A stretch of DNA of 61,697 bases from a virus. Lineage: Duplodnaviria > Caudoviricetes. The notes under the pieces are model-generated. The model was not told where the DNA came from. It made no database searches and saw only the letters and a program-made list of their open reading frames with translations. The stretch covers positions 1 to 61,697 of the IMG/VR virus record IMGVR_UViG_3300047550_003451. One strand, written 5' to 3'. Positions 1 to 61,697 of the stretch are shown one piece after another. A program made the translations under genes and the position numbers. Positions within the stretch are counted from its first letter, which is position 1. Each line of letters starts with the position of its first letter.

Positions 1-212
1 GCGACGCCTGCGGCACAACACAGCACAGAGACACGAATGCAGCAGTGAACATCCGCAATTGGGGACATCAACAATGGACAATAGATCATGCAGGGCAGGA
101 ACTGCCCCAAGCGCCTGTGGATGTGATCACAGATATTCTAACTCATTGGGGTCTGCTGTCAGCCAATACGATCAAGCAGCAAGCCACAGCCCTTTAGGGC
201 GTGGTAGTTCAC
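1..212 (+). mobile_element. tnpB: 3' end of IS200/IS605-family element: tnpB C-terminus (Zn-finger/RuvC-III) plus right-end hairpin
   Basis: Translates to DACGTTQHRDTNAAVNIRNWG... (TnpB 'RDxNAAxNI' motif); ends in GCCACAGCCCTTTAGGGCGTGGTAGTTCAC. Truncated by window start. Confidence 0.88.
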
Positions 213-1112
213 TAATAAACAAACTAGCTTGACGTTCTCAGTAGTCAGCAGTTGGAGCCAAGATCCCACAACAGCCCGTCAATTTGCTGTCACCCAACCT
301 ACCTACCAACTCAATCCTCAGGTTATGGCAGCTCATGGGATCCAACAATCAAGGAAAGAAGCACTCAGCGGTTACAGAGGCGTGATTTTGAAAATGCACC
401 TTGACGCAAATCAAGCAATAGATGTGGATGCAAGCGGTGTAGGACATGAAAGCGAAATTGTTGTGCCACCGGGGACATATGTCATTGAAATTGATCAAAT
501 AATCAAGAAATATGAACACCAGTTACAGGACAAGGACACTGACATCAATCAAGTGGTGTTGAATACAAACAGAGAAGATTTGAAAAAATCTAATACTGAG
601 CATAGGTTCTTTGATTATGTGATTCATCATCATGTGAAAGAATTATCACCCAAGGCACAAGAGCACTTGTATAATTTGTATGCTCCTCTCCCAGGTGGTC
701 CATCCTTTGTATATGATGTGGATACATCACAAGATTATTTCACCAAAAAAGATCGAATCAGAGTAGAGTATCATGTGCCCAGTTGGAAATTGTTTGAATT
801 GGCCCATCAGGGTGCATTCAATTCACAAAAAATCAAAAAGATTCAAAATCTAGGCAAACAAATTATCAATCAAGCGTTGCCTGTGGTCAAGGAATATGCT
901 GCCACAGCAACGGAGTTCAATCCTCAATTACTCAAATTTATTGGACGAATGTCTCAAGACAATCGTATAGATAAAACTATCCAACAAGTATTCAGGAATT
1001 GAACAACCAGGTAAGAGATATCAACAAGATCAAAGATCCCAAAGAACAATCTCACGCAATTGAAGATTACAAAAATGAATTGACTAGATTGTTACAAAGA
1101 GTTGGTGGTTAG
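213..1112 (+). pseudogene. Interrupted ADP-ribosyltransferase-like gene (5' part cut off by the IS; frameshift near 990)
   Basis: SSWS..A..FA and HESEIVVPPG resemble ART S-x-S and E-x-E motifs. Frame is open back to the IS right end. Coding-like sequence QELNNQVRDINK...RVGG* continues in another frame to 1112. Confidence 0.5.
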
Positions 1113-1113
1113 A

Positions 1114-1932
1114 TCATAACAATTTCTTATCATAATCATCTACCAATCTTACAAGATCCTCATATTTTATACTGCTTGCGGTGTGCTTTTTGGCATTTTC
1201 AGAGAATAACATTAGCTCACAATTCATTACATGAGTAATATAATATGGATCATAATTTTTGCGAATAGATTCATTGACACTAACTTTATGATCACGAGTA
1301 TATCCGTTTGGGTTCTTTTTTGATCGAAAGCCAATCTTTTTTAGAGAGTTTAAATCAAATAGTGACGGATAATCAAAAACATTAAACGTAAACCAAAAAA
1401 CAGCTCTTCCATTATGGCTATATCTGTCTCTACAATTGTCGCAATATTTTCGGCGACGCATAGTAAGAAATTCTTGGTTACAATGATGGCAAGTGGAACA
1501 ATTTTGTGATTGTTGTAATTTTTTGCTTACTAGTTTGGGACGATTGACAGCACATGTTTGTGAACAATATTTTGCAGATCTACGTTTACACAGGGCCCCA
1601 CAGATAGCACAACTTGGTAAGTCTGGTTGATAATCATTTTTAGGATTGTAGCCATTTGTTTTGACAACCGAATTCCTGATGCGCATCTTTGTATCTAATG
1701 AATGTTGTCTCCTTGTATTACTATATGATGCAGAGCAAGATTGACTGCAAAATCTGAACTGCCCTTTTTTTAGGGCTGTTTGGCATGATCGACATTCATT
1801 TTCAGCAAAATGTTTTTGTCTTGATTTGGTTGAACACTGAGGGGAACAAAAAGTTTTACCATAACTTGCACCTTTGACCAAAAATGGGGAGGTGCAGAAT
1901 TTACAGATTTCTTGATATGGGTATTTGGCCAT
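1114..1932 (-). CDS. Zinc-ribbon-repeat protein with C-terminal HNH-like homing endonuclease domain
   Basis: Multiple CxxC...(F/Y)CSxxC repeats; C-terminal YTRDHKVS...NCELM...ENAKK; GGAG RBS before ATG at 1932. Confidence 0.6.
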   Translation of the reverse strand: MAKYPYQEICKFCTSPFLVKGASYGKTFCSPQCSTKSRQKHFAENECRSCQTALKKGQFRFCSQSCSASYSNTRRQHSLDTKMRIRNSVVKTNGYNPKNDYQPDLPSCAICGALCKRRSAKYCSQTCAVNRPKLVSKKLQQSQNCSTCHHCNQEFLTMRRRKYCDNCRDRYSHNGRAVFWFTFNVFDYPSLFDLNSLKKIGFRSKKNPNGYTRDHKVSVNESIRKNYDPYYITHVMNCELMLFSENAKKHTASSIKYEDLVRLVDDYDKKLL

Positions 1933-2038
1933 TGCCTGATCTCCAAGTAAATAGGTGTATGGGACAGCCTGGGGCTCCAAGCCGGGTTTCCATTTGCTGT
2001 AACAAATGGATTACCATTCTTATTTATATCTAATGTGG

Positions 2039-2067
2039 TTGACGTTTGCTAGATTTCAGCCTATATT
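2039..2067 (+). promoter_or_regulatory. sigma70-type promoter for the tRNA
   Basis: TTGACG-N17-TATATT, ending 11 nt upstream of the tRNA. Confidence 0.65.
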
Positions 2068-2078
2068 ATTCATGGTAA

Positions 2079-2155
2079 GGGCCGTTATCATAATTGGTTA
2101 ATGACGTCTCCTCATAAGAGATTTTATGTTCGTTCGAGTCGAACACGGCCTACCA
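2079..2155 (+). tRNA. tRNA with CAT anticodon, most likely tRNA-Ile2 (lysidine-modified)
   Basis: Full cloverleaf: acceptor GGGCCGT/ACGGCCT, D-stem TCAT/ATGA, anticodon arm GTCTC-CTCATAA-GAGAT, T-arm GTTCG-TTCGAGT-CGAAC, encoded ACCA. Has C4-G69/C5-G68 (TilS determinants in E. coli); tilS lies nearby. Confidence 0.9.
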
Positions 2156-2206
2156 ATCCTTTCCCACAATTTGACCTTATTCTCATCAATCTGTCATAAT
2201 TTGTTT

Positions 2207-2445
2207 ATGACACAAAATAGACGCACAGCCCCTATCCTCATTACGATTTATCCTCCCAAACATCTATTCCTGGTGTAGGAACTCTTGTGGAAAATCATAT
2301 CCGAGAAAAAATTTCCTGGTGCAAACAGAATTTGGAAGAGGATGATTGGGATATAGATCCTCTCAATGGACGTCTATTATTTCGAACGCATGAATTGTTT
2401 GTGTGGTTTGTCATGAGCTGGGATCCCAATTACAAGATCAACTAA
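2207..2445 (+). pseudogene. Small frameshifted hypothetical gene, paralogous to 2460-2672
   Basis: 3' frame reads ...EKISWCKQNLEEDDWDID...LLFRTHELFVWFVMSW, the same WC...W...F...F..W pattern as the next ORF. ATG at 2207 is in another frame. Confidence 0.4.
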
Positions 2446-2459
2446 CATTTAAATAGAGT

Positions 2460-2672
2460 ATGGCTCGACACTGGCCCTACCATTCCGTGATTTCTCCTCT
2501 AACTGCGGATCAACAAAGGAAAATTATCCTCTGGTGCAAAACTCAATTTGGAGATTTGAGTTACCAACATTGGGCACATCACAACACAAACTCCAAACTA
2601 ACCGTGTATTTTTGTGACCAATTTCTCAAAACCCAATTTGATCTCACATGGTGCAACACATTGCAAATATAG
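2460..2672 (+). CDS. Small hypothetical phage protein
   Basis: 70-aa ORF preceded by TAAATA motif; WC..W..F..F.LTW pattern. Confidence 0.55.
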   Translation: MARHWPYHSVISPLTADQQRKIILWCKTQFGDLSYQHWAHHNTNSKLTVYFCDQFLKTQFDLTWCNTLQI

Positions 2673-2685
2673 TAAGAATGACCTC

Positions 2686-3642
2686 ATGGACGTCCAAAGC
2701 GTCTCCTCCCTCATGCACGGCAAGAAAGATTGCCTGATCGGAGCAAGCGGTGGAGTGGACAGCATGTCCATGCTGCACTGGATGGCCAGGAACCGAGGCA
2801 AGCTACCAGTACCTGTCCGTGTGATGCACGTCGATCACGGCATCCATCCGAGCAGCGGAGATTGGGCCCAGCATGTCATGGAGACCTGCAGGGAGCTGGA
2901 CATCCGGTGCGAGGTCAAGAGGGTCAGCCTGGAAGGTCTGGGAAACAATCTCGAATACGCAGCCCGCCGGGCAAGATACAAGGCCTTCTGCGAAAGTGGT
3001 GCCGACGCGTTGGTTCTCGCCCACCATGCGAACGCTCAGTGCGAAAGCTTCCTCCTGAAGCTGTTCAGGGGTAGCGGTGTTAAGGGGTTGAAGGTGATGG
3101 GTGCCAGCGTTCCGTGCTGGTACGACGAGACCGTTACGGTGTTGCGGCCGCTGCTGAACGTAACAAGGGGAAGGATCGAGACATGGGCCGAGGAACACGG
3201 AATCATCAGCGTCGAGGACCCATCCAACTCGGATGACAGGTATGATCGGAACTACATCCGCAACCGTATCTGGCCGGTGATCCAGGAGAGGTTCGACATC
3301 GCCGACATCAATACCATCCGCAGCATCCAGCACCTCGGCGAGGCGTGGGAGCTGACGGTGATCCTGGCGGACCAGGACATTGCCTCGGTCACCATGCCGG
3401 ATGGTAGCATGGAATGGTCCAAGGTCAAGGATCTGGGATACCTGCGGATCAAGAACATGATCCTGCGCATCCTCGACAGGGAAGGGATCTATGGGTTCAG
3501 CATCAACCACGTAGAACAGTTTTCCCGGGGAATCATGGAAGCCGACCTTGACAGCCGGAATGAGCTCAGCCTCCGTGGATTTTCCATCCAAAAGATCGGC
3601 AAGCGCATCCATGTCTCAAGCAAGCAGCAGCAGGCAGCCTGA
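2686..3642 (+). CDS. tilS: tRNA(Ile)-lysidine synthetase (short form lacking the distal C-terminal domain)
   Basis: PP-loop SGGVDS, HVDHG, LEYAARRARY, LAHHANAQCESFL, RPLL, DPSN...YDRNYIR. GC-rich relative to flanks. Confidence 0.93.
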   Translation: MDVQSVSSLMHGKKDCLIGASGGVDSMSMLHWMARNRGKLPVPVRVMHVDHGIHPSSGDWAQHVMETCRELDIRCEVKRVSLEGLGNNLEYAARRARYKAFCESGADALVLAHHANAQCESFLLKLFRGSGVKGLKVMGASVPCWYDETVTVLRPLLNVTRGRIETWAEEHGIISVEDPSNSDDRYDRNYIRNRIWPVIQERFDIADINTIRSIQHLGEAWELTVILADQDIASVTMPDGSMEWSKVKDLGYLRIKNMILRILDREGIYGFSINHVEQFSRGIMEADLDSRNELSLRGFSIQKIGKRIHVSSKQQQAA

Positions 3643-3805
3643 CTGTAAATCGATCCGAAAGACCAGGGTCCATTCGGATGCCAAGGAAAGCCGTAACCGA
3701 CGGTTTGGTGAGAAGATATACGGAATCGTGCATGCCCCGGTGATCCCCAAGGACATCATCGGAGCCTGGGATCCTCCGACCTATCTGCAAAGCAGGCGGA
3801 CCAGC

Positions 3806-3967
3806 ATGCACTCCGCCACGGTGCTCAACAACGGCATTGACCGCAAGCTGGACCTGAGGTGTTTCTACACCGGCGTGGTATGTGACCCGCCTCCGGCCAA
3901 GCCAGAGTCAGGGTGGAACATGGATCCGAAACTGATAGTTATTGAGATCATATATTTCTATAAATGA
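3806..3967 (+). pseudogene. Truncated GC-rich ORF (possible HNH-nuclease N-terminus)
   Basis: MHSATV...LRCFYTG...; GC-rich coding style stops abruptly at ~3930 where the tnpB remnant abuts. Confidence 0.25.
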
Positions 3968-4268
3968 TCTTATATTTTTTAACAAAGGGACTATATGCTC
4001 CTCTGTTGCGGATATTGATAGCGCCATTCAAGTGGGCATCTATTTCATATCCACAACTCAAACACGAGAATCGTTCGCCTTGGCGCGATTGCTTGTGTTT
4101 GACCCCGCATGCACTGCAAGTTTGCGATGTGTATGCTGCATGTACGCGAGTTATCCGGACGCCGTTCTCTTCGCATGCATGTTCTATCCTTTGCTGGGCC
4201 AAGCCCACGCGCCAGAATTGATTCCGTCTACCCCAACGATTGGGAGAGAACTGAATTGTCTCCCACAC
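3948..4268 (-). pseudogene. tnpB: TnpB/Cas12f-like C-terminal fragment (different lineage from the other tnpB remnants)
   Basis: VHAAYTSQTCSACG...FSCLSCGYEIDAHLNGAINI; N-terminal two-thirds missing. Confidence 0.8.
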
Positions 4269-4295
4269 CTTGAATTCTATAATAGAATTTATATA

Positions 4296-7200
4296 TCAAG
4301 CACTTGCAGCACCCAATTGTGCACTGATCCATGTCTGATCAGCAATGCAAATGAACTCACATCGCAGTGCATTGGTGAGTGTTACCCCAGTGCTCCCAGC
4401 TATACCATCGATAGTTTCAATACCTTGTGCATACACTTTAACAGCATTAGCCCCTGAATTGAAAATTACAATCCTAGCTCCAACATTACTGGATGGTAAA
4501 ATAACTCCAGTGCCAGATGCAACAGTAGTTAACCTATTATAGCTGGCTGTTAGTTGAAGCGCATCAGCACGCACAGTGCCTGCCGCAGTCAATGTATTGG
4601 CAGTGCTTTCCAACACATGTTTGGTTGTGGATACCAAACCATTCACTGTAGTGCTACCACCAATTTCCAAATCTCCTCCTTGTGATTGCAAACTTAGAAT
4701 ATTTTTTGGCTGCCAATGTCTATACAATGTTAATGGATTACTCTCCACGCCCGCCCTTACTCCTGGAAGAAATGTTGCACTGTCTCCCTCACCCATCTGC
4801 ACATTGCGTATTAAAACCGTATATGCTGGTGTTACACTTACTCTTATCCAAATGCTAACCCCACTAAGAGGTGTATCAAATTGAGCAGATACAGCTTTCC
4901 AAGCAGCAGAACCCTCAAATTCCTCTGTATAAATGTCAGAGCCGCCTCTAGTTGTGCCTATGCTCACTGTTAAAACAAGTTCTGTATATACGTCTACATT
5001 ACCACCCTTATATCCCACACGCCAGGTGCATTCTGTTGCATAGGGCAATTGTTGTCCAATACCAATAGTAACTTCTTGATCCAAACATGCTGGATTACTG
5101 CCGTCACCAGTGAGTGCAATACCGCCTTCTGGATCAACTACTACTGTGCCAGTACCCCCTGACACAGTCCAAATCCACCCATTCTGCAGTTGGTTTTCAT
5201 TAGGAGATATACTATCATTAAAGTTAAAGTTTTGTATTACTTGCGCACCTGCAGTGGGACTGGTAGGAAATGGTTGAGTAGTAAGTTCTCCAGTACTAGC
5301 ATTATATGCAGTTATCAATCTCTTCAAGCCTGCACATGGCCCACTATAGTAAGCAAGATATCTATCCTTATACCAATCATCTAAATTGGCTGTCAATGGC
5401 GTAGCATGTAAGGTAGTAGTACTAGAATCAAAAGTTACATATTCACTTCTACCTGTTTGCGTTTCTCTTACAATCAAATCAACAACACCCTGCGGTGGTT
5501 GATATTCGCAAACACTAGTATTAACTGTTTCTACAGTAGAATATTGATTTAATACTCTATCACTAGTAAAGCTTCTTAATCTAAATGTACCATTATATTT
5601 GTCGTCAGTTAATCCAGCTGGCACGACAGCAGTTGATGGATTGCTATTCACAAGGGCACTTTGTGGTGTAAAAGATCTCCATTCGACTGTACCATCAGTC
5701 TTATCTCCAGAACCACTAGGTCCAGTTCCAAGACTAGCACTATTACCACTTGTTGTGCACCACCAATATACGCTGTTAGCGTAAATTATATCTCCTTGAC
5801 TGTAACTTGTGCTAGCTAACCAGTAACGAATACTAGTGGCACTGTAGAAATTCCATAACAGGTATCCATCTTGAATTTGACTTCCTGTGCCACTAGGTTC
5901 TAGTTGACTAGTTTGATTACCAACTGGTGACTGAACACATATATAATATAGTCCAGCACTGTTTTGTACACAGTCTCCTAAATTGTATGTGGTACTAGCT
6001 GACCAATTAGAAGGCGGACTAATTTTAAGCCTCCAAGTGACACTGCCATCGACTATGCCAGTACCCAAACCAGTGGGGTGTGAATTGCTGCTGGTGCCTG
6101 CAACCACGCACAAGTAAACATTGTTTTCAGTAGTTTGAACTTGATCACCCAATTGATAACTGTGCCCTGGCTGCCACCAAGGTGATACAAATGTGGGAAC
6201 CCATGCCCATATACCATTATTATCACTAATATATCCACCATAACCTGATGGTTCTGTAACACTTCCCACAATAGCTTCCATACAAGTATAAACCATTCCA
6301 GATGGCACTTTTACCTGATGATTAGTACTACTATTAGCTGTGCTATAAGTTTGGAGTGGACCAGCTTGCCATGAATTAATCTTTCTCCACAAAAAATTGC
6401 CTTTGGGAATACCTTGATATCCTTTGACCTCTAAATTTGCACCCAAGCTAGTGCTTTCTAACCAAGCATTACGTAGTCGTATTCTACCTGTTTGAATATT
6501 AGCATGACTGCCTCCTTGGATACTACCCTGTGCCCAATTGATTGCATTCTGATTGAAATTTACATCTTTTAAATCTACTCCATAAGCGGCTGTGGGAAAA
6601 TTATAGACTTCAGTACCATGAAATGCTAATAGTGTTCCGTGTAAAGGATCAACACCACTGTATCCTTGTTCACTAGTACCATATGCAGTTTTCCAACCAA
6701 ATGATAGTAATGAATTGCCACGTTTAACGTTATATGCAGCACTTTCTTCTACTGGAGCCATGCCATCTACGCTAACAATTGTCAATGTCTGACCACTCAA
6801 TGTTCTAGTACTAGCGTTAACATCACTCCACCAACCCATTTCATTGAATCGTTGGTTGTTAAAATTTCTAGCACCCACTCGAATAAATGTCCAAACAGCT
6901 GACCCATCCTGGATATTAGTACTGTAAGGATTGTCTAAAAAGATGTCATAATAAGTCCATACTACTGAGCCATCTGGAATGCTCTCACTTATGCCAGTTG
7001 GGGCAGTCGTACCACTGGTTCCTCCAGTAGTGCATTTATAATTTTTGCCAGAGGCATAGACTATGGCACCCACACTATACGACGTAGTTGCAGTCCAATC
7101 AATGCTACTTTTGTAACTGGTTCCAGCTACTTTACAATAATAGGTTTGTTTTGTAAGAACACTCGTTACACGTTTACCTACTCTATAAACAGTGTTTGTT

Positions 7201-8459
7201 GACCAATTGTCACTACGATATATGTTGTTGACAATTGAATTGTAATATTGGAGATGACTGCCACTGGCATATCCCGCTTCGGGTGCAACTCCTCCTCTAG
7301 TAAACCTAATGCCGCTTCCAACCCAAAAAGGATTGGTTGCTGGTGTAGAACCAATCCATGGAGTCAAACTGTTCACACTAGCATTAGCCTCACCAAAATT
7401 TATACGAAAAGTTGCTGCTCGTTCACCACCCCAACTTTGTGTAACATCACCATCTTTCAATCCTAGTGTATGAGTGATCTCCCAATTACTTAATGCACCT
7501 TTTTGATTGAGTGAACCACCAGCTTGTACTTGATCACTTATGCTCCATACATTTACAGGAGTTCTACCTGTGCTATTAAGATTCAATCCTGATGTGCCAG
7601 CAGTAGTACATTTGTAAATCATACCACTGTTATTAACATATGTGTCTAATGAATAAGATGTTTTTGCTTGCCAATCAGGAATGAATTGCCATGTAACAGA
7701 TCCATCTGTAATTGAACCACTTTCTGTGAGTGGTCCACCACTGCTTGCACTTGTTCCAGCTTCTGTACAAATATAATACCTATATGTTATTCTTAGACTG
7801 CCATTGGTTACGATGGCTCCTATCTGATAGGCTGTAGATTTAGTCCATGGTCTTGGCATTTGAGCCAAATAATCCCAGCGAAGGGTGCCAACACCGTCTA
7901 CAATGTTTGTTCCTGTTGAGCTAGGTCCAGAACCTGTAGAATTACTTGTACCAGCAACACTACAAACATAATTATTTCCTTGATTAAAAACAACAGTGCC
8001 TAATGTATAGGCAGTGCTGGTTTTCCATCCTACGCTGGGATGGCTGACATTCCTCCAACGCAGTGTTCCTGTACCATCTTGAATGTTACTATTTTTATCT
8101 ACAGGACCACTGTCTAATTTGCTAAGCACTGTGCGAAAATATAATGGATTAGCAGCATCAATATAATCCCATACACACGTGCCATCAGTTTGTTGAGTAA
8201 GAGTGCCTTGTGGACCCAATCCACTAGCACTGCTTGTTCCTCCTTGAGTACAAAGATATGTTAGTCTTCCTGGCCTATCCACATTGACTACAATATCTCC
8301 CGCAACAAAACTAGTATTTGTGTTCCAAGTTTTATTTACATTATAGAGCTTGAAATCACTAGCAGTAACATTCAATTTGTCACTTACCAATTGATTGACG
8401 TCGCCCAATTGACTGTTTGGAAAATTCACTGATGTATTGTTTGTAAAAAGTGTGAACAT
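4296..8459 (-). CDS. Tail fibre/virion protein with repeated CBM5/12-like modules
   Basis: 1387 aa; about ten W-x4-Y-x2-G-x2-V...Y-x-C-x3-GTS...DG-x-V-x-W repeats; upstream CATAAATA motif. Confidence 0.75.
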   Translation of the reverse strand: MFTLFTNNTSVNFPNSQLGDVNQLVSDKLNVTASDFKLYNVNKTWNTNTSFVAGDIVVNVDRPGRLTYLCTQGGTSSASGLGPQGTLTQQTDGTCVWDYIDAANPLYFRTVLSKLDSGPVDKNSNIQDGTGTLRWRNVSHPSVGWKTSTAYTLGTVVFNQGNNYVCSVAGTSNSTGSGPSSTGTNIVDGVGTLRWDYLAQMPRPWTKSTAYQIGAIVTNGSLRITYRYYICTEAGTSASSGGPLTESGSITDGSVTWQFIPDWQAKTSYSLDTYVNNSGMIYKCTTAGTSGLNLNSTGRTPVNVWSISDQVQAGGSLNQKGALSNWEITHTLGLKDGDVTQSWGGERAATFRINFGEANASVNSLTPWIGSTPATNPFWVGSGIRFTRGGVAPEAGYASGSHLQYYNSIVNNIYRSDNWSTNTVYRVGKRVTSVLTKQTYYCKVAGTSYKSSIDWTATTSYSVGAIVYASGKNYKCTTGGTSGTTAPTGISESIPDGSVVWTYYDIFLDNPYSTNIQDGSAVWTFIRVGARNFNNQRFNEMGWWSDVNASTRTLSGQTLTIVSVDGMAPVEESAAYNVKRGNSLLSFGWKTAYGTSEQGYSGVDPLHGTLLAFHGTEVYNFPTAAYGVDLKDVNFNQNAINWAQGSIQGGSHANIQTGRIRLRNAWLESTSLGANLEVKGYQGIPKGNFLWRKINSWQAGPLQTYSTANSSTNHQVKVPSGMVYTCMEAIVGSVTEPSGYGGYISDNNGIWAWVPTFVSPWWQPGHSYQLGDQVQTTENNVYLCVVAGTSSNSHPTGLGTGIVDGSVTWRLKISPPSNWSASTTYNLGDCVQNSAGLYYICVQSPVGNQTSQLEPSGTGSQIQDGYLLWNFYSATSIRYWLASTSYSQGDIIYANSVYWWCTTSGNSASLGTGPSGSGDKTDGTVEWRSFTPQSALVNSNPSTAVVPAGLTDDKYNGTFRLRSFTSDRVLNQYSTVETVNTSVCEYQPPQGVVDLIVRETQTGRSEYVTFDSSTTTLHATPLTANLDDWYKDRYLAYYSGPCAGLKRLITAYNASTGELTTQPFPTSPTAGAQVIQNFNFNDSISPNENQLQNGWIWTVSGGTGTVVVDPEGGIALTGDGSNPACLDQEVTIGIGQQLPYATECTWRVGYKGGNVDVYTELVLTVSIGTTRGGSDIYTEEFEGSAAWKAVSAQFDTPLSGVSIWIRVSVTPAYTVLIRNVQMGEGDSATFLPGVRAGVESNPLTLYRHWQPKNILSLQSQGGDLEIGGSTTVNGLVSTTKHVLESTANTLTAAGTVRADALQLTASYNRLTTVASGTGVILPSSNVGARIVIFNSGANAVKVYAQGIETIDGIAGSTGVTLTNALRCEFICIADQTWISAQLGAASA

Positions 8460-8500
8460 ACATTGGTCCCTATTGATCTTAATATCTATATTTATGTCTC

Positions 8501-8586
8501 GCCGCTATCCATCCAGGAAATCTAGCCCTTTGGCTTTCCTTGACAGATTGTGAACTACCACAGCCTAAAGGGCGTGGTAGTTCACA
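8501..8586. repeat. IS605-type left-end remnant (minus strand) plus palindromic double right end
   Basis: GCCGCTATCCATCCAGG...TGGCTTTCC (8501-8539) and TGTGAACTACCAC-N12-GTGGTAGTTCACA (8549-8586). Confidence 0.8.
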
Positions 8587-8625
8587 GCACACTGTCTGGG
8601 CTATTGAAAAGAGAGTGGTCAGGCC

Positions 8626-9058
8626 ATGATTGTTCCTGTGCAAAATTATATCAAAAACCATTGGCCCACAGCCAAGTGCATAGCTGATGCTGGCTGGGCT
8701 ATGCTGGCTGGTGCGTTGGCCTACAAGTGCCAAAGGCAGGGCCATCATCTTGTCAAGATCAATCAGTTGCTACCCAATAGCAAAAACCTGTATAGCATGT
8801 GGCACCCGCAAAAGTCACATGGATCTCAAGCAAAGAGAATACCATTGTGATCTTTGTGGAATCACTCAGCACAGACACACTAATGCAGCCATCAATATCC
8901 GCAACTGGGTACATCAACCGTGGACAATAGATCACGCAGGGCAGGACCTGCCCCCTGCGCCTGTGGATGTGATCACAGATATTCTCTACAATTGGGGTCT
9001 GCTGTCAGTGACTACGATCAAACAGCCAGCTGTTGGTGTTCACACCAACAGTAGTTCC
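8626..9058 (+). pseudogene. tnpB: Frameshifted tnpB 3' half with alternative right-end hairpin
   Basis: IADAGWAML..LAYKC / KTCIACG...YHCDLCG...HRHTNAAINIRN in two frames; ends CTGTTGGTG-TTCA-CACCAACAG-TAGTTCC. Confidence 0.88.
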
Positions 9059-9199
9059 TGGAATCCTATGCTTGGGCAAGCAAATACCTGGAAAACCCAT
9101 GAGAAAATTATTGGTTTTGTTGATCCTAAAAACTGGTTGACTGATTTCCGATTGGTGCTATATTGAATAGGTAAGCTGAAACAGAGGAGCAAAACAGCT

Positions 9200-9502
9200 A
9201 TGGCAAAGACTTTTACGCATATTGGTGCAGCAGTGTACAAGGGCAAGGACAAGTTTCGTTTTACGCATGGTCGTGCAGATGTTCGTGTGAAGACCATGAC
9301 CAAGGAGGGGTTCCAGGACATTGTGTTTGTGGAACTGCCCAATGAAATGACCAAGGAAATGGCTTTCCTCACAGAGCAGGCCCGCACACTGGCATCACAA
9401 CGGGGTCTGAAGATTCCTGTCACTTCCACACCCAATGCCCACAACACAGAGGATACCAATCTGGTCAGCGAGGAGTCAGTTCCCCAGCTGGCAGCAGCTT
9501 AG
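9200..9502 (+). CDS. Hypothetical (probably early) protein
   Basis: GAGGAG RBS; upstream TTGACT-N16-TATATT promoter. Confidence 0.7.
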   Translation: MAKTFTHIGAAVYKGKDKFRFTHGRADVRVKTMTKEGFQDIVFVELPNEMTKEMAFLTEQARTLASQRGLKIPVTSTPNAHNTEDTNLVSEESVPQLAAA

Positions 9503-9618
9503 ATAGGCCAGGCCCCGGAACAGTGTGAAAAATTTTGGTGTGCTGCGTTGACTGATATCTATTGTGAGCATACACTACACATGAGCTAGAACACATGCTC
9601 ACAATAGGAAAACAGTTG

Positions 9619-9840
9619 ATGAATCAGAAAACCCAAATTGTAAAATATCTACGAGGTACTGGTCGCAGCCTGACCAATCAACAGGCCTTGCACAAGTTTG
9701 GAGTGCGCAATCTCAGTGCTCGTATGAGCGAAATTCGTCAGATGGGGTTGCGTGTTCGCACACACAAGACCAAATCTGGTGATATTTCCTATGCAGTCAG
9801 TGCTAGGGATCTTGATGGTAGCCGAAGGCTTTGTGTGTGA
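9619..9840 (+). CDS. Small winged helix-turn-helix DNA-binding protein
   Basis: IVKYL...SLTNQQALHKFGVRNLSARMSEIRQMG; upstream TTGACT-N17-TACACT promoter. Confidence 0.7.
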   Translation: MNQKTQIVKYLRGTGRSLTNQQALHKFGVRNLSARMSEIRQMGLRVRTHKTKSGDISYAVSARDLDGSRRLCV

Positions 9841-10005
9841 AGTTTTCAGTCAACAATCTGATTGTTGACTGCATGCTTTTGTGCCTAGTGTTGGTCAAAC
9901 ATCAGTCATTTTCTTAACTGATGGCCAATAAATTTCATTGATTCTCAGTCCATGCCCTGAGAGAAAGGGCATGGACTTAGGATTTTGTCAAGGAGGAATT
10001 GGTCT

Positions 10006-10425
10006 ATGACCATGCACCTAATGGGACCTGCCTATAACAATATTGGCAGGCATCGCAAAAAACCCACCGCCAAACAAATTCGAGCACAACAGGAACATGA
10101 TAGGTTTCTCACCAAAATGGGAGTGCATCCGGATCAATTGAGTGCTCGACGAGCACCTGTTCGCAAATTACAACACACTGTGCATACAGTTTCACAGGGG
10201 CCTGAGTGCACCAATGGTTTTGGTGTGGCTGGATTCAAAAAAAGTGTTTTTGACAGCCAATGGCAAAACACCTACCAGAATGATCCAGAAATGGCAGCCC
10301 GAGAACAAGCCGCATTGCAAGCAGCACACGTCAAAGCCCTGAGAGTGGCACCTGCCTACAGCAAAGGTGCTTATCAATATATCACACCTGATTCGGACCT
10401 GAGTGACATTGGCAAGAAAAAATAG
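10006..10425 (+). CDS. Hypothetical phage protein
   Basis: AGGAGG RBS; C-terminal VAPAYSKGAYQYIT motif. Confidence 0.7.
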   Translation: MTMHLMGPAYNNIGRHRKKPTAKQIRAQQEHDRFLTKMGVHPDQLSARRAPVRKLQHTVHTVSQGPECTNGFGVAGFKKSVFDSQWQNTYQNDPEMAAREQAALQAAHVKALRVAPAYSKGAYQYITPDSDLSDIGKKK

Positions 10426-10430
10426 TGGTG

Positions 10431-11642
10431 TTAGGGAATGCTTGTAATATTATTGGCACTTATGGTGTTAGTTCCCATCGGAGTCACCAACAATGAGCAA
10501 GTGTTGCCAATGATTGTATTATAATCTGCACCCGTTTCTACAATACTGTCAGTTATTGCCGCTCCACTGCTACGGCAACTGTTGCCCACAATTGTACATC
10601 CTGTGGAATTATTAAGTGTAATATCTTCCGCTTGATTGCCTGACAGGCTGTTGCTACTGATAGTATGTTGAGACCCCTCCACAAGAATGCCTAAAAAGCT
10701 GTCATATATCGTATTGCCCACAAGATTGACTCTTGTACTCTGGCTGTCAACAACAATAGCAGTATCTAAGTTGGCTACAAGAGTGCCACTGCTGAATACA
10801 CTGGAATGTACATTTATATTGGTGCTATTCACTACCGTTAATGGATGGAGCCCACTTTGGGTTTGAATAAACGAACAATTGGTCAAGCTTACATTAGTGG
10901 TGTCAGAGATCAACAATCCCCCGCCTTGGTTATAGGTGGCACAATTGACCAACTTATGGTTGTCTCCTTGTGATAATGGTAGTGTAAGATTGTCAATCCA
11001 AAATCCATGTAAACTCCCCGCGCCGCCATTTAGAGCAGTGCAATTGTTCCAAGAAGTTTGTCCGCAAACAAATACAATGTAACCAAATTCACAGTCTTCT
11101 GCCAACAAGTTGTTCAAGCGTATATTTTGACAATATGTAGCAAAAATTGCTGCACTTAGGGCACCAAAGTAACAATCTGATATTTGTATGTTGTAGATCT
11201 GACTAGATTGATTTACCCCATTTAAAGATATAGCTGTTCCTGTATATGGGTGGGCCAAACCATCAAAAAAACTAAAACCACTAATGTTGATATTATAACT
11301 GGGTTGATTGATTGGGGTAGTATAGTCAAAGATAGGTTTAGTTGCATCCCGGCTAATTAATAGTGTATTACTAAAACCAGCACCTTGTATGTATAGACCA
11401 GGTATGAGACTAATAGTATCCAATAGATACTGTCCTGGGGGGAAATATACAGAACTAATATTTAAAATAAGAGCAGCATTAATAGCGGACTGCACACTAG
11501 TAGTATCGTCCACATTACCGTCGCCCACAGCGCCAAAGTCTTTGACATTCAAACTGTCTTCAAATCGTGTGCCAATAGTGCGTACTACACTGCCATCGGC
11601 ATTGATTTGCACAGGCAAAAGACTGGGGGTATAATAGGTCAT
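10431..11642 (-). CDS. Right-handed beta-helix (pectate-lyase-like) tailspike/depolymerase
   Basis: NVKDFGAVGDG.DDT..VQ.AI, VYFPPGQY, Asn-ladder repeats. Confidence 0.75.
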   Translation of the reverse strand: MTYYTPSLLPVQINADGSVVRTIGTRFEDSLNVKDFGAVGDGNVDDTTSVQSAINAALILNISSVYFPPGQYLLDTISLIPGLYIQGAGFSNTLLISRDATKPIFDYTTPINQPSYNINISGFSFFDGLAHPYTGTAISLNGVNQSSQIYNIQISDCYFGALSAAIFATYCQNIRLNNLLAEDCEFGYIVFVCGQTSWNNCTALNGGAGSLHGFWIDNLTLPLSQGDNHKLVNCATYNQGGGLLISDTTNVSLTNCSFIQTQSGLHPLTVVNSTNINVHSSVFSSGTLVANLDTAIVVDSQSTRVNLVGNTIYDSFLGILVEGSQHTISSNSLSGNQAEDITLNNSTGCTIVGNSCRSSGAAITDSIVETGADYNTIIGNTCSLLVTPMGTNTISANNITSIP

Positions 11643-11702
11643 CTGGTTGATCCTTGTTCACATATATTATATTTAGGATGTGCCTGACAGGTGATTTTTT
11701 TG

Positions 11703-12953
<1,251 letters not shown>

Positions 12954-12955
12954 TC

Positions 12956-13597
12956 ATGAATTTAAAATTGTTGTCATGTAATTTTGACCCACAGGCATAT
13001 TGGACAAATCCATTACCTGAAAACTATCCCATTGATCCTCAACAAATGGACTTGTTTGATCAAAATGGATATGACTTGAGTAGACTGGAAATAGCTTATA
13101 GTCAAGTGAATCATGGCCTTGCAACCGTGCATAGAAACGCCCAACATGTGGCACTCAAACAGCCATGGTTCACACAAATACCCCAAGTGCATGATGGAGC
13201 AATATTAAATCATGCTTTGATTTTTGAAAGAAAAGGATATCAGGGGCCAGCACTGCAACAATTGGAATCATGGGCCAAAACCCATCCTATAATTCACAAA
13301 CTAGTCAAATATAGACCCAAATGGGGGATAGATTTCAGCATGGATTGGGCAGACAGGCAAGGAAATGTTTTTGAACTACTGCATTATGAGTTTGACAGTT
13401 TTGATTTTGCAGAAATCCAACAGGTGAAGACAACCTTGGAATCTCTCTTGTTGGGCATAGACTGGCAACAAAAAGGTCAACAAATGCTTGCCTGTAAACA
13501 TGAATGGCATGGTCTGGATTTTTTTGCACAAAGTGATTACAAATGTGGATTTTTTGGATTACCCAGTGAGAGATTCAAAATGGTTGCCTGGCAATAG
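12956..13597 (+). CDS. Hypothetical phage protein
   Basis: Long ORF with FDQNGYDL and RPKWGIDFSMD motifs; function not recognised. Confidence 0.7.
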   Translation: MNLKLLSCNFDPQAYWTNPLPENYPIDPQQMDLFDQNGYDLSRLEIAYSQVNHGLATVHRNAQHVALKQPWFTQIPQVHDGAILNHALIFERKGYQGPALQQLESWAKTHPIIHKLVKYRPKWGIDFSMDWADRQGNVFELLHYEFDSFDFAEIQQVKTTLESLLLGIDWQQKGQQMLACKHEWHGLDFFAQSDYKCGFFGLPSERFKMVAWQ

Positions 13598-13688
13598 AGG
13601 CGCAAGCATTCAAGCTAGTGCAAAATAGTGTTGACAAAAATTCCACAGCAACCAGAGGTGCACCACCTCTGGTTGGTCAAGCAGATCC

Positions 13689-13720
13689 CTCAGGCCCACC
13701 CAACTGGGGCTGAGTTTTTT
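13689..13720 (+). terminator. Intrinsic terminator between convergent genes
   Basis: CTCAG-GCCC...GGGG-CTGAG followed by T7. Confidence 0.6.
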
Positions 13721-14166
13721 CAGCTGCGATTCTTTTTTCCCGTGGCTCTAAGCATCCAACCATGCTTACCATGTATCTCCAATCTTGCGCCCAAGTAATT
13801 GACCACACCTTCCTGATTGGCAATCTTGGCCTGCTCCAGTGATGCGTTCAAACTTTGGATCACTTGTGTGTTGGCATCCAGCAATTTTTCAATCATGCCA
13901 CTGGCAGTGGGAATCTTATTATCATCTTCCCAAGTGGCCAGTTCCATCAAGCGGCCAAAATTGAAGGGCACATATTCATCTTGCGCGCGGATGTGTTCTC
14001 CAGTGGTGTCCAAGCTGCTCCACAAATCATTGTAGATTTGTCCAAACATGTCGTGCAATTGAAAGAAGTCACTGCCTTCCACATTAAAATGATATTTGTG
14101 CGCCATCATATACATAACAAATGTATCTGCCAAAACTACTTTGAGGCTTGTACCTAATTCACTCAT
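13720..14166 (-). CDS. dps: Dps-family ferritin-like DNA-protection protein
   Basis: HKYHFNVEG.DFFQLHDMF..IY...DTTGEHIRA; KHGWMLRA. Confidence 0.88.
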   Translation of the reverse strand: MSELGTSLKVVLADTFVMYMMAHKYHFNVEGSDFFQLHDMFGQIYNDLWSSLDTTGEHIRAQDEYVPFNFGRLMELATWEDDNKIPTASGMIEKLLDANTQVIQSLNASLEQAKIANQEGVVNYLGARLEIHGKHGWMLRATGKKNRS

Positions 14167-14204
14167 GATTGATCCTTGTGTTTGATTATCGTCTACCATA
14201 TTTA

Positions 14205-14765
14205 TTATTTTTCCTGGTTCAAATCTACCAACAGCCAGTTTACTTGCGCTTGCATCAACAGTTGTTGACTCAGTTGTATTTGAGGCTGCCATTTTTGGAA
14301 AAATGGCAGGCTGGGATCCATACATGCTTGATCCACCAACACATGGCTGATTCCGCTCTGGATGATAGCCCTGGAACAATCGCAACACGGCCAATGAGTC
14401 ACAGCAAGTGTACAACCATCACAGCTGATACCATTACGTGCGCAGCTGTAGATCACATTTCTTTCTGCATGTTCAAATGTCCAGGATTTGTAGGGTTGTT
14501 CTATATCCAAATATTTCTGATCATCCAATCCTCGTGGAATACCATTGTATCCAAACCCTCGAGGATTGCGGTTGTGATCAAAAATCACTGCACCCACTTT
14601 TGTTTGGTCCTTGCTCCATGTGGCCACTTGATGTGCCAACAATAACCATCTTTTGTTCCACTGGTGATCAAAAATCACTGTACCCACTTTTGTTTGGTCC
14701 TTGCTCCATGTGGCCACGGGATGTGCCAACAATAACCATCTTTTGTTCCACTTGTGAAGTACCAC
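14205..14765 (-). CDS. dCMP deaminase, with 30-aa N-terminal duplication and a MITE inserted after codon 3
   Basis: WSKD..KVGAVI, GYNG, HAERN, PCCDC. Native start TTG AGT TAC with GGAGG RBS lies at 15058-15079, beyond the MITE. Confidence 0.88.
   Translation of the reverse strand: MVLHKWNKRWLLLAHPVATWSKDQTKVGTVIFDHQWNKRWLLLAHQVATWSKDQTKVGAVIFDHNRNPRGFGYNGIPRGLDDQKYLDIEQPYKSWTFEHAERNVIYSCARNGISCDGCTLAVTHWPCCDCSRAIIQSGISHVLVDQACMDPSLPFFQKWQPQIQLSQQLLMQAQVNWLLVDLNQEK
14574..14753. repeat. Tandem 90-bp duplication
   Basis: 14574-14663 and 14664-14753 are near identical; in frame. Confidence 0.92.
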
Positions 14766-15057
14766 GCCCTCTAGGGATGTGGCTTCCTGCTAGATTCCAG
14801 TTCACCTTTAGCCAATGGGCTTATTCATTGGTGTGTTCCGGTCCACAGGCGGTATTTTTTTACGGACTTGTGGCACTTCCTGCCCTAGTCCCTGCGGTAT
14901 TGCTACCGGGATATCCCAAGCCCCTTAGGGCTCTTGCTACATCACTAATATTGTTTATACATAGCGGTTAACACAAATGCAACCAGATTCAAAAAATATT
15001 TGCGTCACAAACCGCCATCCATCCCGGCTAAAGCGCCCTGGCTTTCCGCGGCGGGAG
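14754..15057 (-). mobile_element. Non-autonomous IS605-type MITE with omegaRNA-like scaffold, copy 1 (304 bp)
   Basis: TTAC target at 15061-15058; left end CTCCCGCCGCGGAAAGCCAGG...; right end ...GTGGTACTTCAC; near identical to 25913-26220 and 51441-51742. Confidence 0.88.
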
Positions 15058-15138
15058 GTAACTCAACGATTTATCCTCCGTTGATTGAATATGCACAAGA
15101 ATAATCTAAATAGATACATATGTCAAAAGGACCAATGC

Positions 15139-15642
15139 ATGCTCAAGATAGTTTTTTTGGATTTTGATGGCGTTTTATTGCCTGACAGCCAAGCATTTGA
15201 TCAAAGTCAACAGGGATTGACTGTGCACAACTATTTGGAAACTGTGATTTTTGATCCCAAATGTGTGAGTCAAGTCAACCATATACTTGCACAAACCCAA
15301 GCACAAATTGTATTGAGCACCAGTTGGGCTAGGGGACACACCTTTAGTCAACTTTGTGCGTGTCTAACACGCAATCACATTGATTGCAGTCACATCTATG
15401 AATATGAAGATCCCAGTCTGGGGGATTGGCGTACTCCCCGAACCATGAGCTCTGACAGAGCTAGAGAAATCCTATTATGGTTGGAAGACCATCCATTTGT
15501 CAAGCAATGGTGTGCATTGGACGATCAACTCAACATTGCTAGATTGGGCAAAAGGGCCATTGTGATCGATCCACAAATGGGCATAGGAAGCAGCAATGCT
15601 GCACATGCAATAAATTTATTATTTAAATCGGAAGACCAATAG
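15139..15642 (+). CDS. HAD-superfamily protein (Swiss-army-knife RNA-repair HAD type)
   Basis: IVFLDFDGVL, IVLSTSW, RAREILLWL, WCALDD. Confidence 0.75.
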   Translation: MLKIVFLDFDGVLLPDSQAFDQSQQGLTVHNYLETVIFDPKCVSQVNHILAQTQAQIVLSTSWARGHTFSQLCACLTRNHIDCSHIYEYEDPSLGDWRTPRTMSSDRAREILLWLEDHPFVKQWCALDDQLNIARLGKRAIVIDPQMGIGSSNAAHAINLLFKSEDQ

Positions 15643-15650
15643 CGAGTGGT

Positions 15651-16048
15651 ATGAACTACTGTTGGTGTAAACACCAACAGCTGGCTGTTTGATCGTAGTC
15701 ACTGACAGCAGACCCCAATTGTCGAGAATATCTGTGATCACATCCACAGGTGCTTGGGGCAGTTCCTGCCCTGCATGATCTAGTGTCCACGGTTGATGTC
15801 CCCAGTTGCGGATATTGATGGCTGCATTAGTATGCCTGTGCTGAGTGATTCCACAAAGATCACAATGGTATTCTCGTTGCTTGAGATCCATGTGACTTTT
15901 GCATGTGCCACATGCACTGCAGGTTTTGCTGCTGGGTAGCCACTGATTGATCCGAATGAGATGATGCCCTTGCCTTTGGCACTTGTAGGCCAACGCACCA
16001 TCCAGCATTGCCCAACCTGCATCTGCTATGGCCTTGGCTATGGGCTTG
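15651..16048 (-). pseudogene. tnpB: tnpB 3' remnant with alternative right-end hairpin
   Basis: Nearly identical to 8626-9058 (WLPSSKTCSACG...TNAAINIRNWG); ends CTGTTGGTGTTTACACCAACAGTAGTTCAT. Confidence 0.88.
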
Positions 16049-16290
16049 CTCTTGCGCGTATCTGTTGGGCTCTAGCCACAACAGGCTTGCGCAGGGAAAG
16101 ACTAATCCTAAATCTATATTGCAATCACATGCTTTTAATCTTATGCTAAGCGATCCAGAGGTGGCAACATATAAATAATTGATACACGGACAAGAAGGCT
16201 CTTCGTTCTAATGCTTGCCTTCCATGGGGTTGAAAGGCCTCTTCTGTTGACATTAGCATGATCAACGTTGGAACATGGAAGGGAAAACGA

Positions 16291-16656
16291 ATGGCGGGAT
16301 TTATACAAGAAGGGTCTCTTTGTTTTGCAGGCAAACATTTGCTATTGGATCTGCATGATTGTGAATACAATGCTCCCATGGAACAAATACAACAGGCCAT
16401 GATACAAGCATGTTTAGCCACAGGAGCTACAGTCTTGTTTGATTATGCACATCCTTTTGAAGGCAATGGTAGCAGCGGAGTAATTGTTCTAGCGGAAAGC
16501 CATGGATCATGGCATCAATGGCCAGAAAATAACTTTGTGGCAATTGATATTTTTGTATGCGGCACATGTGACCCACACCTAGCAGTGCCAGTACTTGTTT
16601 CTTTGTTCAAACCCAAACGTGTGAATGTAAAATTGGAAAAAAGAGGGCAGAGCTAA
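16291..16656 (+). CDS. speD: S-adenosylmethionine decarboxylase proenzyme
   Basis: GKHLLLDLHDC, GVIVLAESH (pyruvoyl cleavage site), WPE...AIDIFVCG. Confidence 0.9.
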   Translation: MAGFIQEGSLCFAGKHLLLDLHDCEYNAPMEQIQQAMIQACLATGATVLFDYAHPFEGNGSSGVIVLAESHGSWHQWPENNFVAIDIFVCGTCDPHLAVPVLVSLFKPKRVNVKLEKRGQS

Positions 16657-16713
16657 TCTTGACATGCCAGACCATTTGCTATATTTTCGCAGTTTATTGA
16701 AGGAGTCACAAAC

Positions 16714-16991
16714 ATGGTCTGGAAAGAAATAGCTCAGTGGTCAGTTTACGTCCCGCCGCAGAAAGCCAGGCGCCTTTAGGCCCTGGATGGATAACGGCGG
16801 GAGGCGATCCCAGTTTCACAACGCACAGTCAGAAATCATTCGTGTGAGGAAAATTAAACGCACTGGTGCAATCTAAAAAACGCAAGGGTTATCAACCAAT
16901 GTCTGGCATTCAAGAGCTACAGGAGCTAGATCGCAATTGGCGCAGCAATTTTGAATCTAGATTAACATGGTATTCACTACAAAATAGCTGA
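16714..16991 (+). pseudogene. Small gene disrupted by a solo IS left end
   Basis: AAGGAG RBS, MVWKEIAQWSVY then left end at 16750; remainder ...LVQSKKRKGYQ... with an internal stop. Confidence 0.4.
16750..16802 (+). repeat. Solo IS605-type left end
   Basis: TTAC|GTCCCGCCGCAGAAAGCCAGGCGCCTTTAGGCCCTGGATGGATAACGGC. Confidence 0.85.
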
Positions 16992-17120
16992 TTATTCCCC
17001 GATGAATATGTTTCAGCCCATTCCCTTGACCAAGGAATATAAGACATCCAGGGTTGTCAACTGCGCAACAAACTTGTGCAACCATATTAAATAATCAAAA
17101 TTTTTGATAAGAGATGTTTG

Positions 17121-17681
17121 ATGTTGATACAACGTGCTAGGGACATAATTTGTGAAGCCATGCAATGGCAACCTTTGACTGTGACGCCTTTGCCTTATGG
17201 TTTGAATGCTCTTGAACCTTGTATGAGCAGACATTGTGTGGATGTTCACTACAACAAACTGACCAAAAGATATTTCACCAAATACAATAAGAGTGGTGAT
17301 TTGTTTCAAAAAGCAGGAGCACTGTTGCACGACCAATATTATTGGCCTCTCATGCAGCCCTACAGCAAAAACAATCTGCCCAGTGAAGATCTTGAGCAAT
17401 CTATCCACAATGTGCATGTGAGTGTGGACAATTTCAAGGAAAAAATTTTGCAGTCAGCTCTGAGTGTACAAGGAAATGGATGGGTTTTGATTATGAAAGA
17501 TTTACAGATTCAAACTGTGCAAAATCATGTGTTGCCTGCACAAATTGCTTGTGCCATTGACATATGGGAGCATGCCACAGTAGATTATGATTATGATAGA
17601 GAAAAATTCTTGGATCATTACTGGAATGTGATCAACTGGAGCAAATTGGAACAAGCACTCAATGAAAAAACAGGTTATTGA
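17121..17681 (+). CDS. sod: Fe/Mn superoxide dismutase
   Basis: PLPYGLNALEP.MS...VH, LH..YY, QGNGWV, IDIWEHA. Confidence 0.85.
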   Translation: MLIQRARDIICEAMQWQPLTVTPLPYGLNALEPCMSRHCVDVHYNKLTKRYFTKYNKSGDLFQKAGALLHDQYYWPLMQPYSKNNLPSEDLEQSIHNVHVSVDNFKEKILQSALSVQGNGWVLIMKDLQIQTVQNHVLPAQIACAIDIWEHATVDYDYDREKFLDHYWNVINWSKLEQALNEKTGY

Positions 17682-18003
17682 AATCACTGAATCTGCTCAA
17701 CAGGCAATCAAATGTATTTTGAGCAACAGACCAGATCAAGCATTGCGTTTGGGTATCAACAACAAAGGATGTAGTGGACATAGTTATACATATGAAGTGA
17801 TTGATCGAAGTTCTATTGCTAGATTTGATGAACTTATAGATCTGGAACCTTCTGTTACAGTTGTGATTGCAGCTGAGTCCTTACTAAAACTTATAGGCAG
17901 CACCTTGGATTGGCAGAAAAATTTGTTTGAAGCGCAATTCCAATGGCACAATCCCCAGGTCAAGAACACATGTGGTTGTGGCATCAGTGTGGGATTTGTG
18001 TGA
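17662..18003 (+). CDS. iscA: HesB/IscA-family Fe-S cluster assembly protein
   Basis: LRLGI..KGCSGHSY, GSTLDW, NPQVKNTCGCG.S. Confidence 0.9.
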   Translation: MKKQVIEITESAQQAIKCILSNRPDQALRLGINNKGCSGHSYTYEVIDRSSIARFDELIDLEPSVTVVIAAESLLKLIGSTLDWQKNLFEAQFQWHNPQVKNTCGCGISVGFV

Positions 18004-18629
18004 TGAAAATTGAATATACAAACAGACTGTATTTTGGCCAGTATCCCTACAAAGTGGTTCTTTATTTAAAACACGAAGGCAAGTTTCTCTGGAACCGATC
18101 CAGGATGTTACGAAACTCCAGTCTAATCAAGGGAATTTTTAGCTGGTGTAAAGATACTTTGGATCCACAAAATCACAAGATCAAGTCAAGGGTATGGCAA
18201 ACTGAAGAAAATTCCAGCTCCAAAAAATCAGGCAAACCACGCACGTGGGTCAATTGGCATGTGAACATTTATGTACAGGATCAACACACAATAGATCAAA
18301 TTGTACAACAATTTGGTGCCCATGTGGATGCCATACACAAACCCTTGGATGATAATCATCTACAACGGCTGCAAGTGAAAAATCTAGTCCAAGTTAGTAA
18401 CAAACTTTTATTTGGCAAATACAAGTATGGTGTTTATTTTTCCTATGATAATGAAGGTATAGTCATTGACTGGCTGCATGAATGTTACAAAGATGATCCT
18501 AATGTGAAAATTGGTCCAAACAGTTATTGGCCTAGAGTATATGTTTGCGACATTCTGGATTTGAACGCTATTCAGTTCACATGGCATGAAAAAATTAATT
18601 ATGTGAAAACCATTCTTTTGCAACCTTGA
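18003..18629 (+). CDS. Hypothetical phage protein
   Basis: Start overlaps the iscA stop; internal repeat LYFGQYPYKV / LLFGKYKYGV. Confidence 0.65.
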   Translation: MKIEYTNRLYFGQYPYKVVLYLKHEGKFLWNRSRMLRNSSLIKGIFSWCKDTLDPQNHKIKSRVWQTEENSSSKKSGKPRTWVNWHVNIYVQDQHTIDQIVQQFGAHVDAIHKPLDDNHLQRLQVKNLVQVSNKLLFGKYKYGVYFSYDNEGIVIDWLHECYKDDPNVKIGPNSYWPRVYVCDILDLNAIQFTWHEKINYVKTILLQP

Positions 18630-18817
18630 ACAACCAGTGTTTTGAGCTTTAGACCCCACATGCCAGTTATATCTGGTCACGGCTGACAGCAATTCACCTC
18701 TTGTAGGCTAGAGAATATCTCTATCTCAGTTTGTTGACGCATGTGTTTTCTCAAACGTCAACAAACTTGGTCTGGAACGTTAAATATCCACAAACAGTAT
18801 TGTTTGTGGATATTTAT

Positions 18818-21800
18818 ATGAGCTACCCCTTTTGGACGTCCAATCCCAGTCTGGGTCAATATACAGCAGGATTCAGTTTCACTGCCAATCCTCTTGTTTT
18901 GACATTTGGGGAAAGCAATCAGCCTCCACTTAGCTGTAGTGTGAGTTTGCTGAATGGCCAATTGCCTGAAAATTTGAGTTTTCAGCAAATAGGGTTCACT
19001 GTTCTAATCCAAGGATTGTTGGCAACAGTAGCACAAGATCAGGATTATGAATTTACGTTTAGAATAAGTAATGGAAATCAAATAGCTGACCAAACTTTCC
19101 AGTTACAAGTTTTGGGCACACCCACAGTGCCTGTTTTTGAATGGATTACTGACAATGTTAATACTCTGGGATATGTATATCCAGGTAGTGAAAATGTTTT
19201 TTTGATACAGGCAAAAGTGGATCCTGTGGAAATCATTTACTATGATTTCTTAAATCAAAATTTCAGCAAGGGTATCACTATCAACAATGTGACTGGCCAA
19301 ATCACAGCCAATCTTGATTGGCAAAGCAGCACTGCCTACTCAAGTGTCACACCAGATTATGTTTACAATGATAAGATATTATATAGATGTACTATCAGTG
19401 GAGTGAGTGCACCCAGCAATGGCCCGGTGGGCACAGGTGTAAACATAGTTGATACTATATATCCTGGCTGGCAACCCAACAGTTATTACACTCCCAACAG
19501 CATAGTCTACAATGACTTGGGTAAAATTTACAAATGTCAAGGATATGGTTTTAGTGCTACCAGTGGAGGGCCAACTGGCACTGGTAATGCTATTGTGGAT
19601 AATGATGTAACCTGGGATTTTGAATATCAATCTCCTGTATGGGCCAGTCAAATAGGAGCTAACATTCAACAACAACTGCTGTGTTATGCAGTTATTGGAG
19701 AACCTGTAACAGTAATCTACAAGCAATTTACAATCCGATTGTTGAGCGTGCCCACTGGTCCTCAGTGGATTACACCATCCGGATTGTTGGACAGTCTCGT
19801 TCCCCAAATAGAATTTGGCATTCAACTGGAGGCCGTAGATCCAGACCTGGGCCCATTAACCTGGTCACTGCTGCCCGGAGCTCCCAGTTGGTTGAACATA
19901 AGCAATATTGGATTGTTGTTTGGCACTTCTCCCAACCCTCTTGTTAGCACAACCTATAGCTTTAGTGTGCAAATTACTGATCCCAGCCTAGTCACCAACG
20001 TGCAAACTTTCAGTCTGCAAGTGATAGTAGAACAGACAAATTTAACTTGGATCACTCAAAGTGATTTAGGCATCAGTGTGGATGGCGCGTTCAGTGACAA
20101 ACGCATACAAGCAAAAACTCTGCAATCACAACAAATTGTAACATACGGATTGAGTGGTGGTATGTTACCTCCAGGCACAAAAGTCAACCATACCAGTGGT
20201 ATGCTGGAAGGATATGTGGATTTTCATGCTCAAAGCAAAACGTATTATTTTGAAATTACAGCCACTGATACAGTGGATACAATTGTTCAACAATTTAGAT
20301 GGACTGTACAAAGTCAAAATTTGGGGATCTACAGTGAATTTGCTATTCCTATAACTGGTGAGCAGAGATTACAGTTGATAACCTTGAATGATACAAGTGT
20401 GGTGGACGAGACCCAACTATTTCTATTGAATGAACCTGGCTGGGGAAGGCTGGATCGCCTGGCCATTCCCATCATATCAGGCATCAGGCACATCAACAGT
20501 GAGCTGACCAAATCAATTATAAGCTTTTGGTTACACAATTTCCGAGTCAGCTTGAATTACTTTAGCGTTACCAATTTCACCAACAGTGACTTTCAAATAG
20601 TAAGTTTGAATGTACAAGACGCAGACAGCTTGCATGTATGGCAGCCCCAACAAGCCATCGATTTGAATCAACGTGTGAGTAGCACCCAGGGATTGAGGTA
20701 CCAAAGCACCACTGCTGGAACAACTGCATCCTTGCCTCCTCAGGGGCAATCAAGCATGATCGTTGACGGAACTGTAGTGTGGACGTATGACAGCCAACCC
20801 TTGCCCTATGCTGGAGTAAGTTGGCCGCTGCCTTGGTATCCTTATCACTATTATGTGCCAGGTATCTCTGTAGTCAACGATGGTGGAATTTATGTGTGTA
20901 CACAAGCGGGGTATAGTGGTGGATATCAAGGTCCCCGGGGCACTCAGATGAACATCCTGGACAATCAAACAGAATGGGATTATGTGAGTAATGTGACTGG
21001 TGCTTATGGCAACGTGTTTTTTCCTGCCAATATTTTCAATTTGCGTAAACAATTGCGTGATACTTTTGGATTGAGCACTAGTTGGGGCACAGGAGCACAA
21101 TTCCAGGTGGTTGTTGACACTGTGAGCTCAGGTATACAGTCAATCACAATTATTAATCCTGGGCAAGGTTATTGGTGTGCTCCTCCATTGCGCATTATGG
21201 GCATGGGACAAGGGGCACAATTACAAGCCAAGCTGGGTCTTTTACAAGCAACAATCATCAACAGTACTGTGGGATTTGTTTTGAATGATATTTTGCTGGT
21301 GGATCTGGGACAAGATCAATCAGCACAATTAAAGGTCACCAGTGTGGACAATTTGGGCAATGCATTGGCACTCCAAGTTGTTGATGCAGGACTTTTTGAT
21401 AGAGTTCCCAGTACTGAATTACGTTTTTTCAAATCCCAAAACATATATGTTACAGCCAAATTGCTTGTGGGAATCCAACAAGTGCAAGTGCTGCAACCAG
21501 GTAGAGGTTATGTATATGATCAAACTTTTGTAGATGTGAGTGGTTATGAAATAGATAGCACTGCACAACGGTTGATCAACGATTTTTATTTCAATCTACC
21601 GTTGTGTTACATACAAAACAGTCAACAATCACAGGTTAGAGAATATTTACAAACAGCTGATAATGACTTTGGCGGAATTGCCATCACTGCCAACATGATC
21701 AGTCAAACAATAACTGGTGTCCAATGGCAGGGGCATGCTCGATTTGATACCAACGATTGCACCTTTGATGCTGATCAAACCCGATTTGTTGATTTCCAAC

Positions 21801-22030
21801 CAGCCAGTCAAACAATTTTTGATACCAATACAACCTATTGGGATGATAATAACCTCACATTTGATGGCGATTGGTTGGAACAATATCCCAATTGGAGTCA
21901 AACCATATTTGATCAAGCAACCACAATATTTGATTATTATCAAACACTGTTTGATGAGCAGCCTGTTCAAACCGGCAGCAGATATGCAAGAACAAGTTAT
22001 TGGTATTTTGGAAAACCTTTCAACCCATGA
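18818..22030 (+). CDS. Virion structural protein with Ig-like and CBM-like repeats
   Basis: GQLPENL/GMLPPG Ig-like repeats, W...Y.C...G...P repeats, C-terminal TxFD repeats. Confidence 0.7.
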   Translation: MSYPFWTSNPSLGQYTAGFSFTANPLVLTFGESNQPPLSCSVSLLNGQLPENLSFQQIGFTVLIQGLLATVAQDQDYEFTFRISNGNQIADQTFQLQVLGTPTVPVFEWITDNVNTLGYVYPGSENVFLIQAKVDPVEIIYYDFLNQNFSKGITINNVTGQITANLDWQSSTAYSSVTPDYVYNDKILYRCTISGVSAPSNGPVGTGVNIVDTIYPGWQPNSYYTPNSIVYNDLGKIYKCQGYGFSATSGGPTGTGNAIVDNDVTWDFEYQSPVWASQIGANIQQQLLCYAVIGEPVTVIYKQFTIRLLSVPTGPQWITPSGLLDSLVPQIEFGIQLEAVDPDLGPLTWSLLPGAPSWLNISNIGLLFGTSPNPLVSTTYSFSVQITDPSLVTNVQTFSLQVIVEQTNLTWITQSDLGISVDGAFSDKRIQAKTLQSQQIVTYGLSGGMLPPGTKVNHTSGMLEGYVDFHAQSKTYYFEITATDTVDTIVQQFRWTVQSQNLGIYSEFAIPITGEQRLQLITLNDTSVVDETQLFLLNEPGWGRLDRLAIPIISGIRHINSELTKSIISFWLHNFRVSLNYFSVTNFTNSDFQIVSLNVQDADSLHVWQPQQAIDLNQRVSSTQGLRYQSTTAGTTASLPPQGQSSMIVDGTVVWTYDSQPLPYAGVSWPLPWYPYHYYVPGISVVNDGGIYVCTQAGYSGGYQGPRGTQMNILDNQTEWDYVSNVTGAYGNVFFPANIFNLRKQLRDTFGLSTSWGTGAQFQVVVDTVSSGIQSITIINPGQGYWCAPPLRIMGMGQGAQLQAKLGLLQATIINSTVGFVLNDILLVDLGQDQSAQLKVTSVDNLGNALALQVVDAGLFDRVPSTELRFFKSQNIYVTAKLLVGIQQVQVLQPGRGYVYDQTFVDVSGYEIDSTAQRLINDFYFNLPLCYIQNSQQSQVREYLQTADNDFGGIAITANMISQTITGVQWQGHARFDTNDCTFDADQTRFVDFQPASQTIFDTNTTYWDDNNLTFDGDWLEQYPNWSQTIFDQATTIFDYYQTLFDEQPVQTGSRYARTSYWYFGKPFNP

Positions 22031-22072
22031 GCATAAATATATTCACAATGTGGCCACTCTTGACGAGGACAG

Positions 22073-23149
22073 ATGACCAGCAATATTAACCCTACAGGAA
22101 TCAATGCAAATTACCCTTTGATCAACTATAACAATCCCAGCCAAGGATTGAGAGATAATTTTGCAATAATCAAGAACAGTTTGGTCACAGGTGCCGCAGA
22201 GATCACAGCCCTGCAAAACATTTTGAGTGGCACCACTGGTATTACTGGACCCACTGGTAGCAATACAGGATATACAGGAGTCACCGGCTCAACTGGCCCC
22301 ACTGGTGCTCAAGGTATACCAGGGAGTGCCACACTCACAGGCGCAAGAGGAGCCACAGGTCCCAGAGGCTTTCCTGGTAGTGCAACCAACACAGGAGCAA
22401 CTGGACCCACTGGTTATACTGGGGCCCCAGGACCCATTGGCGCCCCCAGTGTGGTGACTGGCCCCACTGGTTATACTGGACCTGAAATTACAGGACCCAC
22501 TGGCGCAACAAGTGTTATCACAGGACCCACTGGTTTTACTGGACCGCTGGGCACAGGACCCACTGGTGCTACTGGTGCAACAAGTGTTATCACAGGACCC
22601 ACTGGTTTTACTGGACCACTGGGCACAGGACCCACTGGTTTTACTGGATATACGGGCGCCACTGGTCCAGCAGGAGGACCACCTGGTCCTCCTGGAGTGA
22701 CAGGTCCCACTGGCAACACAGGTTCATCAAGCACAGTCACAGGCCCCACTGGCTACACAGGCTACACAGGCGCCACTGGATCTCCTGGCTCAGCCAGCAA
22801 TACAGGTGCAACAGGCCCCACTGGTGCCACTGGTGCCCAAGGGATCGCTGGAGGTTCCAGTTTTCCTTCATCTAGAGTGGTTATCACAGGTAGTTTTGTA
22901 GCCACAACCAGTCACACCTACATTGGTGCTGCGACTGGAAATATTACAATCACACTTTCAAGCGGCACAACCAATCAAAAATTGATTGTAAAAGATGAGG
23001 TTGGTGCTGCAACTGGTGCAGCCCCCATCACAATAAACACTGTGGCAGGCCAAACTATTGATGGACAGGCATCATATACTATTGCCACCAACTATGGATT
23101 TGTGTGGTTATATTATAATAATAATTGGTTTGTGATAGGCAAGGATTAA
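22073..23149 (+). CDS. Collagen-like (Gly-X-Thr) fibre protein
   Basis: N-terminal SQGLRDNF motif; long GPTG repeats; C-terminal TIDGQ domain. Confidence 0.8.
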
Positions 23150-23574
23150 TGGCAGTATTCAGCAATGTAAACCCAAATTTTCCCAGCCCTGGTATTGATC
23201 AGAGCAGCAAGGGCTTTAGAGACAATTTCACAATTATCAAAACAGAAATTGAACGACTACAGGGCAAAACCATCAGTTTGACTGGTGACGTATCTGGTGG
23301 ACCTGTGATGATAGACAGCGGCACGAATAATCTGATCATCAACACCACCAGCAAAGTTGTACGACAAACATTTACCAATGCCACTCTAATTGCAGGAATC
23401 TTGACAGTCACTCATAATTTGAACCAACAGTTGGTGATTGTTCAGGTCAGCAACAATTTAAACCAAGTGATTGTTGCTGATCTGATAACACTTACTAATA
23501 CCAATGTTACAACAATTGATCTATCCAGTTATGGAGTTATTGTGGGTACTTGGTCAGTAATAATCAGAGCATAG
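23149..23574 (+). CDS. Small virion protein with xQGxRDNF N-terminal motif
   Basis: SKGFRDNF; start overlaps the upstream stop (TAATG). Confidence 0.65.
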   Translation: MAVFSNVNPNFPSPGIDQSSKGFRDNFTIIKTEIERLQGKTISLTGDVSGGPVMIDSGTNNLIINTTSKVVRQTFTNATLIAGILTVTHNLNQQLVIVQVSNNLNQVIVADLITLTNTNVTTIDLSSYGVIVGTWSVIIRA

Positions 23575-24157
23575 GATTAGACTTGATCAAATCCACCAGT
23601 TGTAGAAGATTCTTGATACGTATAACACATGTATGGCTGAAATTTTGGTTGTGCGCAGCATCTACAAGGAAGCATGCATGGTCAAAAGGTATGCCCATGG
23701 GGGCATTTTCACTTCTATCCTCTACCCAATAGCTGGGTGGAAATTCTGCCAAGTAGCGCATTTTGTCAGAACTGGTGGCTGTGCAAATAATTTTTGCAAA
23801 TACATTACCAAAAGCCTGCTCTAAATTTTTGGTTCGCAAACATCGCGTCCTAGGATCCACACCACAAGCGGTTATCACAGCCATGGGGAATTGTTCACTC
23901 AAACAGTCAATTGCAGCTTGTGCTCCAGGCAAAGGAGCCAAATGTTCATATTCCTCACTTGTGTGAAAGCTTTCTATCAATTCCAAGCTTTCTTGTTTGC
24001 TAATACCAAATCGATCCCATAAAAACCAATGTTGTTGATTGAATTGCAACTTGGCAGACAACTGCGGCATGTGTTTGTGAGCATGATTGACAATACCTTG
24101 ATCCCAGTCCAGCAGCACTCCATCACAATCTAGCAATATCCATGGTGGATTAGCCAT
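23564..24157 (-). CDS. HAD-family 5'-nucleotidase/phosphatase
   Basis: ILLDCDGVLLDW, PLPGA, WVEDR..N. Confidence 0.75.
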   Translation of the reverse strand: MANPPWILLDCDGVLLDWDQGIVNHAHKHMPQLSAKLQFNQQHWFLWDRFGISKQESLELIESFHTSEEYEHLAPLPGAQAAIDCLSEQFPMAVITACGVDPRTRCLRTKNLEQAFGNVFAKIICTATSSDKMRYLAEFPPSYWVEDRSENAPMGIPFDHACFLVDAAHNQNFSHTCVIRIKNLLQLVDLIKSNPML

Positions 24158-25091
24158 TGCGGATAAGCTCCAATTCTACTAGAGTGGCTGCCATGAGAAT
24201 TTCTGGATCAGCTGCAATAGAATGGTCCCGCAATCTGTTGGCTATCACCACAATAGCCTGATTTTGTTTTTGATCCGTGTTGCCCCACCAGTCCAGATTA
24301 CGATAGAGCAGTCTGTAGAATTCTTCGTATTCGTTGATTTGAATTTTGCTGCTCAATAATTTTCTAGCTTCAGTTATGCGACCTTGCTTGAACAAACTCA
24401 CAGCAGCCACCATATATTCACTGGTGCCACTCACAGTGTCCCCACTGGGTTTATTCAACTTGCCATTGATACAATTTTGTTGCAACATGTTAATACATTT
24501 TCGCAAATCTGGATAAGCTGTGTCAACATAATCGTCCAATATGGCAAGATTGCTTTCATTCAAGTCAACACCTTCTTTGACCAAAATTGTGGCAATCCGT
24601 TCAAAATACTGTGCGCGATCCAAACTTTGAATTTCAAATGTTTGACACCGACTTTTGATGGGAGGAATAATCTTGTGGCTGAGATTGGCTGTAAAGATAA
24701 ACCTAGCAACTCCGCTGTAGGTTTCCATCATGTTTTTTAGTCCAGCCTGTCCATTGGGAGAAAAATAGTCTGATTCATCAATCATCACATACCGGAAATT
24801 GCCCATGGCCATGGTACTAACAAAATTTTCCAAGTCGCGCACTACATCAATACCATTGTCTGTACATCCATTCACAAATTTCACATCACTACTGTGCACC
24901 CCCAATAGCTTGAGCAACATAAAGCACAAACTGGTTTTGCCAGTCCCTTGAACTCCTGTGATGCACAAATGGGGGATTCTACCTTCGGCTACCCAAGATT
25001 CCACTTGGTTTCTTTGATGGATACTACTCCACACATAATCATCTAAATTTTGAGGACGATACTTTTCTACCCATAGGTCACTGCTGATCAT
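24150..25091 (-). CDS. Clamp-loader subunit (RFC-small/T4 gp44-like AAA+)
   Basis: WVEKYRP, GVQGTGKT, IDESD, SRC motif, DLRKCIN. Confidence 0.92.
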   Translation of the reverse strand: MISSDLWVEKYRPQNLDDYVWSSIHQRNQVESWVAEGRIPHLCITGVQGTGKTSLCFMLLKLLGVHSSDVKFVNGCTDNGIDVVRDLENFVSTMAMGNFRYVMIDESDYFSPNGQAGLKNMMETYSGVARFIFTANLSHKIIPPIKSRCQTFEIQSLDRAQYFERIATILVKEGVDLNESNLAILDDYVDTAYPDLRKCINMLQQNCINGKLNKPSGDTVSGTSEYMVAAVSLFKQGRITEARKLLSSKIQINEYEEFYRLLYRNLDWWGNTDQKQNQAIVVIANRLRDHSIAADPEILMAATLVELELIRNG

Positions 25092-25153
25092 TTGTCACTC
25101 CTTTAATCTATGATGGTGGGGTTCACAGCCTGTGTCAACTGCCAACTAGACAC

Positions 25154-25180
25154 AAAAAGGGAGAGCCAGTCTCCCTTTTT
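25154..25180. terminator. Bidirectional intrinsic terminator
   Basis: AAAAAGGGAGA-GCCAG-TCTCCCTTTTT. Confidence 0.7.
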
Positions 25181-25207
25181 CCGTGGAATTGTTTTCCTCT
25201 TGTACAG

Positions 25208-25534
25208 TTATTCAAACACCAACAAAATATCCAGTGGGTCTACCATTCTTACAACCATGACTGGCTGATTGGCGATCTGTACTCTCACTCCTCTGCTCCA
25301 TCTACCATGAGCGACCAATATTTTGTCACCAGGTCTAATATAATCAATTTCTCTACCCACAGCATACACAGTGCAATATCGGGGTCTTATTCCACTGGGC
25401 TTGCCATCATCATCAGGTATTATTATGCCACCAGGGGTCTTGCTAGACCCGTGCTCCATGTTGGTTACCAAAACTTTGTTTTTGAGGGGCACAATTTCTG
25501 CCTGTACACTCCAATCATAAGGTTCACTGGTCAC
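25208..25534 (-). CDS. groES: Co-chaperonin GroES-like protein
   Basis: PLKNKVLV...TPGGIIIPD...VYAVG...PGDKIL. Confidence 0.82.
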   Translation of the reverse strand: MTSEPYDWSVQAEIVPLKNKVLVTNMEHGSSKTPGGIIIPDDDGKPSGIRPRYCTVYAVGREIDYIRPGDKILVAHGRWSRGVRVQIANQPVMVVRMVDPLDILLVFE

Positions 25535-25898
25535 TGTCTACTATCTTTCTTGAGCTCTTGGTAACAATCACACCTTGTTCCACCAGGTCACTTACTGTGG
25601 GAAAATCTTGATCATGTACTTTTTTAGTAGGGGTAGTGGCAATAGGATCAGGTTCAAGTGTTTGTTTGATACTGGCTGTTTGTTGCACTTGTTGTTGTAA
25701 TGCTCGTTTGCGAGCCCATTCAGCCTCCACTTGTTCTTGCGTTTTGAGGATTGTGCCATTGTCTCCCAATAGATCTCCTCGCACATTTGTACGAGTATTA
25801 CCCAGTGTGGGTTGATAGGGGTTCCTATCTGCAAGAGCAGAGAAATCCACAGGTTCTCCTCTCATGCTCAAATGTTGACGTCTCATTACTCTGGCCAT
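25524..25898 (-). CDS. Hypothetical phage protein
   Basis: AAGGA RBS directly after the MITE right end; SMRGEPVDF...GN...NVRGDLLG motif. Confidence 0.7.
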   Translation of the reverse strand: MARVMRRQHLSMRGEPVDFSALADRNPYQPTLGNTRTNVRGDLLGDNGTILKTQEQVEAEWARKRALQQQVQQTASIKQTLEPDPIATTPTKKVHDQDFPTVSDLVEQGVIVTKSSRKIVDSDQ

Positions 25899-25912
25899 TT
25901 TGTGTCCTTTTG

Positions 25913-26220
25913 GTGAACTACCACGCCCTCTAGGGCTGTGGCTTCCTGCTAGATTCCAGTTCACCTTTAGTCAATGAGTTTAGGCATTGGTGTGTGTTCT
26001 GGTCCACAGGTGATATTTTTTACGGACTTGTGGCACTTCCTGCCCTAGTCCCTGCGGTATTGCTACCGGGATATCCCAAGCCCGTTAGGGCTCTTGCTAC
26101 ATCACTAATATTATTTATACATAGAGGTTAACACAAATGCAACCAGATTCAAAAAAATAGTTGTGTTACAAGCCGCTATCCATCCAGGGGCTCTAGGCGC
26201 CTGGCTTTCAGAGGCGGGAG
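25913..26220 (-). mobile_element. Non-autonomous IS605-type MITE with omegaRNA-like scaffold, copy 2 (308 bp)
   Basis: TTAC target 26224-26221; both ends intact; same internal sequence as copy 1. Confidence 0.88.
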
Positions 26221-26227
26221 GTAATAT

Positions 26228-26746
26228 TTAGGGGTTTGTAGTCATGCTTGTTTTGAAAAATTCACTGGGATCCAAATCATAATCCAATGGATTGATTTTG
26301 TTCAAGCCAATCACATAAAGCACAAAACAACTCACACTGCTGCCTCGGCCCACACCCCAAACTAGGTTTTCTTTGGTCCATGTGTCTACCAAATAGATCA
26401 AATGCTTGAAAATGTGTTCCACATCCAGCTGTTGAATGATGTCCAATTCTATTTTTGCCCTGGCTTGTTCCTCTGGTGTTTGGCAAAGGGCTAACACATG
26501 AGAATGCAAATCTATACTAGCATAATCTTCAGGAGTAAACCATTCATTGAGATTGAATGATGGCTGCTGCCATGTGAAAGGCCATGTGTCCAAATATTCA
26601 CTCATTTGTAGATATTGATCTTTGGCACCAGAATCTTGCCATTCAAATTGAGCGTTTGCTAAATTGTTTGTATATGCCAATTCTATAATACCCTGATTGT
26701 TCACATGGCTCACACCATGCTCATCAAAAAATTGAAAATCGTTCAC
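26228..26746 (-). CDS. dnaE: DNA polymerase III alpha (DnaE) fragment of a split polymerase
   Basis: WGVGRGSSVSCFVLYVIGL.KINPLDYDL matches the DnaE GxGRGS...LxITxxDP motif; only 172 aa. Confidence 0.75.
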   Translation of the reverse strand: MNDFQFFDEHGVSHVNNQGIIELAYTNNLANAQFEWQDSGAKDQYLQMSEYLDTWPFTWQQPSFNLNEWFTPEDYASIDLHSHVLALCQTPEEQARAKIELDIIQQLDVEHIFKHLIYLVDTWTKENLVWGVGRGSSVSCFVLYVIGLNKINPLDYDLDPSEFFKTSMTTNP

Positions 26747-27048
26747 GATATGGGATTGAAACCTTTGCTTGTGGATATCACACCAGTATCATTTGGTTGA
26801 TCATCATCCAGTGGATCTGTGTTGATCACAACTCCACTTTGCATATTTTTCACAAGTGTATTCAACTTGCCGGCCCTCTCTTGTTTTTCTTGATTGATTT
26901 CCTCCAAATAGGCCTGTAACTGTTGCCATACCAATGGATTATGTTGTCCCGATCTGTGAATCATTTGCATGCGTTTGTGGATTTCGGCACTGCGTTTTTC
27001 AAGATCTTCATAGCTCATGGCTTGAATATTTGTAGGTAGAGAATTCAT
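26743..27048 (-). CDS. Hypothetical coiled-coil protein
   Basis: Stop overlaps the dnaE-fragment start. Confidence 0.6.
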   Translation of the reverse strand: MNSLPTNIQAMSYEDLEKRSAEIHKRMQMIHRSGQHNPLVWQQLQAYLEEINQEKQERAGKLNTLVKNMQSGVVINTDPLDDDQPNDTGVISTSKGFNPIS

Positions 27049-27167
27049 GCTAGCAACCCTTTTGCTTGATTCTAGTACAATCATTCCCCCATGTCAACAA
27101 ATTCAAGGATGGCTCAATTTGTGAACTCTATACCAGTGAGTGTGAAACTACAATGTCCCAAGACACT

Positions 27168-27198
27168 GCCCACAGCCCTTTAGGGCGTGGTAGTTCAC
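27168..27198 (+). repeat. Solo IS605-type right end
   Basis: CCACAGCCCTTTAGGGCGTGGTAGTTCAC. Confidence 0.85.
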
Positions 27199-27312
27199 AA
27201 ACAAAAAGTGTAATTTGTCCTTTAGAACCTGATATTATACCTCATTTTCCTGGGAGGATGATCCTGGCTGGATCTGACCAAATATACGAGGGGTAGTAGC
27301 CATATGTGTCTC

Positions 27313-30165
<2,853 letters not shown>

Positions 30166-30308
30166 GCCAATTCACTCTTGATGTTGCCATATTTAAACAA
30201 TTTGTCAAAATAATTTTCAATAACTTGCACTGTTGACCCAAGAGATTGTTACTTCTCAAGTGCAATAGTCTATTGCACTTGTGGACTCTATTAAAACGTG
30301 TTTATTAC

Positions 30309-30620
30309 CTCCCGCCGCGGAAAGTCTAAGCGCGGCCTACAGTTAAACCTGTGTGATATGTGGTACACGCAAAAGTCACATGGATCCCCAACCAACAATA
30401 CCATTGTGATGATTGTGGAATCTCCCAGCAAATGGACACAAATGCAGCCATCAATATCAAGAACTGGGAACAACAACAGATCATGCAGGGCAGGACCTGC
30501 CCCTACGCCTGTCTTGTGGTCACAGATATTCTCACTCATGGGGGTCTGATGTCAGCCACTACGATCAAGCAGGCAGCCACATCCCTAGAGGGCATGGTAG
30601 TCTACAGCCGTGGTAGTTCA
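30309..30620 (+). mobile_element. Internally deleted IS605-type element (left end + tnpB 3' remnant + right end)
   Basis: TTAC|CTCCCGCCGCGGAAAG; YHCDDCG...DTNAAINIKNW; ends GTGGTAGTTCA. Confidence 0.85.
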
Positions 30621-30959
30621 TTATGTATTGGCAGTTTCAACCAAACTCAATGTTATTTTCAATCCAGTATCTGCATCAGCTTGTCCAACTAACCTGTCGC
30701 CTTCTTCTAAAACCAATCTACCTGTGAGCATGGTTTTGGCGTCTTCAATAGGTATAGGACTGTTGGCAAGTAATTCAGTTTCTGTTCTTGCCCTCACATG
30801 TTTGAATGTAACTTTGCGTGTATTCAATGGATCCACATTTGCAACCTGTGCTAACAAGATGATCACAGTAACTCCAGTTGGACAAATATATAATGTTTGT
30901 GCAGTGGTCGTTAATTGTTTTGTGACGGTTTTAAACGTGTTCAAAGGCAAAACAGCCAT
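30621..30959 (-). CDS. Small virion-associated hypothetical protein
   Basis: LY.CP.G...IILLAQVAN...LVLEEGD pattern; lies between fibre genes. Confidence 0.65.
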   Translation of the reverse strand: MAVLPLNTFKTVTKQLTTTAQTLYICPTGVTVIILLAQVANVDPLNTRKVTFKHVRARTETELLANSPIPIEDAKTMLTGRLVLEEGDRLVGQADADTGLKITLSLVETANT

Positions 30960-31044
30960 TTTTATTTCCTATAATATATGTGCATATTTAAATCAAAAAC
31001 ACCAAACAATGGCTTTGATATAGTTTGGTTCATGAATCCAAACA

Positions 31045-34000
31045 TTAGGTTGTTTCAATACTCAAAACAAAGGGTGTTATTATACCCAATACACTTTTGT
31101 TGAAAACACGACCAGTCAAAGTACCACTGTTTTGATTGATTACTAATCCGTTACCAATACGAAAATCCCCCTTGTGATCAGTGCTAGTGTAATATACCTT
31201 TCCGCCCTTACGCATAACTACCTCATTGGATTGAACAGGAACACCTCCCAGTTTTGGTAAACACGTGTTGATGTCTGTGCCTGAGCCAACATATTCAAAG
31301 GTATGACTGCTGGCACTGGCCATACTTACCTGATAAAAGTTAACCGTTTCATAATCCAAGGGACAAAATTCCAATGATTCTTCCAAAGTTACAATAGTCT
31401 CTTTGTCCACAATGTAGCCCAAGGCATAAGCTCCACTACCTACCAGGTCACCTGCTACAGCATCCACAACTTGTGCTATTTTTTGTGTAAATGATTGCAG
31501 TTCAGCGGAACTAAATGTACCAGAATAGGTAGTGATTATATATTGTGTGAGCTCGGCTTGCAAGAATGCTTTGTTTAATCTTATCAGTTGGCTGGCACTG
31601 TTGAATCCTGAAAGTTCCGGTCCATTGGCAATGATAGCATTGATAATATCCACAACTAATGTAAGGGCATTGTTGATTAAAGGAATGCGAGTGGGAGATT
31701 GAGCCAGGATGGTTGTGTCTCGCATGAGAGTTTCAAGCTGATCAAAAGCAAGTTGAGTGGGCTGGGATTGAGCAACAGGAAGTTTGCTGACCATGCCATT
31801 CCAATATGCTCTGCCAGCTTTCAAACTATGTGCTATGCCTCCATGCTGTAAATCATAACTGATAGCATCAATCACATACCCTATATCACGGCTGCATTTG
31901 GTTTGGTCATAGGTCAACGAGGGATAGTTTGAATTAATCCAGCTTATCACACTACTTCTAAGACTGGTTCTGTTTGTTTGTAACCTTGTGTTCACATCAT
32001 CATATAGTGCTTGTTGAGCACTATTATTAGATGCTGCAATATATGTAGTTATATTATCAAAGAATGTAGTCACAGCAAGCGCGGCTGATATACCGTTAGT
32101 GAGGCTGGCATCGCTTTGAGGAGATACATTGGTTTGAAATGGTGAGCCTGGGTAACCTGCAGGAGCGTTGGTATTATTTTGAATTAAATTCAAACACCAA
32201 TCCCGCGCGTAATTGATGGCTGCAATTGTGGCTGTTTTTTGCGGAGAGTTAAGAGCCAGCTGCGTATATGATTTGCCTATGTCAAAGCCAAGACTCTCAT
32301 TACTAGTCATGCCAGGTGTGTGTGCCAGGCCAGTGGCAATCAAAGGACTACTAGATTCAACAGTGTAATATCTAGGATATAAAATAGCTTGTGCAATGGC
32401 AGGGCTGCCACCATTACCAATCACATCCCCGGCTATAGAATCAATCATTGTGCCTGCCAGTCTAGCTATATCTAACAAATCTATTGTCAGTCCAACCTGA
32501 ACAGAAGCCCAATTTACAGCCAGGGCCTGTAATAATTGTTTATTTTCTCTTATAATTTGGCTGCCATTTTGTAGATCCTGAATACTCAATCCAGTGTCAA
32601 TAGTATAATTCACAATATCCCATGCAGTGTTTGAATTTTCTAGAGCTCTAATACCGCCAGTATATCCTAGAGGAATAACTTGCACAACAAGGGTTTGTAA
32701 GGGGATCACAGCCTGCTTTTGAATAACCTGTGCCGCAAGTGATTTCAAGAAGGAAATGACATTTTTGACTTGTGTTTGTTGGCCTGGAATTAATGTTGTA
32801 CCATCATTCCAAAAAACATGACACGCCTGAATAGTCTTGACGTATCCAGCTACGCTTAGATCTATTGCAACAGCATCCACAAGTATTCCTATGTTCTGTA
32901 TCAATTCTATCAACTGTTGTGAGCTAAAAACTCCAGGATAAGTATTAGTCACATATTGTCTAATTTCTGCTTGCAAAAACGCTTTGTTGACCTGTAATAA
33001 TGATCTAGCATTGTCATAGGGTGCTAAAGTTGCACCATTGTAAGGAGCATAGTAAGGCGCAGTTGTAAAGTTATAGAAACTGGCAATGGTATTCCACAAA
33101 CAGTTGGTAATATTATTTGACAATGTTTGATAGATGGGATTTACAATAGGTGTAGTAATTTGTGTGGGATATCCCACTGGAATAGTCAAAGCTGTACCTG
33201 CTGTTATACTTGTAGTCCATGTACGAAGTTGAATAACCATGTTTCGCAGTATTGTTTGCTGGCTGTCAGCCAAAACAGTTAATGGACTGGATCCAGGCAA
33301 AACGCATGTGACACCATTCCAAAATGATCTGCCTGTGGACACAACCAAACTTTGTGCACCACCACCAGCAAATCTCACTTGAGGACCTGATATGTAACCG
33401 CTGCCTCCATCAGCAACACTTATGCTGTCTAGTCCCAAACTCAAATCAATTGTGCATCCACTTCCTCCTGCTGGATTGACTGTGGTGGGAGCTGCTGTAA
33501 TGCTGGGGATAACACTATAACGACCTGGTTGTAAAATTGCAACTTGTAAAACAGTGCCATTTACACCTGTAGCTGTAACACGCAATTTGATGGGTTGGCC
33601 TGTGCCTCCCACAATAGTAAGAATATCATTCACTTGGTAACCTATGCCACCGTTTGTGTATGTGTCAGTCACTAATGGACTGTCAGAAATCACTACATCT
33701 ACAGAATTAACTGTTGCATACACGGCTTTAAAATATACTATACTCACTGATGCACCACCCCCACTACTTCCGGAAAAAGTTATACTAGGAGTAAAACTAT
33801 AATTTTCGCCTGGATTGGTTATTCGTATGCTTGACACTGCGCCATTAACAACTTCACTAACAGCTGATGCACCCAGTCCCCCACCACCCTGTATGTTAAC
33901 AATAGGTTGAGATTTGTAACCATTGCCTTGACTGATCATAGAAACGGAAGAAATCGACCCTGATTCCATGTGAAAGTCTACTCTGGCTTTGGCTGTGCTT

Positions 34001-37000
34001 GCTCCTCCTCCACTTACAGTGAATATAGGACTGTAATATCCTTGGCCACCATCAGCAAGACTTACCTCCTTGATACCAAAATTGAGCGAGCAGGTAAATC
34101 CGTTTCCTGTACCAGTGGTGGTTGTAGGAGCACCACTCACAATAGGTAGTATATCGTATTCTCCCCTGCTGGATCCTTGAGTTCCATCCAGTAAAACACC
34201 AGTTACTGATCCATTCACATCCACAGTTAATACTGTGAGGATTACTGGAGTTTCTAAGTTTATGTCTGCAAATACGCCCCCTTCAACTGTAATCAAATCA
34301 TTCACACTATAACCTGCACCTCCTTCTAAAATTTCTACTGGATCTACTGCATTCACAGTGTATACCAATTGTTCAATTACAGCATTCTCCCCACTTACAT
34401 CGCGAATAGTCACACTAGCACCACCGGTATAATACTGACCTGAATTGTTGATTTGCAATGGGGAAGCAATTGTTCCAGTGGGAGCACTTATTGAGCTTGC
34501 ACTTACCTGTGCTTGTTGGCCAGCATATCCTATTGGAGGATCCACTATCACTGATGGTTCAGCTACATACCCATGTCCTTGATCCACAACAATAATCCTG
34601 TCTACATAACAGAATTCATCCGCAATACTAGCTACTAACCCCACATATGGACGATTGTTGATGCCGTCAACAACCATGTTGTTGACTCTATTTCTAGCAG
34701 TTCCTGCTTTGACATTGCCACCAAATAACCAAGGACTGGTGCCATCAGCCACAATACCCAAATCTCCAAAACTAGTGTTGCTATTGCTAATACTACAGTT
34801 GCCGCCTGTTTCTACCCAAGTTCCAATGCTACAGCATATTGTAAAGATACTAACCAATTGTGCGTATCCTTGATTTGTGATATGAATGCCTGGGCCGCCT
34901 TGGTTGAATTGTGTATATGAATCCAGCACCATGCTTTTTAAGCCGTGAGCAAGGTTGCCATCAACTTTCATTCCACCACCAGTTGTGTTGAAACAAGTGC
35001 AATTTTGCACATAGGGGGATGTGGTTATGGTGCCTGCTCCTCCCTCAATGCCTGGTGGCAAATCAGGATCACTTAGAGGTGGGAAAGCAATGGCATAACT
35101 AGGGGATTTGCCTCCTCTGAAACTGACACCGGCAATATAAACAGCATTGTTGACCCAAAAGAAGTCTTTTTCTGGATTGTTGTAGTAGAGATTCACACGT
35201 CTTAGATTGTCACCAATCACACCCACTCTTTCAGGCAAATAGATGGGATTGTTTTCATAATAATTTCCAGCCCTTATGAATATGGTTGTGAATGGTTTGG
35301 CAATTGCTGCTGCTGCTTTGACTGTTCTCTTGGCTCGATCTTCACTCAACCCATCATTGGCATCATTGCCATCTTGCGTAACATAGATAACATTTGTCAC
35401 CACAGGTGCTGTGCCCACAGCTGATCCGGTCACTAATAAATCGCCAATGCTCACTTTGGCTCCAGTCATCTCAGCTTGTAGACGAGCATTATTACGGCTG
35501 GGACTGGCTGTCACAGTCACCTGGGGAGTTTGTTCATACAGACTGCCTGGGTTGATCAATTCACAACCCACAATTCCATAACTGAGATTTACACTAGCAC
35601 CAGTGCCTCCTGGACTGCCTGTCTTGATAACAGGATTTTCTGTAGTTGTTGGTACAATAGAATAATATCCAGTGTCAGCTATGGCCAAACTATCAATTTC
35701 ACTGGTTAAATTGAACAATGCTAGAGTACCACTACCATTCTTGACTGGGTTTTCTATCATTTGAGGCAATATTTGATAAGGACCTTGGCGTTGTATAGTT
35801 GTTTGAGAAATTTCAGTATCAAATCGTACAATCAAACCATTGCCTGTACCACCCATCAGTGTATTAGCTTGCAAGCTGGGTGGTTGAGTATAGCTACCAT
35901 TACGAGTAGGTCTCCACGAAACATTTACTCTGGCATTGTTGCCACTACCGCCGTTCAAACTCAAGTTAACTGTATTACTACCTGTGGCAACTTTTGTGGG
36001 CAGTGCAGAGTATATTCCAGCCATGTTTATGGGTTCAAAGTCTACTATTGCACCGCTGCTGACTGTTTTTACTATCAATTGTGCTTGCATGCCAGCTAGG
36101 AATGTTCCTGCTGTAGTGTCACCAATGACTGCTCCCCCGCCAATGGTCAGCACGTCGCCAACTGTATAGCCTCCTCCTGCATTGTTTATGCTAATGCTAG
36201 CAAGTTCTTGATATTCAACAATCTTGGTGACCGCTCCTCCTAGCACGATTCTAACAGTTTGTGGAAGCTGAGCAGTAAAAAATACAACATGTGTTATGCT
36301 GCTAATTACAGTAAAAGTATAGTCTGATACATAATTTTGTTTACTACCAGCCACAGTCACAACCAAATTGTTCAGCTGATCAAATCTCAAAAGTAGTCCT
36401 GTGCTATACTGGGTTGTTGCAACACCAGCTCCAAAGGACAAATTTAAAATGATTGGATCAGCTTTGAGCGTGTATGTGGCAATTTCTGTGCCATTACCAC
36501 CAAATACCTCTACTACTTGATCGTCCTGATAACCCCATCCACCTTGGATAATTTCTGGCAAGATCAAACCTACTTCTGTAACAATGATAGTGGCAGGTGC
36601 AGGACCCAAACTAGAGTCTCCTGCAACTGTCAACACATCATTGGGTTTGTATCCTATGCCTTTGTTGTCCGGATCCACAAGGGCTGATCCTATTCTCACA
36701 GTGTCCACTCTCAAATAAGTGGGGGCAACAGCCATGCCACCTTGCACTTGTAAAATATCCCCCACATCATAACCTGTGCCACGATTGTAGGGGAATGCCA
36801 TCACAGCGCCCATTCTAGCTTCAGCTTGCGCTTGCACTCCAGCTCCTGAGGGGGGATCAATTGTGATGGCCGGCACACTGGTGTAACCTCCACCACTGTT
36901 GCGAATACTGATGCTGTTGACTTGTCCTTTTGCGTTGAGATTGAGCACACCTTGGTTGAGTATGTTGGTCACAGTATCATTGTTAATTTCAACTTGATCT

Positions 37001-37797
37001 ATCAAAATTTTGTCTGCAATCAGTTTTGTGCCATCAAATCTCACAGCACTGTTGCCAGCTAGTGTGCCAGCGTTGTTGTATTGCACACTTTGATCAGGTC
37101 CAGCTGGTTTGGTTGTGCCTGTGGGACCTGCTGGACCAGTGGGTCCGCCCGCTGGCCCTGCTGGCCCTTGCGCACCAGTTGCTCCTGTGGCACCTGTATT
37201 GGTGGCTGAGCCAGGCACACCAGTAGGTCCTTGTATGCCTGTTGCACCAGTTGCACCTGTGTTGGTAGCTGAGCCTGGTGCTCCAGTATGTCCAGTTGGA
37301 CCAGTTGGTCCTACACCACTGGCTCCTGTGGGTCCAGGATTGCCCATGCCTGGACCAGTGGCACCAGTAATACCTTGCAAGCTTACCCATTTGGTGCCCT
37401 GATAAAACTCAATGGTTTCCAAATCTGTATTGTAGCGAATCATACCACGACTGGAACCCACAGGAGCATTGCTGGGACGTTGAGCTGTACGGCCAACTGG
37501 CAATTTGAGTGCACTTGTACCAGGCACATCAAATGTATAGGCTAAATCTGTGGGTCTGAATCGCGTGACCACAAGTGTGCCACTGGGATCGCTTGTGAGA
37601 GTGACAGCATCACTCTGCACAGGACCAGTTCCTCCCAGCCTTAGAGTCAAATTTTGAGCAGAATTCAATTCAGTACGTGCAATTTCCAACTGCGTTCTGA
37701 TTTGAGCAAAGTTATCTCTCAGTTCTTGACTGGGATTGTCGCTGTTGGCTACGGGCACGTTGGGGTTGATGGCATCAGGATCTATGTTGCTGGTCAT
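31045..37797 (-). CDS. Giant virion structural protein (2250 aa; baseplate/fibre-like)
   Basis: SQELRDNF N-terminus, collagen segment, many I..GG.GY...P repeats, [10 protein letters not shown] beta-helix region, [12 protein letters not shown] helical repeats. Confidence 0.78.
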
Positions 37798-37831
37798 TTG
37801 TTCACAATCTCAAAGATTTGCAATATTTATT

Positions 37832-37987
37832 GTCTGCCGCGGAAAGCCTGGGCAATAGATCCCCTGGATGGATAGCGGATTGTGATGCAAATATTTTTTT
37901 TGAATTAGGGTGAACTACTGTTGGTCCAACAGTAGTTCAACCAACGGAATACCGCTCACTGGCTTAGAAACCAGTAACGGGATAGCC
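37832..37987. repeat. Cluster of IS ends: left end, perfect 29-bp palindromic right end, second left-end variant
   Basis: GCCGCGGAAAGCCTGG...GGATAGCGG; TGAACTACTGTTGG-T-CCAACAGTAGTTCA (37911-37939); CTCACTGGCTTAGAAACCAGT..GGATAGC. Confidence 0.78.
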
Positions 37988-38036
37988 AATAACTATAAAT
38001 ATGTGTGGTGCCCAACTCTCATAAGGAGAACGCCAG

Positions 38037-38792
38037 TTGAATAGAAGATTGAAACGCTCTACTAGAGCCAATCCTCGCGAAGATCGTATGGTTATGCACA
38101 AACATGCACATACCCATAATATCATTGAACTGTCTCAGTTCAACCAATCACTTGAGAAAGTTTGTTTGGTTCCCAAAAACGTGAATCAGGAAGCATACAT
38201 CGACAAACTGGAAGACCCACACGTGAACATTGTGTTTGCTGTGGGACCAGCTGGTTGCGGTAAAACAATGTTGGCCAGCCTGGTTGGCATACAGGAACTG
38301 CGAGCTGGTAGGGTGAAAAAAATCATCATAACAAGGCCAGCAGTAAGTGTGGATGAACAACATGGATTTTTGCCAGGTACGTTGGTAGACAAAATGCAGC
38401 CCTGGGTGCTGCCCATTTTGGACTACTTTTATCAATACTACAGCAAAAAACAAGTGTTGAGCATGTTGGAAAACGACATTATAGAAATAGTGCCATTGGC
38501 CTACATGCGTGGTAGGACATTTCATCACTGTTGGATTATTGGTGATGAATTTCAAAACAGCACCCCCAATCAAATGAAAATGTTGCTTACTCGAATCGGA
38601 ATGGGCAGCAAGATTGTGGTTACTGGTGACATACAACAACATGATAGAGGTTTTGAATTGAATGGATTGAAGGATATTGTGGGCCGTATAGATAATCAAC
38701 AAGCATTGAGTGTGTGTACATTTGACAATAGAGATATTGAACGTCATCCTGTGATTGACATTGTATTGAACATATATCAACAACCAGCTTGA
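38037..38792 (+). CDS. phoH: PhoH-family ATPase
   Basis: GPAGCGKT, ITRPAV, GFLPG, PLAYMRGRTF, DEFQN, GDIQQHD; TATAAATA and AAGGAG upstream. Confidence 0.95.
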   Translation: MNRRLKRSTRANPREDRMVMHKHAHTHNIIELSQFNQSLEKVCLVPKNVNQEAYIDKLEDPHVNIVFAVGPAGCGKTMLASLVGIQELRAGRVKKIIITRPAVSVDEQHGFLPGTLVDKMQPWVLPILDYFYQYYSKKQVLSMLENDIIEIVPLAYMRGRTFHHCWIIGDEFQNSTPNQMKMLLTRIGMGSKIVVTGDIQQHDRGFELNGLKDIVGRIDNQQALSVCTFDNRDIERHPVIDIVLNIYQQPA

Positions 38793-38848
38793 TCTACAGG
38801 AGACAGCAGCAACATATAACTTTGGGCACATTGTTGCTGCTGTCTTGC

Positions 38849-39036
38849 GTGAACTACTGTTGGTCTAAACACCAACAGCTTCCTGCTTGATCGTAGTGGC
38901 TGACAGCAGACCCCAATGAGTGACAATATCTGTGACCACATCCACAGGCGCTGGGGGCAGTTCCTGCCCTGCATGATCTAGTGTGCACGGTTGATATCCC
39001 CAATTGCGAATATTCACTGCTGCATTTGTTCGTGAT
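38849..39036 (-). pseudogene. tnpB: tnpB 3' remnant plus right end
   Basis: TNAAVNIRNWG...; ends CTGTTGGTGTTTAGACCAACAGTAGTTCAC. Confidence 0.85.
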
Positions 39037-39083
39037 CTTCCGCTCTAAATAATAAATAGTCCAAATTGTCAGAGTCAAGATTT

Positions 39084-39584
39084 ATGATGGATACAACCAA
39101 CAGTGCTTCAGAAGTTGTGAAAAACTTGTCTGCCAAGGATGACTTGTTGAACATTCTCATGGATGTGGAAAGTTATTTGGATGAAAGCAATTTGTATGTG
39201 TTTGATAATTGGATTGCTGGTGTGATCGTGAGTGGACCCATAATTAAAAAATATTGGATAGACATTATTCTCAAGTATGATCACAAACAAATGCCTGATC
39301 CTGATGGCGCTCTCAGACTCATACCTCATGGAACCAAAGTCAGATATCAAAAGGCTCATGAACAAGTGCCAGTTGAGGTCAAAACTCCGGATGATTATCA
39401 ACCTGGTACCAAAAAACCACGCATGAAAAAAATACCCATATGGTTGGTTCACATGCGCATTCCTAGACGGTTTGTGGATGCTATCCATCAAGATATACTG
39501 AACCAATATGAAGATCAAGTGGACGCGCCAGAGGATCTGCAAAATGCTCAAGATCAATTCATGCAAGGAGGCTCCACACGATGA
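39084..39584 (+). CDS. Hypothetical phage protein
   Basis: LYVFDNW..G.IVSGP..KYW...MPDPDG.LRL; TAAATA upstream. Confidence 0.75.
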   Translation: MMDTTNSASEVVKNLSAKDDLLNILMDVESYLDESNLYVFDNWIAGVIVSGPIIKKYWIDIILKYDHKQMPDPDGALRLIPHGTKVRYQKAHEQVPVEVKTPDDYQPGTKKPRMKKIPIWLVHMRIPRRFVDAIHQDILNQYEDQVDAPEDLQNAQDQFMQGGSTR

Positions 39585-40297
39585 AAGCTCTGTTGGAAGG
39601 TTTGCGCGAAGGCGATTTGGAAAATATGGTATTGCCCATGCTAAGCATTGATGAATTTGACAGCAAGATTGACAATAACCAAATCATAGTAGTGGCATTT
39701 TTTTGCATGGAAGAAAATGCTGCACATGATCTCAGCAATTTTATTGAACGCAGTCCAACCAATGTGATTGACACAGACGTAAGTCCTGCACCAAATAGAG
39801 AAGGTTACTATTTGACTTTTGTGGAAATGCGCAGAAACAAATTGTTTGTACAATTATTATTACAGCTTTTACAAGAAGTCTCCAAACTCACACGTGTGTC
39901 AGATTGGCAATTTACTAGTTTTGCATTGCCCAAAGGCAAAATTGTAGAACTCAACCTGCACAATCTGCAAAAGCATGTGAAACTCAAAGCAGATCCCACC
40001 AATATGAAAGAAAAATTGCAAGAGTTTTTTGCTGCCAGCAGCTTGCATGATTTCCAATTGCAAGAAAACCACTTGATACTCTCTAGAGCAGGCATAGTTC
40101 ATGAATATGAGCTGGGTGATTTGATTGTTGATCGATTGCCAGAAATCACCATGTGCATGGAAAGCAATGCTGCCAGTGCTGCATTGCGATTGAGTAGGCT
40201 GTTGGATGGCACCTACAACGTACATGCAGTCATGGATGGACTGTTGGTTGAGAACACACAACTTGATCATTTTTTGCATCTAAAAATTGCCTCCTAG
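39581..40297 (+). CDS. Hypothetical phage protein
   Basis: LEGLREGDL...SIDEFDSKI; start overlaps the upstream stop. Confidence 0.75.
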   Translation: MKALLEGLREGDLENMVLPMLSIDEFDSKIDNNQIIVVAFFCMEENAAHDLSNFIERSPTNVIDTDVSPAPNREGYYLTFVEMRRNKLFVQLLLQLLQEVSKLTRVSDWQFTSFALPKGKIVELNLHNLQKHVKLKADPTNMKEKLQEFFAASSLHDFQLQENHLILSRAGIVHEYELGDLIVDRLPEITMCMESNAASAALRLSRLLDGTYNVHAVMDGLLVENTQLDHFLHLKIAS

Positions 40298-40333
40298 CTT
40301 GATCTAGCATGCTCATCCGTCTACACTTGTTTG

Positions 40334-40613
40334 ACAAACACAGTTTAGACATGATGGCTAGTGGCAGCCATTGGCGGAAGGGATGCTGATCGCATCAGGA
40401 ACGCAACCCAAACAAACCTTCCTGTGAGGTTTGACCGGGAAGCACCTTTGTCCCAATGACATATAACTCTCCAGAGCGAGCCCGGAATATGATCAACCAG
40501 CGGGATCAGTTGATCTTCAAATTATCTTCTCATGTTAGGCATGAGCACAAGGATCGCACTGAAGTGTCATGGTCAACGATCAGGAATCAATGTTGGGTTG
40601 GCTGATTTTCCCA
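40334..40613 (+). ncRNA. Candidate structured non-coding RNA (unassigned)
   Basis: No ORF; TTGATC-N17-TACACT promoter upstream; at least five hairpins and an 8-bp long-range pair. Boundaries approximate. Confidence 0.45.
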
Positions 40614-40650
40614 CTTGATTTTGCCGCTGCTGAATCTTTATGGTTCGAGA

Positions 40651-40798
40651 TAGGCAACAGAGAAATTTCTCACCAGTACCGAGCAACCTGCTGGAGACTC
40701 TCTAGAGTCATGTTGTAACAATCACTGCTCAAGGAGGCGCCTCGTCAAGAGCACAACCCTACTATCTCCCTGCTATATAGCAGGGAGAGTATGTTCAA
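40651..40798 (+). ncRNA. Candidate stand-alone TnpB omegaRNA ending in an IS608-like right end
   Basis: TTGATT-N18-TATGGT promoter; hairpins; terminal TCTCCCTGCTATATAGCAGGGAGA-GTATGTTCAA. Confidence 0.5.
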
Positions 40799-40863
40799 TC
40801 CGCACCTGTCAAGGATATCCAAGGAATTGGTCATTAACACTCATAACTCATGGAATTGATCGC

Positions 40864-41043
40864 ATGTGGAAAGCCATTATTATTATTATCATCCTGTTTA
40901 CATTTAATTCATGGCCAGCACTAATGCTCCATTTGATTGAACTGGCATCAGCCTTGGGTTGGGCTATTAGCTCACTGATGGGTTTGCTGTTGCTGGGAAT
41001 AATTATAGCAGTGGTTTGGTTCAAAATTAATCGATTGACGTGA
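40864..41043 (+). CDS. 59-aa two-helix membrane protein (below ORF-track cut-off)
   Basis: MWKAIIIIIILFTFNSWPALMLHLIELASALGWAISSLMGLLLLGIIIAVVWFKINRLT. Confidence 0.5.
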   Translation: MWKAIIIIIILFTFNSWPALMLHLIELASALGWAISSLMGLLLLGIIIAVVWFKINRLT

Positions 41044-41088
41044 GATCAATTGCTGTTATATTGGGTTATCAATCAAGGGATTGAACTG

Positions 41089-41448
41089 ATGGAAGACGTT
41101 TGGAGCAAGCTGGCTCGCAATGCTTATACCAACCCGGAACCCTATCCTGCATTGCCTTACAAGCCTGTTCTGGCTATTGAGGCTAATTCTACTCAAATCC
41201 ACGATTATGCACACAAGCTAGAAGCACATGAGCAGGCTCTTGTGATCTTTGGGGCTCAGCAAACACAGTGGCATTTGCGAACGGTGGCACTGGAAGCTGA
41301 ATTTCGCCATGACCTGGAAAAGATCTACAACATGGTCAGCCACGCCAAGGCAGATCTGCTCTACAACAAGAGCTGGGATTACTGTCGCAGTGGTGACCTG
41401 CGTGACATGGCAGCAATATATGTTGATCTGATGGATCTGGTGCTGTGA
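41089..41448 (+). CDS. Hypothetical phage protein
   Basis: TTGACG-N16-TATATT promoter; AAGGGA RBS. Confidence 0.65.
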   Translation: MEDVWSKLARNAYTNPEPYPALPYKPVLAIEANSTQIHDYAHKLEAHEQALVIFGAQQTQWHLRTVALEAEFRHDLEKIYNMVSHAKADLLYNKSWDYCRSGDLRDMAAIYVDLMDLVL

Positions 41449-42086
41449 CTCACCGGCTGGCAAACATAAAGCAATTGAGAAAACCCAGCATTGAGGTTTT
41501 CTACAGTGAACGCAATGTGCATGATCATCTCAAGCATCTCACAGTGCCTGAACTACAAGAAATCACTGCCAACAGCACACTACCTTTTTGGGTAATGACC
41601 TTGAATGTTTTGGGCGACCTCAATACTGCCACTGTGATTAGAAGCGCCCATCTGTTGGGCGCTGAACGAGTGGTAGTTTTTGGTCGTAGGAAAATTGACA
41701 ATCGTGGATTGGTGGGAGCTGCCCATTATACACCCGTGGACAAAGTGTGGGCTGTGAACGACGATCTCTCCATTAATGTGAATGCGTTTGTGCAATTTTG
41801 CAAGGACAACCAGGTGGTTCCTGTGTTTATTGAACAGGGTGGTGAGAATTGTTTTCTCATGGATTGGTGTTCCACATTTGCCAAATATACACAGCAGCGC
41901 ATGAAACCCATGCTGGTTTTGGGCACTGAAAAGGATGGCATTCCCCAGGATATTCTGAACTGTGGGATTGATCTGGGCGGTACAATTGTGAGCATTCCTC
42001 AAAAAGGTGTCGTAAGGTCACACAACCTGAGCATGGCTTTTGCTATTGTCACTAGTCAGATGGTTGGTCAGTTAGGTTGGTATTAA
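41445..42086 (+). CDS. SpoU/TrmH-family RNA 2'-O-methyltransferase
   Basis: N.ATVIRSA..LG, LVLGTEKDGI, SIPQKGVVRSHNLSMA (SPOUT motifs). Confidence 0.88.
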   Translation: MTHRLANIKQLRKPSIEVFYSERNVHDHLKHLTVPELQEITANSTLPFWVMTLNVLGDLNTATVIRSAHLLGAERVVVFGRRKIDNRGLVGAAHYTPVDKVWAVNDDLSINVNAFVQFCKDNQVVPVFIEQGGENCFLMDWCSTFAKYTQQRMKPMLVLGTEKDGIPQDILNCGIDLGGTIVSIPQKGVVRSHNLSMAFAIVTSQMVGQLGWY

Positions 42087-42087
42087 A

Positions 42088-42426
42088 GTGAAGTCTGGAG
42101 CACTTGCATTGATTGGCTGTTTGATGTGTCAGCCTTGTGTGGCTGACAGCCTCATGTGGATCAATGGCCAAACAGTGGTTATTGACAATCTGGTGGAACC
42201 TGATCCACACAGTCAATGTGAGCTGGAACGCAAGGTTGTCTATGAGTTCAACCAAACGTTGAATATCATGCTCAGCAGCGATGTGAGTGTTCGAAAGATT
42301 GGAACCGATGCATTGGGCCGCTCTGTTGTCAAATTGGTGAATGAGATCGATGGTGGGGACGCAGTACAACTGTTGGTGAATGCCAATCTAGCTCGCACCA
42401 ATCAAAATCCCGTCTGGTGCAAATGA
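42088..42426 (+). CDS. Secreted protein, degenerate thermonuclease (SNase)-like
   Basis: Signal-peptide-like N-terminus; GTDALGRSVV...LLVNANLAR resembles SNase D-x-YGR...LV..GLA. Confidence 0.4.
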   Translation: MKSGALALIGCLMCQPCVADSLMWINGQTVVIDNLVEPDPHSQCELERKVVYEFNQTLNIMLSSDVSVRKIGTDALGRSVVKLVNEIDGGDAVQLLVNANLARTNQNPVWCK

Positions 42427-42555
42427 AAATTGTGAAATGCTTGACACACACAGCATTTCACAATAATATGAATTGAGCGTGGTGCTCAATCACAGTGTGG
42501 AATGGTTTCACACTGTGCTAACTCCCCAAGTGCGCAGAGCACAGGAGAAAATCTA

Positions 42556-42750
42556 ATGGCACGTAACATGGAAATCAAACAGCGTGAATTCGATCAGAAA
42601 TTTGTAGTCTGGGCTGAAATTGATCATCCAGATGCTGATCGAGACTGGTATGTGAAAAATGGACTGCCAGTACCCAATCAGTGGGTGGCTGTGGCAGTAA
42701 CCCACACTAGGGAAGCTGCTATTCGAGCAATGCGTCAGACTAAAATTTGA
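42556..42750 (+). CDS. Small hypothetical protein
   Basis: AGGAG RBS; upstream TTGACA promoter. Confidence 0.6.
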   Translation: MARNMEIKQREFDQKFVVWAEIDHPDADRDWYVKNGLPVPNQWVAVAVTHTREAAIRAMRQTKI

Positions 42751-42765
42751 TCAGTGTATGAACAG

Positions 42766-43152
42766 TCAGACGCGCAAATCGCGTCTGACTGTTCTTTCTA
42801 TCAGTTTCAAGATTTCCTGTTGCTGATGGGGAGTGACAGGCGTTGTTTGTAGAATCTGTGCATCGTCAAACAATCCTTGGATCTGATCAATTGCTTGTTG
42901 CTGATTGGGTGCAATTACAAATGTCATCAAGTGGATGTCAGCAATAAAATTATTTTGGATATGTTCCAGCAACTGAGAGTTTTGCGATATCCACGCCTGC
43001 TCCAATGTTTGCTGCGTGACATTCATGGTGCTGACGCTGTGTGTACGTGGATGGTAGTCCGTGCCCTCTTTCAATATCCAAAAATCCCATGGAGTTTGGA
43101 TCTCTTTTTCACTCCATGTGCGCCATTTAATATAATATATTTGTTCCATCAT
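42766..43152 (-). CDS. Hypothetical protein (in frame with upstream tnpB remnant)
   Basis: Probable start MMEQIYY; the preceding 33 aa of the tracked ORF are TnpB-derived. Confidence 0.55.
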   Translation of the reverse strand: MMEQIYYIKWRTWSEKEIQTPWDFWILKEGTDYHPRTHSVSTMNVTQQTLEQAWISQNSQLLEHIQNNFIADIHLMTFVIAPNQQQAIDQIQGLFDDAQILQTTPVTPHQQQEILKLIERTVRRDLRV

Positions 43153-43433
43153 TGCTGTATCCAAGTCACTTATGCTAGGTTGTAGCACTTGACTGTAGGT
43201 ATCTGATAACCACAGGTTGTGCTTCTTCAATTCAGTCAGTTGTTTGCACATGTCAAACTGCCAAACAAACTTTTTGGTATTGGCATATTCATCAATGTTG
43301 ATCTTGAGTTAATAATTGTATAGATATCACACTGCTCCAACCACAGAACGCATTTGTTGCTGCTGTTGTGGGGTTGGATAAATCCTGTATCGATAAATCT
43401 ATTTATATAATTCAATCACAAGCCTCTATCCAT
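43153..43433 (-). pseudogene. tnpB: tnpB N-terminal remnant with left-end remnant
   Basis: YRYRIYPT/QQQQQMRSVVGAV*YLYNY*LKI...MCKQLTELKK..WL..YSQVLQ.SI.DLD.A; inner left-end sequence GATGGATAGAGGC upstream. Confidence 0.8.
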
Positions 43434-43516
43434 CATAAATAGAGTAAAAGCTGCTATCCATGCACGGTGTATAATTATTTGGCTGGTGACAGCAGAATTA
43501 AATTTATGGGGTACTC

Positions 43517-45460
43517 ATGAATCTGTTACAGGAATACCAAAATAATTTTCGTCAAGTGCAACAACAGGAATATTCCCTGCTGGAATATTTGGAATTATGC
43601 AAACAAGACCCATTGGCTTATGCAACTGCGGCTGAACGAGTGTTGAATGCCATTGGTGAACCCACTGTGATTGACACCAGCAAAGAAGACAGATTGAGTC
43701 GCATATTCATGAATAGAACAATTCAAGTATGGCCTGAGTTTGCTGAATTTTACGGCATGGAAGAAACTATAGAACGAGTGGTGGGTTATTTCAAACATGC
43801 AGCACAAGGCCTGGAAGAAAAGAAGCAAATCTTGTATTTGTTGGGGCCTGTGGGCGCAGCCAAAAGCAGTTTGGCTGAAAAAATCAAAAGCTTGGTAGAA
43901 CGGCACCCCATTTATGTTCTCAAGGCGCAATCCATGATCAGCCCAGTTTTTGAAAGCCCATTGGGATTGTTTGATCCTCATTCAAATATTACACAAAAAA
44001 TACAACAGACCTATGAAATTCCTGCGAGATATTTTACTGGACTGCCCAGTCCATGGGCACTCAAGAGGTTGCAGGAAATGCAGGGAGATATCAATCAATT
44101 CTCTGTGGTTAAAATTTGGCCCAGCAAACTCAATCAGGTGGCTGTGGCAAAAACTGAACCTGGTGATGAAAACAATCAGGACATCAGTTGTTTGGTTGGT
44201 AAAGTGGATATCCGTCAATTGGAACACTACAGTCAAAATGATCCTGACGCCTACAGTTACAGTGGGGCGTTGTGCAGAGGCAATCAGGGTGTGACTGAGA
44301 TGGTGGAAATCTGGAAAGCCCCCATCAAGGTTTTGCATCCTTTGTTGACTGCTACTCAGGAGGGCAACTATGTGGGCACGGAAGCCATAGGAGGAATACC
44401 CTTTCAAGGTATAGTGTTTGCTCACAGCAATGAGAGTGAATGGCAAACTTTCCGTAATAATAAAACCAATGAAGCCTTTCTGGATCGCATTTGTGTGATC
44501 AAAGTACCCTATTGTTTGCGTACAACTGAGGAACAAAAGATCTACGAAAAATTGTTGCGTAACAGCAGTTTGGGTCATGCCCCATGTGCACCCAAAACCT
44601 TGGAAATTCTCAGTCAATTTTGTGTGCTCACCAGGCTGCGTGATCATGAAAACAGCACACTGTGGAGCAAAATGCGAGTTTACAATGGTGAAAATATACG
44701 GGACACTGATCCACGCGCCAAAACCATCGTAGAATACAAAGAAACTGCTGGTGTGGATGAAGGCATGGAAGGCATCAGCACCAGGTTTGCATTCAAAATA
44801 CTCAGTCAAACTTTCAATTTTGACACACATGAAGTGGCTGCAGATCCAGTGCACCTCATGTATGTTTTGGAGCAAGCAATCAAAAGAGAACAATATCCAG
44901 AAGAACAACAAAACAAATATTTGGAATTTATCAAATCCCATATTACTCCCAAATACATGGAATTTTTGGAAAAAGAATTACAAAAAACGTATTTGGAAAG
45001 TTATGATGAATATGGTCAAAATATCTTTGATAGATACACAGCCTATGCAGATGCGTGGATCAGCGACGCTGATTACAAGGACCCTGACACAGGACAAATG
45101 CTCAATCGAGATCATCTAAACCGGGAATTGGAAAAAATTGAAAAGCCGTCAGGTATTGCCAATCCTCGTGATTTTCGCCATGAGTTTGTTAATTACGTGC
45201 TGAGAGCCAGAGGACGTGTGGAGAATGCAGGCAACAATCCCAAATGGACTGATTATGAAAAATTCCGCCAAGTGATTGAGAAAAAGATTTTCAGCAGCAC
45301 AGAAGAATTACTGCCAATCATCAGTTTTGGTAGCAAAAAAAGCAGTGAAGACATGGCAAAACATGAGGGGTTTGTGCAACGCATGGTATCTCAAGGTTAT
45401 ACTGCCACTCAGTGCAGAAGACTTGTGGAATACTATATTAGGCAAAGCAAAAGCAGCTGA
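43517..45460 (+). CDS. yeaG: PrkA/YeaG family AAA+ Ser/Thr kinase
   Basis: AAQGLEEKKQILYLLGPVGAAKSS, EPGDENNQDIS.LVGKVDIR, HPLLTATQEGNY, NEAFLDR. Confidence 0.95.
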   Translation: MNLLQEYQNNFRQVQQQEYSLLEYLELCKQDPLAYATAAERVLNAIGEPTVIDTSKEDRLSRIFMNRTIQVWPEFAEFYGMEETIERVVGYFKHAAQGLEEKKQILYLLGPVGAAKSSLAEKIKSLVERHPIYVLKAQSMISPVFESPLGLFDPHSNITQKIQQTYEIPARYFTGLPSPWALKRLQEMQGDINQFSVVKIWPSKLNQVAVAKTEPGDENNQDISCLVGKVDIRQLEHYSQNDPDAYSYSGALCRGNQGVTEMVEIWKAPIKVLHPLLTATQEGNYVGTEAIGGIPFQGIVFAHSNESEWQTFRNNKTNEAFLDRICVIKVPYCLRTTEEQKIYEKLLRNSSLGHAPCAPKTLEILSQFCVLTRLRDHENSTLWSKMRVYNGENIRDTDPRAKTIVEYKETAGVDEGMEGISTRFAFKILSQTFNFDTHEVAADPVHLMYVLEQAIKREQYPEEQQNKYLEFIKSHITPKYMEFLEKELQKTYLESYDEYGQNIFDRYTAYADAWISDADYKDPDTGQMLNRDHLNRELEKIEKPSGIANPRDFRHEFVNYVLRARGRVENAGNNPKWTDYEKFRQVIEKKIFSSTEELLPIISFGSKKSSEDMAKHEGFVQRMVSQGYTATQCRRLVEYYIRQSKSS

Positions 45461-46749
45461 TGAGTACTATAATTGACCGGCGTCTCAATCAGGGGCAAAA
45501 AAATCTAAGCAACAGGCAAAGATTTATCAAACGCAGCCGGGAGCATATACAAAAAAGCATACGTGAAAATTTACAAAATCGCAGCATACAGGATGTACAC
45601 AGTGGTGAAAAGGTCAAAGTTCCCACTGACAGTATTAGAGAACCCACTTTTGGGCATGATTGGCAGTCAGGTACAAAAAAACGTGTGTTACCAGGCAACA
45701 AGGATTATGTGCCCAGTGATCGGATCAGTCGTCCAGAGGGACAAGGATCCGGATCAGGCACTGGAAACCAGGCCAGCAACGATGATCAAACATTTGAGGA
45801 TGATTTTGCCTTTACGTTGACCAAAGAGGAATTTTATGATCTGTTTTTTGAAGATTTAGAATTGCCTGATCTTGTCAAAAAACAACTCAAACAAACCAGC
45901 AAATGGGAAGTCAGACGCGAAGGCATCAGCACTGTGGGCAACCCCAGCAACTTGAATGTCATACGCACAATGAAAAGCAGTTTGGGTCGTAGATTGGTTT
46001 TGCGTAAACCACATGAAAAACAGTTGCAAGATCTCATGGATCAACTGGATCAACTGGATGAGCTTGACCCACTTCGTCCGCAGTTGGAACAACAAATACA
46101 AGCACTCACAAGCAAAGTGCGCAGTGTGTCTTATGTGGATCCCATTGATTTGCGATACAATGTTTTCAACAAACGTAGAGTACCCAGCACCAGTGCAGTG
46201 ATGATTTGCATCATGGATGTGAGTGGCAGCATGGATGAACACAAAAAAGATTTGGCCAAAAGATTTTTCATGCTGCTGTATTTGTTTTTACAAAAAAAAT
46301 ATGAAAATGTGCATGTGGAATTTGTAAGACATCATACTGAAGCCAGTAGAGTGGATGAACATACATTTTTTTACGATAAATTAACAGGTGGTACAATTGT
46401 AAGCAGTGCTCTAGAACTCACCAAAGAACAAATTTTACCAGAATATGATTCTCATACACACAACATTTATATATGTCAGGTGAGTGATGGAGACAATTGG
46501 GAAGATGATAATCCCAAATGTAGACAAATATTACTGGATGATTTGTTGCCCGCTGTACAATATATGGCATATATAGAAATTACTGACAGTAAATTCGCAG
46601 AAGAATATCCATTGCTAAACTACTACAATAGCAGATTGTTTAATACCTACCAAACTGTGCATCATAACAATCCCAAACTACAAATAGCCAAAGTGGCCAC
46701 TGCCAACGACATCTACAAAGTTTTTAGGAACTTGTTCGAGAAAAAATAA
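45460..46749 (+). CDS. yeaH: YeaH/YhbH (DUF444) vWA protein
   Basis: IIDRRLN...NRQRF, DLELPDL, MDVSGSM, SDGDNW. Confidence 0.95.
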   Translation: MSTIIDRRLNQGQKNLSNRQRFIKRSREHIQKSIRENLQNRSIQDVHSGEKVKVPTDSIREPTFGHDWQSGTKKRVLPGNKDYVPSDRISRPEGQGSGSGTGNQASNDDQTFEDDFAFTLTKEEFYDLFFEDLELPDLVKKQLKQTSKWEVRREGISTVGNPSNLNVIRTMKSSLGRRLVLRKPHEKQLQDLMDQLDQLDELDPLRPQLEQQIQALTSKVRSVSYVDPIDLRYNVFNKRRVPSTSAVMICIMDVSGSMDEHKKDLAKRFFMLLYLFLQKKYENVHVEFVRHHTEASRVDEHTFFYDKLTGGTIVSSALELTKEQILPEYDSHTHNIYICQVSDGDNWEDDNPKCRQILLDDLLPAVQYMAYIEITDSKFAEEYPLLNYYNSRLFNTYQTVHHNNPKLQIAKVATANDIYKVFRNLFEKK

Positions 46750-47282
46750 TGGACAGTACAATTGATCAATCATTGTGGGACAAGGGTATTTGTATGGTGT
46801 TTGGAGAAATTGACGATTGTACCAGTCGCCAAGTGGCTGAATTTATTTTACACCATAACCTACAATCAAAGTGTGACCATCTACAGTTGGTGATCAACAG
46901 TCCTGGTGGATGTTTGGTCAACAGTTGGTGTATTGTGGATCTAATAAATATCAGCACATTGCCAGTATATACCTTGGGCATGGGACAGGTCAGCAGTGGT
47001 GCACTGTTGATTCTCATGGCCGGCAAACAGGGACATAGATATGTTAGCAAACATTGCACAATAATGACACATCAATTTATGGGTGAATGCGAAGGCAAAG
47101 TTCATGAATTGCAAGTGGTAATGCAAAATTTCCAAAAATCACATGAACAAATGATTGAATTTTATCAGCAATGCACTCTCTTGTCGCGTGAACAAATTTT
47201 AGAAAAATTGTTGCCTGCACACGATGTTTATTTAGAACCAGAACAAGCCCTGCAAATGGGCATGGTTGATAGGATAGTATAG
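46749..47282 (+). CDS. clpP: ClpP-type protease subunit
   Basis: INSPGG, GQVSSGA (Ser), MTHQ (His), HDVYL.PEQAL.MG.VD (Asp). Confidence 0.85.
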   Translation: MDSTIDQSLWDKGICMVFGEIDDCTSRQVAEFILHHNLQSKCDHLQLVINSPGGCLVNSWCIVDLINISTLPVYTLGMGQVSSGALLILMAGKQGHRYVSKHCTIMTHQFMGECEGKVHELQVVMQNFQKSHEQMIEFYQQCTLLSREQILEKLLPAHDVYLEPEQALQMGMVDRIV

Positions 47283-47283
47283 C

Positions 47284-48774
47284 ATGAGCGATCTTTTATT
47301 TGACAGTGATGATTGGACTTTTCCCATGTTGGAAAAATTTATCCTTCATGTGGAAAAAATAGGACGGGAGGATTTGGGCTTTAGCTTGTATCCAAACCAA
47401 ATAGAAGTGATCAGCAGCAGTCAAATGCTGGATGCTTACAGCAGTATTGGTATGCCTGTTATGTACAACCATTGGAGTTTTGGCAAGAAACTCATCCAAG
47501 ACACGAAAAAATATCAAAAAGGTCACATGGGCCTGGCGCTAGAAATAGTGGTCAACACCAATCCTTGTATTGCCTATCTCATGGAAGAGAACAGTAGTAT
47601 GATGCAACTGTTGGTGTTGGCACATGCTAGTGTGGGACACAATTTTTGTTTTGCAAACAATTATATGTTCAAAACATGGACTGATGCAGACAGCATCATT
47701 GACTATCTCAATTTTGCCAAAAATTATATTGCTGAGTGTGAACAAAAATATGGCATGGCTGAAGTTGAGAAAATCTTGGACAGTTGTCATGCGCTCATGC
47801 ACAATGGTGTGGATAAATATACACGTGCACGCAAATTGAATGCCAAACAGGAAGAACAACGGCAACAGGCAAGATTGGCCCACTATGCGCAAACACAAAC
47901 TGAGTTGTGGTATGTGCTGGATCCGCGAAAACAACCAGAAACCACTATGGATACAAACATTCTCACTGAGCCAGAAGAAAACATCTTGTATTTTATTGAA
48001 AAAAATAGTCCCATTCTAAAACCTTGGCAAAGAGAACTGGTGAGAATTGTACGCAAAATCAGTCAATATTGGTATCCACAAATGTTTACCAAAGTTCTCA
48101 ATGAAGGGATAGCCACATTCACACATTATTGGATTCTCAACACAATGTATGATAGAGGCCAACTGTCTGATGGACACATGATGGAGTGGCTAAGCAGTCA
48201 TGCTAATGTTGTGTTTCAACCCAGCTATGATGATCCTAGATTTCAAGGAATCAATCCCTATGCCCTGGGATTTGCAATTTTCAGAGACATACAACGCATG
48301 TGCCTTGATCCTACTCCTGAAGATATACAGTGGTTTCCCAAGTTAAAAAATGCGGATTGGAAAAGTGTTGTTCGTCAAGCTGCCACTGAATATAGAGATG
48401 ACAGTTTTGTTCAACAATGGCTCAGTCCCAAAGTGGCCAGAGACCTCAAATTATTTGGTATTAGAGACAGCCAAGACGAAAATCATATTTGGGTAGACGC
48501 TATCCACAATGAACAAACTTTTGTAAACCTGCGTTTGATGCTATCAGAACAATATGATGTGAATGCACACATGCCCACTATACTGGTCACCAAAGCTGAT
48601 CTAAAAGGAGATCGCACTTTACATTTGGAACATTTGAGACATATGAATCGCGATTTGGACAACAATACTACAACCATCCTTGCCCATGTTCACAGATTGT
48701 GGGGTTATCCGGTCAAACTAAACAGTGTGACTGCCCAAAAACATATCATGCAAACATTCAACTATAGTGGATAA
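47284..48774 (+). CDS. ycgB: SpoVR/YcgB family protein
   Basis: YPNQIEVI...GMP.MYNHWSFGK, NPCIAYLMEEN, NEGIATF.HY, INPYALGF. Confidence 0.95.
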   Translation: MSDLLFDSDDWTFPMLEKFILHVEKIGREDLGFSLYPNQIEVISSSQMLDAYSSIGMPVMYNHWSFGKKLIQDTKKYQKGHMGLALEIVVNTNPCIAYLMEENSSMMQLLVLAHASVGHNFCFANNYMFKTWTDADSIIDYLNFAKNYIAECEQKYGMAEVEKILDSCHALMHNGVDKYTRARKLNAKQEEQRQQARLAHYAQTQTELWYVLDPRKQPETTMDTNILTEPEENILYFIEKNSPILKPWQRELVRIVRKISQYWYPQMFTKVLNEGIATFTHYWILNTMYDRGQLSDGHMMEWLSSHANVVFQPSYDDPRFQGINPYALGFAIFRDIQRMCLDPTPEDIQWFPKLKNADWKSVVRQAATEYRDDSFVQQWLSPKVARDLKLFGIRDSQDENHIWVDAIHNEQTFVNLRLMLSEQYDVNAHMPTILVTKADLKGDRTLHLEHLRHMNRDLDNNTTTILAHVHRLWGYPVKLNSVTAQKHIMQTFNYSG

Positions 48775-48783
48775 ACATACACA

Positions 48784-49014
48784 ATGAGCAAGGAAGATCA
48801 GATACAAGTGCAGGGCACTGTGGTGGAAGTTTGCCCCAATGCCCTGTTTAGAGTCAAGTTAGAAAATCAAGTTGTAATTTTGGCACATATAAGTGGCAAA
48901 CTTAGAATTCATAATATCAACATTCATTTAAATGACGTTGTGACTGTGGAAATGAGTCCTTATGATTGGCAAAAAGGACGCATCATTTTCCGTCAACGCA
49001 GACACAAAACATGA
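48784..49014 (+). CDS. infA: Translation initiation factor IF-1
   Basis: MSKED.I...G.V.E..PNALFRV.LEN...LAHISGK.R...VEMSPYD..KGRI.FR. Confidence 0.95.
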
Positions 49015-49033
49015 TGGGGATTGTTGATGTTTG

Positions 49034-49073
49034 GTGAACTACTGTTGCGTCTTTAGACGCAACAGGCTTGCGC
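49034..49073 (-). repeat. Solo IS605-type right end (third hairpin variant)
   Basis: GCCTGTTGCGTCTAAAGACGCAACAGTAGTTCAC; a degenerate relative lies at ~16060-16093. Confidence 0.75.
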
Positions 49074-49112
49074 TGCCAAGGACTAAAGCCTTGCCAACCT
49101 ATGCGTGGTCCA

Positions 49113-50171
49113 TCACAGTTTATTATCTTCAAACCATTGCTGAATAATCTTGAGATTGTTTTGTAAACGACTGTCTTGTGGGGCCTTTTGGACTGCATCT
49201 TGGGCGTGTTTGAGAGATTCATGCCTCAAGCTTAGATTCCAAGCAGCAATGGCTGCTAGATCATGGGGTAACCATCCCCATGCTTCTTCGGTACAACTGT
49301 AGTCCATGGGATGGTGTGTGATAGCCAGTGCCCTACACGCATATTTGTAACTTTCACTCCAATTGTTCTCGTGATAATAATGTCTGCTCAGTTCTACCAA
49401 TGGTTCTCTGTGCAGAGGAGTTTCCAAGCATGCGTTTTTCAACCAATAAAGCTTGTTGGCATCGTCCACCTGTGCCAAATGTTGCATGGCCAAACCACGT
49501 TCAACATTCCAACAGGGCATGGTCAAAAATTCTTTGTAAGTTTCCACACTTTTGTCTTTTTGACCTTGATACATGTACTCTCTGCCCAGATATGCGCGTA
49601 TTCTAGCATCACTGGGATTTTCCCTAACAGCTTCTTCCAACAATGCCAGATCACCACTTTTGTTTTTGGCCTCGGGATAATGCAAAATACGCAATTTCTC
49701 ACACGTGGTTTGTGTTTCAGGCAATCGACTGCACAAGCCTTCATGAGTTGCGCCTATCCAGCGGAATCCCTTGCGTGCATGAATTCTATCACCCAGCCAA
49801 GTACGGCCAGGTGTGCCATCTGAATTCCAATTCCAAACATATGTATAGCGCAACCGAGTAGTTTCTGGACTCCAATGGCTTTCAATAAGCTGTCGCCAAC
49901 CCGCTTCCAGTCTTTCGTCCATGTGCAAGCAAATTAGTACATCAGCATCTTCAGGAACCAAGCTCATGGCTATATTATATGCATCATCAAATCGCCAGGG
50001 AATGATTCTTGCGTCATAAACAGTCACGCCTCGTTGCTGCAAAATATCCTTGGTATCATCCTGGCTGCCTGTGTCTATGACTACTCTGTAATCTGCTTCC
50101 ACACAACTGTCAGCCCAGCTAGCTGCGTTTTTTTCCTCATTTTTGCTGGGGGCATAAATTGCTATTTTCAT
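49113..50171 (-). CDS. GT2-family glycosyltransferase with TPR repeats
   Basis: KNEEK, VIDTGSQD, RFDDAYN, MDE, RW.G..HE; C-terminal TPRs. Confidence 0.85.
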   Translation of the reverse strand: MKIAIYAPSKNEEKNAASWADSCVEADYRVVIDTGSQDDTKDILQQRGVTVYDARIIPWRFDDAYNIAMSLVPEDADVLICLHMDERLEAGWRQLIESHWSPETTRLRYTYVWNWNSDGTPGRTWLGDRIHARKGFRWIGATHEGLCSRLPETQTTCEKLRILHYPEAKNKSGDLALLEEAVRENPSDARIRAYLGREYMYQGQKDKSVETYKEFLTMPCWNVERGLAMQHLAQVDDANKLYWLKNACLETPLHREPLVELSRHYYHENNWSESYKYACRALAITHHPMDYSCTEEAWGWLPHDLAAIAAWNLSLRHESLKHAQDAVQKAPQDSRLQNNLKIIQQWFEDNKL

Positions 50172-50286
50172 AATGGTTCCTCAAAGGATGTAGTTTTTTC
50201 TGCAAGATTTTCGATTGCCATTTCAAAATGTGGATACAGCACATAATTTGCACACCTGGATTTGTGTGGTGGACTTCTAATCACAA

Positions 50287-50336
50287 GCCGCTATCCATCC
50301 AGGGTTTAAAGGCGCCTGGCTTTTCCGCGGCGGGAG
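50287..50336 (-). repeat. Solo IS605-type left end
   Basis: CTCCCGCCGCGGAAAAGCCAGGCGCCTTTAAACCCTGGATGGATAGCGGC. Confidence 0.85.
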
Positions 50337-50371
50337 AGAACAATCCACAAACTGACCTTGTGCTTCATATG

Positions 50372-51427
50372 TCAATTGACCTTGCTTTGGGCTATGGACA
50401 GATTGTTCTGTAAGCGTTGGTCCTCTGGATTCAAGGCACATGCCTGTGTAAAATATTCCACGCTTTTGTCCCACAAACACAAATTCCAACAACTTATTCC
50501 TGCCAGATCCCATAATTTGGCCCCCCATGCTTCCACACTATCCAAGTAACTGCCTGTTTTGTGAGTGATTTTCAATGCCTCAGCACTGGCGGCCCAACAG
50601 TTCAACCAATCACATGAATGATAATAGTGCTCTGCCAACTCCAGCCAAGGTTCTCTACGATAGGGTGCTGTGTTACAAGCTGTTCGTAACCAATATATTT
50701 TTTCATTAACCAGGAATCTGCTCAACCATCTTTCTGCCTCGCTTTTTTCAGTAGCCCAAGCATGAGGCATGGCAATAAATTTTTTGAACAAGTCAACAGC
50801 TTGATCTCGATTATTTTGATAAGCATGTTCTCTAGCCAACCAAAACAATGTTTGACTGCAATCGGGATTTTCCAAGTGGCTGAGTTCCAACAAGGGCAAA
50901 TATTGCGACCTACTGGTTTTTTGTGTGTCTTGCTTTTGCCACATGGTCACATTCATATTGGTGACTGTGGTCTCATCCTGTGCGCTAAAAACAGTTTCAT
51001 GCACAGGACGCTTCCATCTATAGCCCCATCTGGCATGGCATTTGTCAGCACTGTAAACATTCAAAGGTTGATCCAGATGGTCAAAACTGTGCACATAGGT
51101 ATATCTCAAACGAGTGGCTCCTGGGATCCAGGATTTTTCCAGCTCATTGCGCCAACCAGGGGCCATCAATTCATCCATGTCCATGCTCAGACAGACATCA
51201 CAATCAGAGGGGAGCAAGCTGAGGGCAATATTTCTTGCATCATCAAATCTCCAAGGACGCACTCCAATTGTGTGCACTTTGACACCGAGATTGGTCAGTA
51301 TTTGAGGCGTATTGTCAGTACTGCCAGTATCTGCAACAACCAGATAATCAGCGTCTCTAACACTATCTGCCCACCTTTGTGCAAACTTGGCTTCATCCAA
51401 TGCAATGGTATAAACTGCGATACGCAC
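50372..51427 (-). CDS. GT2-family glycosyltransferase with TPR repeats (paralogue)
   Basis: VADTGSTD, RFDDARN, MDMDE, RW.RPVHE; TPRs; AAGGAG RBS. Confidence 0.87.
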   Translation of the reverse strand: MRIAVYTIALDEAKFAQRWADSVRDADYLVVADTGSTDNTPQILTNLGVKVHTIGVRPWRFDDARNIALSLLPSDCDVCLSMDMDELMAPGWRNELEKSWIPGATRLRYTYVHSFDHLDQPLNVYSADKCHARWGYRWKRPVHETVFSAQDETTVTNMNVTMWQKQDTQKTSRSQYLPLLELSHLENPDCSQTLFWLAREHAYQNNRDQAVDLFKKFIAMPHAWATEKSEAERWLSRFLVNEKIYWLRTACNTAPYRREPWLELAEHYYHSCDWLNCWAASAEALKITHKTGSYLDSVEAWGAKLWDLAGISCWNLCLWDKSVEYFTQACALNPEDQRLQNNLSIAQSKVN

Positions 51428-51440
51428 ACTAACTCCTTGT

Positions 51441-51742
51441 GTGAAGTACCACGCCCTAAGGGCTGTGGCTTCCTGCTAGATTCCAGTTCACCTTTAGCCA
51501 ATGAGTTTAGGCATTGGTGTGTTCCGGTCCACAGGTGAAATTTTTTTACGGACTCAGGGCACTTCCTGCCCTAGTCCCTGCGATATTGCTACCGGTATAT
51601 TCCAAGCCCGCGAGGGCTCTTGCTACATCACTAATACTAATTATACATAGAGGTTAACACAAATGCAATATGTATCAAAAAAATATTTCAATCACAAGCC
51701 ACTATCCATCCATGGCCCAAAGGCGCCCTGGCTTTCCGCGGC
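51441..51742 (-). mobile_element. Non-autonomous IS605-type MITE with omegaRNA-like scaffold, copy 3 (left tip eroded)
   Basis: Same internal sequence as copies 1 and 2; right end GTGGTACTTCAC abuts the GT gene RBS. Confidence 0.86.
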
Positions 51743-51753
51743 ATAAAACAAAA

Positions 51754-52221
51754 TTAATTTTTGAACAACCCCACATGATCACTACAAATACCCACACATG
51801 GTTTGTCAGCTATCCAGGATACCAATTTCTTAGGATCAATCACATGTTCAGGCATAACAGCAATGCTCCAGGTGGTAAGCTGAGCCTGTGGATGTGTCCA
51901 CCAATAACCCCAGCTTGTGAGAACACGAGAATCATCTTGATGCCAAAAGTAATTCAATCTAGCACTAGTCATGTACATCTGATTGAGATAATTACATGCT
52001 TCTAGATCTTTGGCATGAATCCACAAACGTGGATTGAGCAAAAAACTGTTGTCAATTTTGTAATCACATGAATCATGTCCCAAATACAACTGATGGTCCT
52101 TCATTCGAAGATCAATTTCTACATTAAATCCCAAATCTAATGCTACTAGCACCTGTTGTGGATGGTTTTCTCTATCTTTGTTGGGACCTTCCCATAAACC
52201 TCTATGAGCTATTAACAACAT
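51754..52221 (-). CDS. Small glycerophosphodiester-phosphodiesterase-like protein
   Basis: IAHRG, EN, VEIDL, LGHD, WIHAK, GICSD. Confidence 0.7.
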   Translation of the reverse strand: MLLIAHRGLWEGPNKDRENHPQQVLVALDLGFNVEIDLRMKDHQLYLGHDSCDYKIDNSFLLNPRLWIHAKDLEACNYLNQMYMTSARLNYFWHQDDSRVLTSWGYWWTHPQAQLTTWSIAVMPEHVIDPKKLVSWIADKPCVGICSDHVGLFKN

Positions 52222-52271
52222 GTGGAATTGTTGGCAATTTATTGCTGCAAGGTCAATATTTCCTCTAAAAG

Positions 52272-52961
52272 TCAAGGCATAATATGTGTTTCTCTAACTA
52301 TCCCATTATGCCACGTGTGTTCTTTAATTGGCAAGTTATGATATGCCAAATGTGCTCTCACGAACAATTCGCTACAAAAATCAATCTTGTGATAGTTGTA
52401 TAAAAAAGGAATGTTGTCCACCAAATCGCCATATAATGTCATATTGTCACTGTTGCCATAGGCAAATTGATCATTAACTCCCACCAAGTCCCACCCCATT
52501 CCGTGAAAATGGAATTTGTGTCCTGCTAGTGTGGGGGTGTATGCCAAATTTATGGCATCATTAATTTCCAGATCCACACTAGCCAAAAACCAGTCAAATC
52601 TAGCCCTAATGCACACATCATATTTGAATCCCTGCTGTATTTCCCACTGCCTTCGCAAGTGCTGACTGCGTTGAACACTGGTGAATTGACTGATCACTGA
52701 TTGTGGACTAGTACGGTGAGGCCAAATACGTTCGGTGTAACCACTCACATTAAAGTCAGGCATAGAATCCATGGTCAATATGATTGGGTTGTATGCTCTT
52801 TGGATAATTTGTTGGGTTTTCCAGTTTATTTGATAATTTTGCGTTTGCCAACAATGTACAAAAACGTCAGCACAATAGGGATCCAGTATACTGTTTTTCC
52901 AAAAACTGACAGTTCTTTCCAAATATCTAGGAAAACCACTAAAACACAAGGCAACTTTCAT
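52272..52961 (-). CDS. Putative glycosyltransferase-like sugar-modifying enzyme
   Basis: KVALCFSG.PR, DVF.H.W, YDVCIRARFD, NDQFAYG. Confidence 0.6.
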   Translation of the reverse strand: MKVALCFSGFPRYLERTVSFWKNSILDPYCADVFVHCWQTQNYQINWKTQQIIQRAYNPIILTMDSMPDFNVSGYTERIWPHRTSPQSVISQFTSVQRSQHLRRQWEIQQGFKYDVCIRARFDWFLASVDLEINDAINLAYTPTLAGHKFHFHGMGWDLVGVNDQFAYGNSDNMTLYGDLVDNIPFLYNYHKIDFCSELFVRAHLAYHNLPIKEHTWHNGIVRETHIMP

Positions 52962-52971
52962 TTTCTTATCT

Positions 52972-52988
52972 CCCTGGCTTTCCGCGGC
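52972..52988 (-). repeat. Half left-end remnant
   Basis: GCCGCGGAAAGCCAGGG on the minus strand. Confidence 0.6.
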
Positions 52989-53000
52989 AGACAGCAATTT

Positions 53001-54161
53001 CTAAAAATTGCCAGGGACAAAATTGGTTATTTTGTCCACAGATTGTCTTATTTGTCTGGCCCCTGCAACAGTACCTAGAGGATGGCTATGAATACCACCA
53101 CCACTATTAGCTAGCCAATCTACACCAAATTTTTCAACTATGGGTGGGATTAAATCTGCTGTCAAGCCACAGCTTAAAGCTGGAGTTACATTTCCATCAG
53201 TGAGTATCTTCATTGTCATACGCAGTTCTGTTTCTGGATCTGACAGGTAACCACCCCACATGCCAGCATGTATAGTATCAACTCCACACCACGCTGCCAG
53301 TTGACAACAAAGCTGCCAAGATATGGAAAAATAGTTTTGTTGATGAGTAAACACTTTGTCACCGCTCTTTTGATAATGAATATAAAGAGGTAAATCAAGA
53401 TCACGTATGCTCTTATAAGAACCCAATCCACTCCAAACGTTGATATGCACACCACGACCTCCGTTTTGTGCAACAAATTTGGCCCTCGGCACTATATATG
53501 CAGGATCAGCATTTATACAAAAGCAGTAAACTACCTTGGTGTTATGAATGTATTTGCTGATAAGCTCCACCCTATCCTCCAATCTACAAATTGCTGGATT
53601 ACTCATGATTTCATCTTCTTTGATGAAATCAACACCACCATCCACCAGCTGTTTGGTTATGTCCAACAACTGTTGTGGAGTAATACCAGTCTTGGGCTTG
53701 ACAATGCCACCAAAAAGTGGTTTATTGTATTGCCCTGTAAGTTGACGAAACCCGCTAAGACCGTATTTGGGTTTTTGGAAATTTGCAGCAACATATGCTG
53801 GGCTGAACTCTAGACTGAGAGCACGACAGCGGCGTATGCGATCAATATCAGTGTTTCCTCCCATGATCATACAAACCAACTGGGCCACACCATCAGTGGC
53901 CCAGTCAATGTTAGCTAGGGGGAAACCAATTTCAACTAATCCTGTTGGTTTGTCAAGATCTGGCCCCTGCAAGATTTTGCAGCAATAATCTTCTATCATT
54001 TGTGGAGTTTCCCACACACTTCTCATGGATGGATTTCCCACAGACTGGCCTACTGCTAAATCGTATGCAGCTTCTCGCACAGTTGTTGAACTGGTAATTT
54101 GATATAATACATAATAGTAGTTGTCTAGATCTTTGTAATCTTGGTAAATATCCATGGTCAT
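53001..54161 (-). CDS. RuBisCO-like protein (form IV-like RLP)
   Basis: GQSVG, KPKTG, GGVDFIKEDE, HAG, PALSCG, GGGIHSHP.G; lacks HxHRA and the loop-6 Lys. Confidence 0.9.
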   Translation of the reverse strand: MTMDIYQDYKDLDNYYYVLYQITSSTTVREAAYDLAVGQSVGNPSMRSVWETPQMIEDYCCKILQGPDLDKPTGLVEIGFPLANIDWATDGVAQLVCMIMGGNTDIDRIRRCRALSLEFSPAYVAANFQKPKYGLSGFRQLTGQYNKPLFGGIVKPKTGITPQQLLDITKQLVDGGVDFIKEDEIMSNPAICRLEDRVELISKYIHNTKVVYCFCINADPAYIVPRAKFVAQNGGRGVHINVWSGLGSYKSIRDLDLPLYIHYQKSGDKVFTHQQNYFSISWQLCCQLAAWCGVDTIHAGMWGGYLSDPETELRMTMKILTDGNVTPALSCGLTADLIPPIVEKFGVDWLANSGGGIHSHPLGTVAGARQIRQSVDKITNFVPGNF

Positions 54162-54204
54162 TTGATGTTCCTCGGAATAGGATAAATGGATCAGTTTAAC
54201 TTAG

Positions 54205-54531
54205 TTAATTGGTGACTTCATATTTGTCGTTGGGTACACTGGGTAGTTTAACTACAATCAATTGTACGTCTGTGAGGAAAATTGGCGTGCTAATTTCGCC
54301 CTGGGCAATAACAAAAACAACTGGTGCTTGCAGTCTCTGCCCTCCTATTTCCATGACCCCACTAATCAAATAATTTATTTCGTCAGCTATTTTATGATAA
54401 TGTGCTGGCCATTTTTCACCAGCATAGTGAGTTTTGTAACTCACTTCACATACTTGTGTTTTGTAGGCTGTGGGTTCAAAATTTCCCACAAACCATCCTC
54501 CAATAAATTTACGTGTGTCAAAAATTTTCAT
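54205..54531 (-). CDS. Cupin-fold protein
   Basis: GGWFVGNFEP, HYHKIADEIN.LISG. Confidence 0.7.
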   Translation of the reverse strand: MKIFDTRKFIGGWFVGNFEPTAYKTQVCEVSYKTHYAGEKWPAHYHKIADEINYLISGVMEIGGQRLQAPVVFVIAQGEISTPIFLTDVQLIVVKLPSVPNDKYEVTN

Positions 54532-54562
54532 GACTGATGAGTTCTAACTATTTGAGTTTCTG

Positions 54563-55300
54563 TTAACGTGGTTGGGAATCATGACTGTGTTGATCCAAAT
54601 ATATACACAAATCTTCAGGAGTACCAATCGGCCAATGACACCCATCATTTAGTTTATAGATACCAATTTTATGACCCTGGGCAATATTCCAATTGAATGT
54701 AGGACAAACATAATATTCATTGTTTTCTCTCATATCCAAATCAATCATTTGTTGGGCTGCTGAAAAAAAATCTTGTGCTTGTTTCCAAACATAAATTCCA
54801 TTGCTAGCATGTTCACTAATCACTTGTTTTTCTACAGTTTTGACTACCAGTCCTTGGGAATTTACCTTGGCATAGCTGTTTTTGGGATGCTGACTAAAGT
54901 AGGTGACAATCACACCATCCAACGGACTGTTGAGAAACCAGTTATGAAAATGTAGTGGGTTCCAAATCATTATCTGATCGCAGTTGGCAATCATCAGGGG
55001 CTGATGTTGTTCCACACTAGACTTGGCAATCAAACAGCTTTCAGCCGCACCATTGGTCAATTGATCCAATAGCACAACCTCAAGAGATTCCACCATCGTT
55101 TTAATCTGGTCAAAAACATGATGGTATTGAACATAGTGCTCACGCTGAACTACCAAAGTAAATTTATTTTGAACACCCAAGTTAGCTACAACATGTTCAA
55201 TCATGGTTCTCTGGTGAAATTCAATAAATGGTTTGGGACGACTGTAACCTGCTTGAACAAATCTACGGCCAGCTCCTCCCATTGGTATAACTATTTGCAT
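54563..55300 (-). CDS. Sugar-phosphate nucleotidyltransferase-like protein
   Basis: VIPMGGAGRRF..AGY..PKP, T.GAA, IANCDQ, EK.VIS, NNEYYVCP, IGTPEDL. Confidence 0.82.
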   Translation of the reverse strand: MQIVIPMGGAGRRFVQAGYSRPKPFIEFHQRTMIEHVVANLGVQNKFTLVVQREHYVQYHHVFDQIKTMVESLEVVLLDQLTNGAAESCLIAKSSVEQHQPLMIANCDQIMIWNPLHFHNWFLNSPLDGVIVTYFSQHPKNSYAKVNSQGLVVKTVEKQVISEHASNGIYVWKQAQDFFSAAQQMIDLDMRENNEYYVCPTFNWNIAQGHKIGIYKLNDGCHWPIGTPEDLCIYLDQHSHDSQPR

Positions 55301-55379
55301 TTGTCCCCCGTCAACTTAATTTTAATTTTGCTGTAATTGTGTTAGAATTGCAATTAAGGGGAAATTATTCAGGACATAT

Positions 55380-55634
55380 GTGAACTCCCACGCCCTAAAG
55401 GGCTGTGGCTTTCTGCTTGATCGTAGTAGCTGACAGTTGTTTGCACATGTCAAACTGCCAAACAAATTTTTTGTTTATCTCTTGGAGCGGAAGGTCACTG
55501 GCTTTCAAGCCAGTGGATGGATAGCGAGTGGTATAACTAGGGATATCGTAGTTTCATCAATCTATTTATATAATCTATTCAAACAGCCGCTATCCATCCA
55601 GGGCCTAAAGGCGCCTGGCTTTCCGCGGCGGGAG
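55380..55634 (-). mobile_element. Deleted IS605-type element (left end, tnpB 5' scrap, right end) with nested inverted left-end variant
   Basis: Left end 55634-55586; TATAAATA; 55437-55473 matches the tnpB remnant at ~43240; right end ...GTGGGAGTTCAC at 55380. Confidence 0.8.
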
Positions 55635-55638
55635 GTAG

Positions 55639-56460
55639 GTGACAATGACATATGTAATTGACAAATTTGATTTAGATTGTTTGAAGCTTGATCAATCAGT
55701 GATCATTTGGTGTAGACAGGGGTTGGGTGATCATATCATAGCAGCAGGTGCAATCAATCAAATCAGTCAAAGAGTGGATAAAGCATATGTTTTGTGTAGA
55801 ACTTCTCATTATACTAGTATTTGTCATATGTTCAAACACTGTCCCAACATTATAGTGTTGGATCATCAAAAATTCACAAACACTGCTGGATCAGATCCCA
55901 ACCGACAGCAATTGGAACACATACAACAGGCTCTGGGAGCCAGTTATATTTTGCCTATCATGCAAGAGTGGTATTTTGTCAGCAGTGCTTGGATGCAAGG
56001 AGCATACGAACAGTATGGATTGGATTATCAATCACGCTGGCAGTGCTGGCCTTATATAGAAGCCACTCCTCGTGGCAGTGAAATTTTACAATACTTGCAG
56101 AATTTGCATCAAAATTATATTTTGTTACATGATTACAGTAGTGAATGTGAAAAATATGATATTGATTTATCTGTAAGCCAACAAGGAAACTGTATGCCCT
56201 GGGTACGCATAATGCCCGATTGTGTACCACATTTACACAGTGACAATATTTTTGATTGGGTGCCCACTTTATTGCATGCTCAAGAAATACATGTTGTAAC
56301 CAGCAGTCCCATGCACTTGTTGGAACAACTCCAGCATCAAATCAATGGTCCAGTGTATTTCCATCACAAACGAGACCATACACGTATAGATCTAGCTCGG
56401 GATTTGAGTACACATCATAAATGGATATTGATAGATTATGAACAAAAACAATTTAGATGA
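55639..56460 (+). CDS. Putative glycosyltransferase-like protein
   Basis: QGLGDHI N-terminal motif, IFDW...L..A.EIH...SS (GT-B/GT9-like). Confidence 0.55.
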   Translation: MTMTYVIDKFDLDCLKLDQSVIIWCRQGLGDHIIAAGAINQISQRVDKAYVLCRTSHYTSICHMFKHCPNIIVLDHQKFTNTAGSDPNRQQLEHIQQALGASYILPIMQEWYFVSSAWMQGAYEQYGLDYQSRWQCWPYIEATPRGSEILQYLQNLHQNYILLHDYSSECEKYDIDLSVSQQGNCMPWVRIMPDCVPHLHSDNIFDWVPTLLHAQEIHVVTSSPMHLLEQLQHQINGPVYFHHKRDHTRIDLARDLSTHHKWILIDYEQKQFR

Positions 56461-56461
56461 A

Positions 56462-57103
56462 TTAGGGTTGTCTTGGGTAGTGAGCAAGTGCATTCAATCC
56501 GTGGAATCCAAAGCTTTTTGTGAACCATGAATTGTTCCAACACTGCTCAATACTAAATTGGTGTGCTAGGTTTTCTGGTGCAAAAACTATTCCTTGGGTT
56601 TGCAAGACATGTCGTTGATGGATGCAGATGGTGTTATCTTCAGGATAATTATAGTCTATTTGTAGATTTTTTAAACAATTTAACAATCTTTTGCTACGCA
56701 AGCTAAATCCACCATTGCCCACAGAGGAGTGGACTGGCGCTAGTGAGGATGGCCAAACAGCTCCTATATAATCATAACACAAAAACTCTTGTGTCCAAGC
56801 CTGCGAATTCACAGCGTAGCCGTCCCATTGCACTACTAAAACATGATCCTCTTGAATCAACCATGGTAATGTGTGTAAGCAATGATAATTGTACTCATAG
56901 GGGAAATTCTCTATTTTGGATATTGGGTGATGAATAATGGGCAAGCGGCCAGCCATACTGAACATTTGATCACTCAACCAATACACGCACTGCACTGGTT
57001 GTTGTGTATGGTTCAAACATTCCCAAGTTTGGAGAACTGCTTGTTCAGCCCTCTCATGGTGGATTGTATCTATACAAACAATGCTTAAAGTTGACATTGA
57101 CAA
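56462..57103 (-). CDS. DUF5672-like GT-A fold protein
   Basis: VQWDGY, YDYIGA.W, VGNGGFSLRSK, PED, FS.E, FGFHG. Confidence 0.72.
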   Translation of the reverse strand: MSMSTLSIVCIDTIHHERAEQAVLQTWECLNHTQQPVQCVYWLSDQMFSMAGRLPIIHHPISKIENFPYEYNYHCLHTLPWLIQEDHVLVVQWDGYAVNSQAWTQEFLCYDYIGAVWPSSLAPVHSSVGNGGFSLRSKRLLNCLKNLQIDYNYPEDNTICIHQRHVLQTQGIVFAPENLAHQFSIEQCWNNSWFTKSFGFHGLNALAHYPRQP

Positions 57104-57221
57104 TTTTATGAGCTAACACATATGGTTGTCTATTTGGCTGATTGGTTGAATTCAAAGAAATCAAGTTAGACCACCTGATTCAGTTGTGAACTACTACATA
57201 GTGGGCTAGTTTGTAGGTTGG

Positions 57222-57890
57222 TCAATTTTTTTCAAATGCTCTTGCAATGTTTACACTACTATTTTTGATCACGATTTCTTGTTGTAATAAATTGGAGGGC
57301 TCTATCAACCAGTCTGCACCTACAAATCCCAGAATATCTCCACGTGTGGTAAACAGTGGGCATCTAATCATGCTTTTGGCCTGCCTGGTTTCATAATACC
57401 AATGTCCCCAACTGTTTTGGGTGTTATCCAAATTTTTGTACACCACACAAAGATTCTTGGCAAATTGGGAGTGACTGGTACCATTCAAACTACTGGGTAT
57501 GCGTTGATGAAACAAAATTACTCTGCTCACCCCGGCGCGAATAATTTCATGTGTGTTGGTGTGAAACATGAATGGTATGCCAACCACACTGGGCACACCA
57601 TTATGATATCTAAACACATAGGTACGATCAGCTTGAATTGAAGTCAACAACTGTTGTAGTTCTTGATTGATGTGGGAATCTATAGCAACAGTTGTGCTCA
57701 ACTCTTGTTTGAAGTGCTCTATACTTTGACTTTTTTGCCAAGCTGTGTATACAGCTGGAAAATGAAAAGTCACAATATAAGTGACACTGCATACAATCAA
57801 CACACAACACAGCCACACAAGATGCAAAAACATCTTGAGTAAACCAGCTTGTTTGAAATATCTCAATAACATTTGCAACACTGGCTGCAT
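57222..57890 (-). CDS. Single-TM protein with GAF-like C-terminal domain; candidate T4 T-like holin
   Basis: Amphipathic N-terminus, one hydrophobic helix, ADRTYVFRYHNG...CPL...LGFVGAD; CATAAATA upstream. Confidence 0.45.
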   Translation of the reverse strand: MQPVLQMLLRYFKQAGLLKMFLHLVWLCCVLIVCSVTYIVTFHFPAVYTAWQKSQSIEHFKQELSTTVAIDSHINQELQQLLTSIQADRTYVFRYHNGVPSVVGIPFMFHTNTHEIIRAGVSRVILFHQRIPSSLNGTSHSQFAKNLCVVYKNLDNTQNSWGHWYYETRQAKSMIRCPLFTTRGDILGFVGADWLIEPSNLLQQEIVIKNSSVNIARAFEKN

Positions 57891-57916
57891 GCAGAATTCT
57901 CCCTTATGCTATTTAT

Positions 57917-58112
57917 GTCCCGCCGCGGAAAGCCAGGGCGCTAGAGTCCCTGGATGGATAACGGCATTTGACTCTATTATGTGTACTACCACGCCCTAAA
58001 GGGCTGTGGCTTCCTGCTTGATCGTGCTGGCTGATATCTCACTCAGGGGGGAAATGTCAGCCACTAGGATCAAGCAGCCTGCTGTTGGTCTAATAAACCA
58101 ACAGCAGTTCAC
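57917..58112. mobile_element. Mini IS605-type element: left end plus two inverted right-end segments with different hairpins
   Basis: Left end 57917-57965; minus-strand right end from 57981; plus-strand right end ending CAGTTCAC at 58112. Confidence 0.78.
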
Positions 58113-58177
58113 CTGAGCAATCTTGTGGCACTGTCTAGGGGCTTGATTTGTGGAGCACAATTTATTAGACTTTGTCC

Positions 58178-59044
58178 ATGCAGGACCTTTATAAAATACT
58201 TGGAGTGGATGAATCAGCCACTCAGGAACAAATCAAAAAAGCTTTTCGCCAACTGGCCAAACAATATCATCCGGATAATCAACAACAGGGCAATGATCAA
58301 AAATTCAAAGAAATCAATCAAGCCTACGAAATTTTGAGTGATAGTGTCAAAAGGCAACAATATGATCAACAGAGAACATTTGGCAGCGGATTTCAACAAT
58401 GGCATCATGCTGGTGGGTCAGCTCCTTTTGAATTTCATGCTAATTTTGGTGGCAATATCAATGACATTTTTGAAAATTTGTTTGCTAGGGGAGGATTCAA
58501 TCCATTTGCCCAGTCTAGACCCATGCGCAATGCTGATCAGGTAGTTCAGTTAACCATCACTTTGGAAGATGCTTTTGTTGGCACAAGCATGCCAGTGCAA
58601 TGGACCAACAGCAACCAACAAACCACCCAATTGAACATTAACATTCCTTCTGGCATAGAACACGGCACACGGCTGCGTTATCCAGGCAATGGATCTCGTA
58701 ATAATGCCAATCTTCCTCCTGGAGATCTGATCATCATAGTGCACATACAACCTCACCCCAAATTTGAACGACAAGCAGCTAATTTGATCACCACTCTAGA
58801 ATTGACTATTTGGGAAAGTTTAGTGGGCACTGAAAAAATAATCCAAACCATTTGTAATCAACAAGTGAAAGTTACCATTCCAGCATTGTGTAATCCCAAC
58901 ACAGTGTTGAGAGTGAGCAACAAAGGTATGCCCTTGACCTCAGGATCAAACAGCCGTGGTGACCTTTTGATCAGACTCAACATACCCATGCCCAAAAGTC
59001 TCACACCACAGCAAATTAGCACGATCCAAAGCTGGATCAAATAG
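58178..59044 (+). CDS. dnaJ: DnaJ-class (CbpA-like, no Zn finger) co-chaperone
   Basis: J domain with HPD, G/F-rich linker, C-terminal GDL repeats. Confidence 0.92.
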
Positions 59045-59070
59045 ACCCCATCTTTATAGGAGCTAAGCAT

Positions 59071-61362
59071 ATGAGCAGCACCAATCCCACTAGTATTGAA
59101 AAAATACTCAATCGAAGTTTTGATTTGGCTGTAGAATACCAACATGAGTATGTTACCCTTGAACATGTGCTCATGAGCTGTTTGGAACAACCACAATTGG
59201 CATCAGTGCTCAAGGGCATGGGCAAGAATGTAAATAAAATCACACAAGATTTGCATGATTTTTTGCAAGATACCCACAAGCATGCACTCATGGGTGAAAT
59301 CAGATATCAGCCCAAATATACTGGCACTGTCAAAACATTGGTCAAACAAGCCAAAACTCAAAGCATGTTCATGAACAAACAAGAATTGGATGAAGTTGAT
59401 CTTGTGGTGGCCATGTTCAACACTCAAAACAGCTGGGCAGTGTATGTACTCAATGTGCATGGTATAAACAAAGCCAACTTCATGGAAACTATAACAACCA
59501 ACAGTCAGGATCAAGACCAGCAGATCACTCCTGATCAAGCCAAAATTATACTTGCCCAATTTGCAATCAATCTCAACAGACGTGCGCAGCAAAACAAAAT
59601 AGACCCCCTGATTGGCAGAGTTCAAGATGTAAAACAGATTGTTCACACGCTGGCGCGCAAAAACAAGAACAATGTGTTGTTGGTGGGACACCCTGGTACT
59701 GGCAAAACTCAGATTGTGGAAGGTCTCGCACAATTGATTGAACAAAAACAAGTGTCGCCTCTGCTTTGGCACAATGAGATTTGGAGTTTGGATGTGAGCA
59801 GCATAGTGGCTGGCACCAAATTTAGGGGTGATTTTGAAGATAGGATGAAGCAACTGCTGGTTGCGTTACGACAACTGCCTAACGTGATTTTGTTTATTGA
59901 TGAAATTCACATGATCATGGGCGCAGGCAGTGGTGGCAGCAACAACAGCATGGATGTGGCCAATATTCTCAAACCTGCACTGGGTAGAGGAGAAATTTGT
60001 GTGATTGGCAGCACCACACATGAAGAATATCGCAAGTATTTTGAGAAAGATAGAGCTCTTGCCAGACGGTTTGTCAAGCAAGACGTTCAAGAGCCCAATC
60101 CGCAAGACGCACAAAAAATACTGGAAGCTCTAGTGCCCATTTATGAAAAGTTCCACAATGTAAACTATCATCCACAATGTGCGCAAGCATGTGTGGACTT
60201 GAGTGTGAAATACATAACCAACAAATATTTGCCAGACAAAGCATTGGATTTGCTGGATGCTGCTGGTGCTGCTGTCAAGCTGAGCGAAACAGCTTGTGTG
60301 ACAGTGGAAAATGTGCAACAGCAATTGAGCAAGATCACAGGCATCAATCCAGAAACCATCACACAACAAAAATCATCAGCTACAGAAAATCTTTTGCAAA
60401 ATCTACAAAGCAGACTGTTTGGCCAAGACAAGGCAGTAATTCAAGTGGTTGAAAGTGTATGGATGGCACAAAGTGGTTTGCGTGACAGTCACAAAACCAT
60501 GTGCAGTTTTTTGTTTAGTGGGCCCAGTGGTGTGGGTAAAACCGAATTAGCCCGTTTGCTAGCAGAAAATTTAGATTATGCTTTTGTGCGATTTGACATG
60601 AGCGAGTTCCAAGAAAAACACAGCCTGAGCAGGTTGATTGGAAGCCCACCAGGTTATGTGGGCTATGCTGATGGACAAACTGGTAGTGGTGCATTGATCA
60701 ACGCTTTGGAACAAACACCTCAATGCGTGCTGTTGATTGATGAAGTAGAAAAAGCACATCCAGATGTGTGCAATGTGTTTTTGCAAGCCATGGATCATGG
60801 TGTGATCACCAGCAGCAATCAACAGTCTGTGAGTGTAAAAAACACGATTTTGATTTTTACCAGCAATTTGGGAGCTGACCTAATGGAACGCAATGCACTG
60901 GGCTTTGGCCGTAGTCAGCCAATTACAGATGCCACACAGGCTGTGAATAGGTTTTTTGCTCCTGAATTCCGCAATCGGTTGGATGGTTTGATCACATTTG
61001 GCAAGTTGGAACCTGGCACAATGCAACATATACTAGACAAGTTCATTTTAGAGCTGAATGATTTGTGTAAACCCAAAAACATTCATGTGGTTGTGGACCA
61101 TTTGGCGCAGGAATGGTTGATCAAAAATGGATTTGATTCTGCCTTGGGAGCTAGACCGTTGCAACGTTGTTTGGATCAACATATTAAAAAGCCCATGAGC
61201 AAAGAGATTTTGTTTGGTAAACTGCAAGAAGGTGGAAGGGTTTTGGCTAGTGTTTGCAAAGACACCAACCAAATCAAGTTGGATTTTTTAAGTTTGGCCC
61301 ACGCTGAATCTCACCAGCAAGTGTTGTGGGACTGTCTCTTGGATGTGGAGACTGTGAGTTGA
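59071..61362 (+). CDS. clpA: ClpA-type AAA+ unfoldase
   Basis: HEYVTLEH N-domain, two AAA modules (GHPGTGKT, GPSGVGKT), IGSPPGYVG, GARPL; no ClpB/C coiled coil. Confidence 0.92.
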   Translation: MSSTNPTSIEKILNRSFDLAVEYQHEYVTLEHVLMSCLEQPQLASVLKGMGKNVNKITQDLHDFLQDTHKHALMGEIRYQPKYTGTVKTLVKQAKTQSMFMNKQELDEVDLVVAMFNTQNSWAVYVLNVHGINKANFMETITTNSQDQDQQITPDQAKIILAQFAINLNRRAQQNKIDPLIGRVQDVKQIVHTLARKNKNNVLLVGHPGTGKTQIVEGLAQLIEQKQVSPLLWHNEIWSLDVSSIVAGTKFRGDFEDRMKQLLVALRQLPNVILFIDEIHMIMGAGSGGSNNSMDVANILKPALGRGEICVIGSTTHEEYRKYFEKDRALARRFVKQDVQEPNPQDAQKILEALVPIYEKFHNVNYHPQCAQACVDLSVKYITNKYLPDKALDLLDAAGAAVKLSETACVTVENVQQQLSKITGINPETITQQKSSATENLLQNLQSRLFGQDKAVIQVVESVWMAQSGLRDSHKTMCSFLFSGPSGVGKTELARLLAENLDYAFVRFDMSEFQEKHSLSRLIGSPPGYVGYADGQTGSGALINALEQTPQCVLLIDEVEKAHPDVCNVFLQAMDHGVITSSNQQSVSVKNTILIFTSNLGADLMERNALGFGRSQPITDATQAVNRFFAPEFRNRLDGLITFGKLEPGTMQHILDKFILELNDLCKPKNIHVVVDHLAQEWLIKNGFDSALGARPLQRCLDQHIKKPMSKEILFGKLQEGGRVLASVCKDTNQIKLDFLSLAHAESHQQVLWDCLLDVETVS

Positions 61363-61655
61363 TTTTGCTTAATTTGGTTTCCCAGAATCTTGTGGGCAAA
61401 GGTACCTGGGTGGGAGTTCAAACAAATGAACACAAAATATTGCGTAGGCTAGTAGTCGAGCGGATCACTGCCCAGGGCCAAATAACAGCCCTGGATGTGA
61501 ATACCAATCAAAAATTTACATTTGCACATACATGTGTGGTAGAAATAGAAGGTATGTCACTGCCTAGGTTTTTACAACAGGCTGATTTGGACTCTAATGG
61601 CATCAAAATCACCAACATCATACGTAGAGGTAGAAAACCCAAATTGCGATCCTAA
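61359..61655 (+). CDS. Hypothetical protein
   Basis: Overlaps the clpA stop; basic C-terminus RRGRKPK. Confidence 0.55.
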   Translation: MILLNLVSQNLVGKGTWVGVQTNEHKILRRLVVERITAQGQITALDVNTNQKFTFAHTCVVEIEGMSLPRFLQQADLDSNGIKITNIIRRGRKPKLRS

Positions 61656-61669
61656 GTTGACTGTGCTAG

Positions 61670-61697
61670 GTGAACTGCCACGCCCTCTAGGACTGTG
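61670..61697 (-). repeat. IS605-type right end (element continues beyond window)
   Basis: CACAGTCCTAGAGGGCGTGGCAGTTCAC on the minus strand. Confidence 0.8.

Follow-up and report, generated by a model that had tools for sequence, protein, structure and literature searches.

The stretch of DNA analysed here (the window) is a 61.7 kb IMG/VR contig, a fragment of a jumbo-type freshwater phage. It is probably the fossil record of an IS608-type IS200/IS605 population resident in a giant freshwater phage lineage, made up of selfish passengers and not of a guide library. The kind of element is known and its density is unusual for a phage. About 20 remnant loci, or about one locus per 3 kb, make up ~6.4% of the DNA, and all are intergenic. 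The first-pass annotation, made from the letters alone, had already recognised a phage carrying a high density of IS200/IS605 ends, several of them PATE-like, and in this it was right.

Ends and remnants of the element

All window copies were mapped to a reference, an intact 1286-nt IS200/IS605 element on a related viral contig, which consists of TTAC, a left end (LE) hairpin and a tnpB of 397 aa that extends into the right end (RE) hairpin, with the end ...GTAGTTCAC. Compared with this reference, the window holds three complete 308-nt gene-less mini-elements (PATEs), three shorter LE-RE minis, four to five 3' and one to two 5' fragments of tnpB, solo ends and one IS607-type tnpB fragment. Both window ends fall inside repeat copies when mapped onto the reference, and contigs from other runs likewise break at repeats. 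The loci are as follows.

9..212, plus strand: 3' end of the tnpB/omegaRNA region with a type-1 RE (reference 1083-1286 at 88%; TNB 6-53; RE motif 198-212); cut by the contig start and may be full length in the real genome
3935..4242, minus strand: 3' fragment of an IS607-type tnpB, a second lineage (94.5% to G001:6990-7298; TNB 4011-4196, E 4.6e-21)
8497..8586, minus strand: RE-LE junction of a 5'-eroded LE (8497-8547) and a palindromic RE hairpin (8549-8586); LE HMM E 1.7e-11, RE HMM on both strands
8664..9058, plus strand: tnpB 3' fragment, omegaRNA region and type-2 hairpin (reference 893-1258; TNB 8783-8899), with one stop in frame
14754..15057, minus strand: PATE A, complete with TTAC, LE, scaffold block and RE (from sequence and reference mapping)
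15651..16056, minus strand: tnpB 3' fragment with a type-2 RE (reference 882-1286; open frame; TNB 15811-16014), 94% identical to the 8783-9057 copy
16746..16798, plus strand: solo LE after TTAC (LE HMM E 1.2e-15)
25913..26220, minus strand: PATE B, complete, 308 nt, preceded by TTAC and flanked by a stop codon and the ribosome-binding site of the next gene
27170..27198, plus strand: solo type-1 RE hairpin of 29 nt without scaffold (100% to reference 1258-1286)
30305..30621, plus strand: internally deleted mini of TTAC, 27 nt of LE, a tnpB 3' part (reference 1014-1282, 78%) and an RE whose 15-nt tail is present twice; the conserved CCTGTGGA block carries mutations
37827..37939, plus strand: tiny LE and palindromic type-2 hairpin without scaffold (LE HMM E 1.6e-17; 37911-37939 has the type-2 motif on both strands)
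38849..39029, minus strand: 181-nt omegaRNA-region fragment with a type-2 RE (reference 1107-1286), antisense to both neighbour genes
43149..43484, minus strand: degenerate, partly duplicated LE and tnpB 5' part (reference 37-336), frame broken
49033..49072, minus strand: solo type-2 hairpin with the end ...TAGTTCAC, between two convergent genes
50276..50340, minus strand: solo LE, hairpin apex lost (LE HMM E 3.5e-18)
51441..51750, minus strand: PATE C, LE tip eroded, 14 nt upstream of a GT2-TPR gene
52967..52997, minus strand: 31-nt LE fragment (LE HMM E 1.9e-05; exact 16-mer match)
55380..55637, minus strand: internally deleted mini joining an LE and 20 nt of the tnpB start (reference 1-97) to reference 209-248 and a terminal 54 nt that includes the RE
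57913..58112, strand mixed: composite of an LE (plus, 57913-57980), a head-to-head 62-nt RE stub (minus, 57981-58042) and a type-2-like RE stub (plus, 58040-58112)
61670..61697, minus strand: type-1 RE cut by the contig end, the element running on past the window

The left ends were searched with an nhmmer profile seeded from four copies. It finds 13 copies in the window, covering all twelve left ends that had been listed before (8501, 15057, 16750, 26220, 30309, 37832, 43430, 50336, 51742, 52988, 55634 and 57917); the remaining copy, LE-like, lies at 55475-55532 (plus strand), nested in the 55380..55637 mini. The LE 16-mer has 8 matches at up to 3 mismatches, against 0.21 expected. TTAC lies immediately 5' of four of the nine readable window LEs and of the reference copy. 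The canonical LE fold is kept at reference-like stability in two of nine window LEs; the best preserved is the solo LE at 16746..16798 (DNA fold -16.2 kcal/mol, z -3.9), and PATE A has lost it.

The right ends fall into two stem types. Type 1 has the stem CCACAGCCC/GGGCGTGG, and its 15-mer gives 11 matches at up to 2 mismatches (212, 8550/8585, 14754, 25913, 27198, 30621, 51441, 55380, 57981 and 61670) against 0.05 expected from shuffles. Type 2 has the stem CTGTTGG.../...CCAACAG and, as in type 1, the end ...TAGTTCA. Its motif has 8 matches against 0.12 expected, seven of them at right ends listed earlier (9058, 15652, 37911/37927, 38850, 49035 and 58111), while the match at 4520 lies inside a large gene and is probably due to chance. 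The RE profile gives 19 hits. Sixteen of the 17 right ends proposed by the first-pass annotation are real IS200/IS605 ends, far above chance; the one left unconfirmed, at ~57186, has the terminal ~12 nt only, without a hairpin, and was recovered by no profile or motif search. By its sequence, the 8497..8586 locus is an RE|LE junction and not a normal element.

No element interrupts any window ORF with a Pfam domain, which agrees with the earlier remark that most loci are intergenic. The ORF overlaps at 14765, 25964 and 52997 are only apparent: they are upstream ORF extensions, with homology beginning past the element, as comparison with relatives shows for PATE B. PATE A lies ~12 nt upstream of a dCMP-deaminase-like gene.

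As previously noted, tnpA is absent from the window (Pfam Y1_Tnp, 0 matches at E<=1). The RuvC core of TnpB has no match anywhere in it, and the tnpB domain matches are five TNB (C-terminal) and one N-terminal HTH. The tnpB scraps had been called mostly 3' ends, which holds as a count by DNA mapping (five against two, leaving out the contig-cut 9-212 copy) but not statistically (binomial p = 0.45). Stops are present in the tnpB remnants; at 43149..43484 there are two within the HTH match, and the 292-nt remnant 43149-43440 has four in its best frame. The majority of copies are shortened or have a degraded LE hairpin, and together with the stops and the missing RuvC core this indicates decay. 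The full G001 copy of the IS607-type tnpB sits after a serine resolvase and HTH_17 ORF.

Insertion sites, relatives and probable residence in the phage

PATE B has inserted cleanly behind TTAC, within a spacer of ~25 nt, and its site is empty in four relatives (L040, L041, L043 and L047), of which L047 reads TTTTAC there. Among close strains no polymorphic (empty) allele was found. Several insertion boundaries are common to populations sampled by other studies: contigs of run X3 span those at 55380 (RE), at 57913 and at the LE of 43393-43484, and one of run X5 spans the LE boundary of PATE C at 51742. Window copies diverge pairwise by 5-25%, which together with their presence in several populations argues for a long residence in the phage.

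The high density is borne out by comparison. Hits in the 61.7 kb of the window number 13 for LE and 19 for RE, against 0 LE and 0 RE in 618 kb from 55 related phage loci around the clamp-loader gene, and 7 LE and 9 RE in 194 kb from four other viral contigs with the family. The PA-SR01 paper describes IS elements in phage genomes as rare and disadvantageous.

OrfB_IS605 occurs in four of five related viral records examined, with up to four per 57-kb contig, and Y1_Tnp in one of the five. The lone tnpA belongs to an element with type-2 hairpins; for the commoner type-1 ends, no cognate tnpA was seen among contigs carrying the family. The family TnpB is homologous to ISDra2 TnpB (8exa/8h1j, E 2e-53), and its three RuvC motifs align with the best PDB match, a designed TnpB-like nuclease. 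Judged from sequence, the intact TnpB genes in the same contig group are apparently catalytic. The window has neither tnpA nor intact tnpB and no backbone DNA in common with G001/G003, so that the enzymes can only be presumed present in this very phage.

It is unlikely that the loci reflect repeated capture from the host, in which the IS pool of an unsampled host would have jumped many times into the replicating DNA of a phage without transposase. The missing tnpA would fit such a history, and the freshwater cyanophages A-1(L) and PA-SR01 offer a precedent: their single tnpB copies match those of the host exactly or at 90% identity and are taken as recent acquisitions. The window, however, has ~20 diverged loci, several of them shared between populations, and no close cellular counterpart that we could find, and both tnpA and several tnpB genes are present on related viral contigs. 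Nine viral contigs hold the exact RE, in 12 stretches altogether; in a set of 185,579 species with one genome each, it is present on only two short MAG contigs (4.8 and 5.5 kb), one of which is a tnpB with 78% DNA identity to a viral copy. The true LE is found at 12 of 29 viral loci holding the 16-mer and at none of the 80 genome loci examined. TnpB relatives at 60-92% identity are all from metagenome sources, with several contigs of 333-572 kb, and the best confirmed relatives in the 185,579-species genomes are 35-36% identical in a scan by exact peptide words that reaches close relatives only. The family was found only on viral or metagenome contigs.

The omegaRNA scaffold and the question of guides

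The first-pass annotation had suggested a dispersed guide library, with one guide per locus, from biased retention of omegaRNA-bearing 3' ends. In that case the REs would have been domesticated as guides for a phage or host TnpB against other DNA, such as that of competing phages or the host, which we regard as improbable. A scaffold of at least 130 nt with conserved blocks is kept at only 8 of ~19 RE-derived loci, and the other 11 are hairpin stubs of 29-73 nt, so that one guide per locus does not hold and a guide RNA could, judged by sequence, still come from no more than a minority of the remnants. The excess of 3' scraps behind the suggestion is not significant, but the conservation part of it has support from the PATEs. 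Pairwise identity among the three PATEs is 91-95% in the scaffold block compared with 74-82% in the LE (Fisher p 0.0002-0.011), despite the degraded LE hairpins, and a copy in G001 without LE retains the scaffold at 92-93%. This pattern suggests that the RNA is still under selection, for which dead fossils alone do not account. Apparently catalytic TnpB genes in the contig group would be available to such RNAs, and PATEs with omegaRNAs used in trans by TnpB have already been proposed by Meers et al. (preprint PMC10055086).

The tnpB remnants show another pattern. In the three 3' remnants with both parts, the omegaRNA region is no better conserved than the adjacent upstream coding DNA, contrary to expectation (90 vs 93%, 90 vs 88% and 87 vs 77% identity; p 0.44, 0.73 and 0.11). 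The expected TTAC-adjacent matches to right-end flanks were likewise not found in the window or in ~260 compared loci, with one exception in L040, an A-rich match of 16 nt whose orientation is wrong for synteny. No transcript of the loci was found either. By the known mechanism the guide is the sequence beside the insertion, so the only match of each guide is its own site in the empty state, in the same phage. We therefore think of selfish homing guides and not of a library against other genomes. No Rfam family matches the element's 3' region, and no parent sequence was found for the upstream half of the interior in the 308-nt PATE.

The RE hairpin stem covaries, with six pairs changed on both sides, and this support is limited to the terminal hairpin. 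It speaks little for guides, as TnpA also needs that hairpin as DNA. Stem covariation would also fit a REP-like role, in which hairpins are kept for their structure as RNA or DNA, for instance to serve termination, recombination or the protection of mRNA 3' ends; four or five bare intergenic hairpins (27170, 49033, 8549, 37911) and, by our own tally, several loci right after convergent gene ends could be read in the same way. We consider this role very unlikely. TnpA recognition of the DNA hairpin predicts the covariation equally, the bare hairpins are few, no T runs follow the window hairpins on reading the sequences, and a scan of two PATE regions called no terminator-like site. The earlier comparison with a REP-like repeat family is apt as a resemblance, in that REP/BIME are also short intergenic palindromes related to IS200/IS605 ends; it does not extend to their RAYT transposases, as the window has no RAYT or Y1 gene and holds mostly larger element fragments.

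A proposed homing-like history and its known counterparts

In the history of selfish passengers that we favour, TnpA from elsewhere in the phage genome or from co-resident elements would have transferred the elements in single-stranded form to TTAC sites that become accessible while phage DNA replicates. Insertions in genes would have been purged by selection, gene-less PATEs would have arisen by internal deletions and solo ends by further deletion. Scaffold-keeping elements, best seen in the three PATEs among the 8 loci, might guide a TnpB supplied in trans to cleave the allele that has TTAC plus flank but no insert, which would then receive the element by recombination. Where phages recombine in a pool, this process would resemble a homing endonuclease, and such spread would account for so many fixed copies. 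The passengers would be mostly dead now. We know of no test of the homing step in any phage. Free-standing homing endonuclease genes of T4-like phages are likewise many small selfish intergenic insertions in a large phage. Their spread, by cleavage of alleles without the insert followed by recombinational repair in mixed infection, is what we would predict here by analogy, although target recognition would use an RNA guide and TTAC instead of a protein, and the nuclease gene, missing from most window loci, would act in trans.

The family shares with IS608/ISDra2-type elements (TnpA Y1 and TnpB with omegaRNA/reRNA) the subterminal imperfect hairpins at both ends, a homologous TnpB and a tnpB overlapping the RE. 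It differs from them in the two RE stem types on one tnpB/omegaRNA lineage, its viral and metagenomic occurrence and the lack of an Rfam match, and the window holds only fragments and gene-less derivatives. The PATEs described in PMC10055086, including the omegaRNA-bearing PATE-like minimal elements of Geobacillus stearothermophilus, are also gene-less LE-RE elements of ~100-310 nt in multiple copies, with a scaffold homologous to the omegaRNA region and a need for TnpA and TnpB in trans. Those of the window differ in sitting densely in a phage genome, in their partly parentless interior and in LEs so often degraded that the copies are probably immobile. Insertion 3' of TTAC without target duplication is as in IS608, for which Karvelis 2021 gives TTAC as the target and couples insertion to the lagging strand. 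By our own tally, elements are oriented with the local genes at 13 loci and opposite to them at 3 (p 0.02), which fits replication-coupled insertion.

Ends of the family and its intact relatives

A repeat search of the window recovers both end families at once. Profile searches seeded with four copies found 13 left ends (LE) and 12 type-1 right ends (RE), and short motifs were counted against expectation (RE, 11 observed vs 0.05 expected; LE, 8 vs 0.21; second RE type, 8 vs 0.12). All 12 left ends listed in the first-pass annotation were recovered, together with 16 of its 17 right ends; the site at ~57186 was not. All family pieces together make up ~3.9 kb, or 6.4% of the window, and both window ends fall within repeat copies, which is expected where an assembly broke at repeats.

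The annotation was also right that tnpA is missing, as there are 0 Y1_Tnp matches at E<=1 in the window. Of TnpB, the window holds five scraps of the C-terminal TNB domain and a single N-terminal HTH, which is broken; its RuvC core (OrfB_IS605) was not found there. The suggested likeness to REP repeats is a resemblance only. REP/BIME systems consist of high-copy 20-40-nt palindromes and a single-copy RAYT gene, whereas the window has no Y1 or RAYT gene and only 4-5 bare hairpins.

The exact RE was found in 12 stretches on 9 other viral contigs. Full-length tnpB genes occur in four of the five such records examined, with up to four per 57 kb, and a Y1 tnpA in one of the five, the related viral record G001, where it lies beside a tnpB. 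G001:23789-25074 is a complete 1286-nt element composed of TTAC, an LE that folds into an outer stem and a bulged inner hairpin, a 397-aa tnpB and an RE. It terminates in ...GTAGTTCAC, and the tnpB stop codon sits in the loop of the RE hairpin. Its TnpB is homologous to ISDra2 TnpB (E 2e-53), and in an alignment with the best PDB hit all three RuvC motifs of the protein are matched; full-length tnpB copies with aligned RuvC motifs are found in related contigs and are absent from the window.

As in IS200/IS605 elements of the IS608 kind, both LE and RE of the family have an imperfect palindrome in a subterminal position, terminal inverted repeats are absent, and insertion is 3' of TTAC without target-site duplication. 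TTAC precedes 4 of the 9 readable window LEs as well as the G001 reference copy, and the RE hairpin has 6 pairs with both sides changed across 21 copies. Such elements also carry a Y1 (HUH) TnpA and a TnpB with a RuvC triad, and the window has neither. Since Y1_Tnp is without a match in the window and present in the related G001, the window copies are non-autonomous derivatives.

Two RE stem types, CCACAGCCC/GGGCGTGG and CTGTTGG.../...CCAACAG, sit on otherwise 85-90% identical tnpB 3' regions, and the element that holds the sole tnpA found (in G001) has the second stem type at both of its ends. This suggests either hairpin exchange between lineages or two transposase specificities.

At G001:23789-25074 and its locus L031:1477-3813, the full-length element is located within the intein of an ORF for a family-B DNA polymerase, which has a Pfam Intein_splicing match at aa 696-771. 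Inteins usually carry a homing endonuclease at that place. Virtual excision of the G001 element restored no single long frame. In G003, another related viral record, ribonucleotide reductase contains an intein and a helicase contains a LAGLIDADG domain.

Copies in the window, their insertion and decay

Window copies were classified by mapping onto the 1286-nt G001 element. The definition of a PATE (both IS ends, no protein gene, several copies) describes three 308-nt copies and three shorter LE-RE mini-elements. Among the other copies, four are 3' fragments (the start of the contig truncates one of these) and one is a 5' fragment, while four left ends are solo or fragmentary and several right ends are bare or stubs.

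Complete copies, abnormal junctions, type-2 right ends and the IS607-type fragment in the window
14754-15057, PATE A, complete gene-less copy of the 308-nt class
25913-26220, PATE B, complete gene-less copy of the 308-nt class
51441-51742, PATE C, complete gene-less copy of the 308-nt class
8497-8586, abnormal RE/LE junction, RE hairpin abutting an LE with 4 nt between
57913-58042, abnormal LE/RE junction, LE head-to-head with an RE stub
9046-9058, type-2 right end
15652-15664, type-2 right end
37911-37939, type-2 right end
38850-38862, type-2 right end
49035-47, type-2 right end
58099-58111, type-2 right end
3935-4242, minus strand, probable IS607-type tnpB 3' fragment of 308 nt, 94% identical to the full G001 copy

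The arrangement at 8497-8586 resembles a circle junction or a tandem insertion. The probable IS607-type locus, which the first-pass annotation did not separate from the IS605 scraps, holds a 3' tnpB fragment only. At G001:7025-8759 the full IS607-type tnpB follows a serine resolvase ORF (Resolvase + HTH_17), and in IS607 elements a serine resolvase that has a MerR-like HTH stands before tnpB. The origin of the PATE interior was also searched for. A 24-nt motif from it was found in only one G001 copy among viral contigs, and its upstream half has no parent in a BLAST search against four related contigs, which gave no tnpB with that 3' region.

PATE B gives the clearest view of an insertion. Gene order around it is the same as in four relatives, in which the flanking genes are 30-48 nt apart vs ~350 nt in the window. 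The extra DNA is exactly the 308-nt element, which follows TTAC without duplication and separates a stop codon from the ribosome-binding site of the next gene. Each of the three PATEs is followed, after 12-15 nt, by the start codon of a gene in the same orientation (starts 14740, 25898 and 51427), and its predicted guide would therefore be that gene's ribosome-binding site and start. Such a placement may reflect short spacers, or TTAC occurring just before ribosome-binding sites. A HAD gene between PATE A and the remnant at 15651 has no relatives among the viral contigs searched.

We conclude that the insertions are old. Window copies diverge 5-25% from each other, tnpB remnants in the window carry stops, and only 2 of 9 LEs retain the reference fold, which the LEs of PATE A, B and C have lost. 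Three boundaries are bridged by contigs from sequencing run X3 (55380, RE; 57913, LE; 43393-43484, degenerate LE), and a contig from run X5 bridges the LE boundary of PATE C. As both runs come from other studies, these insertions occur in more than one of the populations sampled. Among contigs of four runs, none leaves out exactly one element. The joints listed for run contigs all link different repeat copies with short sides of 21-54 nt and were rejected as repeat artefacts. A strain-level empty site for PATE B was likewise discarded: the 20-nt junction motif matched 2 metagenome contigs without similarity to the window, by chance. Parts of 49884-51197 are thin or uncovered in X3, which carries no weight. 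Neither LE nor RE was found in 55 related clamp-loader loci (617,778 bases). Over repeat copies, contig depth in three runs adds up to 5-40x the value in adjacent bins; it should not be taken as a copy number, and it means that the family is far commoner in those communities than single-copy parts of the phage.

In one X3 contig, matches to 51844-52221 and 55691-56550 are separated by ~2.3 kb of other DNA vs ~3.5 kb in the window. The replaced stretch, 52222-55690, holds the genes for a RuBisCO-like protein and an NTP-transferase and the mini-element at 55380. We read ~52222-55690 as a strain-level cassette replacement bounded by repeat copies.

The most likely history is that single-strand transposition by TnpA would have brought elements into TTAC sites of replicating phage DNA, that purifying selection would have left only intergenic copies, and that deletions would have produced PATEs and then solo ends. 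At 13 of 16 scorable loci the orientation is co-directional with local genes (p 0.02). Such a bias is expected of insertion into the lagging-strand template, to which an excerpt of Karvelis 2021 ties insertion; selection against antisense copies could also be at work.

Scaffolds and the question of a guide library

In this family the final ~180 nt of the element form the putative omegaRNA region. When 21 copies are aligned, several blocks within it are conserved, namely a GGGCAG...CTGCCC hairpin, CCTGTGGA, ATTGG, AGCAGGAAGCC and the terminal hairpin, and the scaffold blocks are common to PATE A, B and C. Covariation was seen in the terminal hairpin only (the 6 pairs with both sides changed), which TnpA requires as DNA anyway. 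Eight loci are homologous to the closing 180 nt of the intact element and share conserved blocks with it, each keeping a scaffold of at least 130 nt.

Scaffold-bearing loci in the window
9-212
8664-9058
15651-16056
30347-30606, one conserved block mutated
38849-39029
PATE A
PATE B
PATE C

The first-pass annotation proposed a dispersed library with one guide per locus. A dense field of right ends is a guide library only if scaffolds are intact, expressed and matched to targets. One guide per locus is contradicted by the remaining ~eleven RE loci, which are stubs of 29-73 nt; an excerpt of Karvelis 2021 gives the omegaRNA scaffold as ~100-150 nt, followed by a ~16-nt guide from the flank. Preferential conservation of the omegaRNA part was the second element of the proposal, and it stands for the PATEs and fails for the tnpB remnants. 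Of the three remnants that have both parts, none shows significantly higher conservation in the omegaRNA part than in the coding DNA before it (p 0.44, 0.73 and 0.11). Between the three PATEs, which are the best preserved among the eight scaffold-bearing loci, the scaffold is 91-95% identical vs 74-82% for the left end (p 0.0002-0.011, the pairs not being independent). A G001 copy without an LE has kept its scaffold at 92-93%.

The third element, TTAC-adjacent targets, was not borne out. We searched the window and ~260 other loci for 17 flanks, using TTAC and 12 nt of each, and no flank was matched except by one probable chance 16-mer. That site, L040:3859 on another contig, is A-rich and lies in an orientation opposite to synteny, and was rejected as a guide target. 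According to excerpts of Karvelis 2021 and Meers et al. (PMC10055086), the flank serves as the guide, which is directed at the donor joint TTAC+flank. Therefore each locus can recognise only its own empty allele.

Further searches concerned the structure and expression of the scaffold. Rfam gave no family at gathering score in the window and none at E<=1 in three intact-element loci. Both sides were changed in 0 of 50 predicted PATE scaffold pairs across 4 copies, the fourth short at its 3' end; this test is blunt because the copies are too similar. By eye, TTGCAT, 17 nt and TATAAA/TATAAT are conserved in the interiors of PATE A, B and C. A consensus scan called no promoter inside PATE B or PATE C, so the candidate was dropped, and a scan called no terminators in the PATEs. 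For 49000-58200 no RNA data set with this DNA was listed, and run X19, labelled RNA-Seq, is flagged as probably DNA.

PATEs often encode omegaRNAs that TnpB from other elements must use in trans, as an excerpt of Meers et al. (PMC10055086) states, and TnpB genes have been reported to be frequent in phages. Copies that keep a scaffold might use TnpB in trans to convert empty alleles in mixed infection, and such conversion would explain both fixation and the better conservation of PATE scaffolds. It is rather improbable, in our view, that the phage lineage keeps an IS605/TnpB population of its own which works as a dispersed, RNA-guided system of homing and exclusion. If it did, scaffold loci would direct phage-encoded TnpB to the TTAC+flank empty allele of co-infecting relatives, flanking phage genes would be inherited preferentially, and scaffold conservation after LE decay would be explained. 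Such a system would be the RNA-guided counterpart of marker exclusion by homing endonucleases in T4-like phages.

The home of the family and the phage that carries it

The family looks phage-resident, because its RE, true LE and close TnpB relatives sit on viral or metagenome contigs. The true LE is present in 12 of 29 viral loci with its 16-mer and in 0 of 80 genome loci examined; in genome contigs the 16-mer gives at least 120 single matches, in genomes that are unrelated and mostly GC-rich. TnpB relatives at 60-92% identity have metagenome sources only, several being on 333-572-kb contigs, and the best relatives confirmed in the genome collection have 35-36% identity, in a search that reaches only close relatives. 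An unsampled host may instead be the home of the family. In a genome set with one genome per species (185,579 species), the exact RE occurs in 2 short MAG contigs, one of 4.8 kb with a tnpB 78% DNA-identical to a viral copy and the other, of 5.5 kb, with a bare hairpin only. The family is apparently confined to a few viral contigs, which also hold intact tnpB, tnpA and the IS607-type element.

While this kind of element is already known, its density in a phage and its apparent restriction to viral contigs are unusual, as are the coexisting lineages and the two right-end stem types. An excerpt of the PA-SR01 paper describes IS elements in phage genomes as rare and harmful. Cultured cyanophage tnpB cases, as far as excerpts describe them, are single, host-identical copies, whereas the window has about twenty IS200/IS605-derived loci. 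A full-text literature search found no phage genome described as having many PATE-like elements. Confirmation on a closed genome would make this a clear case of a transposon family living and diversifying in a virus rather than a cell, and a natural setting in which to test TnpB-omegaRNA homing between co-infecting phages.

The window is a complete IMG/VR virus record of 61,697 bases without end repeats, with a CheckV completeness estimate of 9%. Its gene content is of the very large tailed phage type, with a gp44-like clamp loader, a DNA polymerase III alpha fragment, PhoH, and ORFs of 1387, 1099 and 2250 aa. The clamp loader has 46% identity to PA5oct-type Pseudomonas jumbo phages and 62-77% to uncultured viral contigs of up to 310 kb, with gene order kept. 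DNA near-identical to the window was found in freshwater, lake and sediment metagenomes (nine studies). The label of phage is therefore correct, given this gene content, the clamp-loader relatives and the aquatic DNA.

We also observed an unusual load of host-like genes (43517-48774, 53001-54161, 17118-17681, 13720-14415, 58172-61362 and 2614-3642), including a PrkA-DUF444-ClpP-SpoVR block, a RuBisCO-like protein, Fe/Mn superoxide dismutase, a ferritin-like protein, DnaJ with a ClpB-like ATPase, and a TilS-like PP-loop protein. Three ORFs (11703-12953, 22073-23149 and 27313-30165) have long collagen-like Gly-X-Y repeats with periodicities of 9, 45, 57 and 63 nt. These repeats form the bulk of the repeat output of the window and are without relation to the IS ends, and the ORFs are probably fibre proteins.

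Follow-up and report, generated by a model that had tools for sequence, protein, structure and literature searches.

The window analysed here, a 61.7-kb stretch that makes up a whole IMG/VR virus record (estimated completeness about 9%), contains three copies of a protein-free mini-element of about 305 bp. Its ends are those of a tnpB transposon, it uses TTAC as its target and has no coding capacity, and its 3' part is colinear with the omegaRNA scaffold linked to tnpB; on these features of its sequence the repeat is a non-autonomous IS200/IS605 derivative of the PATE/MITE type. We consider it probable, at roughly three chances in four, that the mini-element derives from a TnpB-only IS200/IS605 element and serves as a guide-RNA cassette that is used in trans by a 397-aa TnpB.

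The window is a fragment of a large freshwater phage, as its gene content, its matches to jumbo phages and the labels of the public runs together indicate. It encodes collagen-like and very large proteins, a PrkA-DUF444-SpoVR block, a ClpB-like ATPase, a clamp loader, and Cpn10-like, ferritin-like and RuBisCO-large-chain-like proteins. The clamp loader has its best match, at 46% identity, in PA5oct-like Pseudomonas jumbo phages, and syntenic relatives of the window are up to 310 kb long. Public runs containing the region carry freshwater, lake, reservoir, sediment and aquaculture metagenome labels. A blastn search with copy 1 found no match among 50,697 phage records. Exact-pattern scans of IMG/VR with three anchors returned a single locus (L018), near-identical records possibly being omitted from such scans, and the same kind of scan gave no hit in the species genomes or in the JGI metagenome contigs. 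The cognate TnpB has relatives in the species genomes at 35-36% identity only.

The mini-element and its parent transposon

A BLAST comparison of copy 1 with the record recovered copy 1 itself (100%), copy 2 (90%, E = 3.6e-114) and copy 3 (86%, E = 1.6e-98), as well as at least eight short matches that are confined to the first ~65 or the last ~40 bases of copy 1. The search and the alignment agree with the first-pass annotation, which had described three minus-strand copies of this size with one layout (Table 1). Its reading that copies 1 and 2 follow TTAC and that all copies end in TTCAC can be confirmed directly in the sequence. The flanks of copies 1 and 2 contain no repeat, so there is no target-site duplication, and the mini-element has no terminal inverted repeats. 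It had also been called protein-free, and a comparison of the open reading frames of the three copies indeed gave no conserved frame and hence no protein-coding gene. Because the left end of copy 3 is short by 6 nt and its TTAC is missing, this copy is probably no longer excisable. Besides the three unrelated sites in the window, the mini-element occupies one site in a related phage contig, G001, where it has no left end.

These properties recall IS608 of Helicobacter pylori, which inserts 3' of TTAC, has AAAG at the foot of its left-end hairpin, produces no target duplication and lacks terminal inverted repeats; all of these are found in the mini-element as well. IS608 differs in that it carries tnpA and tnpB, and in that its right end is TCAA, whereas the right end here is TCAC.

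An intact parent element (L021) is present on G001, where TTAC is followed directly by CTCCCGCCGCGGAAAGCC..., a 397-aa tnpB and ...AGCAGGAAGCCACAGCCCTTTAGGGCGTGGTAGTTCAC. The right end of the parent (...GTAGTTCAC) and its left end after TTAC are those of the mini-element. With the same ends, the use of TTAC and a colinear scaffold, the earlier assignment to a non-autonomous IS200/IS605-type element holds. The 397-aa TnpB has the Pfam domains HTH_OrfB, OrfB_IS605 and TNB, matches ISDra2 TnpB with an E value of 2e-53, and has the RuvC motifs GVDVN, VETL and HRDTNAA intact. In total, 15 tnpB loci were found in viral contigs, the other copies having 90-93% protein identity and the cousins 70-74%. 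Of 11 distinct left-end contexts, 7 have TTAC in front of the left end, and the others have CTAC, TTAT (twice) or TGAC.

No intact tnpB and no Y1 transposase gene (tnpA) are present in the window, which holds tnpB fragments only, so that the search for intact copies of these genes elsewhere in the record, suggested by the first-pass annotation, came back empty. TnpB and TnpA would thus be needed in trans, and to this extent the proposal that the element borrows both proteins stands. Both contig edges fall inside copies of the tnpB element, and an intact tnpB may therefore lie just beyond the record; the copy at 1..212 may itself be intact there. On G001, a Y1 tnpA is present in an IS605 element, divergent to a second tnpB of 414 aa. 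The right end of this IS605 likewise ends in AGTAGTTCAC (in a fuller reading, ...ACCAACAGTAGTTCAC), its right-end hairpin variant is also found on three tnpB remnants in the window, and its left end has the frame of the mini-element, CGCCGCG-xAAGCC-hairpin. Because these ends are related to those of the mini-element, mobilisation in trans by Y1 TnpA is plausible.

Table 1. Coordinates of the mini-element copies, their parts and the tnpB-derived pieces in the window
Feature	Position	Strand	Remarks
Copy 1	14754..15057	-	Left end starts at 15057, right end stops at 14754; within dCMP deaminase gene
Copy 2	25913..26220	-	In the gap between a 172-aa PolIII-alpha-like gene and a 124-aa gene
Copy 3	51441..51742	-	First 6 nt of left end and TTAC missing
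TTAC target (expected TAM)	15058-15061 (copy 1); 26221-26224 (copy 2)	-	Directly before the left ends
Promoter-like TTGCAT-N17-TATAA(A/T)	26114..26142 (copy 2, TATAAA); 14954-14982; 51640-51668	-	
Predicted RNA of copy 2	25913..26107	-	Equivalents at ~14754-14947 and ~51441-51633
Would-be 16-nt guide flank	25897..25912 (copy 2); 14738-14753 (copy 1); 51425-51440 (copy 3)	-	By position only
Two tandem 90-nt units	14753-14664; 14663-14574	-	4 differences; directly after the right end of copy 1
Cognate tnpB 3' end, scaffold and right end	1..212	+	Residues 334-397 (coding 3-194); cut at contig edge
Distant tnpB piece	3999-4187		
tnpB C-terminal remnant with scaffold	8665..9059	+	Frameshifted (coding 8665-9040)
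tnpB C-terminal remnant	15651..16056	-	Residues 269-397, 84% identity (coding 15670-16056); carries scaffold and right-end hairpin variant B
Decayed deletion derivative	30305..30605	+	Left end after TTAC, tnpB C-terminal piece (30384-30587), degenerate right end
tnpB C-terminal remnant	38849..39029	-	Coding 38868-39029; scaffold, right-end hairpin variant B
tnpB fragment	43150-43395		
Simpler, different deletion derivative	55380..55637	-	Target CTAC; left end, tnpB start, N-terminal piece and last ~60 nt of right end; most of scaffold missing

The predicted RNA scaffold, the 5' part and possible expression

The RNA predicted for copy 2 begins with three small 5' hairpins and continues into an omegaRNA-type scaffold, which consists of a GGCA..UGCC hairpin, a long arm closed by CCUGU/GCAGG, a terminal hairpin and the tail GUAGUUCAC. 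The scaffold adjoins the right end in every copy and, by position, the flank is placed to supply a guide. The predicted folding is stable (z = -3.77), and none of 200 shuffles folded as well. The first-pass annotation had listed three stems with varying loops. One of them, AGCCC-(TAAG/TAAC/TCGC)-GGGCT, is read in the alignment as described. The other two are present but each departs from its description in one copy: in CGGTA-GCAA-TACCG, copy 3 has TATCG, which gives a G-U pair, and in CCAATG-(AATAAGCC/CCTAAACT)-CATTGG, copy 2 has CATTGA, which breaks one pair. Three motifs reported as common to the 3' ends of local tnpB remnants (GGGCAGGAAxTGCC, C(G/A)CCTGTGGA and AGCAGGAAGCCAC) were all found there. 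At gathering score, Rfam gave no family in the whole window, and a snoRNA match on copy 2 (12.8 bits, E = 9.6) was dismissed as chance.

Ten tnpB-linked 3' regions share a GGGCAG-GAA-CUGCCC hairpin, a long arm closed by CCUGU/GCAGG and a terminal hairpin, and show compensatory changes in 10 of 38 pairs. A MAFFT alignment of these ten regions with four mini-element copies showed that the last ~140 nt of the mini-element are colinear with the tnpB-linked scaffold, except that 15 nt are inserted behind the first hairpin and that the interior of the long arm differs, at similar length. We scored 23 hand-chosen pairs on the joint alignment, picked from the same sequences on which they were scored, and found 96% of the cells paired and 8 pairs with changes on both sides. 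None of 500 shuffles reached the covariation score of these pairs, a score that comes mostly from the terminal hairpin of the tnpB-linked set, and slid partners were at most 52% paired. The UUC at -5..-3 and a GAA upstream of it are both present and could pair; the pair adjoining them is C-G in 10 of the 14 sequences, G-C in copies 1 and 3, and unpaired in two. The colinearity and the pairing of the chosen columns support the homology of the mini-element scaffold to the tnpB-linked omegaRNA scaffold. A covariance model built from the tnpB-linked scaffolds was rejected as a discriminator, since it gave the mini-copies 35-43 bits and did not separate them from a right-end-only derivative (35 bits).

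Covariation of the scaffold, which the first-pass annotation had proposed as a check, is thus seen across the combined tnpB-linked and mini-element set but not within the four mini-copies, in which none of 58 predicted pairs shows a compensatory change. What these four sequences (the three copies and the one on the related contig) do show is a bias in the place of their changes: 12 of 116 paired columns are variable as against 26 of 90 unpaired ones (Fisher p ~0.001; p = 0.004-0.05 when single-sequence folds are used).

Upstream of the scaffold, TTGCAT-N17-TATAA(A/T) occurs exactly three times in the window, each time in a copy of the mini-element (expected 0.06; none of 100 shuffles reached three). 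The first-pass annotation had called this motif a promoter. Its presence in all three copies was confirmed, but the -35 is weak, with TTGCAT agreeing with TTGACA at 3 of 6 positions, and a sigma-70 scanner called none of the three copies. In an alignment with the full-length element, the -10-like box falls on the box upstream of tnpB and an 'ATG TAG' relic on the tnpB start codon; ~37 bases that are additional to the full-length element bring in the TTGCAT. In the G001 mini-copy TTGCAT is retained and 8 of the 17 spacer positions are changed. Local alignment found no significant likeness to tnpB in the ~120 nt that separate the left end from the first shared hairpin. A derivation of the 5' part from the tnpB frame had been hinted at by an over-fitted global alignment and was rejected, as 88 of 500 shuffles score as well.

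Contigs of four public runs were placed on positions 24800-27400. The only true metatranscriptome run gave two contigs of depth ~2, for which DNA carry-over is possible and which, as contigs, cannot show RNA ends. The first (25938-26101) covers scaffold only and has 11 mismatches to copy 2, indicating that it derives from another copy; the second (25754-25904) lies over the opening 150 nt of the gene that follows copy 2. Breaks near the predicted start, at 26110 and 26115, are also seen in DNA contigs from another run, and the end of the RNA contig is therefore not a mapped start. We take these contigs as a weak hint that the mini-element is expressed. Run X18 was rejected as RNA data; despite its RNA-Seq label it is probably DNA.

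The same data bear on the possibility that the copies are inert relics, that is, decaying leftovers of transposition, unexpressed and functionless, whose similarity would reflect nothing but shared descent. The window is indeed full of broken tnpB pieces and unpaired ends, copy 3 has a shortened left end, the promoter-like site is weak, and compensatory change is missing among the four copies. Decay of this kind would not lead one to expect that, at 8-14% divergence between copies, the promoter and RNA parts remain 89-98% identical while the left-end hairpin is at 72-74%, nor that changes avoid paired columns. The same internal design moreover recurs at three sites in the window and on one other contig, public contigs contain further flanks, and a contig from an RNA library lies over the scaffold. 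For these reasons we regard inert relics as unlikely and continue to favour the guide-RNA cassette.

Insertion sites and gene starts

Copy 1 follows TTG-AGT-TAC, that is, codon 3 of a dCMP deaminase gene (Pfam PF00383), whose relatives start with M-S-H-K-W-N (ATG-TCA-CAT-AAA-TGG). The 90-nt units behind its right end (14574..14753) are duplicates of the first 30 remaining dCMP deaminase codons, which are present in single copy in the relatives. Copy 2 lies 14 nt upstream of AAGGA...ATG, and copy 3 lies 13 nt upstream of AAGGAG...GTG of a glycosyltransferase/TPR gene. The flanks are thus what the first-pass annotation had stated, namely dCMP deaminase from codon 4 onward, a ribosome-binding site with ATG and a ribosome-binding site with GTG. 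Its claim that the copies are aimed at gene starts did not survive. In syntenic relatives the site of copy 2 is a gap of 24 nt (TAA-TTTTAC-...AAGGA...ATG), an ATG follows closely on intact tnpB copies of other contigs too (L027 and L031), and the mini-copy on G001 is ~130 nt upstream of the next ATG. Most simply, the position at gene starts is a by-product of insertion, arising because the element inserts after TTAC in very short intergenic gaps between co-directional genes. For none of 11 right-end flanks does the window contain another match flanked by TTAC. Truncation of a PolIII-alpha gene by copy 2 was also considered and discarded, because the relatives have the same stand-alone gene of 168 aa, followed by the same 127-aa gene.

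The location of the copies raises the alternative that the mini-element is a co-opted expression cassette, which would provide a promoter and a structured 5' leader for the downstream gene independently of TnpB. All three copies are co-oriented with the next gene and lie 13-14 nt before it or inside its first codons. Three intervals containing copies were scanned for terminator-like sites, and none was found except at 26323-26347, upstream of copy 2. Copy 1 separates the dCMP deaminase from its own ribosome-binding site and start codon, so the transcript of this gene would have to start in the element or run through it. Of the four copies, two have no usable left end and yet retain the promoter-like site and scaffold, and the second metatranscriptome contig covers the beginning of the gene downstream of copy 2. 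We nonetheless find this alternative quite improbable, given that short gaps would produce the same positions anyway (as they do for intact tnpB copies), that the G001 mini-copy lies far from the next ATG, that relatives express the same genes with no element present, and that a leader role leaves the retained omegaRNA-type modules unexplained.

A further check proposed in the first-pass annotation, the search for precise empty sites in relatives, found none in five syntenic relatives and two DNA runs. In the five relatives, one of which was judged 76% complete, the element is absent altogether; the flanking proteins are 59-66% identical to those of the window, and the corresponding sites are therefore not precise empty sites. 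For the gene that follows copy 3, no relative was found. The related contigs G001-G005 share with the window only transposon pieces at the DNA level and hence provide no empty sites. In the two DNA runs, contigs from the flanks end a few tens of bases inside copy 2, and no contig is joined across it. The summed depth inside copy 2 is several-fold above that of the flanks, a value that is not a copy number. Loose contig ends lie at 25913 (5 and 3 contigs in the two runs) and at 26219 (2 and 2), and lead into differing flanks, which confirms the boundaries of the element and indicates that other insertion sites exist.

Proposed role and relation to known systems

The parent of the mini-element would be an IS200/IS605 element of the TnpB-only type, which inhabits this group of large freshwater phages. 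From it the mini-element would have kept the left-end hairpin, which has AAAG at its foot, together with the -10-like box, the last ~140 nt of scaffold and the right end, while the tnpB frame would have been replaced by ~60 nt forming the three small hairpins. The cassette would be transcribed from its own promoter-like site, and the RNA loaded onto the ISDra2-like 397-aa TnpB that full-length copies at other places in the phage genome would supply, with ~16 flanking bases acting as the guide. TTAC with its flank but free of the element, generated by TnpA excision or present in a co-infecting relative, would then be cut and repaired from the element-bearing copy, and such cutting and repair would maintain or spread the element. 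For its movement the element would depend on a Y1 TnpA supplied in trans. That alleles free of the element would be cut in co-infecting phages is a step that we infer from the published biology of TnpB.

A broader reading, which we hold to be doubtful, is that the cassettes form a fixed, dispersed set of TnpB guides, immobile copies (copy 3 and the G001 copy) included, and bring about RNA-guided allele exclusion between phages. If so, TnpB would cut element-free alleles of related jumbo phages beside essential gene starts in mixed infections, and the system would amount to a gene drive between phages, going beyond the repair of the element's own excision site.

Mobilised stand-alone omegaRNAs and omegaRNA-bearing PATEs have already been published, and there is no new kind of system here; the published lists of either may already contain phage cases. 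Stand-alone omegaRNAs that lack an effector and a transposase, were evidently mobilised and work in trans have been described beside effector-bearing loci (Altae-Tran et al., PNAS 2023, PMC10691335). Like these OMEGA (TnpB/IscB) omegaRNAs, the mini-element is a guide-RNA locus with neither effector nor transposase; relative to the loci as described in that report, it resides in a large phage, and its 5' half consists of unrelated hairpins behind a promoter-like site. PATEs of Geobacillus stearothermophilus often encode omegaRNAs, which TnpB uses in trans (Meers et al., bioRxiv 10.1101/2023.03.14.532601). The mini-element resembles them in being protein-free and in having the left and right ends of tnpB/iscB elements, and differs from them, as presented in that study, in host type and element family and in the standing of its transposase, there being no known TnpA of proven activity on its ends.

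In the ISDra2 omegaRNA, whose scaffold stops at the transposon boundary and whose 5' region can be dispensed with, positions -20..-17 form a tetraloop and positions -5..-3 read UUC (Nakagawa et al., Nature 2023, PMC10097598). Besides the homologous TnpB, the mini-element shares with this system (PDB 8H1J, 8EXA) a scaffold that stops at the transposon boundary, the tetraloop at -20..-17 and the UUC at -5..-3. It differs from the ISDra2 system described there in its expected TAM, which is TTAC rather than TTGAT, and in scaffold sequence, and the pseudoknot is here a proposed one. The mini-element retains the scaffold modules whose essential role is known from structural work on ISDra2, and it is probably a clean natural example of a TnpB transposon pared down to a guide-RNA cassette, with the coding part gone and the upstream region kept. 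What it adds to the published cases is that its 5' half is remodelled, that the region upstream of tnpB is kept and that two of its copies have no usable left end. Such cassettes multiply within the genomes of jumbo phages, and on co-infection "restorative homing" could there become a contest between one phage and another. If its RNA is active with the 397-aa TnpB, the mini-element would provide a compact natural scaffold with a TTAC TAM.

The dCMP deaminase gene beside copy 1

Directly adjoining the right end of copy 1, a protein-free mini-transposon, the dCMP deaminase gene has its first 30 remaining codons doubled in tandem. Each of the two units is 90 nt long, and they differ from each other at 4 positions. 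Both units finish with GATCAC; copy 1 finishes, at its right end, with CTTCAC. Unit 1 carries AAGGA, followed 10 nt further on by an in-frame GTG, and the dCMP deaminase genes of the relatives have a single 90-nt unit. The TCACAA microhomology may have allowed an unequal exchange that produced the duplication; alternatively, the duplication may have rescued translation after the insertion removed the RBS and the start codon.

Transposon remnants in the window and elements in a related contig

Two compound remnants were observed, one in which a left end (+) adjoins a right end with scaffold (-), and one in which a reversed left end lies beside a right-end hairpin. These arrangements point to insertions nested in one another or to rearrangements among copies. 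The related phage contig G001 carries a tnpA-bearing IS605 whose left-end hairpin has short matches at two places in the window, and therefore a second, related element family left traces there. A lone right-end fragment is polymorphic among the public sequencing runs (affected stretch 27177-27237); one run had 158 other bases in place of 19, and another skipped 59 bases and had 23 other letters instead.

The intact tnpB element of G001 (L021) is inserted in a long ORF with a YGDTDS-type DNA-polymerase motif, and the sequence that follows this motif may be an intein. A fourth mini-copy (L018), also in G001, has a perfect 13-bp hairpin, CAATCAATCGCCG...CGGCGATTGATTG, at the position expected for the transposon left end, and retains its scaffold and right end as well as TTGCAT.

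Cargo genes and record edges

The RuBisCO-large-chain-like gene and the full PrkA-DUF444-SpoVR block are unusual phage cargo. For a stand-alone protein of 172 aa, the match to the PolIII-alpha NTPase domain is confined to positions 21-102 of the domain; relatives have conserved it as a small gene of its own.

Both termini of the record lie within copies of the tnpB element, one at a tnpB 3' end and the other at a right end; the assembly probably broke at this repeat, and an intact tnpB may be present just beyond the record edge.

Positions of the features (window coordinates unless a contig or element is named)
Feature	Position	Strand	Match
tnpB 3' end	1-212		
Compound remnant, reversed left end	8497-8585		
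dCMP deaminase tandem	14574-14753	-	
IS605 left-end hairpin match	16054-16105		
IS605 left-end hairpin match	about 49034-49087		
172-aa protein	26231-26746	-	PolIII-alpha NTPase domain
Right-end fragment	27170-27198		
PrkA-DUF444-SpoVR block	43517-48774	+	
RuBisCO-large-chain-like gene	53004-54161	-	PF00016, E 2.8e-32
Compound remnant, left end with right end	57918-58106		
Right end	61669-61697	-	
Intact tnpB element	G001:22289-25339		
Fourth mini-copy, hairpin	L018 62-90
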